Part shown: positions 1 to 64,000 of the stretch, piece after piece
Position numbering within the stretch: the stretch's first letter is position 1
How the letters are laid out: each line of letters opens with the position of its first letter
Assembly (NCBI GenBank): GCA_047495785.1
Contig: JBLDXI010000029.1
Coordinates: forward strand, 1,426,001-1,490,000
Source: Lepidodermella squamata
Taxonomy: Eukaryota > Animalia > Gastrotricha
Direction of reading: 5' to 3'
DNA: 64,000 nt
Notes under the pieces: generated by a model
Told to the model about the DNA's origin: nothing
Databases searched by the model: none
Seen by the model: only the letters and a program-made list of their open reading frames with translations
Program-made: the position numbers and the translations under genes

Positions 1-1525
1 GAAATATGCAACTTGAGAACTGATTGAAATGACTCCATTTGATATAGATTCGCCTCTTTCTCAGGATAATCATGACCTTTATGTGGAGAAGAATTTCGAA
101 ACCTGAAATAACAGCGATAATGATAAACCAGGCCAGCGGGACCTGGCGCGTTGTCAAGCTTGTGCTTGGTGAGTCTTTTGGCATGTCTCCAGGAGTCAGT
201 GCATTCAACTCGATAAAACTGAAAGATCTCGGATCTGTTACATTGGTAGCATTTTCTTGGAGGGATGAGCGATATCTAACCACCAACCCTTTACCTCGAT
301 GCCAATTCATTATCACCTGAGGCTCGTAATCCCACTCTAACCGCTTCGAGTAGCGAAAACTTCCGTATCTCAGTCCTCTGAAGTTGACCAGACTTGCTGA
401 TAGATTCGCTATTTTCATGACAAGTTCCGGGTTTTTGGCATAGTCGCGAAGGGTCAAGTTCATGCGCTTCAGCTGCCGTTCAGTTTCGTTAAGGACGACA
501 ATGCTCTGGAGAGCAGCGTCGTAGCAAGCGTGTCGAAAAACATCCCCATCCCGCGGGGCGACTCCAGTTCGTTGGAGCATCATCTCATCGAAAGATACCA
601 AACTATTTCCGAGTTCATCAACGCCAGAAGAAGTCGTTGGATTAGCAGCTCCAATTAACAATAGCGACCGGAGTTGCTCAAGGTAGACACTTTGGTTACA
701 TCCTGGCGGATACAACTGGTTAGTAACAGGGTCTATAAAGATTATCGGTGAGATTAGGAACATGTACCTCGGCCCACTAAGTCCGTTTCTATGGGCCATG
801 CAAAGAAAAGCAAGAGTTTGCCTGCCATCAGAGCTTTCAAGGGCGAATATCCGAATATCATCCCGTTTAAAGGATAACATCATCTCATCAGAAATATCAA
901 TGAACGCTTCAAATCGTTGCACCCTAAGTCCGGCGGCTACTGCAATGTCGTAGAAGAGTATACCGTTTTCGACTGCAAAACTGTTAGCTAAAGCCACGAC
1001 TATGGCCAGTTTCCGCCAAGGAGTGAGTCTCTTGATGAAATGAAGGCGAACAACTAGGCCGAGCTCTGTTGAACCTCGAACACGATACATATTCGGGTAA
1101 ATGTTTCGTTTAGCTGTCTGAGCTGGGGATGTGCAAGACCCTGCGATCATCACCATGTTCAAATGATGAGCGATCGATCCCCAAGCCTTGCAACCGGGTG
1201 TTGCAATGGCACCAACCGTAACCGGGGCAATGAAGCTGCGGTTCCGTCCTGAATAAGGTAGATTTTCCCGCACAATATTCACCCCAGCTGCGGCTGCGCT
1301 GGCGGATTGAAGATCCTCGTCTCGTATGTCGAACTCGACTTGGTATCCAGGGAGTAGATTTTGTGAGTTTGCCATTTCTCCGACATATTTGACTGCCAGG
1401 CGGCACCTTTCGAAACTCGGTGGATATTGCGCCAAAATTACCAACCGGTCAGGAATCGCAGTGGCGGTGAATTCGAAAACAGTTAGTAACAACACGCACA
1501 ACAGCAGAGTCTGCAAAGCCAGCAT
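1..1525 (-). CDS. Class C (GABA-B-like) GPCR, subfamily A, 3'-truncated by window edge
   Basis: Not in the ORF track because no stop lies in the window. ATG at 1525 reads MLALQTLLLCVLLLTVFEFTATAIPDRLVILAQYPPSFERCRLAVKYVG...GCKAWGSIAH...YPNMYRVRG. Colinear with 11965..14226 at a constant offset of 12701 nt (position 1 = 12702). Confidence 0.9.
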   Translation of the reverse strand, partial: MLALQTLLLCVLLLTVFEFTATAIPDRLVILAQYPPSFERCRLAVKYVGEMANSQNLLPGYQVEFDIRDEDLQSASAAAAGVNIVRENLPYSGRNRSFIAPVTVGAIATPGCKAWGSIAHHLNMVMIAGSCTSPAQTAKRNIYPNMYRVRGSTELGLVVRLHFIKRLTPWRKLAIVVALANSFAVENGILFYDIAVAAGLRVQRFEAFIDISDEMMLSFKRDDIRIFALESSDGRQTLAFLCMAHRNGLSGPRYMFLISPIIFIDPVTNQLYPPGCNQSVYLEQLRSLLLIGAANPTTSSGVDELGNSLVSFDEMMLQRTGVAPRDGDVFRHACYDAALQSIVVLNETERQLKRMNLTLRDYAKNPELVMKIANLSASLVNFRGLRYGSFRYSKRLEWDYEPQVIMNWHRGKGLVVRYRSSLQENATNVTDPRSFSFIELNALTPGDMPKDSPSTSLTTRQVPLAWFIIIAVISGFEILLHIKVMIILRKRRIYIKWSHFNQFSSCIF

Positions 1526-1809
1526 ATTCGCTCTCGTTTTGAGGAGTTGAAGAGTTGAAGAAGCTGCACTGAATTCGTTAGCTCTACAATTTTTCGTGCT
1601 CGAAGCTCCTATTCGAGGCTAATTCTCAATTTGACAAAGCGTGGTTTATGTGTCGGGCGGAATGCTCACGGGCTTAATTTTTCATAAGAAAAGCACGACC
1701 TTATGTAGTTAATTGGCTGAAAAAATGTGTTGGAAATCGAGCAACGCCACTAGTTCTGATTATCCAAGAAATTCAGCAGAGTTTTCTTTTGAACTCAGGC
1801 GGGCAACTA

Positions 1810-3300
1810 CACTGTAAAAAATAGGGGGGTGATTACCCCGAATTTACTCCATTCAATTGTATGGCGCTTGGGGGGTAAAATGCACACGGGGTGCATTGAA
1901 ATTACTCCTCAGAGTTTTTTTCGTAAGGATTATTTACCACAGAGAGGGTAATTATCTTCCAGCATGTCTTTCATTGCTGAGGGGTAATTACCCTGAAATT
2001 ATTCCTAATTATTTCAATTAAATTGTTAGGAATTATTTTTGAATAAATATTCAAGCAATAAATTATTTTTAATTATTCAATTAAATAATCAATTATTCGA
2101 ATTAATAAGGAGGGTCCCAAGGTATCAGGATGGCACCACATGCCAACAAGTTTAAACTTCTAAAACTTTTAAATTTTCTTCTTTTCATTGCACAATGTTA
2201 ATGAATGATTTGAGCTAGTTTTTTGCAAACAAGCCTTTCTGTGCCGCAACGAATGCGAGCGAGTCGAACAATTTGCATATGCACATGGCTGAGTTCAGCC
2301 ATTATTTAGAATTCGGCTGATTTGAGTTATGAGATTGAATGCATTTCGCAAAGCAAATCGATAAAGTTAATACTCCAACGTTGCACCACCGAATAGCGCT
2401 AGCTCAATTGGGAAGCCACTGCTGATTGAGTGGAGGTGATATTTTAAAGGTGAAAAACTGACTTGAATATTGACTAGGTGGAGCTTCTTAATTGCTTTGA
2501 TTAATTGCTTAGGCATTGCAGTTAATTTGAGTTGAACCAGTCATTACATTTAGATTTATTTTATTAAGATTTAGCGAGGACCCTGTTACTAATTGAGAGC
2601 TATAATCTAGAATCCAATTGAAGAACGATTTTGGAGAGTTAGCGATGCCAGCCACGTTGCCGGCACTAAAATTAGCTGAAATTTTGCGCCATCCCATAGA
2701 TCTTGAAAATTAGCTGCGATCATTGGTTATTTGTGTTTATGTTTAAAATCCAACCCTGAAATAACTCGGCTATGGTAAACCGTATATACCGTATTATCAG
2801 GGAGGGACTTCTAATTTATTCAGGGACCTTTTTTGCCTGGCTTAGGTGACTGCAAAATCGATATCAAAATCTCTGAAAGGATCTTACTGCGCATCATATC
2901 AGCGCTGCAAATACGAAGGTACATATACGGTAAAATTCAGACTCAGGATGTCATTGTGTTTTTGACCATCCTCGACCATGAGATATTTACCAGAGTTTAT
3001 CCTCAACTTTTTTTACTTATGCTAACATGTTTTAGAGGTTTATAACACTAATATTTCATAATTAAAAATCAAATAAATAATTTATTTATTGAAATAAAAT
3101 TAACAAATTTGCGCGAGGGTGATTGCCCTTAGATTGCCACCCAAGAAAAGAATTGCCACAGTTAATTACCACCCAAGGGTATTTACCCCACTTTTACCTT
3201 GGAGCGAATTACCACAAAGAGATAGGCGGGAGCATTTACTCCTCAAAAAATTGAAAAAGGGTAAATACCCAGGGTAATCAGCACCCTATTTTTTACAGTG
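1810..3300. mobile_element. Non-autonomous DNA transposon with CACTG termini (CMC/EnSpm-like)
   Basis: TIR CACTGTAAAAAATAGGG...CCCTATTTTTTACAGTG flanked by TA on both sides; many subterminal TTACC/GGTAA repeats; absent from the paralogous site near 14510 (empty site). Confidence 0.85.
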
Positions 3301-3472
3301 TAGTTATTAACGTTAGATGACGCACATCCACAGCGTTTTTTATGTTTTTCAATTTTCAATCCACTCAAAAATAATGGGTAATTCGAAACTTCAGAATTCA
3401 TTTATCATTTGCCAACTATAACGCATAATGAATTTATGCGCACAAGGAAGAGGGTTCAAAACGATTGCAATA

Positions 3473-4334
3473 CTACTTCAAGTTAGCGAACCGCACCAAT
3501 TCTATCAATTTCGTCACTTCATTTCTACATTGGAGCAGTTGAATAAAATCACGGGGAAGAGCTTGAACCAAACTTCCTAGCACCATAACCGTCACAGATA
3601 GAGCCAGCGATTTCTCCTCGACAAAATCCGTCTCGCAATCAAGAATTCGAGACAGATACATCAAGACAGCCTCGTATTTACGATAGTTCGAATGGTTGCC
3701 TTCGAAAGCAGGCCAGTTTTCGGGTGGCTCAGTTTTCGCAGCGACGGCAATCAGTAAGTTGCAAGTATTTCGCAGGTCGTAGGTCAGGGGAGCCTCAAGT
3801 TGCCCGACTCTTTCAATAAGAACCCTAAAAATTATCTTTGAAGCTGCTGATTCTAAAAATTCTGCTTGATAATGCCGAGTCATGAAGTAACTCTCGGGTC
3901 GCTTTGACCTTGCAGCCCTCTTTCAGTGCCATTGCGACCATTCGAATGCAAGATATTCAACCCCAGAAGGAACCCGATGGCCGACCTCAAATTCAACAGC
4001 CCCCTAGCAAATCGTATCTTCGGGTGTTGAGAAGAGCATCGATAATGGGTAGTAATTTCTTATCAGCCGGTGACTCGACCAAACGTTCAAATGTTTCGAA
4101 ATCGCCGTCGTTTTTAGCGTGATAAGCTGCGGCGGAGTGGAAGGTTTCAAGCAAGTAAATTTCGTTGAGTTTGGCGTGCCATTTACCGAGGCTCATTGTG
4201 CCATTCGTCACAGCGACGGAGTCGATTGGCTTCAGAGCACGTTGCCATTCGTTTGCGATTGTCAGCTCGCGACTGGCGGATTTCGAGTTGCCAGAGCGCA
4301 TGATTTTGTTGAAAGTCTTCACGTGCTTGGCCAT
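3473..4334 (-). pseudogene. Rearranged/chimeric member of the unknown 'RYDL(I/L)G' family
   Basis: ORF 3993..4334 gives the family N-terminus up to RRYDLLG, which joins directly and out of frame to AVEFEVG; 3473..3883 matches the C-terminus of 14674..15972; the central ~140 codons are missing and there are further indels. Confidence 0.8.
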
Positions 4335-5126
4335 ATTTTTATATCAGCCTAGAAATTCGTAAAAATAGTTTGCTGTTGACTTGTATAATTTTATCCTTGA
4401 ATAATATCTAAATCCAATTATTATTTAATATTCAAAATATAAGGGAAAAATTGGGAGATCCCTAGTAATCAGAGCGGGTCTTAAGCGGACGAGAAATGAG
4501 GAAATTAGGAATTTAAAAGTAAAACAAAGAAAATTCTATTAACTTTAAAAACCGGTTCTAATATTTAAACTAGTTCATATGTTACCTCGAACGCGAACTA
4601 TGTTTCCTCCTCCAATAACTGGTTTATTTATTTAACAAACTTCATGCTTAGGGTGAAGGATTACTGCAAAACTGTCAACGTAAGTGACACAGGCTGTTGT
4701 TTTGTCTCAGAGACACAGGTGAAACTAAACAAGATGTGACTCCAGGTGTGACTCCGCCATACATGAAAATTGTTCAACAAATTTCAGTTAAATTCATTGA
4801 AAGATTGGGAAACTTGTAGCGCAATCCCCAGCGTCTCAACAACGTTTTTCGAAGTTAAAAACATAAGAAAATTCTGATAATTAGGTTCTTGTCAAGATGA
4901 TTCATCGGCAAGTAAATATTTTGACTTGTGAAATTTTCGAAGTTCGTCTAAATTTCGCGCTCATTCAGCGGGGCATCATTGAACGCTCTTCGCGGAAAAC
5001 TGCAACTCGAGATTCACCACTGGTTCCCCGGTCGTACATGGGAATAGGCAACGATTTCCGTAAATTCAAGAAAATATATCTCTTAAAAATTTCAACGATA
5101 AAAAATAAAATTTGCTGATGACTGTT

Positions 5127-5310
5127 CGTTTTGGCGTCGTTGAATAACTCGGATGTAGACAATTGTCAGTTTCGAGGTAGAATGTTGGAAGTGGAAAGCG
5201 ATTTGCTTTTGCTTCTTCGTTCACGTAAAAACACCATAATTTACTTGTCATCCGTCGCCTTGAAACTGAAGTAAACAAGCTTAAATCCGAGTTATTCAAC
5301 GACGCTAACG
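5127..5310. mobile_element. Short MITE (same family as 16011..16216)
   Basis: Inverted ends GCGTCGTTGAATAACTCGGAT / ATCCGAGTTATTCAACGACGC; a second copy with similar ends lies at 16011..16216. Confidence 0.65.
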
Positions 5311-5482
5311 TGTTGTAACGGCTTGGACCATTTTTACTGCGAAATTTGGCCTCGAATCTTGGATGTATACATAAGAATGCAAAGAACAAAGAACGAAAAA
5401 AAGTTGCATTTCAATCTTTGATTTTGAAAATATCCTTTTATTTCAAAATTTTGAACAAATTAGCCACCGATGTATAATGCAT

Positions 5483-6685
5483 TTAATAGTCAAAGGAGAG
5501 AAAAAACGACGTCAGAATAGCAACAAAAATTAATGAACAAGAAATAGCCAGCCAAGTCTCAATTGAAGCCATAGAAGCCACAGATTTCGCTCGATCAATT
5601 TGGCTGTCGATGAAAGTCTTTGGAACAACAACAACCTCATTGACCGCAATTCTCCTCTCCGGATCGACACTGGCCAGAAGATCTTGACAAGCTTTTTCGA
5701 AGCCAGCAGAGTCCGATTCCCGGGTTTCATTCGGAGAGAATTCCTTCAGCGCTTCAGACAGCTTCTCGTCTGCCTTAATTTTCTTCAGTTTGTCGAATTC
5801 ATCTCTGATTTCATCAGCAGCCTTCACAGCTCGGGACAGCTGGACGACAACATTTGTGAAAGCGTTCCCGATTGAATCAACGTCAACGCCTCGAACGGTG
5901 AGCGAAATATTTCGCTGTAAAATCGATTTAAATCGATCTTTACCAAGCCAGAATTTGACAAATTGCGACGGCTGGATGTGATCAATATCAGCGAGAAAAT
6001 ACCGAGATCGATTATTCGCCATAGCCAAACTGCAAGCCGCCATCATCATTCCAACTCGATGGCCCTCTTCGACCTCGCCATTTTGAAAAATAAATGAGGT
6101 CAACTTCAAAAATTGCGATAAAAGTTCATGTGAATTTGCGAGATTATTGAAATGATCTCCATATTCATCGCGATCGGTTAGAAAAATCGCCGATAATAAT
6201 TCGCAGATTTTTTTGATGTAACTCTGCCGCCTCAGGCCTCGTCTCGGGTGTTCGAAAATGAAGAGTAATTTGAACACAAATTGTTGGACGTATTCAGAAT
6301 TTGACAGGAAATATCGCCCGATTAAATCGTAGCGTTTCAGCTCGAGAAGTTCGAAACAAATTGGGACCAGTTTTTGGTCGCCGCTAGATTCGAGCAGGGT
6401 GTCGAAAGCTTCGAAATCGCCACTGCCCCAAGCTCCGAGCATGGCGGACATTTGGATGGATTCAATTGAGACAACTTCAGCCAGTGTCGTTTGTCAGATT
6501 TCGTCGCTGATTGAGCCGTTGAGCAGTTGACCGCGGGAAATAGGTTGAAGTACTCGGCGCCATTCGGTGACGACTTTTTCGGCTAAACAGGCCTCACTAG
6601 CGGCGATGCTGCGGTGAGCTGAATAGGTTTGCCTAGCTCTTGGCTGCCCGCGAAAAATTACTAGTAAAATTATTAGTCTCGGCAT
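5483..6685 (-). pseudogene. 'RYDL(I/L)G' family member with N-terminal hydrophobic leader and C-terminal TM helix; one in-frame TGA (pseudogene or readthrough)
   Basis: ORFs 6494..6685 and 5483..6451 are in the same frame, separated by TGA (6494-6496) and 14 open codons; the TGA aligns with a Trp conserved in the other three members. Confidence 0.7.
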
Positions 6686-6944
6686 GCTATGGAAGACAAT
6701 AAACGCGTCATTATTCGGCGTATATTATTTTCCGAAAAATGACGAAAATTCAGGCTAAATTCAACATTTTTAATAATTCGAGGCAAAGGTCTAAAATATT
6801 GTGTCCGGTTATTCTGTTAATCTGGGGGTTTTGCTAACACTTTGGCTATGCTGTATTTTGAGAGCATGTTTGTACCTGAAATTCAGTTGAGGATATGAAG
6901 CCTTGTAGCCATACCACAGGAGGTGAATTTTAAGACCTAGCCTC

Positions 6945-6983
6945 CAACCCAAACCTAACCCAAATCTAACCCTAACCCTAACC
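6945..6983. repeat. Degenerate (CCCTAA)n-like microsatellite
   Basis: CAACCCAAACCTAACCCAAATCTAACCCTAACCCTAACC, about 6 imperfect units. Confidence 0.6.
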
Positions 6984-8123
6984 AGTTAAACAACGAATAA
7001 AATGGTTAGGTATTGAATTAAATGAAATTAGGCACTAAGATTTACGTGCGGTTCATGGAATTCAAGAAATTAACTTTTTCCTCGCTTCTCGTTTCAGATC
7101 CATCGGCAATCTGGTGCACGCTATCATTGCAGCACCTGTCGTCTGTTGACGGTAAATGGCAAGCTGCGGCGAACAGCCGATTCCGTCAGGTAAACAGCTA
7201 AATCAGAGGCAATAATATGGACACGCCAGTACATTTATGAGTGCTCATCACGATGTTTTCCTTCTTCGGTCGCGCGACGGAAGAAATAACTTGATTGGAG
7301 TAATAATCCGTGTATCGCTATTTATTTAAATCTCAATTAGAAGATTGGAATTTTTATTGGTTTTTACATTTGCCCATAGGGTAAAAGCTCCCAATCTCGC
7401 TTAGTTTCTGACACTCTTCAGTCTTACCTGCACATGCCAGCCAAACGAGCGGTGAACTCCTTATAGCTAAAAAAATTACTTTTAAAATGAATGCTCACTC
7501 GCGAACAAATTCCTCACCAAAATCATGAAGTGCGCGCGAAAAATTGAAATCACGTAATTTTGGAAGCCTGTAACTTGTAATGGCTAGGGTTTTCGACCCC
7601 GTAGAACACGAATTTCACTGCAGTTGAGCTTTTGAACGACGGCGATTAATCCATTTACTAAAATAGATGGTTATTCTGCCAGAACGTTAGTTAAGCCAAT
7701 ATTTGTATTAATCATCAATTCTATAGCGAACTTCTCCGATTCATTTTCTCCGATTTTCTGTGAATTTAGAATTCGGCCTAGAAACCAAATTTAATACCAC
7801 TGCATGGTTGGAGGATTCAACCTGAACCTTTGTGTAAAGCATGTGCGGCGCACGCACAGTTGCAACAAGTCCGGAGAAGGCTCACTAAGTTATGCAATAG
7901 AAAGACAATCAATCAATATTATCATTAATACCATTGTTGGAGGTTTGAGAAATCGCATAAAATCGGACAAAATAAATCCAAGTTCGCTCCAAGTAAGATC
8001 ATAAAATAGCTGCGCTCTTAGAATGAAGAATCTACTGCCCTGGAAAAGTCTTTCAAGTTAACTTTCTTCGAATTTCGTATAGCAGCTGTCAGGGTTTATT
8101 TGCGAATAACCAGTTCCTTAACT

Positions 8124-10394
8124 CTAAATGTGTCGTGTCTTTGCTGGGCAGAAGCGTATTTTCTTCTGATTTTTTCTGATTTTCTTTCTATTTTCGTTAT
8201 AATGGAATACGCCATCAGAAACTGAAGCGATCATCACAATGATGGACAGGAAAAGGTCGAAGTAATAACTGGGCGCAATGATGTAGCCAACAGCTGTCGA
8301 AGCTGCAAAAAGGCTCGATGCTACGGCGAACGACAAATTACGAAGTCGAAATGCCGGGCGTTTTTTCATCAAGTTTCGATGCGACTGCATGCGCAAGATA
8401 AAGATGAAGCACATAAACATCACGGTGACATAGAGACATAGAAGAGTCGCTATCCAATTACCAGCCCACGTAGATTCGCAGACAACTGCATCCGTCGTGA
8501 GATAAGTGTCGATAGCTGGGTCGTAAACAAGAGCAGACTTTGACATTGTCGAAGTTGTGACCGGGTCTACAACGAACCAGATGACCAAGACGATCAAATT
8601 GATAGTGACAAATGCTAAAGTGACGGGTATGACCAGTTTATCGCTGTTTCCAATCAATAGAGGCGAAACAGCTGCCCGTACTGTAAGCGTGCTTTCAGTC
8701 GATCTCAAAACAGCAGACTCAATGAAATGTGAGTTGATGACAAGATATCGGCTATTGGACATGATTTTACCGGCAGACAGCCCGAATAGCAACGAAGCTC
8801 CTATTATCAGGGATGTAAAAGCTAGTTGGCAAGACCTTTCCGAACGCTGATGGAAAGTGGTGGGGAAAGAACAAGCTGCAATAGCGAGAAAACCGTAACC
8901 AGACAGCAAAACAAACGATTTGACAGAAAGTTTCATTTTCCACCAAAGAAATACCGCTAGCATAATGAACTGTGATATGGCTGTCGAAGACACGACTGCG
9001 AAAACAGGTAGCGAGATTCCTTCATGTCTTGTCTCATATCTCGGCGAATCAGAAGGCATGGTCTCTGGACTCATAGGAAAGATAGTTCTGAACACGAAAG
9101 CATCGCTCGCTGTGTTGTTTGTCGCATTTGCTGCTAAAGATCCGACGTAGCGAACTTCAAGACCTATGCCTAGCTTCCATGTCATAACGGCCTGAGGTTC
9201 GTAATCCCATTCCAAGCGATTCGAGTAACGAAAATCCCCGAATCTGAGGCTGCGATACCGTATAGAGCTCGTTGATTCATTCGCGATTTTCATAACTAGT
9301 TCGGGGTGATCCCTGTAGTCCTTTAGGCTCATGTTCATCGCTGATAATCGCTTCTCTGTTTCATTGAGCACCATGATAACCTCTAGGGCGGCGTCGTAGC
9401 AGACGTGGCGAAATCCTTCTCCTACTCGAGACATGTTACTAGCGGCAAGAAGACTCTCAAAGCCAGCCTGTGTATTCCCGAGCTCATCAACAATCGACGA
9501 GAGACCAGGGGCTGCTTCAGCTGATCCAATAATCAACGTTGTTTTAAGCTGCTCCATATACATACTCCTCGTACATCCAGAAGGATAGATTTGGTCGACA
9601 TATGGTTCCAGGAAGGAGATGGCTTGAATCAAAAACATGTATCTTGGTCCGGTGATTCCATGTTTGAAGGCCAAGCATAAAAATGTGATAACCATGACTC
9701 CATCGGAGTTCTCAAAGGCGAAAATTCGAACGTCGTCCTTCCTGAAAGATTCCATTATCTCGGCATTCAAGTCGCTGAATGCCTCGAATGGTTGGATTTT
9801 CAAACCAGAGCTAACCGCTAGACTATGGAAGAATGTACCAGCTTCGACTGTATAAGGATTGCCGAGATCCATCACAATGGCAATTTTTCTCCACGTAGTA
9901 AATTGCTTGATGAAATGAAGACGAGCGATCAGGCCGAGTTCAGCCGGACATCGAACTCGGTACATATTCGGGTACAAATCTCGACGGGCTGTTTGAGACG
10001 GAGCTACACAAGAACCGGCTATCATAACCATGTTCATAAATCCGGCAATAGATCCCCAAGCTTTACATCCAGCTGTAGCGATAGGGCCTACACTTACCGG
10101 AGAGACGTAGTATGATTCGTTTCTCGTGCTGGTCACGTGTTCGTTGATAAATTTAACGCCTTCAGTAGCTGGGTTCCCACTGAAAACAACTTCTCTTCTC
10201 ATATCGTAGTCAACGTGATAGCCGGGTAGTAGATTTCGCTGGTTTACGATATCTCCGACATAGAGCATAGCGTATCGGCATCTTTCTAGCTCTGATGGTA
10301 TTTGGGTTAGTATCAGCAATCGATCCGGCGATTTCGACATGATAGGTAAGATCATCACTGCTAGCACAAAGCTTGACATAGTGAGAATAATCAT
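8124..10394 (-). CDS. Class C (GABA-B-like) GPCR, subfamily A, intronless
   Basis: 756 aa; signal peptide; ANF/Venus-flytrap motifs (NQRNLLPGY, GPIATAGC, YPNMYRV, WRKIAIV, YDAA); PSD linker then seven hydrophobic segments with W-x-x-x-DP after TM4. Confidence 0.9.
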   Translation of the reverse strand: MIILTMSSFVLAVMILPIMSKSPDRLLILTQIPSELERCRYAMLYVGDIVNQRNLLPGYHVDYDMRREVVFSGNPATEGVKFINEHVTSTRNESYYVSPVSVGPIATAGCKAWGSIAGFMNMVMIAGSCVAPSQTARRDLYPNMYRVRCPAELGLIARLHFIKQFTTWRKIAIVMDLGNPYTVEAGTFFHSLAVSSGLKIQPFEAFSDLNAEIMESFRKDDVRIFAFENSDGVMVITFLCLAFKHGITGPRYMFLIQAISFLEPYVDQIYPSGCTRSMYMEQLKTTLIIGSAEAAPGLSSIVDELGNTQAGFESLLAASNMSRVGEGFRHVCYDAALEVIMVLNETEKRLSAMNMSLKDYRDHPELVMKIANESTSSIRYRSLRFGDFRYSNRLEWDYEPQAVMTWKLGIGLEVRYVGSLAANATNNTASDAFVFRTIFPMSPETMPSDSPRYETRHEGISLPVFAVVSSTAISQFIMLAVFLWWKMKLSVKSFVLLSGYGFLAIAACSFPTTFHQRSERSCQLAFTSLIIGASLLFGLSAGKIMSNSRYLVINSHFIESAVLRSTESTLTVRAAVSPLLIGNSDKLVIPVTLAFVTINLIVLVIWFVVDPVTTSTMSKSALVYDPAIDTYLTTDAVVCESTWAGNWIATLLCLYVTVMFMCFIFILRMQSHRNLMKKRPAFRLRNLSFAVASSLFAASTAVGYIIAPSYYFDLFLSIIVMIASVSDGVFHYNENRKKIRKNQKKIRFCPAKTRHI

Positions 10395-11964
10395 TCAGCG
10401 TGCAAAGATCCTGATAAAGTCTTTCGCGAATAAGGAGAAGTCGAGTCTAAGAAGTTGTAGATGACAGGACTGAATTCCTTCGGTAGCCGTAATTGGGTGC
10501 AGAGGTTGATTTCGGACACAATTTTCGAGGCTAATTAAAAAACGTGCAGTTGCGTATGTCCAAAATGAAATTAACTTCTACTCAAGTTGTGCATTTCATC
10601 CATTGCGCATACGCCGCAAAAATCACGTTCTGGCTCTCAGCAGGTCACAATAATCAGCTGGCGACTTACTGTTAGATTGCTGAACGAGTTCTAGTTGTTT
10701 GAAGGCTCGGAATTTGACCACATTTGACCACAGATTTTTCAGATTTCAGGACCGAAAGCAATTCACGGCAGGGTGCGATCGTGGATCCTGGAGCTACCAA
10801 GGGGTGGAAAAAATGTCTGCTGTATTTGCCAAAATGAAGAGTCTTTCCAAATAAAAAGCGGGCGGAAACAGGAAATTTTGAAGAGTGGCCACTAAAACAC
10901 GCTCCGAAACCTCTCAAAATTAATGAAACAGTGAGAAAGATTTGGCCGGGCCGGGCCAGACAACAAATGTTCGGCTGTACAAGCTGTACAGGAATAAGAT
11001 GTTTTCCAAGGTCTATCCAATGGTATAAGATTCATTTCATTTTAAAAACGCCTTATAATTGCCGTAATAATTGGAAATGGAAAGACATTTTATTGTGTTA
11101 CACTCATAAGATGAACCAGCCATAGGAATACTTTTACTATCATTTCTTGTTCGCATTCGACCATAATTATATAAAGCTGTTTGCAACGTTCAGAAGCATG
11201 ATTATTGATACATGATGTCGTACTTGTAACTAGGCGCATAATATTGACATTGAGAGTTTTTGAGAGATACCCCGTGATGGATCCAAGTCATCGATTCCTG
11301 AAAAACATTTTACGACTCAAGCTTTCATAAATTCGGCACAGATAACTCAAAAGTTCCGCAAAATCATTTCGGATCGCGACTGTTTTGGATGAGACATTCT
11401 CTGTGGGCGTCAAGTCGAGTTTCCCTGTTGACGGCACGTTATTGACCTAATTCCGAGCTAAGAAAGAACGATTTCTGATAAAGCCTTTTTACAGGATGAT
11501 GACATCAAACCTCAAATCCTGTAAAATGCCATTTTAAAAAAATGAGAATATTAAATAAAAATTTCGGACAGATTTCCTCTCCAACCCCATTCTAGCAAAA
11601 ATTTGAGCGAAGTTTACCTATCGACTAGACCTATCAACTGGTGAAATTTCCTCATGGCTATGAAGATAATGCGATGAACATTTTTTCACGGATACGTTAT
11701 GTTGAGCGATATTTCATTACAGCAAACTCAAGCTGGAAATCTTGTCCAGTTTAAACCTTTAAACCTTACAACGATCCTCCAAGTGATTCTTGAGATTTTT
11801 GTAAGGCTATAATCATCTTGAAGTTCAGGTATGAAATTTTGGCTGTAAACTGAATTTATTCAATCAAAGCCGTCTATATTTAATAAATAAATTTAATAAG
11901 TAAGAGCGTTGCAGTAACTAAATTAGCGTTTTAGCAGATACATAAGATTGTTTTCCACTTTAAA

Positions 11965-14226
11965 CTAGAAGCCAGCTTCAGAACTATTCAGTTTGCTGCT
12001 CCAATTTGACCGGATGTGTAGAAAGCTGTTGGCCGCAATGATAATAAGCATTATCAAGGATAAAATGATGTCGTAGCTGAAGTTGGGCGCCAAAATGTAC
12101 CCGATAACGACAGCAGCTATGAAAAGAGAAGAAGTTAACAAACCGGACAGTTTCGCTGCTTTCATTTCTGGGTACCTTGCCGCAAACCGCTGATTTGCTC
12201 GCATTTTCAGAACGCTAACGATTATTAACGCTATAACAAGCGAATGCAGAGTTATCAGAGCACTAAGCCATTTGCCTATCCATTTCGATGAGCATGTAGT
12301 CACCTCTTCATAAACGTAGGTATCCAACTCTGCGACGTACAGCCCAGGCAATCTCAGAGATGTGTGACAATAAACGGGGTCCATGATTAGCCACATCAGG
12401 GCGACTAAGAAATTCGCCAAGGCGAAAACAGACGTAGTCAAAATATCCAATTTGATTTTGACTTTAAACTGCACATGAACGGTTTTCGAAGCTGAGGAAC
12501 TGTAGCTACTTGTACTTACTGGATACGTTCGCCGGCTTTTGGAGCTTAAACTATTCAAGAATACGTTCATTTGTGTTAATCTTGATAGGGTGCCTCCTGA
12601 TAGAAATGAAACCCCAATAGCCGTAGAAATAAATGTCAGAATGCAATCGGAGTTTGTTCGCATTCTAGCTTCCGTCGAGATCAAACAGGCCGATAAAGCC
12701 AGAAATATGCAACTTGAAACCTGGTTGAAATGACTCCAGTCGACATAAACTCCCTCTTTCTTTACGACTATCATGGTTTTCATGTTAAGAAGAATTTCGC
12801 AACTTGAAATAACAGCGACGATGATAAACCAGGCCAGTGGTACTTGCTGTGTTATCAAGCTTGAGCTTGGTGAGTCAGTTGGCATATCTTTACGACTCAT
12901 GGCATTCAACTCGACAAAACTAAAAGATCTCGGATCTGTTATATTGGTAGCATTTTGTTGGAGGGATGAGCGATATCTGACCACCAAGCCTTTACCTCGA
13001 TGCCAGTTCATTATCACCTGAGGCTCGTAATCCCACTCTAACCGCTTCGAGTAGCGAAAACTTCCGTATCTCAGTCCCCTGAAATCGACCCGACTTGCTG
13101 AAAAATTCGCTATTTTCATAACAAGTTCCGGTTGTTTCGCATAGTCGCGAAGGGTCAAGTTCATAAGTTTTAGCTGTCGCTCAGTTTCATTAAGGACGAC
13201 GAGGCTCTCTAGAGCAGCGTCATAGCAAGAATATTGAAAAACATCCCCTTCTCGTGGAGCGATTCCAGATCGTTGGAGCATCATCTCATCGAACGATGCC
13301 AAACTATTTCCGAGCTCATCAAAGCCAGAAGAAGTCGTTGGATTAGTAGCTCCAATTAACAGTAATGACTGTAGTTGCTCAAGATAGATGCTTTGGTTGC
13401 AACCTGGCGGATACAACTCGTCAGGCTTAGGTTCTAGAAATGCTATCGCCGACGCTAAGAACATGTACCTAGACCCACTGAGTCCGTTTCTATGCGCCAT
13501 GCAAAGAAAATTAAGAGTCAGCCTGCCATCGGCTCCTTCAACCGTGAATATCCGAATTTCTTCCCGTTTAAAGGATAACATCTTCTCATCAGAAATATCA
13601 ATGAATGCTTCAAATCGTTGAACCTTAATTCCTGCGGCCACGGCAATGTCATAGAAGAATATCCCCGTTTCAACGGAGAGACTGTTAGCCAAATCCATGA
13701 CTATGGCTAGTTTGCGCCAAGGAGTGAGTCTCTTGATGAAATGAAGGCGAACAATCAGACCAAGTTCAGCTGGACCTCGAACACGGTACATATTCGGGTA
13801 CAGATTTCGTTTAGCTGTTTGAACTGGAGATGTGCAGGATCCTGCGATCATCACCATGTTCATATAATGAGCGATCGAACCCCAAGCCTTGCAACCGGGC
13901 GTTGCAATAGAACCAACCGTAATCGGGGCAATGTAGCTGCTATTCTGTCCTGAATAAGGTAGCTTTTCCCGGAGAAAATTCACACCGGCCGCGGCCGCCC
14001 TGGCGGTTTGAGGATCGTCGTCTCGTATGTCGAAGTCGATTTGGTATCCAGGGAGTAGATTTTGCGAGTTTGCCACTTCGCCAACATATTTCACTGCCAA
14101 GCGACACCTTTCGAAAGTCGGGGGATATTGTGCTAAAATTACCAACCGGTCAAGAACCGCAGCGGCAGTGAATTCGAAAACAATTAGTAGCAAAAAGGAC
14201 AATCGCAGATTCTGTAATGCTAGCAT
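11965..14226 (-). CDS. Class C (GABA-B-like) GPCR, subfamily A, intronless
   Basis: 753 aa with the same architecture (NLLPGY, GCKAWG, YPNMYRV, CYDAALE, 7TM with WLIMDP). Confidence 0.9.
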   Translation of the reverse strand: MLALQNLRLSFLLLIVFEFTAAAVLDRLVILAQYPPTFERCRLAVKYVGEVANSQNLLPGYQIDFDIRDDDPQTARAAAAGVNFLREKLPYSGQNSSYIAPITVGSIATPGCKAWGSIAHYMNMVMIAGSCTSPVQTAKRNLYPNMYRVRGPAELGLIVRLHFIKRLTPWRKLAIVMDLANSLSVETGIFFYDIAVAAGIKVQRFEAFIDISDEKMLSFKREEIRIFTVEGADGRLTLNFLCMAHRNGLSGSRYMFLASAIAFLEPKPDELYPPGCNQSIYLEQLQSLLLIGATNPTTSSGFDELGNSLASFDEMMLQRSGIAPREGDVFQYSCYDAALESLVVLNETERQLKLMNLTLRDYAKQPELVMKIANFSASRVDFRGLRYGSFRYSKRLEWDYEPQVIMNWHRGKGLVVRYRSSLQQNATNITDPRSFSFVELNAMSRKDMPTDSPSSSLITQQVPLAWFIIVAVISSCEILLNMKTMIVVKKEGVYVDWSHFNQVSSCIFLALSACLISTEARMRTNSDCILTFISTAIGVSFLSGGTLSRLTQMNVFLNSLSSKSRRTYPVSTSSYSSSASKTVHVQFKVKIKLDILTTSVFALANFLVALMWLIMDPVYCHTSLRLPGLYVAELDTYVYEEVTTCSSKWIGKWLSALITLHSLVIALIIVSVLKMRANQRFAARYPEMKAAKLSGLLTSSLFIAAVVIGYILAPNFSYDIILSLIMLIIIAANSFLHIRSNWSSKLNSSEAGF

Positions 14227-14673
14227 ATTCGCTCAAGATTTGCGGAGTGAAAGAAGCCGTCCTTAATTCGTCAGCTCTTAAATTTGATTTGCTCGGAGCG
14301 TCTGTTCGAGGCTAATTCTCAATTTGCCAAAGCGTGGTTTACGGGCGGAATGCTCAAGCGCGTGGAGGGCAGAATTTTCCAAAGGAACAGCACGACTTCA
14401 TGTATATAATTGGCTGGAAGCGTGTGTTGGAAATCAAGCTACGCCACTATATAGTTCTGATTATCCAAGGAATGTAGCAGGTAGAGCTTTTCATTGACCT
14501 CAGGCAGAAATTTAGTGATTAACACTCATCTGCTACTGAGTTCATGCTTTTCAATTTTCAACCCACTCATCAAAAAACTTTAGTTCGAAACTCCAGAATT
14601 TATTGTTTATTTGCCAACTAAAACGGATAATCAATTTTTGCGGACAAGGGAGAGAATTCCAACGGTTACAAAA

Positions 14674-15927
14674 CTACTTCAAATCAGCGAACCGAACTAG
14701 TTTTATCAGTTTCGTCACTTCAAATCTACGCTGGAGCAGTCGAGTAAATTCAATAGGAAGAGATTGAACCAGATTCCCAAGCACCATTGAAGTTGCAGCG
14801 AGAGCCAAACATTTCTCCTTCTGAAGATCTGTCTCACAGTCGAGAATTTGAAACAGATTCAATAAGATGAAACCGTATTCGCGCCGCGTAATGATGGTGC
14901 GAATGCTTGCTTTCGAAAGCAGGCCAGTTTTCGGGTGGCTCATCGCAGCGACGGCAATCAGTAAGTTGCAAGTATTACGCAGGTCGTAGGTCAGGTGAGC
15001 ATCGCGTTGCCCGACTCTTTCAATAATAACCCTAAAAATTCTCTTCGAAGCTGCTGACTCATGAAGTAACTTTCGGGTTTCGTTGACCTTGCAAACCTCT
15101 TTCAGTGCCATAGCGACCAAACGAATGACAAGATTGTCAACTCCAGATGGAACTCGACCGCCAACCTCGAATTCAACAGCTTCACGGGGCCGGTCAGCTG
15201 CAATGAATTGGATAAGGAATTCGACCATATCAGAACGTCCTATCGCTTCGATAAATTCAAGAGGGGTAATGCTCCCGAGGTAGAAAGACTTCGGCTTGAT
15301 AGCATTACTAATCGAAGCAGCGGCCATGAGAACATAAATCACCTCCATAGTTTCCTTCGGCCCATGAGCGAAAAATGTTCTCAAAAATTCGTCGAAGAAT
15401 ACCTTGACGAAGTCGGCGTCAGACGTCAGAATTTTGTAGGAATTTCGAAAAACAGGCCAGTCGACGCAGATACTTTTGGCGTAGAAGTGAATCAGAAACG
15501 CCCCGACGCAGTAAAGTTTGTGGTCTTGTGGCACCTTGCTCATGTAATAAGTCAATTTTCTGCCGTAATAAGCATAAAATCCGGGAATCGATAGCAGGTA
15601 TTTACCAATCAAGTCGTAGCGCTTAGATTCAACCAAAGTTTTCAGGATCGGTGACGTCACTCTTCTGTCAACCGCGAGAACTTTATCAGTATCGAAGCCT
15701 TTCATGCCGATTTTGTCGCGCATCTCCATAGCATGCGAGAAGACGAAGTTATCGAGCATGATAATCTCGCGGATTTCTTCATGCCAGCTGCTTATCTCGA
15801 GTGTATTGTTGAACAATTTGCTGGGGTCAAACCTTCTCAACTGGAAATATTGCCACTTCATGATGTCTTCCATAGTTGGCGGAGGTTCGTTTTTATTTCT
15901 GTGGACAGATCTCAAAAGAGCATTCAT
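14674..15927 (-). CDS. Unknown protein, 'RYDL(I/L)G' family, intact
   Basis: Long open frame (14674..15972; first ATG at 15927, MNALLRS) with similarity to 17779..19065, 5483..6685 and 3473..4334; no domain recognised. Confidence 0.75.
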   Translation of the reverse strand: MNALLRSVHRNKNEPPPTMEDIMKWQYFQLRRFDPSKLFNNTLEISSWHEEIREIIMLDNFVFSHAMEMRDKIGMKGFDTDKVLAVDRRVTSPILKTLVESKRYDLIGKYLLSIPGFYAYYGRKLTYYMSKVPQDHKLYCVGAFLIHFYAKSICVDWPVFRNSYKILTSDADFVKVFFDEFLRTFFAHGPKETMEVIYVLMAAASISNAIKPKSFYLGSITPLEFIEAIGRSDMVEFLIQFIAADRPREAVEFEVGGRVPSGVDNLVIRLVAMALKEVCKVNETRKLLHESAASKRIFRVIIERVGQRDAHLTYDLRNTCNLLIAVAAMSHPKTGLLSKASIRTIITRREYGFILLNLFQILDCETDLQKEKCLALAATSMVLGNLVQSLPIEFTRLLQRRFEVTKLIKLVRFADLK

Positions 15928-16010
15928 TGTTCCGGATAGAATGTAAAATGTATATAAGCCTAAAATAAACAATTAAAATACAAATAATGATGGATATTGG
16001 CTGGTTTAAG

Positions 16011-16216
16011 ATATCGTTAGCGTCGTTGGATGGAAGAATTCGGATTTAGGCTTGTTTAAGTAGGTTACACAACTAAAGGTGACATGAATAAAGGTCATTT
16101 GTTTCACCTCTCCATTCACGCACCACGCACAAAGGCCACTTTTTGATCGTCACCGTTCACTTTGAAACAGGCATTAACAAGCCTAAACCTGAGTTATTCA
16201 ACGTCACTAACGATAT
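16011..16216. mobile_element. Short MITE (same family as 5127..5310)
   Basis: Inverted ends ATATCGTTAGCGTCGTTG...TTTAGGCTTGTT / AACAAGCCTAAA...CAACGTCACTAACGATAT. Confidence 0.65.
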
Positions 16217-16264
16217 GAATAGAATAATTAACATATAATACGGTCACTTGAGAAAATAAGCTCG

Positions 16265-17454
16265 ATTCCGGGCACATATTAGTTTCGACCTACCCACGAA
16301 CGCAGGTTGCACAATCAAAGGGCAAAAGTGGACTGACTTCTAACAATATGTTGGCCGCGCGCGCTGAGGTCAAAGGATTACCTTCGAATATCGCGGAGGT
16401 TTTTACGCTAAAAAATAATTTACTCGAATAGGTATGGGGGTTCTCGCGCGAAAACGCGAAATACGCGCGCGTTAAATTGTGTGCGCAAGTTGATATCACG
16501 CGCACTCGCCTCTCGAAAGTAAAAATGCGCCGATTCCTGCGGTGGTTTTGCGGTACTTCGGCCGGTAGATTTACGGTACTACTGCCGCGGACTAAAAATA
16601 GAAAAAATAGAAAAAGAAATTTGACTTCTACCCCGGTTGAAAGAACCAAAATTTAAGCCAAGCAAACATTACCGATAGCCGGCTAAATTCTCTTCATTCC
16701 AAATTGAATCTCATTGCGAAAGGTCGCGGTGAAATTCGCCAAAAATGGCCAAATCGCGACATTTTGGCAAACTTTCCTGTGGATTGTGGACGAACGGACC
16801 ATCCCCGGCGTTAAGGTCGGATAGTGTTGGATAGCCGGGTTGATTAGCTATAAGATACACGCGGCTCAACTTGCGCCAGCTTGAATCTCATTGCGAAATG
16901 TCGCGTTGAAAACGTTGATTTTTTATCGCATTCTGTCTTATATATTTGTTATTCGTTATTCTAAAAAAATGTATTGCTATCATAGTTGTTTACGTTTTAT
17001 TACTTATTAATGGCAGTGCTCGGCCACGTGGTCATATTATAACCTCATTCATAATGCCACTTACGCTGGAGAAATGAGTAATAATCGCGTATTGCACTCA
17101 TAATAAATGAAAATCAGGTCATTGCGGCCTCTTTTAATTTTCAACCGAAATTGTTGGCTGAAATTAAGAAGTTAAGAGGTACTTTTTCGGTAGAAATTCC
17201 GAAAAACTACGAAAATATTCGTATTAAGCGCTTTCTCGTTCCCCTTTTTCACGCGAGAAACCTAATTCGGCAGTTCAGCGAGTTGTCTGAATTATTTTTT
17301 GGTATAAATACCGCCTGAAAAATCAATAATAGTCCTTTGGCATTACCGCGCGCGACCTTGAAAAGTATACAAATGCTCGACTTAGCGCTCGCGCAATCTT
17401 TTTACTCTTCAACCGACGCTTGGGGGCCGGATGAAACTAATATAGGCTCGGAAT
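16265..17454. mobile_element. Non-autonomous TIR element
   Basis: ATTCCGGGCACATATTAGTTTCGACC versus GGATGAAACTAATATAGGCTCGGAAT; internal direct repeat TTGAATCTCATTGCGAAA (~16704 and 16881); a similar left end recurs at 30730. Confidence 0.65.
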
Positions 17455-17778
17455 TAAGCAGAAAATAAGAGGTATGAACAGGATTCATTGTGCACGCACG
17501 TCCCGTGCAGAGAACAATTGCACCTCAGTTTGTTTCTCCTGCTGCCCTATGCTGTTCGTTCGGGCTTCATGGGCATCAATCATCTACCCAGGATTTTCGT
17601 TAGAAAATCGTAAAAACCGATTAGCACACCCTAACCCGGGGTACTACCCCAATTTTTCAAAAATTTTGAAATTTTGAAATTTTAAATTGTAAAATCACGT
17701 ACCTTTGAACCTGCTTATTAGATTCATCACTCACAGCAAATTAAAATATTGCTCTCTTTTATTTGCGGAGGAGAAACA

Positions 17779-19065
17779 TTAGCGCAGTTTTATTTTCAGG
17801 ATTTTTACAAGGTTCAGTCGACGAGCGTTTTTCTTGACATTCTCAGCGGCTTCCGGCCCGTAGGATGTAATCAACCGACTGAGAACAATCGCAGACGCCA
17901 TGGCCGCAATAAGCCGCTCATCCGAAGATAAATCGACCATCAGGTGCTGTAGCTTTATCATCAGCATATCAAACCCATCCGATCCTATGCCGATCATCAC
18001 CTCCTTGGGACTCAGTGGACTTTTAGTTTTGTCGATGAGAGATCCTAGAATCAGTAGCAAATTCGAGGTTAGATTCAAATTCTTCGTTAAACTTGAGTCG
18101 ATAAGGATCGTCGAGACCACGTTCAGTAGCTCTCTAGGAGACTTGGAGCACATCAACTGAACCGAATCGGATTGGGATTTTGTCGCTTGCCTGATCGCAA
18201 GGGCAAGAACTCGAGCGATGTTGTTGCTAGCTTCTCGATAGGCAGGCCCCAATTTCGGACTATCAACCTTTTCAATGCGCTCGCCGGATAGAAAAGAAGA
18301 CAGGATCGGCTTGTTGTGCGATGAGGTAACGCTTTCCATGAATTGTCGTGCTGTGAATTTGCCCATCATGAAAAATTTCGGCGAGCTGATTGCCGAAAAA
18401 TTAGCCGTAGCCATCAGAGTCGCTTCAACAGGTATGCCGGGGACGAAGTCATCCTGCAATACCAAGGAGGCAAATTCGAAGAAAGGATTTGTGAAAATTC
18501 GATCCTTGGCCAACTTTTCATAGCTTGGCCCGTAATCCGGATGTCTAATAGACAGACTGTTGGCAATCAAAGATGCTATCCAAGCGTAACTTTTGAGACC
18601 TTCGCCATGTTTTTTGACCACCTTGGCTAGGAATAACAGCTTCTTTGCATAGTGTGTGTAGAACATCGGAAAGGAAATGAAGTAACGACCGATCAAGTCG
18701 TATCGGTCAGCAGCGACAAGCTTCTCAAAAATTCGGCTGAAAATCAGGAGATCGACCGGTGTTCGCATGAGCTTTTCGAATGTTTCGTAACCCACACTTC
18801 GAACTGTAGCAATTGTTGAGAAAATCATCCTATCTCTTGCGATAATGCCGTCGAACATCAGCGCCCTCCAAGCTTTAGGGTCCATTGTACCATTGAGAAC
18901 GGCCGAGACTGTTTCGTCTTTGTTGATTGTTTTGAAATCGCGTTCGCTATCTGCCATTTGGCTGGCGGTCATAGGCTGGCTTCGATCACCGATTTCACGG
19001 GCAACTTCTTTGTGCATGTAACGCAAAACTTCGTCCAGACCCTCGTCATCGATGTCCGAATCCAT
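17779..19065 (-). CDS. Unknown protein, 'RYDL(I/L)G' family, intact
   Basis: 428 aa ATG-initiated ORF; motifs AVLNGTM, YETFEKL, DRYDLIGRYF and NLNLTSNLLL are shared with neighbouring family members. Confidence 0.8.
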   Translation of the reverse strand: MDSDIDDEGLDEVLRYMHKEVAREIGDRSQPMTASQMADSERDFKTINKDETVSAVLNGTMDPKAWRALMFDGIIARDRMIFSTIATVRSVGYETFEKLMRTPVDLLIFSRIFEKLVAADRYDLIGRYFISFPMFYTHYAKKLLFLAKVVKKHGEGLKSYAWIASLIANSLSIRHPDYGPSYEKLAKDRIFTNPFFEFASLVLQDDFVPGIPVEATLMATANFSAISSPKFFMMGKFTARQFMESVTSSHNKPILSSFLSGERIEKVDSPKLGPAYREASNNIARVLALAIRQATKSQSDSVQLMCSKSPRELLNVVSTILIDSSLTKNLNLTSNLLLILGSLIDKTKSPLSPKEVMIGIGSDGFDMLMIKLQHLMVDLSSDERLIAAMASAIVLSRLITSYGPEAAENVKKNARRLNLVKILKIKLR

Positions 19066-19852
19066 GGCGTTTTGTAAAACAAACGAAGAAGTCTAAATAG
19101 ATACAACCTTAGAAACCCCAGAAATAGTAATATTAGGCTGGTGTCGTATGACTAAAATCAATCTTTTTGCTTGGAGAATGAAAAGCACTGCTAGTGTGGC
19201 CGGAAATAGTTTGTTTTAGATAGAAAGGGCGATTGAATGCGGCGAGAATTACTCTCAGAATCATAAGTATTTACTACTACTCTATTGAGTAGATATGAAA
19301 AGAAAAAATTGTAACAAGCACGTGCGCGGTTCCAAGTCATTCACATTATTTCATAACGTTATTTTTCCTCACACAAACTCTTTGAGGCCAGATGAGGAAT
19401 TCTGCAAAATTCTCAGTGGACGAAACCGAAACACGCTGGAGGTGACATCTGGGGATTTCATCAGTCGGGAAAGAGACGAGAGGCGCTCAGCTCAAGAAGT
19501 GGTGTTGCCACCGTCAGCACTAGGACGCAGAAGAGACAAACAACAGTTCTAGTTGGGCAAGCGATAGCAATTCGGGATCAGCGGGTTGAATTCTGTATTA
19601 ATTGATGAAAGCATTAAAGGAAACACTAATTTCAATTTTCCTAATATTTAACTACCCCGTGGTGCCATGTAAACCACTGAAAATGTTGAGGCCCATCATA
19701 TACCAATATTAGGAGCCAGATGATGCTCAAGAAGAATTTGATGACACAAACGATGCAAAGGACGCATAACATTTTATTCGGATGAGATAGAAAGGATCAT
19801 TCAGTGTTCACAGAATATTTTCGCCTATCGAAATCATGAATAAGTGCCCATC

Positions 19853-22800
19853 TCAGTTTATCTCGAACATCGAGGCTACGTATGTAGTCTTCGTGAAGTT
19901 GAGTTTCCGCAGCGTCTCCTCTGTCATATTTGTGATGCCCCGCTGCTTCATGCCTGGCAACAGTGGCAGACCTGCCGGCAGCTCAGTATCTCCGACCTCC
20001 TAATAATCCAAAATTCAAGAGATGATCGAATTGCTGGCACATTTTCATCTATAACTTACCGTTACGACAAGAGCTTGAAATGCCGACGCTCCACTGCCGT
20101 ATTTCTGCATCTTCTCGCGCTCAATGTCGCACATGAACTGCCGCCTGCTCTCGCGATCCTTCTTAATCCGCTGCAAACTATTGACAACTTTCGTGCCAAG
20201 GTTGGTCTCCTGCTTTGGCTGTGCCTCCCGCTGACTCACTGTGCTACGCCTGCTACCATGGCCAGTTCGAGATGATTTCGCCACCTCACTGACTTCAGTA
20301 CCTTCTTTTGTTAGTTTGAATCCCACCTTCGACTTCCTAGAGCCGCCAGGGGAGTCCGGCATAGAAACAATGGTCTGCTGTAGTTCAACTGGGGTTTCAT
20401 CCCTTGGCGACTCGGGCAGAACTTGCCAGGTTTTTCTGTCTCGGATGTCCCAAGGGTTTTCTTGGCCGAAATTGCCAACCATCTGGCCGTCAAGTGACCA
20501 AAGTCTGACATTCCTGTCGTAGCTCGACGTGATTAGGAACAGCTTATTGCTCCTGCCAACGAAAACATTGATGGCACTGATTGCCTTCTCATGAGCTTTC
20601 CATGCATTAAGTCTATTCGGGGCAAGGCGAGAGACTTCCCCAGTCCCTTCCAGAGCGTAGTCGGCAATATTCCAAATAACGACATAACCATCAGTATCTC
20701 CACAGATCAGGTACTTATCTTCAGGGTCGCTTTGCATAGCTATGATGTAGTCCTCAGGGTAGGAAACTGCTGTGAAGTAGCAAAACAAATGCTGTTGTGT
20801 CCATAAGCTCCAGAAGAAGAGATTCCCATCTTCACTGCTGATAAGAACCGCGGAATCTTTGTGGTGCTTGTAACGCTCTTTAAGAAAGTAGAGCCTCTCA
20901 ACCGGCGAGGCTAGTTGCATTTGCTGAGCTGCGAAAACTGGCGTTCTCGAAGTAGCGGATCTCGCACTTTCCGGTTCGAGCGATCTAGGCGTTCCGGTCG
21001 GGCTTCTAGCACTAACACGAGGGCTTTTTCGATTCGGCGGATGATCAGCGGGTTGTATGCTTTGGGATTTCGACATAGCTGCAACTGAGGGTAAGGCGAC
21101 TGACATGAGTTTGCCTGTAGTCATATTGACTGGGCGGAGCTTTAGGAATAAACGCTGGGTTTGGTAGTTCCAGACGAAGATCTGGCCATCGCAACCTCCA
21201 GTAGCGATCCAGTTAGGAGGACAAAGCTCCAAGGCTGAGATATCGTCTTCATGCAATTGACCACCTTGCCACTTCAAATCACCTTCAACATACTAAACGA
21301 GAAAAATCATCGATTTCGGTTCAAATTTTGACTTACAGTCGCGTCGATATCGTAATCATCGTAGACTGTTATTTTCCTGTCCCATCCAACGGTGATAATC
21401 TTCCTCAAATCAGCCATAGCCAAAATTCCCGTAACTTCCGACTCCCCAGTTGGCTGTAGGGTTGCAAGAAGCTGGCCAGTTTGATAGGCCCAAATCTTGA
21501 CTTCCCCGTTTCGAGATCCGGTAATCAGCCTCTTGTAAGTGTAATCGAAGGTCATGCTCGTAATTTCCTCTCTCTCGTGAACATTGGACAGGGCTATAAC
21601 CTTAGCCCCAGTTTCAACTTCGTAGACCAGTATAGTAGAATCCCGACCAGCAAACGCGACGTGATTAGCTTTATCATTGAACACGGATGTGGTAATTGGG
21701 TACGTATGCGATGTTGGCTTCTCATTTGAGATATTTCTCGTCCTGGCGCCCAGGGTGAACAAGGCTAGATAGTCACCCTTAGTAACCATGAGCTTGCATT
21801 CTTCATTACGAGCTCGCAAAATAATACCTCGACTTGGGATATCGCCGCCCTTCCGAGCTGATTCAGCTGGAAACGGGACTGTATTACTCTCAAGCATGGT
21901 GTGGTCGATCACGTCCCAAACTTTGATAATCCGTTCTTCTTCGGCATACGATATCAAAGCGCCGGCATTGGTGTACAGCGTAAGATCTGTGATTGGTGAA
22001 CCGTGACCTTCGAGCATTGCGATCGGCCGCTGAGTGACATACATGTTCCAGATACGGACGATATAGTCCGAAGAGCCGGTTACAACCAACTCCATATCGA
22101 GGTCGTAGTCGAAGCAGCTAACACCCTTCGGAGTCCGGAAAATGTAAGGCGATTTCTTCTCATGGCGGTCTCTAATGACCACTAGCAAATAGAAAAGTTA
22201 AATAACATTATAGCCACTAAGTCCTAACTTACAAGAGTTAGTAGATGATTTACTGCATGAGAAAATGAGATCTCGCTCTTGGCAGTATCGAATTCTGACC
22301 ACAGTGTCGTTGTGAACATTCGGCGTGACAGTCACGGTACAATGCTCGGTATGCGGGCCTTCGAAAAGTTCCTGAGCAAGAGATTAAAATCCGAAAAATT
22401 CCGCACTTCAACTTACAGCAAAATTGATTTTTCGATCGGCAGCTCCAGCGGAGAAAATGTGAGTGAAAAGCTGTTGTTGAGGTTTGTGAAAGTTGAGAGT
22501 ATAGATGTTGCCATTGTCACCGCCAACGAATAACATCGCAGTTCCGTGTGGGTTCGAAAGTCCCGAAGCTGGGGACCACCAGTACTCCAAGGCGAATGGG
22601 GCACATGGCAGACCGTGAACTATGGTCTCAACGTAGCAGGCAGGGGCTGAACAGTCTACCAGATAAAGTTGATGCTAATAAATCAATATATAGCCTCCAT
22701 TTCAAGCGGATTTAATGTGATATTACCCCCGCTACGGCAATTTTCTTAACGTTAGATAGATATACGGCATCACACATCCAGGATCGGTATCTTCGGGCCA

Positions 22801-23979
22801 TTTTCGCACCACCGCCTAGAGAATTTGCCTTACGATCGTCATCCGGGGGCGTATTGAGATCCGTCCATTGCTCCACCTGGAGATTGCCATCGATCACGCA
22901 TAGGATACCTTCTTTACTCAGAGAATAGTAACGAAGAGGATTCTCGCTGGTCAAGATGCAAATGGAAGCGATCAACTTGATGTAAAGGAAAAAATCAGAA
23001 CAAATCTTGAGAAAGATTTCCTCCTTACATGATTTTGAACAAGATGTTTAATCTTTGGGCTTGACGTGAATAGGAAGTCCTTGCGTTGTCTCATGAAGTC
23101 GTTTTCGCGAAGTTGCATAAGCAGGTAAGTAAGCAGTTCATTGAAGTCCACATTGCCGTCGCCTGAGTTGTCGAGCTTCACATCGAAAAAAAATCAGCTC
23201 AAAAACTCATTTAGTAAACACTCATTACGCCAATCTTTAATAGCGCTACTTGGTCCTCATCATCCATATCGACTACTGCATTACGCCGCTTGATATCTGC
23301 TACTGGCCGGTTATTGGCTCTAGGCAATTGCCTCACTGCTTTCAAAGTATTAGCGACTTTCATTCTTAAATTAGGTATTTCAAAATTTTCCGAAAAAAAA
23401 CAATTTTGCACTAGAAATTATTGCGTCTACTACGATCTGGAGTACTTCCTAGCGTGAGTCATTTTTCGTCGCTACCTGTGTTACTTATTATTAGCATTTT
23501 TTTCTCGCAATAACTACTTCCTGTAGAGCTTGGCACCGGACGATGAAAAGTGGCAAGTGTTTTTTTACAACTCTTACCTTGCTGAAGAGCTTTTCTAAAT
23601 CTTCGTTGTATCGAGAGGTCCCGAGAACTTCTGAAATCGTTTTAATGAAATTTTCCTGATCGAGTGACGGTGGCTCGTCCGGGTCGTCACATTCCAACTG
23701 AAAGAGAAATTGTTCACACAAATACGAAGTAATAGGCTAATTTTATACAGTTTCGTAGATTTGTTCCAGAGTTTGAAGGTGTTGGTATGAGATTTTGTCT
23801 TCTAATCGCAGGTTGGTCTCGTCGTCCTGCTTATCAGGAGCACTTGATCTACCGCTTTGTTTAGTACCCGTGGTGCTGCCGCTGCGTGAATGAGTCTCTT
23901 GTGGAATAGCCACTGCCAGCTCTTCCTCCTCTTCCTCATCCTCCGGAATCTCAGCAGTAGGCTCTGCGCTAGTCGCCAT
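19853..23979 (-). CDS. EF-hand + WD40 repeat protein (WDR49/WDR64/EFCAB8/WDY-like), about 9 exons
   Basis: Spliced by eye across ORFs 23743..23979, 23491..23721, 22972..23181 (EF-hand DNSGDGNVDFNE), 22712..22975, 22408..22590, 21307..22188 and 20045..21277 (many GH...W[DN] repeats) plus a last exon ending MFEIN-TGA at 19853; GT-AG junctions keep frame. Confidence 0.85.
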
Positions 23980-24934
23980 AACACAGAATCGAATGAATTA
24001 TTGATGAAAGTTCCTGATGGATTTCACTACACCACTTAGCACTCGGCGAATCTAATAGCTATCTGACTGCATGGGGTTGAAAGGAGGGGCCTCAATGGGG
24101 CGAACTAGTGGTTGCCATGAGAGCATTATACTTTGCTTTTGCTATTGCAGTCGTTCAATGGCTCATTCACACAAACATACAATACGAAGACGGGTAATCA
24201 CGCCTCACCATTCAAAAGGTACCGCAAATTTTGAATGCAATTATTTTCTGGTCTTCTGGTTTTGATGATATTAATTATGAAGGGAGTACGATTGGAAATG
24301 GAGAAGTAAACGCTGAACAACGTTTTCTGGCTATTAGCGAATGATGGATGCCACTCGCTTAACCTTCAATGCGGAATTTTCAATCCAGGAATCGGCGCCC
24401 CCATTTTTTAGTTTTATTGATATCGAAATAAAGAACTTCTAAAAGTACTGTTTATCCGCCATTATAAGTGCAATACTTTTTGAAAGATTCACCTAAAAAT
24501 TCGTCACATTGCCATTTTAGCATCTTGCAGATTTCACGCGGCTTACGTAGCGAAGATGCAAAACATTAGTTTCACGCCATTTGTTTCCAGTATATTATGC
24601 GATTCGCTATTTCGCCAACTCCGCGATTTAGTGTGAACTTAATTCATTTTGGTCGTCGAGCCTACTAGATTGAAGCCACTTATAAACAAAACGTGAATAT
24701 TGCAGAAACATTGCGAAGCCCGCCCCCAAACTAAAACTTGGACGCTACTGACGGCAATTCTAGAGGCTACTTTCCTGATGTAGACATGAAGATCCAGCCC
24801 CTCTGTCTGACTCGAAAAATATCTTAATATCACGCATTTAACTAAAGATTATGGAGGTGGGTAAGAGGAGACGAAGATCGTACTGGATGGGGCTTTCGAT
24901 TCACTCAAAGCATCACTCAACTTGAAAGAAAAAA

Positions 24935-27411
24935 ATGTCTCGAGATAAACTTATTTTTCTCATCGCAGCACTATCTCTTCTAAGACTTTCTGTAGCTGAA
25001 AAGTCCATCAAGTTGAAAGTGTTAGTGATAACACCCGTCAGTAGGAGTGACCCTAAGCTGGCATCCCCATTGCTAGCTACATGTCAATATGTAGCCGAAA
25101 AAGTCAATTCCCGTGGCGATATCCTACGCAATTATTTTATCGAATTCGACGTCCGAGATGAGTTCTTCGGCCTGCAGGCCGTTCAGCGCTTAATCGAATT
25201 TCATCAAGACAAATCGAGCCTTCAGTCACCTATTGCGGCAGGCCCAGTCTATTCGGGGGCTTGCAAAGCCATAGGCCCTATATTACACCGGCTCGAATTG
25301 ATAACGATCTCTGGGCTTTGTGTGAATGCTAATCTTTACGACAACCCTTTGTACCCAAATTTGTTCCTGAGTCTTACAAGTGCGAAAACCACAGCTATGG
25401 CCATGCTAGCTTTCGTTGAAAAAATCGGAAAATGGAAGCAAATAGGAATTGCCGCATCAGCTATCAGTCTCGAGCTGTCGACGGCACTTTTCATGCAGGA
25501 TCGAGCTGTTGCCTCTGGGATCAAAGTGAATTTCTTCGATTTGATGAACGAAGCCACGTCAGAATTTCTAGCAAATTTGAAATCAACTGGAACTCGTATA
25601 GTACTAGTGCCCACTAGTATTCCACTAGTTTTCACGCAATTTCTTTGCGAAGCATACACAGCTGGAATGTTTGGGCAGCGCTACGTCTTCTTGAGTTTCT
25701 CACTTTCTTTTTCTCTTGAACCACCTGTCGGGTGCTCAGTGGCAATGTTGATAGAACAAGCAAGGCAGACTTTTTATTTCGGCAATTCAGCAATGCCGAA
25801 GAGTTACGATGTTGTCGGTGATCTTGGCGATACTGCTGAGCAATTCGAACTATTTTTGTCGAAAGGAAATTCCGTTAGGCCATCGGACTACTTGGCGTAC
25901 TATTTGCTTCGAGATACGCTGGCAAACATAGCTATCGCACTAGAAGAAACCGATCAGCGCCTAATAAAATCAATGATTATGTCCCTCAAAAGTTATTCTG
26001 ATGAGCCAGAAATCGTGGCCAGGGTCGCGAAGGAAGCTTTGCTAGATACGGAGTATCTGGGACTTCGAGTCGGAAGAATGCGTTACTCTAAAAACGGCGG
26101 AACTACCGGAGATTTCCGAGTGGCAACACAATGGACGCAACGCAACGGAACACGTGTGGTAGGTTTGATCCAGCCAAGGCAAAATTACAGCTCTGGTGAG
26201 AGCATCCAGGATTACTCCATTCAGCAAGGTGCAAAAATAGAATGGATATCAGGGCATCCACCTCGAGATCAACCTGTTATTCAGAAGCAACTTTTGACGG
26301 TTCCTATTTCCATTTCTATACCAGTTTGGATTTCAGGTTCCCTGGCCACTGTGTCTCTAATTGGCTGTATACTTGGCATTATTTTCAAAGGACCTTTGAA
26401 TCTTCAGCTGAAATCGAAAATGTTGGGATTTTCAGGCTGCTTAACGCTGAATATCTCAGCGGCTTTGTTCGCCCTGAATGTAACACACTCAGTTTTCATC
26501 ATTAGCTTTCTTACGCTCGGAATATCCATCTCATGCATCAGCGGCTGCACAGTAGCTCACTTCCTAGTTTGGAATGTTGTTCATACGAAACAGCTGAAAG
26601 GGTTGCCTCGCAAATCAGCTGCGACTATCATGTTTGGCGGCGTCAATCAAACCAGGCCTATTAACCAAGCCTCATCTGCTGTTGAATTTAAAATCCCACC
26701 GGATTTAAATCGGAAACTTTTCGCAGCGAATTTAGGAATTAAGCAATCTTGGATGGCTCAGAATACAGAAACACTTTTCTTGTACGAATGACTGTATGAA
26801 TCGAGGTTCCGCAGGAACCGAAGATGAATACAGTCATGAGTACAAGAAAAGTGTTTCTGTATTCGGAGTAAATCCGAGATTGCTTTTCTCCTCTGTATCT
26901 GCTAAAAACTCGGAGAAACGTAGCTAGAAAGTGCGGGGAAAAGTGATTCCTTCAAAAAATTCCTTCAATACTTTTGATGATAGCTTGGGCTGTGACATCT
27001 GATCCTGTATGCCGGCAGGTTTTAGCAGCGACGCAGAACTATGACGAAATCTCCGATACTGTTGGAGAGACTTGGATTGTGAAGTGCTCAACAAGCCTAG
27101 CTTCGTTGGCGTTGTTGGGAGCTTTTGGGTTTGTTCAGATCATTCAGCTATTGATAAGCGTTTTCTTGGCCTACAGTTTGAAACAACTACGCGGTGTTGT
27201 AGAGGTTCGGGACGAGTACCTAGCACTAAGCGTTTCTGTAACTGTTACTTCGACTCTGCTACCCGCTGCAATTTTGATAGCAATACTTTTGAGCAACGAT
27301 CCGATAATGCAGCAGGTTGCTATTGGATTTCTGTCCGTCGTCATGTCGATATGTGTTTCGATCGCTCTGCTTTATCCGAATAGAAATAAGTTGATTCGAA
27401 TGACTCGCTGA
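24935..27411 (+). pseudogene. Class C (GABA-B-like) GPCR, subfamily B, interrupted at TM4 by a 221-nt insertion
   Basis: ORFs 24935..26791 and 26974..27411; removing 26741..26961 restores ...KLFAANLGI-PSILLMIAWAVTSDP... in frame. Confidence 0.8.
26741..26961. mobile_element. Hairpin (palindromic) insertion element
   Basis: ~57-nt arms (26741-26797 / 26828-26885) around GGTTCCGCAGGAACC plus a unique tail; AATT at both junctions (26737-26740, 26958-26961). Confidence 0.8.
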
Positions 27412-28725
27412 GTAATTATTTTGGCACAATAGCATGAATCTCGTTAGCTAATACATTCTCAAGCTTGGTTTTCTATCTCCAATCACCGATGTTGTTTAAA
27501 CGTAATATAACACTTTTTTCAAATGTGCATAATCTGCTTAATCTCAATGCAGATTACAGCATTTTACGCAGATCTACTTAGAATGCCGAATTTATATATA
27601 ATAATAAAGACCTGATCTTACACTCCTGCCATAGCGTCAACATTTTAGGGTGCAGCGGTCACATTTTTGTGCGTTTTATTTAAGCCATGTGCGCAAACCA
27701 AAATCCATGTAAAATCGACCCATTTTCAAAAATGATTAATTTGGTTTGATATTACCGGCGATCGACTCAAGTTCAAATTGTTATTGGCTCCACAATGTCC
27801 CGATATAACTAAATTGGAGCGACAGCTCTGTGCGTCATTCGTGTGGGTGGTCAATATCGCACCGATTGTAGGTCGTCCAATCGCTTAAATCCACTTAAAT
27901 TTTAGAAAGTTTACCTCCATATTGCATAAGAAATTCAAAAGTCATTAATATTTCCTAACATTAAAGTTCTGGAAGAGGAATGCTTCAAGCCTTATTTGTG
28001 TTAGCTCGCTTAGCAGGCTGCGGACTCTGCTGCGTGAGTTATCCTCGGGGGCAGAGATAGAGCATGGGAATTATAAGGAGGAGATTGTTGTCCTTCTCGC
28101 GCTTCGCAACGCTGCGCAATCTATCTTCTATTATAGACATGACAATAATCATGTAAAAATATGTTTAGGCCTAATTAAGTCTTTTGATAGGGATAAATAA
28201 TGTGTATAATAATATCAATCTGTTATTGTCTTTATGGCAAAGATTCGCTTAGAGACTGCGTCAATATTGAAGAAACTTTTTCAATAACCTTGCTCGTCCA
28301 GCGATCTCGAGCGATATGATATATTATATGAAATGATCAGGCATAGTTGCATAGTTGGAAATGATTGCCACCTACTTTTCCAGTAATTAGATCAATCGTA
28401 TGTAATGGGGATAACAAAACTCGTGCAATGGAAATGTACCTATTTCGAGTATGTACATACAATCAAAACGTGTCCACTATACCGTGGGTGGTCTGTCTAC
28501 GGTAGCAAATTAAATGAGTACACCATATTAATACGATGCATAAACCACTTGCTAGCAAGCTTGTTTATGAAGTATCCACGATAGCATGTGACTAGGTTTC
28601 GCCGAAATAGCCGTCAATCAAACTTTTCATGACAATATCGGCATGTCAATGAGGGGTAAATTGCCCGTCCTATCGCTCATCAAATTTGAATAAAAAGGAC
28701 GAAAAATCACGGGATTATTGATACC

Positions 28726-29218
28726 ATGATTCAAATTATCGTGATTTTACTTTTCGCACCTCTAGCTCTTCTTGCCTCGAAAACTAGAATTTCTTCGAGT
28801 AATTCGGAATCCATTGATAACAATTGGCAGTCCACACATCACGGAGAAAGTATGTATAAGTATTAAGCTGACCGAAACTCGTTAATTAATGTTTACTTTA
28901 ACAGTTGCTTTTGCTCTCAATTTGTTGAGATCGCTTGCTACTTTGGAACGTCGCTGCAACTTTACTGAAGGAGTGTGGCAACCGACCCAATCTAGTAAAC
29001 CGTACTGCACTGAAGGTTCACGCAAGGCCCTGGCTGCGTTGAAGGACAGATGGCAACGTTACATCGATTTGGCAGTGGCCGCTGAGAAGCGTAGAAGATT
29101 CAATACGTGCATGAGCATTTTCAAATCAGCAGATATATGCTTGCAGCGGGGAACATTCTTCCTATGGGCTCAGCAAATCGCGAAAAACATAATGAATGGT
29201 GACATGAAAGCCAGTTGA
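28726..29218 (+). CDS. Small secreted protein, prohormone/neuropeptide-precursor-like (2 exons, 145 aa)
   Basis: Exon 28726..28849 encodes a signal peptide (MIQIIVILLFAPLALLA); a 55-nt GTATGT...AACAG phase-1 intron joins in frame to ORF 28889..29218; RR, RK and KRRR sites and four Cys. Confidence 0.65.
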
Positions 29219-30304
29219 ATCATCGAAATATCTAGGTAGCACAAAGAAATTATGTTTGCTGTTGTTATTATCCAACCTGCTATGAATTAATTCTCGGAGA
29301 GTCGTATGATTGTCATTTTTCCGCTCGGGACTCGCTAAAACGAAGCAGCCCTGAATCTCACGAAGAAGTGGTGCCGTATTTCTTCATGCAATCTAATAAA
29401 AATGGCGTATGCGCGGTAGCGAGCACTCCGCAAGAGCTTTTGCTTTTTAGCCGCTGAGAGGAACTCGTCAGCCCGGCTGGCGGCCTCAGCGGCAAGGCGA
29501 ATTTGTCTCTAATCTAGTCGTTCGAAAGCCCGAATAACATCGGCGCACCAATATCTAGCGGTTTATTGTGCACTGTGCAGAGACAGGCGTGTGGGGACTG
29601 ATCGCAAGGCCCTAATACGTTTCCACACCGAGTTGACTCGATTATTACCGCTTGCTAATTATAAAGACTAAAGACCTTCATCGCCCTGAGATGTTTTAAA
29701 ACTGAGTCGATAAGAGTTTTCTTTCGACTTAGGCAAGGATTTCTCATTCCCACATACGCATGGTTAAATTTTGCCATGGAGAAACATATGTTTCTCTAAT
29801 GTTTCTCTATGGCAACCAATAATTTGTCTTTGGGTTGAAACTGCCACAAATTTGGGCAGTATTTTGCTAGGAAGTGGCCTCAAAACCCCCAGAAAAGGCA
29901 TTTTCTCGAGAATCTTAGGAAAGGCACTAGAACAATGAAAACCCCAATTTTATTTAAAAGCAATTTCACGTCCAAAAATAAAAAGTTGACCAAATGAGGC
30001 GAAAAGCGAGGTCGTCGAAATCTCTTGCTGGCAGCTGTCGCGATGCAGATCCGGTTTTCCCTCGGGAATCGCGGTTTTGAGCAGCAACGGAAATTCAGCG
30101 ACTAGCCATAGCAACGTTAGAGGCGACAATGACTGCTTTCTCGGCGAGTCTTCGACCGGCAAAATTAACCCATATCCTCCACGATTAATTTCCGAAATTT
30201 TAAGTTGGGTGTTTTATTTTCTAAAATGGTTACTGTGAATTCACCCCTGTGTACCTATTACACCCTTTTAGGGAGCCTACAGGTATCGTGCGCATGTGGG
30301 AATA

Positions 30305-30470
30305 GGATTACTCTATGGCAAACCAAGGAGAAATATAATTTCCCCCCGATCTGGAACCCCGAGTGAGTTTGGCGCAGCTTCTGTCACGCAATTTTGGCGC
30401 AGCCAAACTCACTCAGGGTTCCAGATCGGGGGGAAATTATATTTCTCCTTGGTTTGCCATAGAGTAATCC
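30305..30470. repeat. Near-perfect palindrome / foldback MITE
   Basis: 69-nt arms (30305-30373, 30402-30470) with about one mismatch and a 28-nt spacer. Confidence 0.85.
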
Positions 30471-30729
30471 CTTATTTCGTGCTCAGCCGTGGATCCGTTG
30501 TGCATGGTCTTTTTCTAACGCAGCATTCCACTAGCTGGTCGTCCCACCTCCATTATTAGGCGATTTTTACAAATTTCTGCAAAGTTTTTAATTTGAAGAA
30601 TTGCCGAATAATGCTTCACGCAAGTTTGCTGTTCCCCATCGCTTTCATTGCTGAATTGTCATTCTCAAATGGCCAAGTGACAGCCAAAAACAGCATATAA
30701 AGACGTGCATTACGATAATGTAACGCTCA

Positions 30730-30960
30730 ATTCCGGGCCCATATTAGTTCCGTCCAGTCGGAGGGTGAAAGTGGACTTAGCGCAAAACGTTTAAAGTCGA
30801 AAATTTTAGAAATTTCAATGCCGCGTGCGAAAAAGTCAAGTTTTTATTATTTAGGCGGTTTTTACACCAAAAGATAGTTCAGAAAAATCTCTATCGAATA
30901 GATATGGATTTCTCGCGTGAAAAATTAAGCCTGAGCAGCCTTAATTTTGAAGTAAATTAC
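30730..30960. mobile_element. Truncated copy of the 16265..17454 element (right boundary approximate)
   Basis: ATTCCGGGCCCATATTAGTT...AAAGTGGACT similar to 16265-16335. Confidence 0.45.
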
Positions 30961-31205
30961 GAGAAGTAGTTTTCGATTGGATTTAAGATCGAAACGTTTA
31001 CTCATTGTCCAACACCTATGAGGCCAGATCAGGTAATTCCGACTCATGAATCATGAATCAGTCAACACCTTCAACCTAATCTCCCCTCTCGCTGATTCTC
31101 AGTGCAGTCACGTAAAATAGTGGGCGGATGCAGCTCATCATAAGATACTTGCTTGTAAGGATCTTCATCGGCAGAATGAACATAACTTGACGCTGGCGAT
31201 ATATA

Positions 31206-33530
31206 ATGAAGCACGCAAACTTCGGAGTTTTCCTCATCCTGTTATCTCTCGAGATAAGAAGCGAAGCTGGCAAAACGAATACTCTCCTCTTGCCAGTGTT
31301 CGCTACGACAAATAACGGTGATGCTAGAAGGACATTAGTTTCTCGAATTTCGACGCAAATTCCTATAGACTTTGCGAATTTACGCCCCGAATTTTTACCC
31401 GACTTTCAAGTGGAATATCTCCAATTAAGCGAGCAAAGCCCAGCGAATGTTGTACCAGAAATCATTCGACTTCATAGGGATGGTTATAAAAGGAACGAAA
31501 CAGTCTTCGTTTCTCCATTAATCCCCGGCCCGAGTGTGTCTCAAAGCTGTAGATATCTCGGCCCCATCCTAACCCACATCAATGCCATAGCTCTGAGCGG
31601 TTTCTGCGCAGCTCCGAGTTTGACCGACAGGAAACCCACCCCCAACTTGTACCTATCCCTGAGCACTGGCAAAACTAGCGCCATGGCTATGCTGAATTTT
31701 GCTCGAATCATTGGAAAATGGAGGAAGCTTGCAATTCTCACCAACTCTGCCAACATTTTCGACTACGGCACAGCATTCTTTCTACATGACCAAGCTGTTA
31801 AAAACGGATTCGAGGTGGTTTGGTTCGACATGTTACCAGGGGTCTTCGAGATAAGCACCATTGAATCTTTAGCCCGATCTGAGCCTAGAATCATAGCTCT
31901 CAGCTACGCCGATGCAAATTTGAGCGCAAATGTTCACTGCTCTTTGATTCGCCTCGGCCTAACAGGGCCACGCTATGTTTTCTTCAATTTAATGACCTCG
32001 TTTTCCACAGCTGTTCCATCCGCCTGCACTCAAAGCGAGATGGTTGCCCACCACGCACAAGCTTTCTTTTTCGGAAACTTGGCTGACCCAGAAAACAGAA
32101 CAAGAGATTGTGATTTAGGCTACAACGCGTCTGTTTTCGAACAAGAATTACTGAGGAGGTTGAACACAACAGACCGTAGCGTTTTGCAGCTCCAGTATAC
32201 AAATCATGACTTCGTTATGCGATCTCTCGTGATTCTCAATACTACAGAAACAATTTTGAAGTCACGTTTCAATCTGTCTCTGAGAGATTATTGGAAATAC
32301 CCGGAGTTGATTGCGAGAGTTACCAACCAGACAGTTTTAGAGTCTAAAACAGTTGGTCTAAGAATTGGGCCACTCTCATATGATTCAGGCGGAAATTTAC
32401 TGGGCGATTCGCAGATTATTGCCCAATGGTCCCCGTTTAATGGAATGCAGACTGTTGCCAACGTTCGGCAAATTACGAAACGTGAATCAACTCTCGATTT
32501 TGCACTTGAAAGCTTCACTTTGGATTTTTTACGTTCATTGAGTTGGATTAGAGGAGGTGAACCGCCTAGAGATCAAGCAATTAGAGAGATACTACGCCTC
32601 CGAGTTCCCCAAGACATCTTCTACGTAGTTTTGTCTTTATCAATACTTGCAGCAGTTTCGCAGCTGCTAGTGATCGGAATGTTAACTTTCAACTCAAAAT
32701 CTTCAGTCAAGATGAAATTAGCTGGCTTGATTGGATGTTTAGTGCTCGACAGTTCGGCATGTCTGCATTCTGTCGAGCCGTCAGTAGCGATTTCCCCAGC
32801 ACAAATTGTAACTCTGGTCGTGGGATCTTCATCGGTTTTTGGCGTCCTATCGATCAGACTTATAACTCTGTCTTGGTTCACAAGTGATAAATTTAGAACG
32901 AGAACTCTGTCAAAGACCTATAAAAGATCTTTCTCGGCGAAACGAGCAACAAATGACTTTCATGTCACTCCTGGGATGCTGAAGGCTTGTGACAAGAAGG
33001 GAACTTCAATATTGGCTGGTTTCATGATTCTCAACGCATTACTTGTTTCCTTATGGCTTGCGACTGACTATTTTCGGTGTTCGCTGGTTCTAACCGATAT
33101 GCCCTTCTACGTTGAATCTGAAGATAAAATCATTGAAAAATGGATATATCTCTGCAATACTGAACACATGCCAGCATGGTCAGGAGGCATTTTTGGAATT
33201 CACATCCTCATGCTGATTTTCGGGTCGATTTCAGCCTATAAGATGAGTCATAACAAGAGCTTTACCGCTCAGTACAGCAAGTTTCGAGCTGCCGCGTTTG
33301 GTTGCATCAATTCTCTTGTACTATTGGCTGCTTCAGCGCTTATTGTTGTGATACTCAAGTCACAGCCTGTCAACCAATACATTGCTATAGCTTTTTCGTG
33401 CATCGTGATTTCAGCGATGACATCGTCGACCTGGATCTACGCTCATTTCAAGACGAAAGATGAGATCGTGGCAGCTTTAGAAGCTTCAGCTGGAATTACT
33501 GGAAGCTACTGTGAAACGGGTAACGGCTAA
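31206..33530 (+). CDS. Class C (GABA-B-like) GPCR, subfamily B, intronless
   Basis: 774 aa; signal peptide, FLPDF, GPSVSQSC, PNLYLSLSTGKTSAMAML, WRKLAIL, WIRGGEPPRD, seven TM segments. Confidence 0.9.
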   Translation: MKHANFGVFLILLSLEIRSEAGKTNTLLLPVFATTNNGDARRTLVSRISTQIPIDFANLRPEFLPDFQVEYLQLSEQSPANVVPEIIRLHRDGYKRNETVFVSPLIPGPSVSQSCRYLGPILTHINAIALSGFCAAPSLTDRKPTPNLYLSLSTGKTSAMAMLNFARIIGKWRKLAILTNSANIFDYGTAFFLHDQAVKNGFEVVWFDMLPGVFEISTIESLARSEPRIIALSYADANLSANVHCSLIRLGLTGPRYVFFNLMTSFSTAVPSACTQSEMVAHHAQAFFFGNLADPENRTRDCDLGYNASVFEQELLRRLNTTDRSVLQLQYTNHDFVMRSLVILNTTETILKSRFNLSLRDYWKYPELIARVTNQTVLESKTVGLRIGPLSYDSGGNLLGDSQIIAQWSPFNGMQTVANVRQITKRESTLDFALESFTLDFLRSLSWIRGGEPPRDQAIREILRLRVPQDIFYVVLSLSILAAVSQLLVIGMLTFNSKSSVKMKLAGLIGCLVLDSSACLHSVEPSVAISPAQIVTLVVGSSSVFGVLSIRLITLSWFTSDKFRTRTLSKTYKRSFSAKRATNDFHVTPGMLKACDKKGTSILAGFMILNALLVSLWLATDYFRCSLVLTDMPFYVESEDKIIEKWIYLCNTEHMPAWSGGIFGIHILMLIFGSISAYKMSHNKSFTAQYSKFRAAAFGCINSLVLLAASALIVVILKSQPVNQYIAIAFSCIVISAMTSSTWIYAHFKTKDEIVAALEASAGITGSYCETGNG

Positions 33531-34837
33531 ACCGGCGAATAATGAAATAAAATTGGCGAAAATTATAATAAAGATATCCAGACATAGCTATACAGCTGAT
33601 AGTTCTTATGCTTTCCAGCCATATATTGCCATAAATCTTAAGTTTTACATTTCTCAAATTGTGAAGTAGTGAAGTAGTTAGACACATTGACCTCAGACTA
33701 CAGAAGCCCGATACAGCCGAAGCTAGAAGGCTTAACTTTCTACTTCGAACGGATGGCCTCTTAGAGCCTCGTGATTCCAGTATCGGCACTTTCGGCCCGT
33801 TCGTTTTACGCTTAGGAAAGTTCGAATTCCCCTTGTGATTTGTCCAAAAAATTTAATCTATTGTTTGTCGCAGAGCTTAAACAATTGTTGTGTGTTGTTG
33901 CTAGCGTCTTTTGAAACAAATGACGGTTCTGAAGGGATTCCAGCTTTCCTTAAAGTACATAAATTAGAGAGTTTGAATATTATAATTCGACGAATTTCAT
34001 TTAAATATGAAACTCTAATCGAAAGTTTAGCTAGTAATTTTAGTTCCGGGAATTAACCCAATCATAGTAGCGAATGAACTTTTAGATCAAATGATCAACT
34101 AATTAAATAAATTATTGACAGAACAAGGTGCAGAATCGTATTCCCAGAATCCTACATGATTCTCTTATTCCCGAACTCAAACCTGCAGTAAGTTCAAAGT
34201 ATAAATGGAGATCGGAATTAATCGCGCAGATCATTCTGACAAGATAGCAACTTGCCGCCTCCGATGAGTAGAATGAGTCTTTCTCCAGTTTCTCCAGTCG
34301 CTCCTTAATCATTCTGAAACTTTGATGCTGATGGATTGGGAAAATTTCCCACTAATTTCATTACCTGTTCCAGAATGTCAGTGACTCATAAGCATTTGCG
34401 CGTCAATTATATTAAGTTAGCCACTCAAGTTGTGCGAAAAATTGTCTCATTTTCAATTTGTCATCATGCGCAATCAACGTCGCTTAAAGACGGAACGGCA
34501 GTGACTAATGAGCAAGTGACACTTAATCAAATTAGGTTATGCGTAAAGTAGACCATCTTCAATATAATGCTTAATTCGAGTTGAACTTATTTGAAAGACG
34601 CACGTCACCTGGACCTGGAAGTTAATCCCGATGAATTAGCCCCGGAATAATCACTCATAAAAAAGCAGGGTACAGGAAATATCGAGGAAGCGAACCGAGA
34701 TAAAATCATCAAGTGTCACTGCTTAATTGTCACTGATTATACGTCAGTACATAAGGATACAATTTCAGGCATTTTCTTTTATTTAGTTTCAGAGAAGCCA
34801 AGCAAAGGATCAACATAACTTTTTTCTATCAAGTATT

Positions 34838-35401
34838 ATGGAATTTGGGATGAATATTTTAACTGCCTACATGGCAGTTTTTCTCCTTGGCGCTGGTAAT
34901 TGTTCAGCAATAACAATAATTAATCAAATTATATTGAATAACTGTTTTCTAGGTTTGGTTACGCCTTCGAACGGCGAAATCCAAGAGCTGAACAATTTGA
35001 TGAATAGGCACTTGTCGGTATCGAAAATCGACCCGCTTAACAGCAGCTTAGGCATGTACAAAAATCGAGGAATTTCGCAGAAATACAAGTATAAACCTAG
35101 ACGAAGCTATCTGCCAACGAAATCACAACGTCGCCGCCTTGCTTCGAAAAATTTCTTCATCTCAATGTCAGCTAGCCGCATGAAGCCGTCAGCCTTCCAA
35201 CCGCTGGCTCGATTCAGCAGAGATGTGACGGTCAGTTTGTTTCCCCTGCAATCTGGATCGTTGGGCAAGTTCGAATATGAACGCCGTTCAAGGTGGAACA
35301 GGAACAAAATCGTAAAACGGCCGATTTCAGCGAGAAATTACGGAAAAATCTATTTGCCTCGCGATTCACCATCAATCAAATCAAACTGCACACTGCCCTG
35401 A
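34838..35401 (+). CDS. Putative secreted basic protein / peptide precursor
   Basis: 187-codon ORF; removing an in-frame 57-nt GT-AG segment (34896..34952) gives a signal peptide MNILTAYMAVFLLGAGLVTPSNG; the rest is Arg/Lys-rich with several dibasic sites. Confidence 0.45.
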   Translation: MEFGMNILTAYMAVFLLGAGNCSAITIINQIILNNCFLGLVTPSNGEIQELNNLMNRHLSVSKIDPLNSSLGMYKNRGISQKYKYKPRRSYLPTKSQRRRLASKNFFISMSASRMKPSAFQPLARFSRDVTVSLFPLQSGSLGKFEYERRSRWNRNKIVKRPISARNYGKIYLPRDSPSIKSNCTLP

Positions 35402-35732
35402 ACCTTTTGAGCCTATAATATAAGGCTACGGCATTGTCAAAATGTTACCCCTGATGTACTGAATCGAATCCGTGAAGTTGATAGTTTTCAATATTGAAAC
35501 TTTGAACTGTAATTCTTCAATGATTACCTACTGTATTATTCAGGTTATATTTGATTGAAATGCGAAGTTACGATCACTAACAAAATAAAATGTTCGTTGG
35601 CAACTTTAAATCCTGGTCAACCAGAGCGCGGCATGAGAACCTATAGACATGTCGTGGTCCTGGGTCGTAAGACTACAATGCTAGATCCCTCTTTTTTTAT
35701 TCATTCATGATTCAATCTGACCAATTCGAGTT

Positions 35733-38009
35733 TTACGCATGGTTTGGCAAGACCTTGAATGCAGAGCCCCAATTCATGATAACGGAATGAGCAAGTGACT
35801 GAATGACTATCGCTGTCGATACAAACAGCTCGCGCATCGTTGATGACGCAGCTGTGAGCGCAACAGCAAGTGTTGCATCGAATAGTGACGTAATCAAAAC
35901 GCAGACGATCATCAGCTTTTTCACCTCTGGATAGTGCTTCAAAAGAGGCTGAGATCGCTGATTGATGACAGAAAATAGCCCTGTCAACAACAGGCCGAGG
36001 TTCATGGCGATTGCAGGCGCTAACCAGGCTTGCATTTGACCAGATGCGCAGTAGACATAAAATTCTCGAATATATGTATCAGTTTCCACAATGTACTTAC
36101 TATTAGTATTTGGATTAGTTGTCACAGTCAAATGATCAAAGATCATCCAGAAAATCGCTATAGCCAAATTGATTGTTGAGAAAGTTATCGGCAGTACCAA
36201 AACGTCTTTTTTCTTTAGCTTAAGCTTCGGAATCTTTAATTCAGGCTTCCCTTTCTTCGGTTTTTTTATGATAGCCTTATTACTTTTGATAAACCGAAGC
36301 GACGCAAGCAATCGAAAGATGATTACGGCGTAGAATAAGGAGCAGCCAAATGTTAAGGAAAGAATGCCAATGATACATGTTGGTTGGCTCCTTTTGGCTG
36401 ATGGGAGAACCAATAAAGCAGCTCCAAGTGTCATGAATGTGTAGCTTAAGCATGGACAGATTTCTTTAACAGCAAGTTTTCGTTTACGGAGCTCATTGAT
36501 GCGCTTCGACTCAAGTGAAACTTGAACTAAGAATGAAGCAGATGATGCGATTACTATAATGACGAATGCCGCCAGATTCACCCCAGTTTCGATAGTCGCA
36601 TAATTAGGACCGTCTTTAGGCATCGAGCTGAAATCAAATGGATTAAGCGCTTGAATAGAGAAAGAGTTCAAAGATGTAGTATCTTTTGCGTCGGTTTTCA
36701 CTGAAATTGAGTACCTTGCCTGGACACCTGATTTTCGAGACCAAGTAACAACCATTTGAGGCTGATAATCCATTTCAACCCGTTGCGAGTATTGAAACTT
36801 TCCGAAACGAATACCGTTAAAGCTGATATTTCTCGCGCTATCATTAGCTGCAAGCATGACAGCTCTAGGTTTGCTTGAATAGTCCCGTAAAGTCAGATTT
36901 TGCCTCTTCAACAGTTTCTCAGCGCTGTCGAGTGTTAGAACTCCCATCAGAGCAGCGTCGTAACATGCCTGCCTGAATGCAAAATCGATTGATCGTGAGG
37001 CATTTGATCTTAGCGCTAGGGTGCTCTCAAACTCCTGAGCTGTGTATCCCAACGAATCTCTGCCATCTGTCTTGATGACAGAAGAATGACCAGCGCCGAC
37101 TAGAATTGTGATTTCGAGTTGCTCTAAATACTGAGACCTCGTGCAGCCGTTTTGAGTAATCAAAACATCAGCTATTGAACTCGGATCGTTGAAAAATAGC
37201 ATTGAAATAAAAAATCTATATCGAGGCCCTGTGATGCCATACTTGAAACATCGGCACATGAAGCGGAATATGTAGAAATAGTCAGAGGCATCGAAACTGA
37301 TAATGCGAACATCCTGTCGGATCAGCGATTCATAAACTTCATCTCCAAAGTCGAGGGCAGTTTCGAATGTGATAACCGTCATATTTTCGGCTATTGCCAT
37401 TTCGTAAAACGATCTTGCTGCGTCGAACCCGTTTGAATTTCCGGTCTCGGCGTGAATTGCTGCTAATACGGCTATTCTAGACCATTTTGCTAGGCTTTTA
37501 ATGGCGATAAGACGACTGGTTAGTTCGATCTGATTTCCAGCTCGAATTCGGTACATGTTACGGTAGATGTCCCGTCTAGCTGTGTGGATTGATGAGATGC
37601 AGCTGAGACCTATCATCACTGCATTCATGTGATGGGCCGTCGACCCCCAAGCCTTGCAGCCAGCCGTTGTTACTATGCCGATTGTAACAGGGGCTATGAA
37701 CTCGCCCGGCTCTCGATCTTTCCATAGGGCTCTGATAGCTGCAGATGCTGCAAAGTTCGAGCCAGGGCCTTCATCGACTGGTTCGATGTCGACGTGGTAA
37801 TCCGGTAGAATGTCAGTCCTATTATTGACCTCATCAACAACCATTTGCTGTGCGGCGGGGCATGAAACTAGGGTGAACGGCTTCGCGTCAGAAATGGTTA
37901 AAAGTGATAGCATTTTCAGCTTGTAAGGCTTCTGGGGTGATGTAACCTCATCAAGACTAACGGATGTTACAACAACCAGAACTTTCAAAAGCTGCATCAT
38001 CAACGCCAT
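35733..38009 (-). CDS. Class C (GABA-B-like) GPCR, subfamily A (divergent), intronless
   Basis: 758 aa; VNNRTDILPDY, GCKAWG, YRNMYRIR, CYDAAL, VEMDYQPQ, 7TM. Confidence 0.9.
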   Translation of the reverse strand: MALMMQLLKVLVVVTSVSLDEVTSPQKPYKLKMLSLLTISDAKPFTLVSCPAAQQMVVDEVNNRTDILPDYHVDIEPVDEGPGSNFAASAAIRALWKDREPGEFIAPVTIGIVTTAGCKAWGSTAHHMNAVMIGLSCISSIHTARRDIYRNMYRIRAGNQIELTSRLIAIKSLAKWSRIAVLAAIHAETGNSNGFDAARSFYEMAIAENMTVITFETALDFGDEVYESLIRQDVRIISFDASDYFYIFRFMCRCFKYGITGPRYRFFISMLFFNDPSSIADVLITQNGCTRSQYLEQLEITILVGAGHSSVIKTDGRDSLGYTAQEFESTLALRSNASRSIDFAFRQACYDAALMGVLTLDSAEKLLKRQNLTLRDYSSKPRAVMLAANDSARNISFNGIRFGKFQYSQRVEMDYQPQMVVTWSRKSGVQARYSISVKTDAKDTTSLNSFSIQALNPFDFSSMPKDGPNYATIETGVNLAAFVIIVIASSASFLVQVSLESKRINELRKRKLAVKEICPCLSYTFMTLGAALLVLPSAKRSQPTCIIGILSLTFGCSLFYAVIIFRLLASLRFIKSNKAIIKKPKKGKPELKIPKLKLKKKDVLVLPITFSTINLAIAIFWMIFDHLTVTTNPNTNSKYIVETDTYIREFYVYCASGQMQAWLAPAIAMNLGLLLTGLFSVINQRSQPLLKHYPEVKKLMIVCVLITSLFDATLAVALTAASSTMRELFVSTAIVIQSLAHSVIMNWGSAFKVLPNHA

Positions 38010-38629
38010 TACGTCGCTTTTATCATTAAACCGTATCTCGCGTGCGATGATTAATGAAGCTGTAAATTGTGCTTGATGTTCGCATAGTGAATTTTGCGAA
38101 AGAAAATCGTGACTTAATGCGAAAATTTCCTAATTATTATATTCGATTCTTACTTCTTACTTGCCAGCTCATTTTAAGATCAGCTCAAGTAAGCCGAGTA
38201 TTTATATGTACAGTTGGCTTACAGCTATTCAATTTCACGCCTCCAAGTTCGGACTTCGACCATAACATGTACACTGTGATGTAATCTGTAATCTCTATGC
38301 TGACACTTGATATGGCTCGTTTGTAGAAACCCCTACCACCTTATCCCCTAAGACGTAAGACCTAGCAATATTGTGATCACAGAATTCCGTATAGGAATAC
38401 ATGGGTCCAACTTAATGAAAGGGGCCTAAATCACAGCAAGGAATTTGGAACATTTAGACAAAAATGTTCACTGCACAACATCTATCTATGGATTTTAGCA
38501 GTTTGCTGTAATCCAATCGCTTATCGTCTGTGTAAACGGCAAAAATTAGCCTATCACTAGCTGCTAATGCTCCCGGTCCATCCTATATCAACAATAATCC
38601 AGAGGCGATAATCTCTTATTTGCTTTCAA

Positions 38630-40948
38630 ATGAAGCTAAACGTATTCAGAGGTTTTCTGCTTTTCGCAACTGCGGAATTTTTATGTGCGCTGGATGATCG
38701 AATCTTAGCACAGCCTAAGAAGAAGTATATTCTTAAGCTTCCGAATTACATTCTCTACTCTGTCGGAGAACCCAAGCGTATTGCAGCCACGGCCATTACA
38801 GCTCAAATCCCTGTCGACTACGTCAACTCAAGGTTTGACATTCTACCAGACTATTTCGTTGAATTAAATACGGTAGACGAGCAATACTCTTTGAACTCCG
38901 TGGCTGGAACGTTCAAAGCTATCCGAGAAGCAGATAGCTACAACGCCACGACATTCCTATCTCCACTGTTCGTAGGTCCCGTTGTCTCGCAGGGTTGTAA
39001 GATGGTCGGCTCTATGTTATCTCACATTAATGCCGTAGGAATTAGCGGATACTGTGCCTCGCTAACTTTAGCTGACCGTAAATCAACTCCTAATCTATAC
39101 CTATCATTTAGCACCAGCAAAACAAGTGCTATGGCTATGCTAAGATTCGCTCGTGATATCGGGGACTGGAAGCGGCTTGCTATTCTCGCGAATTCGATCA
39201 ACATTTTGGACTACGGCACGGCCTTTTTCGTGCATGAGCAGGCTGTAAAAAACGATTTCGAAGTTGCTTGGTTCGATATGCTACCAGGGGTGGTTGAAAT
39301 CAGTACACTCGAGTCGTTAGCTCGCCATGAGCCAAGGATTATCATTCTAAGTTACGCTGATGGAGTCCTTGCCGCAAACGTACACTGTGGGCTGATACGC
39401 CTAGGAATCACTGGGGCGAGATATGTTTTTCTCAATATAATCACGTCATTCTCGATTCAGACACCTCCGGCTTGTTCGCAAGATGAGATGCTACAACATT
39501 ATCGGCAGGTTTATTACTTTGGAAGCTCTCCTACGCCGGAGAATAGAACGAGACCGTGTGGCTTTGGTTATTCTGCTGATTATCTGGATCAGCAAATTTT
39601 CAAGCGGATGAACACGACTGACCCTGGTGTTCTGCTGCAACAATACACAAACCATGACGTTTTAATGCGTTCCCTTTTGGTTCTTAACATGACAGAGACA
39701 ATCCTTAGATCTGAATACAACTTATCACTCAAAGATTACTCGAAATATCCGGAGTTGATCGCCTCAGTAACTAACCGAACGGTTTTGCAGTCGAAGATTA
39801 CTGGAATCCGCACAGGAACGTTGTCCTATGACTCGGGAGGTAATTTGATAGGCGATACTCAGATCATAGCTCATTGGTCACCCTCAGACGGAATGGCAAC
39901 TATTGCGCTGGTCAGGCAAAACCAAAGCTCAACATTCGATCTTAAAAGCTTCAGCCTAGACTTTGTCCGAAGTCCGAAATGGATTTTAGGCAAACCGCCC
40001 AAAGATCGACCTACGAAGGAGATATATCGTCTTCAGGTCTCTTCTAACGTACTTGACGGCGTAATGTCTTTGTCTGCTCTATCTGGCGTTATGCAATTGG
40101 TCACGTCTGGAGTATTGATTTACAAGCATAAAACAAGCGCGTTTCTAAGACTGAAACTATCCGGTCTAATTGGATGTCTTTTTCTAGATGCTTCAGCAAT
40201 TCTACACACAATCGAACTTTCTGAACATGTTGTAATGGGGCAAATTTTTACCTTAGTAATTGGCGCATCTGCAGTTTTCGGGGCTTTGTCAATCCGACTT
40301 ATCGCCCTGTCAAGTTTCGCATCTGAAACTTTTCGATCAAGGGCGCCAATCCGAAGGAGTGGAATAATTTCAAAAGTTAGCAGACCTTCAAATCTAACCC
40401 GTGGAAAGTTGAAGGGTGTAGATAAGCGTGGATCTATCTTCTTAATCGTATTTGTAGTCCTTAATGGAGCATTGGCGGCAACATGGTTAACGAGTGACAA
40501 TTTTGCATGCTCTTCATTTCGATCCGATAATCCGATGTACTTCGATGTGGAAGATAAAATAGTTGAGAAATGGCTCACTATTTGCAGTACTGATCACTTT
40601 ACGGCATGGTCCGGCTCAATTATCTGTATCCAATCATTATTACTGGTCGCAGGTTTAATTGCCTGTTACAAAATCAGCCACAACAAGAGGTTGATAAGAC
40701 GTTTTCGGGAATTCTTCCCAGCTGCGATTGGATGCATCAACGCCGGGGTTTTATTCGTTGCTTCTATTCTTGTAGTTGTGATATTAGGTTCGCAACCTGT
40801 TAATCAGTTGATAACGATATCGTTTTCGATACTGATAATTTCTGCATCTTCAGCGTCACTTTGGATGTATTCCATTTTTAAGAAACATGTCCGCTCGACT
40901 CGAATTCATCAATTACGCTTTACCAATATCGGTTTTGCAAAGCTTTGA
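38630..40948 (+). CDS. Class C (GABA-B-like) GPCR, subfamily B, intronless
   Basis: 772 aa; VNSRFDILPDY, PNLYLSFSTSKTSAMAML, WILGKPPKD, 7TM; closest to 31206..33530. Confidence 0.9.
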   Translation: MKLNVFRGFLLFATAEFLCALDDRILAQPKKKYILKLPNYILYSVGEPKRIAATAITAQIPVDYVNSRFDILPDYFVELNTVDEQYSLNSVAGTFKAIREADSYNATTFLSPLFVGPVVSQGCKMVGSMLSHINAVGISGYCASLTLADRKSTPNLYLSFSTSKTSAMAMLRFARDIGDWKRLAILANSINILDYGTAFFVHEQAVKNDFEVAWFDMLPGVVEISTLESLARHEPRIIILSYADGVLAANVHCGLIRLGITGARYVFLNIITSFSIQTPPACSQDEMLQHYRQVYYFGSSPTPENRTRPCGFGYSADYLDQQIFKRMNTTDPGVLLQQYTNHDVLMRSLLVLNMTETILRSEYNLSLKDYSKYPELIASVTNRTVLQSKITGIRTGTLSYDSGGNLIGDTQIIAHWSPSDGMATIALVRQNQSSTFDLKSFSLDFVRSPKWILGKPPKDRPTKEIYRLQVSSNVLDGVMSLSALSGVMQLVTSGVLIYKHKTSAFLRLKLSGLIGCLFLDASAILHTIELSEHVVMGQIFTLVIGASAVFGALSIRLIALSSFASETFRSRAPIRRSGIISKVSRPSNLTRGKLKGVDKRGSIFLIVFVVLNGALAATWLTSDNFACSSFRSDNPMYFDVEDKIVEKWLTICSTDHFTAWSGSIICIQSLLLVAGLIACYKISHNKRLIRRFREFFPAAIGCINAGVLFVASILVVVILGSQPVNQLITISFSILIISASSASLWMYSIFKKHVRSTRIHQLRFTNIGFAKL

Positions 40949-41346
40949 AATTGTTCAATTAGTTTTGATGAGGCAAATTCATAGCTAGCAATCATCAATG
41001 GACTATTTTAACAATATTATGATGTGTAAAATTTAGTAGTAAGCCACGGCTGACATCATAACCACAAGTTATGGATATACAGAATATAAAAGCTTTGCCT
41101 ATAAGGTGGCTACTATATTATTATGAAATATGTGAAATACAGGGTGAATGGCGGACAGTATGATCCTGGATCTTGGACAATCTATCCAGTGTTGATCCCA
41201 TATCCTTTTATCGCATTTATCCCATAGAATGTAGCCTTTCATCAGCTTTCTAACACATGGTGACTGTTGGAGACACGGGTAAAATAATAATTATTCAGAA
41301 CATGTTGAGAACCCTCGCAACGTTATTGCGATTGTAGCTTTTAGAT

Positions 41347-42282
41347 TAGGGAGCCCTACTTTCGGCCACTTCCTAAATTCGGCCGCTGCGTCCTAACTTC
41401 GGCCACCGGCCGAAATTTGGACACGAAGTGCTGTGCAGCAGTTTTATTTGCACGCAATTCAGTAAAATTGCATTGTTGAGCCCATCTGTTTCATGATTTT
41501 TCAAGCACGTGATCGCAAAAAAATAATTCTAAATACGAGCGAGCGGGCTTATGTCGCTTCTCGAGTGCTCTGTTACCGCTACTTTGCAGGTATAATTTAC
41601 CTGAAACTGGCTCTTTAAAATTTACTGCTTTCCCCTCAATAATTACCAGCTAAACGCCAGCTTCATTTTGGTATAAAATATTCTATCTAAAACCGCCCGG
41701 GTGAAGAGATCCAGAGGGCCAATTGTAGGGTTTTTGAGGGTTCGATTCCAAAAATTAGCAGTCAATAGGGGAATTGAAATCGGGAAATCAAAATCGATAC
41801 TCTCATTCTACAGGAGGCAAGGGATTTTGTAGATATTTTTCCAGAATTTTAGAAAGTCAACCGCAGCTAGGCTATTAGGTAGAAAACAAGTTATCAAACT
41901 TGTACCTGTCAAAACAAGTTTGAGTTTCAGGCATCACCTCGTCAAGGAAAAGTTCACAGGTGGAGCAACAAAGGCGGTTTCTATAGTCAGCTTTTTGAGA
42001 CAAATCTAACGATAAACGATACCAAACTTATGGTATTAGTGTACCTGGATGAGGTGGCCGAAATTAGGGCACCCCGCTTCCTAATTCCGACCGGGTGTCT
42101 GGGTGACTAAAAAATTAGCCATAAATCAAGGTAAAATCGTCCGGACTTGCGGAAAGCGGCATTCGATACCCTAAGCACTCCTCTTTAATTGCCGGCTTTT
42201 GCCGATTATTTTCTAAAAATTCACCTGGCTGGCAAAGTAGGAAAAACCTGAAAAGCGGCCGAAATTAGGGCGGAGTGCTCTA
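41347..42282. mobile_element. Non-autonomous TIR element with subterminal CCTAA(A/T)TTCGGCC repeats
   Basis: Repeated (CCTAA)NTTCGGCC at the left end and inverted GGCCGAAATTAGGG at ~42056 and ~42257; ends imperfect. Confidence 0.55.
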
Positions 42283-42831
42283 ATAAAAACTATAAAATCT
42301 TGTTTTTCGAACTTTGAACTCAACAATGAAAATTACGCTTTTATTAAATTTCAAAAAATACAAACACCCGATTAGTTCTCAATTTTCTGATTGTGCTGTG
42401 AAATTTAGGCGAATTCTACAATGAGGCCATTTTTACAGCGTGTCCCATAAGTAACGCAAGCAAAGAAAATAATCGGAAAAGGGTTCGGAGATTCTAAAAT
42501 GAGAAACGGAGTCACATGTCATGGTCAGAAAAAATTAGAAAAATTAAAAAAAAATCATGAGAATATTGACCTATTATGGCTTATTAATGGTATTAAAAAC
42601 TCCGAAGAAATTAGTTCCGACCGAAATTTAAATTTAAAATACCGAAAATTACTGATAACCAGTTACCATAACGTGTTTTGCGGGTTTACTCCGATGAATT
42701 GTTTATTTCCTCGGTTAAATCGCGGATAACAGATGAAATATTCCCTCTTTGTGTTAAATTTGAAAAATAGTTGAATTTCCCACAAAAAGTTGCCAAATTA
42801 GGAAATGATTGCGCAACTTCTGGGACACCAA

Positions 42832-43028
42832 GAGGGTTGTGATCGAAAGAAAAGTGCAAACTTTGAGTCTTGAAAACATTTGAATGGGTGATCCTGGCGG
42901 GCCAATTTTTTTACCACAGGTAGCCCTTAGGTATGGCTAACACCAGGAAAAATTGGGCTCTTATCAGGTCGTTCATTGTTGCGTAACAAAACTTGCAAAT
43001 TTATACTTTTCCTTCGATCACAACCCTG
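42832..43028. mobile_element. 197-bp MITE (hAT-like ends), copy 1
   Basis: TIR AGGGTTGTGATCGAAAGAAAAGT / ACTTTTCCTTCGATCACAACCCT; colinear same-length copy at 62851..63047. Confidence 0.85.
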
Positions 43029-43084
43029 CAAGAATATATATATATGCAAGAAATTTACCAATATAATATCTTTTAGGCGCAACC

Positions 43085-43335
43085 AATTTTACGGTCAGCG
43101 GAGCCTAATTTGCTGTAGCGGAACCAAAGTCGAAATATGCCAAGAATCATTTTTCGAATAATTCTACGAATTTCAGGCGGAGCATGAATTCTGAATTTAA
43201 CACTCTGTCTCTAATAGCGCTGGATTTACTGGTGATTTTTCTGAAATAATTTTGGCCAATTTCGACCCACGCGAAATATCCGAAAAGCGATTTCAGTCCA
43301 CTAGAAAATTCCAAAATTTGGTTCCGCTAACAGGA
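43085..43335. repeat. Dispersed repeat family (GCGGAACCAAA / AGCATGA.TT.TGAA motifs), boundaries approximate
   Basis: Related segments at ~53575-53790 and ~63840-64000. Confidence 0.55.
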
Positions 43336-43455
43336 GGACCCATTTCTTAACATTAGGAATTTTTTGTAATTTTTAACTGCGAAAATCAAGTTGAATGGAA
43401 AATTCACAAAATATTTACAAAAAAGTAATCAAATTCCAATAAAATTAGAGTGACC

Positions 43456-43964
43456 CTGCTCGTACATATATATGTACGCGATTTTTGCTGCTCGTACATA
43501 TATATGTACGAGATTTTTGCTAGTCGTACATATATTCGAGTGAAAACTTAGAATTTCAGCCAATTACTCAATTTCAATCGTGGCGAGTTAATTTTTTGAG
43601 GGCAAATGCCTCTAACAGGGTTCCAAACACCTGCAAATTTTTACGTGCCCATCGGTTATGGTTCCTGACATTACCGACTTCGGGTAATTTCGGGTTTCAG
43701 GGTGGCTAATAATGGGTATTCACCCTATACATGCCAAACTTCGAGGAAAGGTTGGTCACGCCTCGATGCACATATGGTTAAAATTTGGAACATTTGCGAT
43801 CAAAATTGATTAATCCATATAATTTCAAAATTCAGCAGAAATATTTTTATAACATATGTACGACTAGCAAAAATCTCGTACATATATATGTACGAGCAGC
43901 CAAAATCTCGTACATATCATATGTACGAGCAGCAAAAATCGCGTACATATATATGTACGAGCAG
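43456..43964. mobile_element. TIR element with tandem 32-bp palindromic units in both arms
   Basis: CTGCTCGTACATATATATGTACG(C/A)GATTTTTG about 2.5 times on the left and the inverse about 3.5 times on the right. Confidence 0.8.
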
Positions 43965-44058
43965 TCATTCCGATAAAATTAACTGATTTTTTGTTAGCAA
44001 AAGGTTAGAGTGCTTATCGAAAGTTTTGGCGGTAAAATAGGTGACCCAGCATGGTTAC

Positions 44059-45373
44059 CAGTGTTTGGAATTTGATTCATTTTGATTTTGGGACTAAATC
44101 TTTGCGCTGTAAAATCAAATCTTTTTCTCAAAATCAAATCGCCTGAAACCGAAATCAAATCTTCAAAATCAAATCAAAATGGTGGCAAATCTCTCAAAAT
44201 CTTGAAAGAATTCTCGAAAAATACTTTTTTCAACATCAAATTTTTTTTTTATCAGCAAATTACTTTTTTCATCAGCAAACTCTTTTTTCAACACCAAATA
44301 ATCAAAATTTGCTGCTTAGCTCCTACAAGCCATTTACGGGATTTTATAACTGGTTCGAGTTGTTGGGGGCCTGCGTTGTGCTGCACTGATCAAGGTGGGG
44401 TCAACAACGGTGAAGAGCTTGCCAAAAGTGCGTACGATTTCCGAGGGAGATTGCCAGAGAGTTCAGCTTCGGTGAAACAGTCAGAGAATTCGTTCTCAAT
44501 ATTCTACGCAGGAGATGTTCCTGGTAATATTTTACTAATATCGCTATCACCGATTTCATCACCTATTAAAGTATGAATAAGCTACAAATTAAAACACCGT
44601 CCAACACCTCCTCTTCCGAGTCATGGACTTTGACGCCACCACGGCGCGTGACCGGGAACGCATGTGCAGGATGGCTGATGCACAGAAGCGAAAAACGATC
44701 CGCCGACTCAATTTGGAGGGGCCATAAAAACTATCGAGAGAACTTTCGACATTTAACAGAATTTCGGACAAATTTATTAAATTCACAAGTTTTTTTTCCG
44801 AAATTTAAAAAGTTGTTCTCAACTTTAAAAATCCCTAGCTGAGACAATTTGTAAGATTTTGTTGAACGGTTTTCACAGTAGAAAACTAGATTCAATTCCC
44901 GATTTTTCCTGTATTTTTGCAGAAAAATACAGGAAAAATCTCAGGTCGTAAAACTGAGCGTATCGCAATTTGGTGTCGAAAAAAGAGTTTGCTGATGAAA
45001 AAAGAAAATTTGATGTTGAAAAAAGAGTGACCCGAATTCTCCTCTGAATTTGTTCACCTCGAAAGCTGAATGACACAGTTTTTAGAACAAGAGGTGCTAA
45101 TTTTGAATTTGTAAGTGTATCCAGGTAAAAACCGCCGAAATTCCGTGGTTCAAATGAATATTGGTCATCATTTTCACATAGAAAAATGGTGTACAATAGG
45201 TGTGTTTGCAGTATTAATTGGAGACCTGATCAGGACTACAAAATCATGGGCAAAATCATTGAAAAGCTGAATCAAATCGAAATTTGCGCAAAAATCATAA
45301 ATCGAAACATTTCAAATCAAATCGCGCAAAAATGACCCCAAAATCAATCAAATCAATCAAATCCCAAACACTG
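44059..45373. mobile_element. Non-autonomous hAT-like element with 8-bp TSD
   Basis: TIR CAGTGTTTGG.ATTTGATT / AATCAAAT.CCAAACACTG; exact TSD ATGGTTAC at 44051-44058 and 45374-45381; AAATC subterminal repeats. Confidence 0.9.
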
Positions 45374-47351
45374 ATGGTTACAAAGAAAATTTAATTGTTA
45401 GAGGTCAGGGCAATGCCGAACAGTAATAGCTCAAAAAGTTCAAGGCCTTTGCCTGTTTTCGAAGTAAAAAGTGACATTCTGCTTTTCTTATCAAAAATTC
45501 CATCCTGATTTTTAACCATTGAAAAACCTGGCGTTGTAAAATTTTAGCGAAATCATTAATAATCAAACAAAATACTCGTAATTATTCATGACCTGGTTTA
45601 GAACAGCCGGCAAAAATCACCAGTAATGCTCTGATCAACCGCGTTTCCGTATTTCTCGCATTGATGCTCTCTACCTTCAAAAGCGTTATTTAAAATTCCT
45701 AATACTGTATTTCCAAGCCGGTAAACAAGCACGGAAATCTTCGTCGAATCTGCTTCAAAATCCTCACAGGTCTTGCAAGGTTTGAATGAGGCTTCAGCCC
45801 TGGGTTCAAAGTCGAGAAAGTCGTAAACCAGTAGCAGACAGAGTTCTTATTACTGCGAACAAACGCGTGTGACCTAGATAGCTAGACACACCCGCCATGG
45901 GCCCAGAAATAACACGCACCCAATTATTAAGGCTGGACAAAAGAGTGCATCACGACTTAAATTTCAAATCGTGTCAGCATTTAATTGCAGCAACAAGGGG
46001 GAGTGGTGATTCGCGTGACGATCCACGTGAAGCAAATCACGCAGTCAAGTGCACGGGTGATTATTCACGTGATAACTATGCGCGTCTTCACATGTATTCT
46101 TTTTCGAGTTCACATAAAACCGTTGCGTGTTCGGTCAACACACACACACACACACACATGAATAAAACACGTCATTTTTTTACGCGCTGTCTTTTTTTCT
46201 AAGCTTTGTTTACTCAGGTACGTGTAGAAAAGCGGCGGTCACCGGTAACATACGCGTGTTTAATTTTTTGGCTGGTTTCGCATTCACGTGAATCCGAACG
46301 TGACATGATGGCATTTATTCAAGAAACACACCGTCGACGCGTGAATTATTTTTCTAGCGCAACGACAAGAAAATAAGTTTCGCACCTAAATTCTTGAGGT
46401 GTGGCGCGACTTTCTCTTGAAATTGTCGCAATGCACGCGCGAGAAAAAAATTGCACTGATGCGACGCGGAATAATTTTTTTAGCGACGCATCGATTTAAC
46501 GCAGCAGGCCAAGTTTGCACCGAGATCAGCGCGCGAGTAGAAAAAATCGCCGGCAAAAAAATGTACCGGGCGTGGGGCTGGCCTAAATATAGACGTAGAT
46601 TCCTTCGACCGGTGCAAATTCTGCAGCTCTTCTGTATTGCCGATCGCGGCGTATTTATTATTAAGACACGCCGGCAAAAAACAGGCATATAGGGTGGGCC
46701 ATTATAAATTTATTTTATATTATTATTATTTTCATTAATAATAATAAATATGCGAAATGGGTTATTTCAGTGCGTGTTTTCTCGTTTTTTTTCTTCCTCT
46801 TCATTGCCAATATTTTTACTACTATTATGTTTATTATAGCGGCGGCGGCGGCGGCGTCACTCACGCTATCTATCATGTGTGGTTCACGTGAATGTGAGGC
46901 TGCAAAATATTGCTGTGTGTGTATGTGCGCAACGCGGGTACAAAGTCCATTTTTGACGGTGTGTGTGCCCGACGCATAGCATGATGCACATTCATATGGA
47001 CTTTGGACAGAGCGCGAGGCCGCGAGTGCAAAAAGCTCCTGCTCCCAATATATATAAGTTAGCCCACATTACTTGCCACTACTAAAAAAGTACGATTTTA
47101 TTGTTTCTAAAAAAGAACGACAATTTCATTTTTTTCCAGCCGCCTTATACTGCCCACTTCCGCCCGCGACGCAGTCTCGAGGCGCCCTATAAAACTTATT
47201 AATTATTGTTATTTTAGATTTTCATAACTCATTTCGGTGCATGCGAACTTTTTTCGAACTTCGAACTCAATTTATCGATTTTCTGTTATTATATAGAAAG
47301 CTTTGATATTTTACCTGCGATTACACTCTACAATTTTTCTGCCTGCAAATA

Positions 47352-48843
47352 ATGAAGTTGAAAATTTTCACCGAACGCGGCCAGCAACAGCAGCCGCAAA
47401 ATTGGAAAAATGTAAGTTAAAAAAATCCACCTTAATAAAAAGCGCGGTTTTTTACGATTTGATTTAATTATTAAAGAATGAACGGCCGTCTTCGACTGGA
47501 AGCGACGGCAGTGTCGCCGGCCTGTCGCCGGCCTCGTGCCAGTCGTCGTCTGACGAATCGGCTGTTATGATGATGCCGCAAGTCGCGCCGGTTCAATTTA
47601 TGACGGCGCCGGCGCCTTTCTACAACATGTTCGACGAGCGCGGCGGTTTGTTGGCCCTCGCCCTAGCCGCCCAAGCCTTAGCCGCTCATCAACAGCAACA
47701 ACAGCAGCAGCAAAACACGCCGCCTGCTAGCCCGGTCGGCAACAGCAATGCCAGTTTCGCTTCCTCGATGTCGCCGCGATCGCCGACCCCGGTTACCGAA
47801 TCATCCCCGTCGCCTTCATCTTCCTCATCGTCAGTGCAACAGAACGAAGTGGTTGCTAATAACACTTCTAACCCCGGTCAGCAACAACCAGCGCGGACAA
47901 AACGTTTTCAATGCCCACGCTGCGACAAGGCCTATTATCGCAATTCTCATCTCCAGTCACACATTCGTCTTCACACAGGTTAGTAGTGTCTGTCTTGAAT
48001 TTTTGTTCCTTCATCAATTATTTAACCCCGCGCGTTTTTTACCGGTCCTATGTACTAGTAAGATCGATGATGACGTTGTCTAGGCTGAAGTAGGCTATAA
48101 CTAGGCATGTGGCTGTCCACGTGGCAAGCCTTAGTAGTAATAAACGCACTCGGCGCGCGCAATTTGTGGACTTTGACCTAAAGCCGAGATGTGTGTATGT
48201 ATGTGTGAGTAGTTTTATTGAATCGCAGCCAGCAACAGCCGCCGCGTAAAATGACCAGCTTTTTTTACCACGCCGCTTTTTTATCATCAACACGTCCCTT
48301 ATAGTTGGGATTTAGCGGAAAAAATAGAATGACCTCGAGAATGAGCCGGTCGTAAACAAGATTGTAACAACATGAAAAATAATCCAACGGACTTTGCACC
48401 CTTATGAGCGGATACGGGTTCAAAAAAACGCGCGTGACCTTTGCACTGGGAGTGGTGCTCTAAATAATTGGCAAGAAAAACCGAAAAAGCAAGAAATTAA
48501 AAAATCCAGCTTAATATGTTTTATTTTTATTAATTTTTCTGTTTTTTTTATTAAAGGTGAGCGTCCGTATGTTTGCTCCTTCACCGGTTGCCGGCGGGTG
48601 TTTGCGAGGTCAGACGAGTTGGCCCGTCACCGGCGGTCGCACACGGGTGAGAAGCGATTTCAGTGCACGGCTTGTGGGAAATTGTTCACCCGTTCCGATC
48701 ACGTTCGCAAGCACGCGTCGCAGAAGCATGCCGATGCCGAGTTTTTGCCTCACGCCCGGCTAGCCGCCTACCAGAAAATGGCAGCCACCGCCGGCCAATC
48801 AGTCACCCTACCGACGACGGCAATAAGCGCGAGGCGGCTGTGA
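47352..48843 (+). CDS. Kruppel-like factor (KLF/Sp-type three C2H2 zinc fingers), 3 exons
   Basis: Exons 47352-47411, 47477-47978 and 48557-48843 join in frame; poly-Q/Ser/Pro region; fingers with [41 protein letters not shown]. Confidence 0.9.
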
Positions 48844-50158
48844 TGGTGACAGTAATAATAACAACCGCTAGCATCTCGTCTCTCCTTACTATCTCGCAAC
48901 TTATTGATGGAAAAAAAAATACAAGAAAAATATTGAGAAATATCAACTCGCTCGTCTTTTTGAATACCTGATGAATGAATGAATGATATAACAGAGTGTT
49001 TTATATTTCATAGCGATAATGATGATAATGAATTTTCTTCTTCGCGGCGTTGCTTTCTTTTATTTTTCTCGTTTTCATCGATCGACAAAACTGCCTCGTT
49101 ATAATATTGATTATAATATTATTTAAGTGAGAAATAACCAGAAAAGTGTAAATATAGTCGAAATGTTTGCTCTTGACTTGAACAATAATACACCTTTATT
49201 ATGATTGAAAGAGTTGTAAATAATCACCAAAAAAATATTTTTTTGTACAAACAACATCTTCTTAAGAAATTTATACCGGTTGTGCGTTGAAATCATCCTC
49301 GGAGTTAAATCCTAAAAACCGCACTCAATTTTCTCACCGAATGATTTATTGTAGCGAAACCGATACAACCTATTAAACTGGTTAAACTCTTCTCGGCTGA
49401 AGAAAATTGTAATAATTATTCATCATCGATTGCTAAAAACACTTGTAATTGTCTTCTCTTTGTAAAAAAAAAATGAAATATTCTCGGTATTGAATGAAAT
49501 ATACGAATATATTATGCGAAAAACATCAGATACGGTGACGAAAAAATACGGAAAAATTTGGCAAATAAAAATGAATAATTTTTGAACAATTTTTCGTCTT
49601 ATTTTTACCTGCGGCATTTTTCGAAAAAATATGACATTATTTTCTTGAAAAGCGCACTCGTGTGGACTTTGACCCGCTTGTCCGAATGCCGCGTGGAGTG
49701 ACCACGCATGGGGATACGCTGTAATAAATTGTGCACTTTGTACCCACACGAGTCACCGGTGAGTGAGTGAGCGGAAAAAACCACAAAATTTCGCATCAGC
49801 AATAATCGTAGTGCGCGGCGCTTGCTGTGAGAGCGCAAAAATTATCCAGTCGATGAATTCAATTCATCAATTCATTGACCCGCCATTTCGGGACATTGCT
49901 GCGCGCTTCAGGTGCTTTTGTAGTGCATTGAATTTTGTAAAACAAAAATGGGCCAAATCTCTCCAACTGATTGGAAATAATAAAAAAATAACAAGTGAGT
50001 TCGAATTTTATCAAAATATTTTTTTCAAAAATATGAGGACATTAAAATCGATGGGAAAACAACTTGAAGCTTTACTTGAGTCACCAGCACATTTATTTAT
50101 TTATTTTCTGATATTTTTCCGCTATTGATTAAAAGTGCATTTCCATTTTTTGAGGGAA

Positions 50159-50296
50159 AGAGGTGAAGGTACAAAGTCTAAAGTGCGAGTTCAAAATTAA
50201 TATGACCAGACATTCCTCCAGGTAAATAAGGCACAAATATCAATTTCAAGGGCTCAAAATAACTCGACAGCTTTAAAGTGCATCGACTTCACCTCT
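50159..50296. repeat. Short imperfect inverted repeat (possible old MITE)
   Basis: AGAGGTGAAG...TAAAGTGCGAGTT versus AACTCGACAGCTTTA...CTTCACCTCT. Confidence 0.45.
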
Positions 50297-51164
50297 ATAC
50301 TGCTATATAGGGTGTCCTATTGCACTTTGGACCTTGTACCGGTAATAATGCGCCTTAAAAATCTAACAATTTTAGCAGCGCTAAGGTTTTGACCTAAGTT
50401 AGGACGAGGAGGGCGGCAATTTTCGAAATTTGACCCGGTTGCCCACCCTTAACCTGCGGGGCAAATAACGTTCTTGAAATAGTAGGCGGGTAGCTATTAA
50501 AAATATATAAATGAATCACTTTATTATCAATGGGCAAAGTCCAAAGCTGAAAATGGCGGAAAAATTCGCTTCCTTAGACAACAGGAATTTAACAGGTATA
50601 GGTGGGGGCATTCTGTGTCCCAGTTTATTCAAGACAAGAATTTTTTCTGGCAGTTCCTAGCTTCGGATAAAAACCGATGTTAACCTAGAATAAGCAAGGC
50701 ATAAAAAATGAGTCGCTATATAGGGTGTCTGAAACCAGTCGTTTTTTCTTTAATGGATTGTTTACTTTGCCGATGCTTTCACGTGGACACTCATGCGCGT
50801 TTTTTCAACTGCATTTTTTGGCATTTTCAAGATCTAGGCGACTAGGGACACTGCTAATTTTGGACATTTTAAAATAAGCCATTAGTCATGAAATACCGTT
50901 TAGCTAAAAAATGTATAGCAGGGTTATTTTGGGCAGAGTTGAATGTTAAAAAATCTAAATTAATTTGAATTTTTTTCTGTATAATAAAATTCCAATTCTC
51001 GCGGATTTTCGACGATGATTCTTGCCAAGTTCTTGTAGAGATCTTCTAATTTAAAATACAATGTTGGAAATTTTTTGCGCCTAATAAAAAAGCATGACAA
51101 GGTAAACATGAAGCAAAAAATATTACCAGGGTAAAATTACTAAAAAAATGGGTGAAAACAAGTT

Positions 51165-53110
51165 TTAACAATTGCCATCTGCAGCCACCATGCGCGTGAC
51201 AACCGAAAAATTGTTGAAAAATTTGCCCCAAGCCGAACAAGCTAAGCAGCGTTCCGGATTATTGCCTGCATTATTATTATTCGAATCATCGTCATCGGAC
51301 GCTTCCGAACTCGCCGGAGCATGGTTGTGTTTGTTGTTGAAATAGTCGGTGAAAACCGGCCGGATGATGACTAGGGCCAGGGCGAGGCGTTCGGCCGACA
51401 CGTGGTGCCGTTCCCAATGCGATACGACCAGCTGTTTAGTGCAGGCCTTGAAGCGGACCGGGCGGTCGAGGCGGGCGATGAGACGCTGCATGCCGTTGAG
51501 GAGGACAAGGCCCTGGCCCATGATGCGCCAAGCATCGGCCGACCGTTCTTTCGGCGAGTTGGTCAGGCCCCAGAGCGATCGCGTTTCTGGAATCGTTTCG
51601 ATAACCCTTATAGAACAAAGGAAAAATTCGTAAAATTTGCGACGAGAAAGAAACGATTCATAACAGAAAATTAGTTCTGAAACTTAAAGATTAAAATTGC
51701 TCTCTCTAGCCGTTTTTTTTTAAATTTTAATTGGCATTTGTTGGATTTAAAAATTTGAATTAAATTCAATTATTTCGTTCATTCGCAATTTTTTCAGATT
51801 TTGGATACCATAGCAATAAATTTGAGTCTCAATCGCTAGATTATTCCTGGTTTTCTGCGTCCCAATAGTCATCTTCCGAATCTTGTTCAATTCTAGGTTC
51901 TAGGGCCGAACTGATGGAATTTCACTAAAGCCGGTCAATTTATGAGCTATATTGACTTTAGTAGCTACGGTCAGCATAACCGATATCGATTTCAATTATC
52001 GATTTTATTAATCAGTGATTTTTCCGATACAAATCAGCAGAATTTTAGTCCTGAACGCAAACTTGGGATATTTCAAGCCTACCTGAGGGAGCCGTCCTAT
52101 AGCATTATGGAATGAATCATTACAGAACAAGAAAGGTGTGAAATGAGAAAATTTTTAGTTGGAGTGCTCAAATTTAGTGCTGGAATCTCAATTCTAGTGT
52201 TGCAAATATTATTTAGTAGCATTAGCTTTCGAAAATTCTCATAGATAATCGGTGACATTTTTAAAATGAATGAAATAATTATTTGAAAAATTGGAATATT
52301 CGTCCTATAATAGCTATTTACTATAACTTTTAACCTAATTAATGATAATCGGATTTTTTAAATCTAAAACGGGATATTTTCAAAGGAAGATAAATTTGAA
52401 ATTTTTTTGTTCTCAATTTTCAAACTGAATTTTTGGAATTACTTGTAAATAGCTGCTGATCCAAGGTCTCTAGCGTCCCTCTTAACGTCATCCAGCGTTC
52501 CCTTGATCGCAGCTATCTCCTGACTCGTCATCGGACACGGCAGCGTGTCCTTATTCGGCGGGCTGGGCAAACTCAACCTAGCGCCACTCGACCGTGTCGC
52601 ACGAAGCGGCTGCGGAACCAAACTCGGCTCAGCCTCATCGTCATCCCCATCGTTACTACCGTCCTTGGAATAGGCGAAATTCCGGCGCCAAGGCGGGGCC
52701 GATATCGACTCATGAACCTGAGCGCCAGCCATCGATTCACTCAATTCACCATCGATAATTCGGTCATGCGTGTCCGACGGCTTACTCTCAGGCGGTGAAG
52801 ATGAGACCTCCTCTCGAATCGTGGCGACATTGATCAACTTCCGGCGTTGCAGCCCGTCCGGAGAGTTCGTCCCGGTGCAGCAGGCTCCGATTAGGCCCAA
52901 ATTCACCTGATGGTCGGACATGCTACGGCCACGGTTGGCTGACGTCGCCTTGGCCGGGTCGTCGTCGTCATTGTTTGATATCGGATCGCCGTCTTCGGGG
53001 CGGCTGTCGAGTGATTGGCGTTTTTTGACGCTTTTGTTGCCCTGCGAGCGTGGTTTTTTGCTGTTATGCGATTTTCTAGCGCCGGAATTTGTGTCACCCT
53101 GTTGTTCCAT
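51165..53110 (-). CDS. Globin 1 with long disordered N-terminal extension (start codon uncertain)
   Basis: A helix MTSQEIAAIK; phase-2 intron in K(B12); VIETIPETRSLW (Pro C2, aromatic CD1); WRIMGQG (Gln E7); LVVSH (His F8); AWGKF (H helix). Confidence 0.8.
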
Positions 53111-54293
53111 TTTCGCGTAAAACAACGGAGAGAAGGACATGCAAAAAATTATGAGAAAACAATAATGCAACAGCGAACAAATAACATTTAATTTCCGAGG
53201 CAAACATCGAAATTCGGAATTCAGTCGATAGAAAATTGATAATAGATTGATGGAAATTTAGTTACCATCGATCCGTGAATTTTTCAATTATCTTGACTCT
53301 TGATGTGGGGAAACAAAATTAATGCTTTGTTCTACCTTTTTCTTATCAAGTGTAGGTTGTTTTCGGTTCGAATCGCCGAAACAACTGGAATTTTGATGGA
53401 ACTGAGACCGGAAAACTGGGACCAAATAATAATTCGGCAACAAGCCGAAATATGCCAATAATTTGATTTTGTTTCAATGGTAAATATTTCTGAACAATTT
53501 AGATCAAAATTCTGAAATATAATGCATTGTCTCAAACTCCTGAAAGTATCCCAAAAGCGACTCTTTGCATATTTTGAGTTTGGTTCCGCTCACCGTAAAT
53601 ATTTGGTTTCTTGAAATTTAATTCCTTAGTCGAAAATGGCTACAAAAGGGGCTGTAAGGGCGTTCATATTATTTTTGCGGAACATTTTTTTTTGCGGAGC
53701 CGAAGTCGAAATTATATGCCAAAAGGTCATTTTATTTTTACAAATTGTAGGCTAAGCATGAATTTTGAACTGAAAACTCCGTCTTATACCTAGAGAATGT
53801 TGCGCTAAATGCATTGGTGAATTTTATAGAATTATTGTGGATGATCTTGACCTGCAATAAATATCCGAAATCCGAAGAAGCGTCCCTAGGAACGAGTTTT
53901 ACATCTATTATCTATTATTCTTTGCTCGAGATTGTGCTGCCCATAAGCGTCTGCGAAAAACATGCGTCTGAGGTGTCAGCGATACACCATCGTGCTGAGG
54001 ACCCAGGAGGCGCCGAAATCGAAGCACTAATGCATCGCCCATAACAAAATCAATGAAGTCGTAAATGCTTAGGATGAACGAGAGGAAAGTTTTCCGTTTT
54101 CGTTTCGTAAATCGTAAATATGACGCACAGCCGAGGATGCATTTTGTGTCCGTGCGCGTTAAGCCAAACCGTAAAATAAAACATGTTCAGCACGAGGAAA
54201 CGCGTCGACGAAATTTGACCAGAAACGTCGTTTTCAATAAGGCGCATTAAAATGAGGAAAAACTCAAACGGCTAATCATTCCTAGTAGGTCAA

Positions 54294-57092
54294 ATGATTT
54301 ATAAGATTTTTGCTCTAATTTTTACGGCCTCCGTAGCTATCAAGCAGGCAGCAAGCTTGAAGGTTGATATAAACGCGACAATGCCAAACCAAGTAACATC
54401 ATCGGCCTTTGGCAGTGATTCAACTCGACATGATGTGCTATCGATATCGGCTTCTATCAACTACGGCGGCTTCATATTCCCAATAGGCGGAATCTGTACA
54501 AAATCTATGGAGATAGCTTTAGATAGACTAAGAGCCCAGGAAAATTGGCTTAAAGGCTATGAGATGATTGTGGATTTGATCGACGATGAGGTTTAACTGA
54601 TCCTTAAAACCTTTAGTCCAATCTTAATAACTGTTTTTTTGAAGTGTGACGATGCTAAAACCATCAGCCAAGCGGTTTCAAGGATGAGCAATGGAGACAA
54701 TCCGGGCACGCGATTACCAATCATACTAACATCTATGTGTTCGTCGAAAGGACTTTTCTCAACAGCTTCACTGGCAAAGTATTACAACTATACCGCCGTA
54801 TGTTTGTAATCAGACGCAATCATTTCCTAACTATTTTCCCACGCTAGTTCTCAATAAATCAGGTTCCCGAATTGTCAAGGTACAAGCACCGCGATTCTAT
54901 ATTCCCGCTAGGTGAACAATCCGGTTCGATTTACATCGCAATGGCTCGATTCATGCAGAAAATTGGCTGGTCCCGCATAGCGATAATCTCCGAGCTCTAC
55001 GAATATTTCAATGCTGTTGATCGAGATGTTGTCGAAACCATGGAGCGGAACAACATCACTATCGTATGGATGGGAAAGTTATCATTCACACTTCAAGGCG
55101 AGCAAGAAATCCGAGGGACGTTCGAGGAAATGGCTAAGCGAGAACCTCGCATCATAATGATCAATTCCAACTCAGTTGTTGCAACGGCATGCTGGCTGCA
55201 TAGATTCGGCTTCGTCGGATCGAACTTTGCATTCTTCCTGGATCAAGGGGCTTATTTCGACCCTGTCTCTGTAAAAATACCCGATTCGCAGAAATCATGG
55301 TGTTCTGTTGCTATGGTGATAGAGGCGAGTTTGTTGCTTTATTTGCTAATTCTTAGTCACATGCCGTATCAGGTTTCAGAGAGTATGTTCTTTTTCGGCG
55401 ATTCTACCATGGCGGCCATAAATGGAGGAGATTCCATGATGGATTCAACTGGGCTGAGATATGGCGATTATTTGAGTGCTTTGTCAGAAAAGCTCAAAAA
55501 CCCGGAGAGTAACCCGGCTTGGTTTTACTGGCGAACCATGTGCTATGATCAAATCATTTACATTGGTAGTGTTCTCAATGCTACGGAAAATCTCCTGAGA
55601 GAAGAACGTGAGAAATTTCGACTGATTTCTTGATTTGATATCTCTAATTTTCACCAACTTGTTTTGCAGGCAATCTAACAATCAAGGAAGCCTTAGATGG
55701 CCACGTCGACTTCCCGGCATTGCTGAGAAGAGCTATATTCTACGAGACTCCCCTAATTCAAGGTTTCAAAGGCGAATATCAATTTGAGGCAGGAACAATG
55801 AAAAACACAAAAGGCTTCTCGCCAATCACTGTGGCCCAAATTCAGCGTACATCATCCAAACAGAGATTTGACGCGCCAATAGTGGCGTATTACAAATCAA
55901 ATGATAAACTGGAGAATATTAAAATGTTAAAGGAAAATAAGATACTATGGCGAACTATCGATGGGCAACCACCATTGGACAAGACGCAGGTAATCATCTT
56001 ACAACAGCCTGCGTTCTCATTGCTCCAATATGCCGTATTAGCCAGTGAGTCAGACTTTGAACCATTCATAATTTTCCTTTTGGGAACCTTATTAACAGGC
56101 ATCTCAGTTGCTGGGCTTCTTCTTACCGCCATAGTTCGTTTAATCATCAACTTGACGCCGCGAATTGATCGCATGAGGAAGTTTAGCTATTCCGTGGCGA
56201 TACTTGGCAGTGTTTTGTTGCTGGTGTCACCGCTTTGCCTGCCACTTCACAAGGGACCCAACATCGTAGGAAACTGTGTGGCTGTATCTACTCTCATCTT
56301 CGCTGGTTTAACAATTTCAAACGTAGGCGTGGCGCTTAACGTCATGGCGGTGGCTGCGGAGCAGAATCGGAAATCCGCGACCGCACGCTTTTTAAGAGGT
56401 TTTGATGATTGCTGATAAAAGCGATAATCCGAGAACGGCGGTTATTGTTCTGATTCCGTGGTTGTTTCTACATGTCTCACTCTATGCTGCGTGGCTAGGT
56501 ACAGAACCTCCAGGGGTTTCCTCTTCCTCGAGGATGACTGCTCCTCGAACTTCGAGTACTGCCTATCAATTGACAAGTTTCCAGTGTAACTTCGTCTATC
56601 AAAAGGTCGGTAGTAAAATATTTATGGCCATTCTTGCGGTGTCGGAAATCGCAATTATTCTGAGGACGCTATTGAAATCGGTTAAACTTGTGAGTGATAC
56701 TAATTTTGGAATGTTAACATTTGTTTTATTTCCGTATAATTATCAGGTTAGCGGTGGAGCATTCGCTTTGAAAATTAGATTCTACTCGCAAATATCGGTA
56801 ATTGGAGCTACAGTTTTGATAGCGCTGTTGTTAGCCAATGAACAGAGAAATATACTGCTGGCTGTAATCAGCGCCGGTCTTACTATCGCATACATGAATG
56901 TAACGTGCATTTTTCTCGGTTCTGGGTGAGTTTTTCGGTAGATTTTTGTTATAGCTGTTACAGTTGGATTCTTACAGGATGAAGCAAACATTGCTTCATA
57001 TTCGTGACTCGTTGAGACGCGGCACTAGATTCGGAACTTCTCAATATCATGGCAGTTTGGATCAGAAACAAGTAAAAAAGCCGGGAAAGTAA
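54294..57092 (+). CDS. Class C (GABA-B-like) GPCR, intron-containing, divergent
   Basis: Signal peptide, WLKGY...DDE|CD, GWSRIAII, EPRII, CYD, WRTIDGQPPLD, TM region; short introns at 54591-54644, 54798-54847, 55325-55372, 55608-55669, 56045-56098 and two more near 56690 and 56926; one frame change near 56360-56430 is unresolved. Confidence 0.8.
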
Positions 57093-57774
57093 AATATAAA
57101 CTCTATTATTTTAAATAATTCGGCCGATAATTCTCAGTGTTGCGCACTCATTTTTTACCTAAACAGTGTAACGCAAATAAAGAAAATTCACGGAAAATGG
57201 TTCAGGAATGAACGAAAAAGTAAAAAAATCACGTGGATATTGATCAATTATGTCACTCGTTAATGGGATTAAAAAATTCCGGAGAACTTAGGTCCAACCG
57301 GGTAAAATACCGAAAATTACCGAGCCAGTTGCCATCAGGGTTTTTCGGGTTTTCTCTGGTAAATTCTGTATTTCTTCGGTAAAATCGCGCATAAGAGATG
57401 GAAGAATATTCTCTCGGTACTCGGTAGGTTCAATTAGTTCAATTTCTTGCAAAACATTACCGTATGGGACACGCTGCTTTATGAATTTACCTTTGCAGCA
57501 AAGAAAACGGTGAAATTTCATGCTTCAGTGATTTTATTTTTTCCTTCATATTTTCGAGAACGGCAAATGGTTTTATCAAACATGCAAAAATGGCAGATAT
57601 TCCATCAAAAATAGTTCAACTTATTCAACATAAAAAAGGCGAGGTCTATTAAATATCATTAAGCGGGGCTCCAAAAAAAAACAAAAACAAGAATAAATTG
57701 ATATTCTCCTCAAATGTGAGGTTAAAGGCAAGATTTGATAAAATTTTTAGGTAGATAATTAGACCAAGCTGTTC

Positions 57775-59887
57775 CTATTTTTTCCCTAGTTGGCCCTGGG
57801 TATTTGCATTCGCCGCTTCAGTTCTGAATGTCGTGAACAGCACGCTCAACAGACCGTGAAATTTCATCCACGTCGCGCAGGTCGGGCACAAATTACTTGT
57901 CGTCACGGTGCCGGATAATTGCGTCGATAAATTCGCACCAGATTTCGACACAGGTGGCGAGGATGGTAGTTCAGCCAGCGGCGAAGAATCTTCATCTGTA
58001 GCCGCTAGAGAACTGCTACTAGTCGAATTCCCGGTTTTACCCGAAGTTTCGGAATTCTCGGAATTTTTAGCCGGCGACGTTCCGGTTGAATGCGTCTTCT
58101 CGAGTGCTTGCTTTTTAAAAGCCCCCGCCATACCGCCGCGGTGGTTGTGCAGTATAGCGAATCGGTCCAGGATGACTTGCATGAAGATGCCGAATGAAAG
58201 TAGCATGTACTCGACGGGCACGTTGTAGCCGGCGTGACTCAGCATCAGCTTTTGAACGTAGGAATTTAAATAGTCGATTTTGTCGAGGCGCAGCAAACAC
58301 CGTTCGATTGCATGCATGAAAGTGACACCCTCTATATCAGGGAAATTATTACGTGAAATTTGTGATTTTTAGGAAATATATTACGGTTCATCAGCTCCCA
58401 TTCGTCCCCGGTTCGGATAGGTCGATTCGGGCTGTTCCGGAAAACTTCGAGAGTTTGAGGTAGGCACGCGATTAACCTGAGGAAAATTAAAAATTTCATT
58501 AAGAAACAAATCCTTAAAACTTCAAGAGCGCAACAATTTCATTACTGATTTTACTGACGAGCCCGGAAAAAACCCGATGACCACTGGTTTGGTAATTACG
58601 GGTATTTTACCTGGTTGTACCCGACTTCTAAGGATTATTTTTCCCCGTTGAAGAACCATTCTCGAGGCATTTGGAATTATTGCTGGCCAAGGGATCTCAT
58701 TTTGGACTTTCTGCTTCCTTTTCCGTGTATTTTCTTTCGTGGCATAATTTCAGAAAAATTTCAGAAAAATAGGAAACGTTTTGAATTTTCTGAAAATCGA
58801 ATTCTGAACATTTGTGGGGTTTCGAGATTTTTCACTAAACTTGGGAAATTAAAATTAAAATTTTCTAAAAAAAATAAAACTAAAGGAAAATAAGATAAAA
58901 AAGCGTATACCAGAGGTGGGGTTCGAACCCACGCGGGATTACTCCCATCAGATCTTAAGTCTGACCTCTTAAACCACTCGAGCACTCTGGTTGGGTGATT
59001 CAGCGACTCTAAAGTTGCTTCCTGAACACACGTTCATTCAACCACATCAAGGTACATCAGGGTCCAGAGGTCAAGGTCAAGGTTCTGATGGAACCTTAAT
59101 TGAAGCCCAATATTCTACTTTACGAAACCTAAAATTGACAACAAATTTACGGGGTGTTGGAACCTTCGATATCTCTAAATTAAAATTAATTATACTAATT
59201 AAATACAATGATTGTAATATCAAATGAAATGAATATTGAATGAATGGGCTTTGTCGAAGACTTAATTTAGGGTCCCAACTCGCATTGAACCTTTCTCACC
59301 CTTGAGCTTTGAAATTTCAAATTCTCAATGCCTTCGGATTTTTAATTTGATTGTTCCTAATGGTATCTAAATTTCACGAGGCTTTGAAAATCTTACTTTT
59401 GCATAACAGCCAGGCCGATTTCCTTTGAATCCTTGATAAAGGGCGAGAAGGACTCGCGCAACAGCTGTATTTCATCGTTGGAAAACGCAACCGGCAACAA
59501 CATGCTAAAATATCGATTGTTGCCCAGAGTCGTCAACCGCTGCCTCGTGCTATTACTGTCGCCGCCAGACGCCGACGATGAGGACGATATGTTCAGCGAA
59601 GCGGATAACTGATCAGACGACTCAGGAATCGCCGCACCGACAGAAGCTAGCGACGATATGCCACCGGCAGTAGCCGGCGCTGTTAATAGCACATCGATCG
59701 ACGACGAGCGACCAATTTTGTCGAGTGAGCATTTTTTAGCGGCCAGCGCCGCACGAGCGTTCGAAGACGAACTTGCCGCCATGGCTGCTTTCACATAGAG
59801 GCCATGCCGTGGAAAACTCAGCCGTGTCTTCTCATCTTTCTTACCGTTATTCGAAGACCTTGCCGTGCCAGGCGACTGAATATTCAT
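57775..59887 (-). CDS. Globin 2 with Ser/Ala-rich N-terminal extension and long G-H insertion, 3 exons
   Basis: FSNDEIQLLRESF; B12.2 intron; LIACLPQTLEVF; second intron splits the CAG codon giving WELMNQGVTFMHAI; LMLSH (His F8); TWMKF. Confidence 0.85.
58908..58991 (-). tRNA. tRNA-Leu(TAA)
   Basis: Reverse complement ACCAGAGTGCTCGAGTGGTTTAAGAGGTCAGACTTAAGATCTGATGGGAGTAATCCCGCGTGGGTTCGAACCCCACCTCTGGTA: acceptor stem, anticodon stem TCAGA/TCTGA with TAA, long variable arm, GTTCGAA T loop, downstream T-run Pol III terminator. Confidence 0.95.
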
Positions 59888-60560
59888 GATTATTTAAAAA
59901 TAAACATAAAAAAATAAAACAAAAATGTCAGCACTCGTGTATATCGATATCGTGGGAAAAATCGTGAGATTTGGTCACGCTTGAGTGATTTCGCGTAAAA
60001 ATCGAAATTACATCATGGAATTCATGTATATCGAGTGTCAAATTTGTATACAGTGTACATCATGAGTGATCGAGGCTAATAAAAAAAGCTTTGTACATTG
60101 CGCGCCGACCTGTTTTTTTTATTGCTATCTGCGCGCACTTTCGATTTTTTCCCATTACGCACATTCGCAGCCGGCGCGACATTATTATTGAGCCGATATA
60201 ATCCATCGATGCGCGACGTGGCGGAAATGTAGCAACTTTTTTTTTCTGAATATAAGCACTTTGCTCGCGGTTGCATATCGATACATTATTAGAGCATAGC
60301 GGCAAGTGCTTTCAGACTAAATTAATACTCAACGAATCGATCATCGGGATGTCAGGAAAAATTGAAACTCTATCGTTCATTCAACTCAATCAAGAGCGGA
60401 AACATTAGAGAAAATTAAAGGAAATTCATTTAAAAAAATCCGCCTTAACTAATTTTTTCCCAATTTATTTTCCAAATAAATTCGTATTATTTTAACATTT
60501 TACAACATGGATACTATATTATAGAAAAAAATCGAAAAATAAATATAGTCAGCAGACTAG

Positions 60561-61621
60561 TTAATTATTATTGTTGCTGCAAGCAATCATCGGCGTGATA
60601 AGCATCATGAATCGTCGCCAACTTGAGCGAATTTCATCCGGCGTAAATTGGCTGAGTTTTTCCAACAATTCGTCATTCGACGAATTCATCTGGCAAGCTT
60701 TTCGCTGCAGGATAAACGTGACTATAACGCTCTCGAAAATGAGCAGCGATCGCGCCATTTCTTGCGGCGTGATTGAGAAATACTTCGAGTGAGCTTCCGT
60801 CAATTTGCTGCCATAGCTTCGCAGCAGATCCGGCTGGGAGACGCGCGACAAAAAACGTTCGAGGCCGTTGAGGAACATGACGCCTTGGTTCATTAGTTCC
60901 CAATTCGATGGGCCTTGATTGTCTATTTTTGGCACGTGGCGAAATTTATCAATCAATTGGGGCATATCCTTGACCATTCTGAAAAATCCAAGAATTAAAA
61001 AAATGTGAACAAAATTGGAAAAAAAAATTAAAGGTAAAATGAATGTTTCTCAAATTCCTAATTAACTGAAAATTTTTTAATTAAAATTTCATGAAAATTT
61101 TGAAAAAATATTTTCTCTTCAATTTGGGTAAAACTAAAATTTGAACTTTTTTGCAACTTTTTAAAAAATTTCCAAATTTACATGAAATTTTACAATTGGC
61201 TCAAAATCTCAAAAAAAACTTTAAAAAATGTTAAGGGTTACAAATTTTTGAATTTTTTGAATTTTTATGAAAATTCAGTTTTTGAATTAAAATGTTTTCT
61301 TGCCTACCTTTCCATGCCGTCAAGGCCCAGTTCAGGAGCCTGCTCTTTGACTAGGTCCAATGTGACCTGCAGCAGCTCGATTTCACGCTTCGTTAGCGCG
61401 ACCTGAACCTGCGGCAGCCGAGCGGCGCCGAAATCGTCCAAAGCCAGCTTTTTCATGGTTTCAAAGTACTCGCTTTTGACGTAGGCTAGCGAAGAGCGTC
61501 GCCTAGGGTGATCCATGTTGATTCCGCCTACAACACTGTTGCGATGGCTGCAAGTTCCAAACTCGGTTCCGCATGAAGAGTTCGTATCGTCGTCGGTATA
61601 GGCCGAATAGCAGCTATCCAT
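60561..61621 (-). CDS. Globin 3, 2 exons
   Basis: LTKREIELLQ; B12.2 intron (AG|A); MVKDMPQLIDKF; WELMNQG (Gln E7); LTEAH (His F8); SWRRF. Confidence 0.85.
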
Positions 61622-62850
61622 CGTGCAAATGATCTCGAAAATGTTGTCTGATCTACTGGAGAGAAAAAATGTGTCTTAACGCTGTTTTAATCAATCTGAT
61701 TCTACGTCATATCACGGGGTTGAAAGGTAGTAGGCAGATTTTATCGTGATTAATTTTTTTGAAATTCGAAAAATTCATCTAATGAGAACATGAGTAATAA
61801 CGCGTGACCTTGATCAACTTCCGCAATTAAAATTAGGTTGGAAATAGCGGCCAGGTTATTTGGCGGTACAAAATCCAATTTCCGAAAATCCGGAATTGAC
61901 GCTCAACTTTTTCGAAGATGTAAGACCTGCTCCTTCGAGAAAAAGCTATACTGATGGACAAATTGTCATGTGTTATGAGCGTTCAAAGTTGATATTATTT
62001 TTTCGCGCATGTCTAATAACTGTGCGCACTCACGCTTTTTTTCATCATTGACGCGCGATGCGTGCAGTAATTGGCTGGGAAAAGGCACGCGCTATAGCAA
62101 AACGACAGCCTACGTCGGGCACTTTTATTTATAGCCGGCTTAATTTCACTGCGCCAGACTACGCTTGATAACGTGACTTATTCAGGTGCGGCAAAATATG
62201 TTCAAGAAAACACGCGTTTCTCAGAGCGAATGGATAATTATGAGACTATTTCAATGAAAAATCTTGTGTTTTTCTACTCGATTGAATTTGACAGCCGATC
62301 AATGTTTGATTTGAGACGACAAGCTAAAATGTATGATTTCTTTGCCCCATTTCAATCGACATTTGAACGACAATCCTAAACAATCGTCTGTGTTGAAACT
62401 ATACCTACTGCGGTTGAGAGAAAATGTATGCTATGATGAACCAGCAGCTGATTTATGTATTTATTCATCTAACTGCGTTTGCTCAACAAATTCTGAAACT
62501 TGAGCGGGCTGGATGATCCTGATTTTTCGGCAAAATCTTGAACATTTCTAAACTGTCCCAAATTTTGTTCGGCTTATCTTGGAAATTTAACGCGTAAATT
62601 TTACCACTCGATACGGCACTGTGAGTTTCAAGATTCTCTCTAGAATTTGAAAAGGCTTATTCGTGAATATCTAAAATTTTTGGTTCCGCAAGACCCTGGG
62701 AAATTCGGTTCGAAAAAAATTGAGGTAAAATTATTAGGCGGTTTAGTAAAACTTCAATAAGCTACACGATTCCTACAATTCGAAGGAGGACTTGCAATAG
62801 GATAGATTTTATTTGGTCATTAGCATAATAATATATTCAAATATTACAGA

Positions 62851-63047
62851 CAGGGATGTGATCGAAAGAAAAGTGCAAACTTTGAGTCTTAAAAACTTTT
62901 GAATGGGTGATCCTGGAGGACCAAATTTTCTACCACAGGTGGCACATAGGTATGGCTAACCCCAGTTAAAATTTGGCTGTTATCGGGTAGTTCATTGTTG
63001 CGTAACAATAATTGCAAATTTACACTTTTCCTTTGATCACATCCCTG
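62851..63047. mobile_element. 197-bp MITE (hAT-like ends), copy 2
   Basis: CAGGGATGTGATCGAAAG...CTTTGATCACATCCCTG; colinear with 42832..43028. Confidence 0.85.
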
Positions 63048-63350
63048 AGAGAATCACAAAATAAAATAAAAAATCAGTATCTTCACGGCATAACACGGCT
63101 TTTGTCGCATAACAATACTTCATATTATAGCAATTAGCATTACACAGTCCTATCAAGTAAACTCACTACTTGGCATAACCTCTGTCGTCACGGCCAAGAA
63201 AGACTGAGGACTATAGGCTATAGGTATCATACCATTGAACTTAATTTCAAAAAGTCACTGGTAACTGGTGTATAACATAAATAATTAGTTATTAATTCAA
63301 ATCAGTATCCAATACACAAAAACGACATAAACTTCGAAGAAATAGCATCT

Positions 63351-63824
63351 TCAGGGCAAATTTTTCTTGTACCAAAACTTGAGTATCGTGCCAGCCAAAT
63401 CGCGCTCAGCATTGTTCTGAATTTGAACAGATCCAACCTATCATAATTATTAAATGATTAGGTACTATTTATTAATTTTTTCAACATTTCATTCAAATTC
63501 GAGATAAAACCGGGTGATTTCTAAAATCAGCCAGCAAATAATATGCAAGTTTCGAAATTTCGTTTATCTGTAATTCTTTAATTTCTCGAGATAATGTATT
63601 GGGTATCTATCAAAATTACCGAATCAAATGTAGTGAACGGCATAGATTCCGGCGAAAAGGCAGGGGTCGAAAGATTGGCGGTAAGCAACGACATGTTGCG
63701 CGTCAAATCGTCAGCCATCGGGCTAGCAAGGCATTGCCGATAGACCTTGATACTGTTCGCGTTCGCCCACCATTTGTCATGCGCGAAGCAAAAATCAATT
63801 GCGTCGTCAATTGTGACGAGAACC
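63351..63824 (-). CDS. Probable last two exons of a gene starting beyond the window
   Basis: AG|63824..63620|GT open (VLVTIDDAIDFCFAHDKWWANAN...FDS) and AG|63437..63351 open to TGA (VGSVQIQNNAERDLAGTILKFWYKKNLP); phases are compatible; no domain recognised. Confidence 0.45.
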
Positions 63825-64000
63825 CTTTGAAATATAGAATATATCCTACACCTTTACAAAATTTGCGGTGAGCGGAACCAAATCTGCTTGTTGCTAGTAG
63901 GAGTTGCTTTTTAAATAATTCTACGAATTCGAGGCGAAGCATGAGTTCTGAATGGAACACACAGTCTTTTAGAGAATGATACGCTGAATTTCAGTCATTT

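What the first reader, a model, noticed from the sequence alone, without database searches (positions are those of the whole stretch)
1..40948. Cluster of seven intronless, highly divergent GABA-B-like class C GPCRs: candidate lineage-specific chemoreceptor array
Seen: seven single-exon receptor genes within 41 kb (intact copies 753-774 aa), in a genome whose other genes carry many short introns; recent and old duplicates and a disrupted copy coexist; C-tails are very short. Known: Venus flytrap joined to 7TM without a cysteine-rich domain is the GABA-B architecture; canonical GABA-B genes are few, conserved, intron-rich and have a C-terminal coiled coil. Inference: birth-and-death evolution, tandem clustering and divergent flytrap motifs fit a chemosensory receptor family analogous to V2R/T1R but built independently from a GABA-B-like scaffold.
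Basis: partly seen in the sequence, partly recalled or inferred. Interest (0 to 1): 0.85.

Follow-up and report, generated by a model that had tools for sequence, protein, structure and literature searches.

The report
Tandem array of orphan GABA-B-like receptors
A 41-kb stretch of an unidentified small-intron animal genome holds seven intron-free copies (five intact) of a fast-evolving, unnamed branch of GABA-B-type receptors that lack the GABA-binding residues and the usual G-protein-coupling motifs. The expansion is real, but a smell or taste role is plausible and unproven.

Summary
The window has seven single-ORF Venus-flytrap + 7TM genes between 1 and 40948. Five are intact (753-774 aa), one is cut by the window start, and one is a multi-lesion pseudogene.

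An AlphaFold model (pLDDT 92) matches GABA-B1/B2 structures (TM up to 0.74/0.82) and not mGlu/CaSR (about 0.4). There is no cysteine-rich domain and almost no C-tail.

The genes belong to an unnamed clade of about 46 clusters, otherwise seen only on metagenome contigs. That clade sits outside the clade holding canonical GABA-B1 and B2.

The window copies form two local clades, A on the minus strand and B on the plus strand. A DNA-level segmental duplication is visible.

- The 7TM half, not the flytrap, is the faster-evolving half.
- Only one of seven GABA contact residues is kept, and every cytoplasmic-face 7TM motif conserved in GABA-B kin is missing.
- An eighth, intron-bearing class C gene lies at 54.3-56.9 kb.

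A chemosensory role remains a hypothesis; nothing here tests it directly.

Other unchecked notes of this scan report further GABA-B-like and flytrap arrays elsewhere in this genome.

The parts
1..1525 (-). R1, subfamily A receptor, N-terminal 508 aa; the rest runs off the window start
   Evidence: tblastn gives 80% identity to R3. HMM E 7e-225. The start codon was placed from the translation.
3473..4334 (-). Broken copy of the interleaved 'X' gene family, part of the R1 duplication unit
   Evidence: Two ORF pieces are 53-62% identical to the C-terminal part of X at 14674-15972. DNA homology: 3339-4000 matches 14541-15180 at 76.5%.
5483..6451 (-). X-family gene: helical, no Pfam match
8124..10394 (-). 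R2, subfamily A receptor, intact, 756 aa, single ORF
11965..14226 (-). R3, subfamily A receptor, intact, 753 aa; this is the modelled copy
   Evidence: AF2 pLDDT 92.4. Fold matches to GABA-B.
14674..15972 (-). X-family gene, 432 aa, directly upstream of R3 on the same strand
17779..19065 (-). X-family gene, 428 aa
   Evidence: The atlas search gives only weak ARM/TPR-like leads.
24935..27411 (+). R5, subfamily B pseudogene: a 618-aa ORF (flytrap to TM3), then a broken TM4-TM7 part
   Evidence: HMM pieces at 24926-26788 and 26947-27408 lie in different frames. Three-frame reading.
26734..26892 (.). Palindromic insertion of about 160 nt that breaks R5 between TM3 and TM4 and carries the first stop
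   Evidence: Inverted repeats I1 and I2. Self-blast inverted match. Sequence read.
31206..33530 (+). R7, subfamily B receptor, intact, 774 aa
   Evidence: The RNA-labelled run X1 holds 29% of its sampled words.
35733..38009 (-). R8, subfamily A receptor, intact, 758 aa, head-to-head with R9
   Evidence: Low-depth X1 contigs cover this ORF but not the spacer or R9, and show no skipped segment.
38630..40948 (+). R9, subfamily B receptor, intact, 772 aa
   Evidence: No X1 coverage.
54294..56926 (+). Eighth class C gene (R10) with at least four predicted short introns. It belongs to the sister clade of the intronless family. The 3' end is not settled.
   Evidence: Exon-wise HMM hits. GT..AG candidates that keep the frame open. 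The spliced model is 806 aa with E 6e-62. Tree placement.

Best explanation
The locus is a locally grown array of a lineage-restricted, intronless clade of GABA-B-type class C receptors.

Shown:
- Each intact gene encodes a signal peptide, a Venus flytrap, a short stalk, a seven-helix bundle and almost no tail.
- The fold is that of GABA-B subunits.
- The family is distinct from GB1 and GB2.
- Copies arose by DNA-level tandem and segmental duplication, and one has decayed.
- Intact copies are under purifying selection.

Inferred:
- They are dimeric cell-surface sensors for one or more ligands that are not GABA.
- Flytrap closure is passed to the membrane domain through the conserved stalk/ECL2 sheet and the TM3-ECL2 disulfide.
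- The cytoplasmic face has lost every motif that GABA-B kin conserve, and it evolves faster than the flytrap. Output is therefore probably either delegated to a partner subunit or uses a non-canonical route, rather than classical autonomous G-protein coupling.
- A sensory (chemoreceptive) use is one possible biological role, not a demonstrated one.
For: Identity and fold:
- Pfam ANF_receptor plus 7tm_3.
- The best PDB sequence hits are GB1 and GB2, E about 1e-9.
- AF2 model has pLDDT 92.4 and pTM 0.81.
- Foldseek PDB ranks 1-26 are all GABA-B chains, with TM up to 0.74/0.82, against 0.39-0.41 for mGlu and CaSR.
- The Swiss-Prot AFDB top 8 are GB1/GB2.

Family:
- 46 representatives reach E<1e-30 in an exhaustive HMMER search. 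The ten top-ranked ones looked up are unnamed ENA metagenome proteins.
- Those examined are single ORFs.
- The family is separated from the GB1/GB2 clade at 99% SH-aLRT.

Local growth:
- Clade A has 100% support and clade B 93-95%.
- Forcing all seven into one clade is not rejected and gives a better likelihood (AU p 0.69).
- Segmental duplication: 1-1800 matches 12702-14505 at 83.8%, including flank and neighbour gene.

Selection:
- R1/R3 dN/dS is 0.27, and no sliding window exceeds 0.55.
- Five ORFs of about 2.3 kb stay open at saturated dS.

Not GABA:
- Seven GB1b contact residues were verified on a canonical GB1 (P0160).
- Only the S130 equivalent is kept as S/T, and W278 becomes F.
- H170 becomes R/L/F, E349 becomes F/L/Q, Y250 becomes A/S, and W65 is absent.

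Coupling face:
- The ICL1 SxPxLNN, TM5 FLAWETR, TM6 LNDS..YN and TM7 F.PK motifs are conserved at >=70% (a few positions at >=50%) in 32 GABA-B kin and absent from the family.
- The TM3 Cys, TM4 W..D, ECL2 D..C and the pre-TM1 W..P.D are kept.

Rates:
- Mean identity is 16% in the 7TM against 24% in the flytrap; the control gives 36% against 32%.
- The tree-length ratio is 1.44 against 0.94.
Against: - No functional, localisation or interaction data exist.
- Loss of conserved motifs does not prove loss of G-protein coupling. A basic residue at the K3.50 position is still present in all five intact window copies.
- No candidate conserved partner subunit was identified.
- The RNA evidence is thin. 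It consists of low-depth contigs of one run whose RNA label is itself a guess.
- The tree is unrooted, since no mGlu/CaSR outgroup was available. 'Outside GB1/GB2' therefore holds only if the root is not inside the family.
Confidence: 0.6

Rival explanations
1. One reading: the array is a chemosensory receptor repertoire, analogous to V2R/OlfC/T1R but built on a GABA-B-like scaffold. Each paralogue would be tuned to a different environmental small molecule and expressed in a few sensory cells.
For: - The array is tandem, its clades are species-specific, and a pseudogene sits among intact copies.
- The family is large in a related organism, with 46 clusters at 50% identity.
- The genes are intronless, as many chemoreceptor GPCR families are (established knowledge for OR, TAAR, T2R and V1R).
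- Five of the seven positions equivalent to GABA contacts fall in the 65th-89th percentile of flytrap variability, on an otherwise conserved scaffold.
- The bulk-RNA signal is low and patchy: R7 and R8 are seen, while R2, R3 and R9 are not. This fits expression in few cells.
Against: - The flytrap is the more conserved half in 99% of pairs, the opposite of V2R-type families (the V2R pattern is from established knowledge).
- No window of the youngest pair has dN/dS above 0.55.
- The canonical coupling motifs are lost.
- Seven pocket positions are too few for a statistical claim.
- No expression site is known.
Confidence: 0.3
2. Subfamilies A and B are obligate heterodimer partners, in the manner of GB1/GB2. 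They would be co-expressed from shared spacers such as the 620-bp R8/R9 head-to-head spacer.
For: - There are two deep subfamilies, segregated by strand in one locus, with R8 and R9 lying head to head.
- GABA-B, T1R and V2R receptors work as heteromers (established knowledge).
Against: - In the one RNA-labelled run, R8 is covered and R9 is not.
- On four 13-19 kb loci of relatives the receptor is a singleton, with no paired second member.
- A and B together may be one species-specific clade. That argues against an ancient, conserved division of labour.
- Neither subfamily keeps the coupling motifs of a GB2-like signalling subunit.
Confidence: 0.15
3. The 7TM is no longer a signalling module. 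The proteins would be membrane-anchored flytrap binding proteins (scavengers, decoys or adhesion/recognition molecules), and the helices would be constrained only to stay in the membrane.
For: - The 7TM evolves 1.4-1.5 times faster than the flytrap, and its cytoplasmic face has no conserved position.
- The tail is 10-30 aa.
- Unchecked scan notes report flytrap-only secreted relatives in this genome.
- R5 keeps a long open flytrap ORF after losing its 7TM.
Against: - All seven helices, the TM3-ECL2 disulfide, the long ECL2 hairpin and the stalk motif are retained. The membrane domain is modelled at pLDDT above 90.
- That is more structure than an anchor needs. A single helix would do, as in flytrap kinases.
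Confidence: 0.15

Closest known systems
Metabotropic GABA-B receptor subunits GB1 and GB2 (class C GPCR)
   Same: - The domain order and fold match: flytrap joined through a short stalk to the 7TM with no cysteine-rich domain.
- A long ECL2 hairpin and the TM3-ECL2 disulfide are present.
- GB1 and GB2 are the best sequence and structure matches.
   Different: - Identity is 12-16%.
- The family forms a separate clade.
- Six of seven GABA contacts are changed.
- There is no coiled coil and no long tail.
- The conserved ICL1, TM5, TM6 and TM7 motifs are absent.
- The genes are intronless and multi-copy.
Lineage-specific GABA-B-type expansions in sponges (Francis et al. 2017, bioRxiv 10.1101/120998; Krishnan et al. 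2014, PMC4302439)
   Same: - Many paralogues form taxon-specific clades.
- GABA-coordinating residues are not conserved.
- The relation to bilaterian GB1/GB2 is unstable.
   Different: - The host lineage differs. It is a bilaterian-like genome with 47-62-nt introns, and the nearest named kin are spiralian and other animal GB-like proteins.
- Intronless structure, tandem arrangement, faster 7TM evolution and motif loss were shown here. The passages read from those papers do not report them.
V2R/OlfC and T1R chemosensory class C receptors of vertebrates
   Same: - They are class C flytrap receptors.
- They are multigene families with birth-and-death evolution and clusters (established knowledge).
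   Different: - Those receptors have a cysteine-rich domain and are multi-exon.
- They keep the class C 7TM motifs, and their variability is concentrated in the flytrap.
- Here there is no CRD, a single exon, and a 7TM more variable than the flytrap.
Dictyostelium Grl (metabotropic glutamate receptor-like / GABA-B-like) family
   Same: It is a multi-copy GABA-B-like class C family outside the nervous-system context. GrlE is fold match 9 in Swiss-Prot.
   Different: TM-score is only 0.44, against 0.72-0.75 for animal GB1/GB2. No specific relationship is shown.

Membership tests
Class C (glutamate-family) GPCR | Venus flytrap (ANF_receptor / PBP type I) N-terminal domain | tested here: met
   Pfam PF01094 scores above the gathering cut-off in all six copies scanned. 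The AF2 model shows a two-lobe alpha/beta domain.
Class C (glutamate-family) GPCR | 7tm_3-type seven-helix bundle with a TM3-ECL2 disulfide | tested here: met
   PF00003 scores above cut-off in R7, R8 and R9, but not in R2 or R3. Seven helices are modelled. The Cys pair is conserved in 26-31 of 32 family members.
Class C (glutamate-family) GPCR | Conserved cytoplasmic-face motifs: basic residue at 3.50, acidic residue at the start of TM6, TM7 xPKxY | tested here: not met
   F.PK, LNDS and FLAWETR are absent from the whole family. A basic residue at the 3.50 position is kept in the window copies only.
GABA-B receptor subfamily | Flytrap joined directly to the 7TM, with no cysteine-rich (NCD3G) domain | tested here: met
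   The linker is about 25 aa and Cys-free. There is no NCD3G hit. Whole-chain TM-score is 0.6-0.74 to GABA-B against about 0.4 to mGlu and CaSR.
GABA-B receptor subfamily | Orthology to GB1 or GB2 | tested here: not met
   The family of 38-42 rows is split from the clade holding Protopterus and Haliotis GB1 and Lingula GB2 at 99% SH-aLRT. The tree is unrooted.
GABA-B receptor subfamily | GABA-contacting residues of GB1 (GB1b W65, S130, S153, H170, Y250, W278, E349) | tested here: not met
   All seven positions were verified in canonical P0160. The family keeps only S/T at S130 and F at W278.
GABA-B receptor subfamily | C-terminal coiled coil mediating heterodimerisation | tested here: not met
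   Only 10-30 aa follow TM7. There is no GBR2_CC hit.
V2R/T1R-type chemosensory class C receptors | Cysteine-rich domain between flytrap and 7TM | tested here: not met
V2R/T1R-type chemosensory class C receptors | Variability concentrated in the flytrap, with a conserved 7TM | tested here: not met
   The 7TM is less conserved than the flytrap in 99% of pairs, and the tree-length ratio is 1.44. The pocket-position variability test is inconclusive, with only seven sites.
V2R/T1R-type chemosensory class C receptors | Expression restricted to sensory cells | not testable with these tools
   Only bulk-run contigs were available. R7 and R8 are weakly present, while R2, R3 and R9 are not seen.

The most novel reading that the evidence does not exclude
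The family may be an undescribed branch of class C receptors in which the seven-helix domain has been freed from G-protein-coupling constraints. Dozens of paralogues would then act as ligand-tuning subunits that signal through a conserved co-receptor or a new route. Together they would form the main soluble-chemical sensing repertoire of a micro-invertebrate lineage, as an independent invention of a flytrap-based chemosensory system.
Probability: 0.2. Interest if true: 0.7.

Novelty: new variant of a known kind. Interest (0 to 1): 0.45.

Why it matters
Lineage-specific class C expansions are known in sponges and vertebrates. This clade has no named member among those looked up in public protein sets, and it combines three unusual traits:
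- It is intronless in an intron-rich genome.
- All cytoplasmic 7TM signatures are lost while the extracellular coupling elements are kept.
- The usual conservation pattern is reversed, so that the 7TM evolves faster than the flytrap.

If the proteins signal, they would show how a flytrap-to-7TM module can work without the canonical switch residues. If they are chemoreceptors, they would give a handle on chemical sensing in a poorly studied animal group. If neither holds, the locus is still a clean example of birth-and-death evolution, with a dated segmental duplication and a pseudogene killed by a palindromic insertion.

Tried and rejected
- **Word-indexed protein search.** A search with R3 found nothing. 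The exhaustive profile search was needed.
- **First AF2 run.** With only 5 sequences it gave pLDDT 56 and was discarded. It was rerun with 88 sequences.
- **A/B split older than the species split.** I first read the trees as showing that subfamily B is sister to metagenome proteins P0001/3/5/9/11. The AU test does not reject all seven window copies as one clade, and that tree has the higher likelihood. The claim is withdrawn as unresolved.
- **Interleaved X genes as flytrap-only relatives.** This is rejected. They have no HMM relation to the receptors, their alignment looks helical, and there is only a faint Peripla_BP_5 hit at E 0.017.
- **Conserved X-receptor gene pair.** This is rejected. 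No X homologue lies on seven relatives' loci.
- **A single long intron to explain the R5 break.** This is rejected. The gap holds a palindrome with a stop, a 13-nt duplication and another stop.
- **Naming the organism.** This failed. Run and organism names are coded, and the WD40 neighbour only matches generic WDR49/64-like clusters.
- **Literature searches.** They found no description of this family.

Full report
**What is in the window**

A tblastn of each intact product against the window, and an HMM built from the five intact products, both find seven copies between 1 and 40948.
- R1: 1-1525 (-), running off the window start.
- R2: 8124-10394 (-).
- R3: 11965-14226 (-).
- R5: 24935-27411 (+).
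- R7: 31206-33530 (+).
- R8: 35733-38009 (-).
- R9: 38630-40948 (+).

The five intact ORFs are 753-774 aa. Every copy scanned against Pfam (R1 was not) passes the ANF_receptor threshold. R7, R8 and R9 also pass 7tm_3, while R2 and R3 do not.

Hydropathy shows a hydrophobic N-terminus, a flytrap of about 410 aa and a Cys-free linker of about 25 aa. Seven hydrophobic segments follow, with only 10-30 residues after the last one.

The copies fall into two groups. A is R1, R2, R3 and R8, all on the minus strand. B is R5, R7 and R9, all on the plus strand. A and B are about 25% identical to each other.

Neighbouring genes do have short introns. The WD40 gene at 20045-22188 has a 47-nt GTAAGT..TTTAG intron.

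**What they are**

The best solved-structure relatives by sequence are GABA-B1 and GABA-B2, at E about 1e-9.

An AlphaFold model of R3 built on an 88-sequence alignment is confident, with pLDDT 92.4 and pTM 0.81.
- Foldseek against the PDB gives GABA-B chains at ranks 1-26, with TM-scores up to 0.74 by query and 0.82 by target (7c7s_B).
- mGlu and CaSR chains, which carry a cysteine-rich spacer, reach only 0.39-0.41 over the whole chain.
- The reviewed-protein AlphaFold library gives the same order.

The GABA-B-type architecture is thus shown, at 12-16% sequence identity.

**Relatives**

An exhaustive profile search of 1.84 billion representatives gave 46 proteins at E<1e-30.
- The ten top-ranked ones looked up are unnamed proteins from ENA metagenome assemblies.
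- Five that were traced come from the same set of samples.
- On those animal-like contigs, which also carry an activin receptor, TAF1 and SOCS-box genes, each receptor is again a single ORF. It is a singleton on loci of 13-19 kb, not part of a tandem array.
- They are only 25-33% identical to the window copies.

The next tier consists of proteins named GABA-B1(-like) or GABA-B2(-like) from nemerteans, molluscs, brachiopods, annelids, hemichordates, echinoderms, corals and a lungfish.

FastTree and IQ-TREE (PMSF) trees separate the family of 38-42 rows from the clade that contains canonical GB1 and GB2, with 99% SH-aLRT. The trees have no mGlu/CaSR outgroup, so the root is unknown.

Within the family, the window's A copies form one clade (100%) and the B copies another (93-95%).

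The free trees place B next to five metagenome proteins. An AU test does not reject a single clade of all seven window copies (p 0.69), and that constrained tree has the higher likelihood. Whether the A/B split predates the species split is therefore open. The whole array may have grown in place.

**How the array grew and decayed**

DNA comparison shows a segmental duplication.
- 1-1800 matches 12702-14505 at 83.8%. This runs past the receptor start codon into the 5' flank.
- 3339-4000 matches 14541-15180 at 76.5%. This covers part of the neighbouring X gene.

These copies therefore arose by DNA duplication of multi-gene units, not by repeated retroposition.

R1/R3 have dS 0.40 and dN/dS 0.27. 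In 50-codon windows the ratio ranges from 0.11 to 0.55. All older pairs are saturated at silent sites yet keep 2.3-kb ORFs.

R5 is a genuine pseudogene with three lesions.
- A palindrome of about 160 nt at 26734-26892 sits between TM3 and TM4 and carries the first stop.
- A 13-nt tandem duplication lies at 26946-26968.
- A further in-frame TGA follows.

**Ligand site**

I located the seven GABA contacts of GB1b (W65, S130, S153, H170, Y250, W278, E349; numbering from my knowledge of the 2013 GB1b flytrap structures). I used their spacing from the CSSVS motif in a canonical GB1 returned by the tools (P0160). All seven expected residues were found at the predicted offsets.

In the five intact window copies the equivalents are as follows.

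| GB1b contact | Window copies |
|---|---|
| S130 | T/T/T/S/S |
| S153 | T/V/I/A/A |
| H170 | R/R/R/L/F |
| Y250 | A/S/S/A/A |
| W278 | F in all five |
| E349 | F/F/F/L/Q |
| W65 | gap, T or R |

Both amine-binding residues are gone, so GABA is very unlikely to be the ligand.

Five of these seven positions lie in the 65th-89th percentile of flytrap variability across 32 family members. That is compatible with different ligands for different paralogues, but the sites are too few to be a test.

**Membrane domain**

I aligned 32 family members with 32 GABA-B-tier proteins.
- The tier conserves, at >=70% (a few positions at >=50%), an ICL1 SxPxLNN motif, a TM3 GF..G..F.K motif, TM5 FLAWETR, TM6 LNDS..YN and TM7 F.PK.
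- The family conserves none of these.
- The family does keep the TM3 Cys, the TM4 W..D, the ECL2 D..C, a TM5 Trp and the pre-TM1 W..P.D stalk motif.

So the extracellular coupling elements survive while the cytoplasmic face is unconstrained.

The 7TM is also the faster-evolving half.

| Measure | Family | GABA-B tier |
|---|---|---|
| Mean pairwise identity, 7TM vs flytrap | 16% vs 24% (7TM lower in 99% of 496 pairs) | 36% vs 32% |
| Column entropy, 7TM vs flytrap | 2.86 vs 2.49 | 2.32 vs 2.42 |
| ML tree length, 7TM/flytrap | 1.44 | 0.94 |

**Expression**

One run labelled RNA (the label itself is a guess) holds 29% of the sampled words of R7.

When laid on 35500-41100, its short low-depth contigs lie on R8 (apart from the first ~70 nt of the stretch laid, 35500-35568). 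They do not cover the 620-bp spacer or R9, and no segment is skipped. It does not hold R2 or R3 above the reporting threshold.

This is weak evidence for low, copy-specific transcription and against internal splicing. It says nothing about cell type.

A DNA run of what seems to be another individual or strain covers the whole stretch. It shows two contig versions at 37092-37278, one with 11 differences in 187 nt.

**Interpretation**

The identity of the locus as a local expansion of an unnamed, intronless, GABA-B-type class C clade is well supported.

The mechanism is inferred. A dimeric flytrap sensor for non-GABA ligands would have its closure transmitted by the conserved stalk/ECL2 elements. 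Its output would be either delegated to a partner or non-canonical.

The chemoreceptor reading remains possible, at about 0.3. It is favoured by array dynamics, family size, intronlessness and patchy low expression. It is disfavoured by the conservation pattern and by uniform purifying selection in the youngest pair.

The A/B heterodimer idea is weakened in three ways.
- R8 is seen in RNA without R9.
- Relatives carry singleton loci.
- A+B may be monophyletic.

**Comparison and novelty**

Lineage-specific GABA-B-type expansions with unconserved GABA residues are described in sponges (10.1101/120998; PMC4302439). The phenomenon is therefore a known kind.

Three full-text searches found no description of this clade or of its motif loss.

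Other unchecked notes of this scan report more GABA-B-like and flytrap arrays in the same genome. One has near-identical flytraps on divergent 7TM modules, which agrees with the rate asymmetry measured here.

**Additional finding**

An eighth class C gene lies at 54294-56926 (+).
- Exon-wise HMM hits in changing frames and frame-preserving GT..AG candidates give at least four introns of 49-62 nt.
- The spliced model is 806 aa, with E 6e-62 against the broad profile.
- It groups at 95-98% with four database proteins that form the sister clade of the intronless family (82% support for the sister relation).

An intron-bearing relative thus sits 13 kb from the intronless array.

Noticed in passing
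window 54294-56926 (+): An eighth class C flytrap+7TM gene with at least four predicted short introns. It sits in the sister clade of the intronless family. It lies inside a span that another scan note describes as globins.
   Followed up: partly
window 3473-4334, 5483-6451, 14674-15972, 17779-19065 (-): An interleaved family of helical proteins of about 430 aa with no Pfam match. It was co-duplicated with the R1/R3 unit. It is not found next to the receptors on relatives' contigs, and the atlas gives only weak ARM/TPR-like leads.
   Followed up: partly
window 26734-26892 and 30305-30470: Two palindromic elements of 145-170 nt (82-87% arm complementarity). One breaks R5 and the other lies upstream of R7. 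They may be foldback or MITE-like insertions. Their relatedness was not tested.
   Followed up: no
window 37092-37278 and 38519-38755: In DNA run X2 there are two contig versions at about half depth each. One differs from the window at 11 of 187 positions inside the R8 flytrap, around residues 244-306. The youngest pair also has its highest dN/dS near this region. This could be divergent alleles or a collapsed paralogue.
   Followed up: no
window 20045-22188 (-): A multi-exon WD40 gene (WDR49/WDR64-like by atlas features) separates the minus-strand and plus-strand halves of the receptor array.
   Followed up: partly
window 47567-48843 (+): ORFs with C2H2 zinc fingers (Pfam E 4e-6 to 8e-9).
   Followed up: no
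window 51165-51521 (-): An ORF with a marginal Globin hit (E 3e-4, just below the Pfam cut-off). This is consistent with another scan note on globins here.
   Followed up: no
L005:351-2456 and L006:1311-2540: On relatives' contigs a 701-aa 7tm_1 (rhodopsin-type) single-ORF gene and ankyrin-like genes lie near the family member. Long single-ORF GPCR genes may be common in that organism.
   Followed up: no

Follow-up and report, generated by a model that had tools for sequence, protein, structure and literature searches.

Four intronless loci that lie interleaved with receptor genes raise the question of whether they encode dedicated partners of those receptors or merely share a duplicating region with them. 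In the 64-kb window (the whole stretch of DNA analysed) these loci, X1-X4, and the class C-like receptor genes G1-G3 follow one another in the order G1-X1-X2-G2-G3-X3-X4, throughout on the minus strand. The preliminary description had read this order correctly and had offered two proposals: that the family is associated with the receptors as the partner in a two-gene system, or that it is a bystander. The family proves to be real and without a recognised domain, and the evidence favours the bystander: with a probability of roughly 0.6, X1-X4 would be a lineage-restricted, fast-evolving family of cytosolic, all-helical solenoid proteins undergoing birth-and-death turnover, and the interleaving with receptors would have arisen incidentally, through tandem and segmental duplication within a duplication-prone region, and would not be evidence of a functional unit. 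Alternatively, and in our view unlikely, the X proteins could be dedicated cytosolic partners of the adjoining receptors (trafficking chaperones, sorting adaptors or signalling scaffolds), linked to them and diversifying together with them. The features on which the argument turns are collected in Table 1.

Table 1. Positions of the X loci, the neighbouring receptor genes and the associated duplication and insertion, numbered from the first letter of the window.
Feature	Position	Strand	Description	Evidence
G1	1..1477	-	class C-like receptor gene, runs off left window edge	tblastn
TIR insertion	1805..3305	.	1.5 kb, 34-bp terminal inverted repeats	self-blastn
X1 C-part	3473..4000	-	pseudogene copy of X3 codons ~249-417	tblastn, blastn
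X1 N-part	3993..4334	-	113 codons, nearest X2 (40% identity)	tblastn, sequence reading
X2	5483..6685	-	in-frame TGA at 6494-6496	sequence reading, tblastn, hydropathy
X2 downstream ORF	5483-6451	-	322 aa, open, ends in C-terminal TM segment (tail-anchor type)	
G2	8124..10394	-	intronless, 756 aa, ANF_receptor + multi-TM	
G3	11965..14226	-	intronless, 753 aa, ANF_receptor + multi-TM	
Duplication source	12702..15180	.	G3 5' 1.5 kb + spacer + X3 3' 40%	blastn
X3	14674..15927	-	intact, 417 aa, soluble, pI 9.3	open ORF
X4	17779..19065	-	intact, 428 aa, soluble, pI 9.2	open ORF

The four minus-strand loci are homologous, as had been claimed, and lie where they had been placed. Comparison by tblastn identifies them as true paralogues (E 1e-9 to 1e-43; X3 vs X4 3e-25, X4 vs X2 1e-9, X1 N-part vs X2 5e-18, X1 C-part vs X3 8e-43), and the same search found no fifth copy in the 64-kb window. 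The shared motifs are also present: RYDL(I/L)G occurs at all four loci; N[GN][TS]x5W reads NGTMSLGKW in X1, NNTLEISSW in X3 and NGTMDPKAW in X4; (F/Y)E(T/A)F is found in X1, X2 and X4 and is absent from X3, which gives the three of four expected; an LMAA-like sequence, which had been attributed to all, is found in X2, X3 and X4. Four loci do not, however, amount to four genes, since 3473-4334 is not a single gene and 5483-6685 contains an in-frame TGA; only X3 and X4 are intact. Hydropathy detects no TM segment or leader in these two proteins, in keeping with their soluble appearance. PolyA signals lie 3' of X2, of X3 (62-69 nt past the stop) and of X4 (ATTAAA/AATAAA, 15 nt past the stop). A typical member would be cytosolic and all-helical, about 420 aa long, with, judging from the X3 model and the extent of the tblastn matches, an N-terminal domain of ~215 residues that is common to all and carries the NGT-x5-W, FETF, RYDLIGRY and LMAA motifs, and a putative C-terminal helical domain of ~155 residues common to X3, X4 and the X1 remnant.

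X1 is a chimera. The region as a whole is 862 nt, a length not divisible by 3; the N-part ends RYDLLG-GC-stop, out of frame, at the point where a duplicated segment joins, and codons ~112-249 are absent. The C-part (62% amino acid and 76.5% nucleotide identity to X3) is out of frame with the N-part and has two more frameshifts and a ~29-nt duplication. The likely origin is a segmental duplication of G3 that took only the 3' part of X3 along and fused it, in the wrong frame, to an older gene resembling X2. In X2 the TGA sits exactly at a Trp codon conserved in the family, where a TGG-to-TGA change would have hit the gene. The open frame downstream has a TM segment at residues 294-322 of 322 (KD 2.29), making X2 the sole member with a C-terminal TM; homology to X3/X4 is confined to the N-terminal ~220 residues (tblastn), and where the others have the C-terminal domain X2 appears to carry a coiled-coil-like stretch together with a tail anchor. 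The membrane segment described for one member is therefore real; its supposed leader is an 8-residue hydrophobic run below the hydropathy threshold. A tail anchor, like that of some receptor chaperones, would suit a receptor partner.

The genes next to the X loci have the architecture of class C-like GPCRs, an extracellular ANF_receptor (flytrap) domain followed by seven TM helices. Pfam matches to ANF_receptor are found in G2 (E 1.6e-9) and G3 (E 4.4e-14), and receptor hydropathy indicates a signal peptide and then ~7 hydrophobic segments past residue ~455; the Pfam model 7tm_3 has no match in the receptors. Other genes in the window, the receptors included, are also intron-poor. The reading frames of G1-G3 are open while two of the four X copies are broken, X1 as a chimeric, frameshifted pseudogene and X2 by its TGA, and this counts against the X proteins being dedicated partners. 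In favour of partnership, all four X loci in the window adjoin a same-strand receptor gene, and the spacer from the X3 stop to the start of G3, which lies downstream, is just 447 bp. These adjacencies are not independent, because they were produced by local duplication; furthermore, an X neighbour is present at only three of the eight receptor loci in the window, and five other class C-like receptor genes (G4-G8) stand without one.

One duplication event did move receptor and X sequence jointly, as partnership would have it: the source segment matches 1-1800 (83.8%, receptor part) and 3339-4000 (76.5%, X part, aligned with 14541-15180) by blastn. Its boundary, however, lies inside X3 at codon ~249, and because the duplication took just the 3' 40% of X3 the X copy was destroyed and a pseudogene left. 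After this event constraint persisted on the copied receptor and was weaker on the copied X sequence (dN/dS 0.26 for G1 vs G3, which share 80% amino acid identity by tblastn, and 0.46 for the X1 C-part vs X3). The co-duplication with receptors that had been described thus reduces to one partial segmental duplication; in a two-gene system the partner would duplicate as a unit, and the sole joint duplication stops inside X3. Nor do the groupings agree. The X identities (tblastn) group as ((X1n,X2),(X3,X4)), X1n being the N-part of X1, with sums of 39.5+27 for this arrangement vs 25.7+27.5 and 30.6+25 for the others; block duplication predicts (X1,X3),(X2,X4), and the observed grouping also fails to mirror that of the receptors, ((G1,G3),G2). 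Going by these sequence relationships, the older X copies appear to be local tandem pairs and not receptor-X blocks. The TIR insertion (repeats 1805-1838 vs 3305-3272, 94%) is in the G1-X1 spacer, separate from X1, and is missing from the G3-X3 spacer; it postdates the segmental duplication. Repeats are also present in the spacers.

Consistent with the earlier failure to recognise a domain, hmmscan with the X proteins, whole or as N- and C-domains, matched no Pfam family at cut-off, and the best stray hits (E 0.017-0.17) were to unrelated families. An exhaustive profile search found no relatives among 1.84 billion (1.84e9) representative proteins, and there were none in PDB sequences, in metagenome contigs or by word search; the protein libraries apparently lack this genome's proteome and close relatives (the receptors were likewise unmatched by word search), so the result says little about the breadth of the family's lineage. 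The predicted models are all-helical, as had been surmised, and in both the C-terminal half has pLDDT <50. Modelled with AF2, X3 scores pLDDT 62 and pTM 0.62, with pLDDT reaching 70-90 only at residues ~30-240 and falling below 50 for most of 305-417; the model shows about six short-medium-long helix triplets over residues 104-413, and no internal sequence repeat was detected between the halves. Foldseek, the comparison recommended at the outset, returned nothing significant from the models (E > 0.05, TM < 0.4; best E 0.05 with TM 0.27 in AFDB, E 0.37 in PDB). The top VIA-align matches were all ARM/HEAT solenoids (SPIN90, Sil1, APC-ARM, beta-catenin, CTNNBL1, UNC-45 and V-ATPase H), at Z 9.0-11.1 against a helical-repeat background of up to ~13. 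Similarly, the language-model neighbours were ARM-clan families with fewer than 170 shared Atlas features, and the Atlas recognition scores were 1551 and 1785, compared to the 2300 typical of known families. Structure and language-model searches together point weakly to the armadillo/HEAT solenoid class, although Pfam models of the Arm/HEAT/TPR clan have no match even at E <= 10. If the fold is, as is probable, an armadillo/HEAT-type alpha-solenoid, the likeliest role would be that of a protein-protein interaction scaffold or adaptor.

This class contains helpers of GPCR pathways, and among the named language-model neighbours of X3 a Ric8 cluster comes first (0.92, 141 shared features); both points favour a receptor partner. 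The Ric-8 Atlas leads span 0.89-0.92 with 129-141 shared features, where true members typically share 170. Against such a partner, Pfam Ric-8 (PF10165), Arm_2 and every other accessory-protein model (RAMP, RTP, REEP and ODR-4-like) were unmatched at E <= 10, and no Ric-8 structure was among the best 50 of 48,161 chains in VIA-align. It would go further to regard X3 and X4 as founders of an unseen class of cytosolic armadillo-like adaptors that serve an intronless class C-like receptor radiation in folding, export or post-endocytic sorting, with X2 as a membrane-anchored variant and linkage kept by co-evolution; we consider this quite improbable.

Expression was assessed in one small run, apparently of RNA (its type was guessed), that was picked because it contains X3 and X4. 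Its contigs cover just the two ORFs plus short UTRs, colinear with the genome and with no splice-type skip in either ORF; coverage is restricted to 14.5-15.9 kb for X3 (depth 17-35) and 17.7-19.1 kb for X4 (depth 12-44), and intergenic DNA has zero depth. Depth is also zero over the 5' half of G3 (13101-14226), which speaks against partnership but, in a single sample picked for its X content and over half of one gene, does not amount to absence of co-expression. Both alleles of X3 are present. Their 12 listed differences (6 synonymous and 6 non-synonymous) include no frameshift or stop and give a pN/pS of roughly 0.3; the counts are small, and two more differences in one contig fall outside the list.

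These data also bear on the idea of a young family mostly devoid of function, whose ORFs are transcribed but drift to loss, with X3 and X4 just unbroken so far. That half of the copies are disrupted, that no homologue was found in the proteins or metagenome contigs searched, that the Atlas scores are low and that half of the X3 polymorphism is non-synonymous would all be in keeping with it. However, X3 and X4 retain open frames of >415 codons and common motifs despite an identity of 27%, which requires long-term purifying selection; dN/dS between the X1 N-part and X2 is ~0.26, pN/pS in X3 is well away from 1, both intact genes have transcript-like coverage and polyA signals, and the N-domain is predicted to fold (pLDDT 70-90) from just six sequences. 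We therefore hold functionlessness to be a decidedly unlikely explanation. An origin from a mobile element or virus, domesticated or still mobile and scattered beside receptors by insertion, might be suspected from intronless, multi-copy genes without cellular homologues in a region with repeats and one TIR element, but it is highly improbable, as there is no transposase, integrase, RT or viral Pfam match, no match in libraries including metagenomes and viruses, and no terminal repeat around any X gene (self-blastn), the TIR element lies apart from X1, and intron poverty is common to the receptors and other genes of the window. A transposon or viral source, which had been named as a possible refutation of a receptor link, is thus itself largely refuted.

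If the bystander reading is true, X1-X4 are one more lineage-specific orphan family, of use in annotating this genome because the locus would then hold two real genes beside two pseudogenes, as well as a segmental duplication that is dated; they would also illustrate how little the interleaving of genes within a tandem array says about functional pairing. If instead the proteins are receptor partners, they would give a genetic handle on how class C receptors that have radiated widely and diverged strongly are trafficked or coupled in an animal lineage that has received little study, which would interest researchers on receptors and chemosensation.

Four known systems invite comparison with the X family. 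The first is the armadillo/HEAT solenoids (the ARM domains of beta-catenin and APC, Sil1, SPIN90, CTNNBL1, the UNC-45 central domain and V-ATPase subunit H), with which the X proteins share an all-helical make-up, solubility, a size of about 400 aa and, in the model, a recurring three-helix pattern; they differ in having no profile match or sequence repeat, and their Z scores fall inside the helical-repeat background. To our knowledge NGTx5W and RYDLIGRY are not ARM signatures. The second is Ric-8/synembryn, an ARM/HEAT-like chaperone and exchange factor for G-alpha that acts in GPCR signalling as a soluble helical solenoid; Ric-8 is longer and is kept across animals and fungi, whereas X is shorter and lineage-restricted. 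The third is the GPRASP/ARMCX family, whose genes have intronless coding regions and expanded in tandem in one lineage; certain of the proteins attach to the tails of receptors and direct their trafficking. The family is one of Arm_2-containing, GPCR-associated sorting proteins (PMC5865771, PMC11522827), and GPRASP is a GPCR-pathway helper within the solenoid class (PMC11522827). Their ARM-like helical domain resembles the fold predicted for X, and their role is of the kind that a partner would need; unlike X, none of these genes is known to alternate with genes for receptors. The fourth system is that of lineage-specific orphan families in tandem birth-and-death arrays, which, like X, stand in tandem without outside relatives; the resemblance, which is one of evolutionary mode and not of function, extends to the mixture of intact, nonsense-hit and chimeric copies, the high divergence between paralogues and the moderate constraint.

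Within the left 19 kb of the window lie three receptor genes (G1-G3) and the four loci X1-X4 of another family, all on the minus strand; every X locus is adjoined by a receptor on the same strand, and the spacer between X3 and G3 is 447 bp. The receptors combine an ANF_receptor domain (Pfam, E 1.6e-9 and 4.4e-14) with a signal peptide and some seven hydrophobic segments. Five more ANF_receptor/multi-TM loci lie at 24.9-57 kb on both strands, with 24-33% identity to G2 and G3. No X-like neighbour was found beside any of these five, and tblastn with all X pieces against the 64-kb window found no X copy outside 3473-19065.

Receptor and X loci in the window
Locus	Position	Strand	Family	Remark
G1	runs off window, to 1477	-	receptor	
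G2	8124-10394	-	receptor	
G3	11965-14226	-	receptor	
X1	3473-4334	-	second family	
X2	5483-6685	-	second family	
X3	14674-15927	-	second family	
X4	17779-19065	-	second family	
Further receptor locus	24935-26791		receptor	ORF stops after about 3 TM segments
Further receptor locus	31206-33530		receptor	
Further receptor locus	35733-38009		receptor	
Further receptor locus	38630-40948		receptor	
Further receptor locus	54294-56929		receptor	several ORFs, separated by introns or frameshifts

The preliminary description presented the X loci as four related genes with a set of common motifs. Their relationship is borne out by tblastn (X3 against X4, E 3e-25; X4 against X2, 1e-9; the N-terminal part of X1 against X2, 5e-18; its C-terminal part against X3, 8e-43) and the motifs are present in the alignment; as genes, however, only X3 and X4 are intact, X1 being broken by frameshifts and X2 by an in-frame TGA. 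The N-part of X1 has 113 codons and ends RYDLLG-GC-stop; beyond it the sequence matches X3 from codon ~249 in a different frame, and this C-part changes frame twice more and contains a ~29-nt duplication. In X2 the TGA lies at 6494-6496, where X2 reads NGSISDEI-TGA against NGTMSLGKW in X1 and NGTMDPKAW in X4, so that the stop takes the place of the conserved Trp by a single-base change of TGG. Since the 322 codons past it are still open, the stop may have arisen recently, be polymorphic or reflect a fault of the assembly; alternatively, the gene may now begin at the ATG at 6451. Decoding of the TGA as Trp or selenocysteine is unlikely; at this position the residue of the paralogues is Trp rather than Cys, and the rest of the window gives no reason for recoding. 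Homology of X2 to X3 and X4 covers its first ~220 residues only, the remainder being a charged, coiled-coil-like stretch followed by a TM segment at the end. X3 and X4, which are basic (pI about 9.2), have no leader or TM segment, in agreement with the earlier observation that one member has a C-terminal TM helix while the others look soluble.

X3 and X4 keep open frames of >415 codons each, together with the shared motifs, at a mutual identity of 27%. A small 2015 sequencing run, whose RNA type is guessed, contained 87% of the words sampled from each gene. Its contigs on 13101-19100 were confined to 14.5-15.9 and 17.7-19.1 kb, at a depth of 12-44; depth was zero over the 5' half of G3 and over the spacers at 14.3-14.5 and 16.3-17.5 kb, except for a blip at a high-copy repeat, and no splice-type skip joint was found in these contigs inside either X ORF. 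Such coverage is to be expected of an RNA library that contains two unspliced transcripts. Past the stops of X2, X3 and X4 there are AATAAA/ATTAAA signals, at a distance of 15-70 nt. A DNA run of 2024, which bears the label of another organism, covers 13101-19100 in full at about 110x, with a difference of 1-2%. Its 12 listed differences in X3 (two in one contig are unlisted) comprise six synonymous and six non-synonymous changes, none disrupting. Most of the X3 variants fixed in the DNA run recur in the RNA-like run at partial depth; therefore these are alleles, both transcribed, and the two samples seem to share two haplotypes that differ by about 1-2%. The 6:6 ratio corresponds to a pN/pS near 0.3, that is, to moderate constraint from small counts, similar to the 4:3 of G3. 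The large WD40-repeat gene upstream of X4, with its long exons, suggests that the genome is intron-poor in general, so that intronlessness is nothing special to X or the receptors.

It had also been claimed that X was co-duplicated with the receptors. This is true once: blastn between the two region halves revealed one segmental duplication (12702-14505 against 1-1800 at 83.8%; 14541-15180 against 3339-4000 at 76.5%), whose unit holds the 5' 1.5 kb of G3 (the window limit), the spacer and, of X3, no more than the 3' 40%. The upstream end of the duplication lies inside X3; there the copied sequence is fused, in a different frame, to the 5' part of an older gene, whose nearest paralogue is X2 (40% identity vs 26-31% to X3 and X4). 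The G1/G3 dN/dS is 0.26 and that of the X1 C-part remnant, which is also broken, 0.46; by these ratios, the receptor copy has been kept under constraint and the X remnant less so. The X gene is thus collateral damage in its one joint duplication with a receptor. For the older copies, duplication of a receptor-X-X block would group X1 with X3 and X2 with X4, whereas the summed percent identity over the shared N-part is 66.5 for ((X1 N-part,X2),(X3,X4)) vs 53.2 and 55.6 for the alternatives, which favours a pattern of local tandem duplication.

The spacer between G1 and X1 contains a 1.5-kb insertion (1805-3305) whose terminal inverted repeats are 34 bp long (AACTACACTGTAAAAAATAGGG...) and which has no ORF >70 aa; the homologous G3-X3 spacer lacks it. 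The element, probably a non-autonomous DNA transposon, inserted into the new spacer after the segmental duplication. High-copy repeats occupy 16101-16300 and 17100-17500, between X3 and X4, where the summed contig depth of the DNA run is about 4330x and about 550x respectively, against about 110x elsewhere. A 64-nt piece of the former (16149-16212) occurs again downstream of X2 (5247-5310), and 17245-17383 is similar to 30794-30924.

Other genes in the window were mostly recognised by eye. A WD40-repeat gene (20045-23979, minus strand) lies directly upstream of X4, its exons of 410 and 293 codons being only 29 nt apart. A KLF/Sp-type C2H2 zinc-finger gene with at least two exons (47567-48843, plus strand) is among the few recognisably conserved animal genes, and ORFs 57775-58317 and 59393-59887 resemble two exons of a globin-like gene; similar two-ORF pairs lie at 60561-61621 and possibly 51165-53203. 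From the zinc-finger and globin-like ORFs the DNA looks animal-like. The genome of a mite that is likewise poor in introns was set aside as a match, its chemoreceptor and detoxification families being reduced (PMC7738191). A tRNA-Leu (anticodon TAA; 58908-58991, minus strand), the only tRNA/Rfam match in the scans, stands between the first two globin-like ORFs and may therefore be located in an intron.

That X has no recognisable domain holds: a Pfam search at E <= 10 gave no family, either with the entire proteins or with the halves taken singly. No match was found in the PDB (profile search), among 5.8 billion clustered proteins (word search, X4) or among 1.84 billion representative proteins (exhaustive HMM search), and in JGI metagenome contigs none of 316 pattern matches was confirmed. 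Word-based homologue searches with G3 alone and with a five-receptor alignment gave no match either, nor did exact look-ups of X3, X4, the X2 downstream ORF, G2, G3 and G6 (one of the further receptors) in protein collections, or of X3 on contigs. The proteome of the organism and its close relatives seem to be absent from these libraries, so the lack of relatives limits X from outside and not its breadth within its own lineage. A stray Peripla_BP_5 match (X4, E 0.017) raised a derivation from the receptors' flytrap domain, which a profile-profile probability of 0.1% rejects.

The first AF2 model (X4, three sequences; pLDDT 48) was uninformative in Foldseek and Atlas shape searches. With six sequences X3 reached a pLDDT of 62 and a pTM of 0.62 (70-90 pLDDT over residues ~30-240; disordered linker 244-261), and residues 104-413 were modelled as short, medium and long helices in recurring triplets, as in armadillo repeats. 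Comparison of N- and C-halves detected no internal repeat. Foldseek with this model, proposed as a check for a known family, gave nothing significant; the entries it listed were largely ARM/HEAT proteins (ARMC8, symplekin, beta-catenin, APC, MO25, Syo1). A Foldseek-independent structure search returned SPIN90, Sil1, Timeless-N, Ufd2, CTNNBL1, CNOT9, APC-ARM, beta-catenin and UNC-45 at Z 9-11, values that, as the tool warns, helical repeats attain through arrangement alone. Language-model neighbours were of the ARM clan (Arm_4, DUF3689, Ric8, UNC45-central, V-ATPase_H_N, Arm), all below the level of family membership. X is therefore described as a probable alpha-solenoid of armadillo type, placed in no family.

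X is a real, previously undescribed family of an ordinary kind, lineage-specific, helical and turning over by birth and death, and we put the probability that it is a bystander in a duplicating region at roughly 0.6. That X partners the neighbouring receptors is unlikely. The same-strand neighbour at each locus and the short X3-G3 spacer speak for it, but local duplication produced these adjacencies, which are thus not independent. Further, the joint duplication cut X short, two of four X copies are broken whereas G1-G3 remain open, the X and receptor groupings disagree, no X adjoins five of the receptor loci, and in the one RNA-like sample the G3 5' half is silent where X3 and X4 are expressed. 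The proposed two-gene system is unsupported by the evidence from this window. Slightly less probable still is a drifting, functionless family, which the broken copies suggest and against which the long open frames at 27% identity argue. A mobile-element origin, for which there is no supporting match and no terminal repeat, is very improbable. What probability remains belongs to explanations not thought of.

From its fold class, a soluble solenoid such as X would most plausibly be a protein-binding scaffold or adaptor. Solenoid helpers do exist in GPCR pathways, which is a point in favour of partnership; Ric-8 is one. GPRASP is another (PMC11522827).
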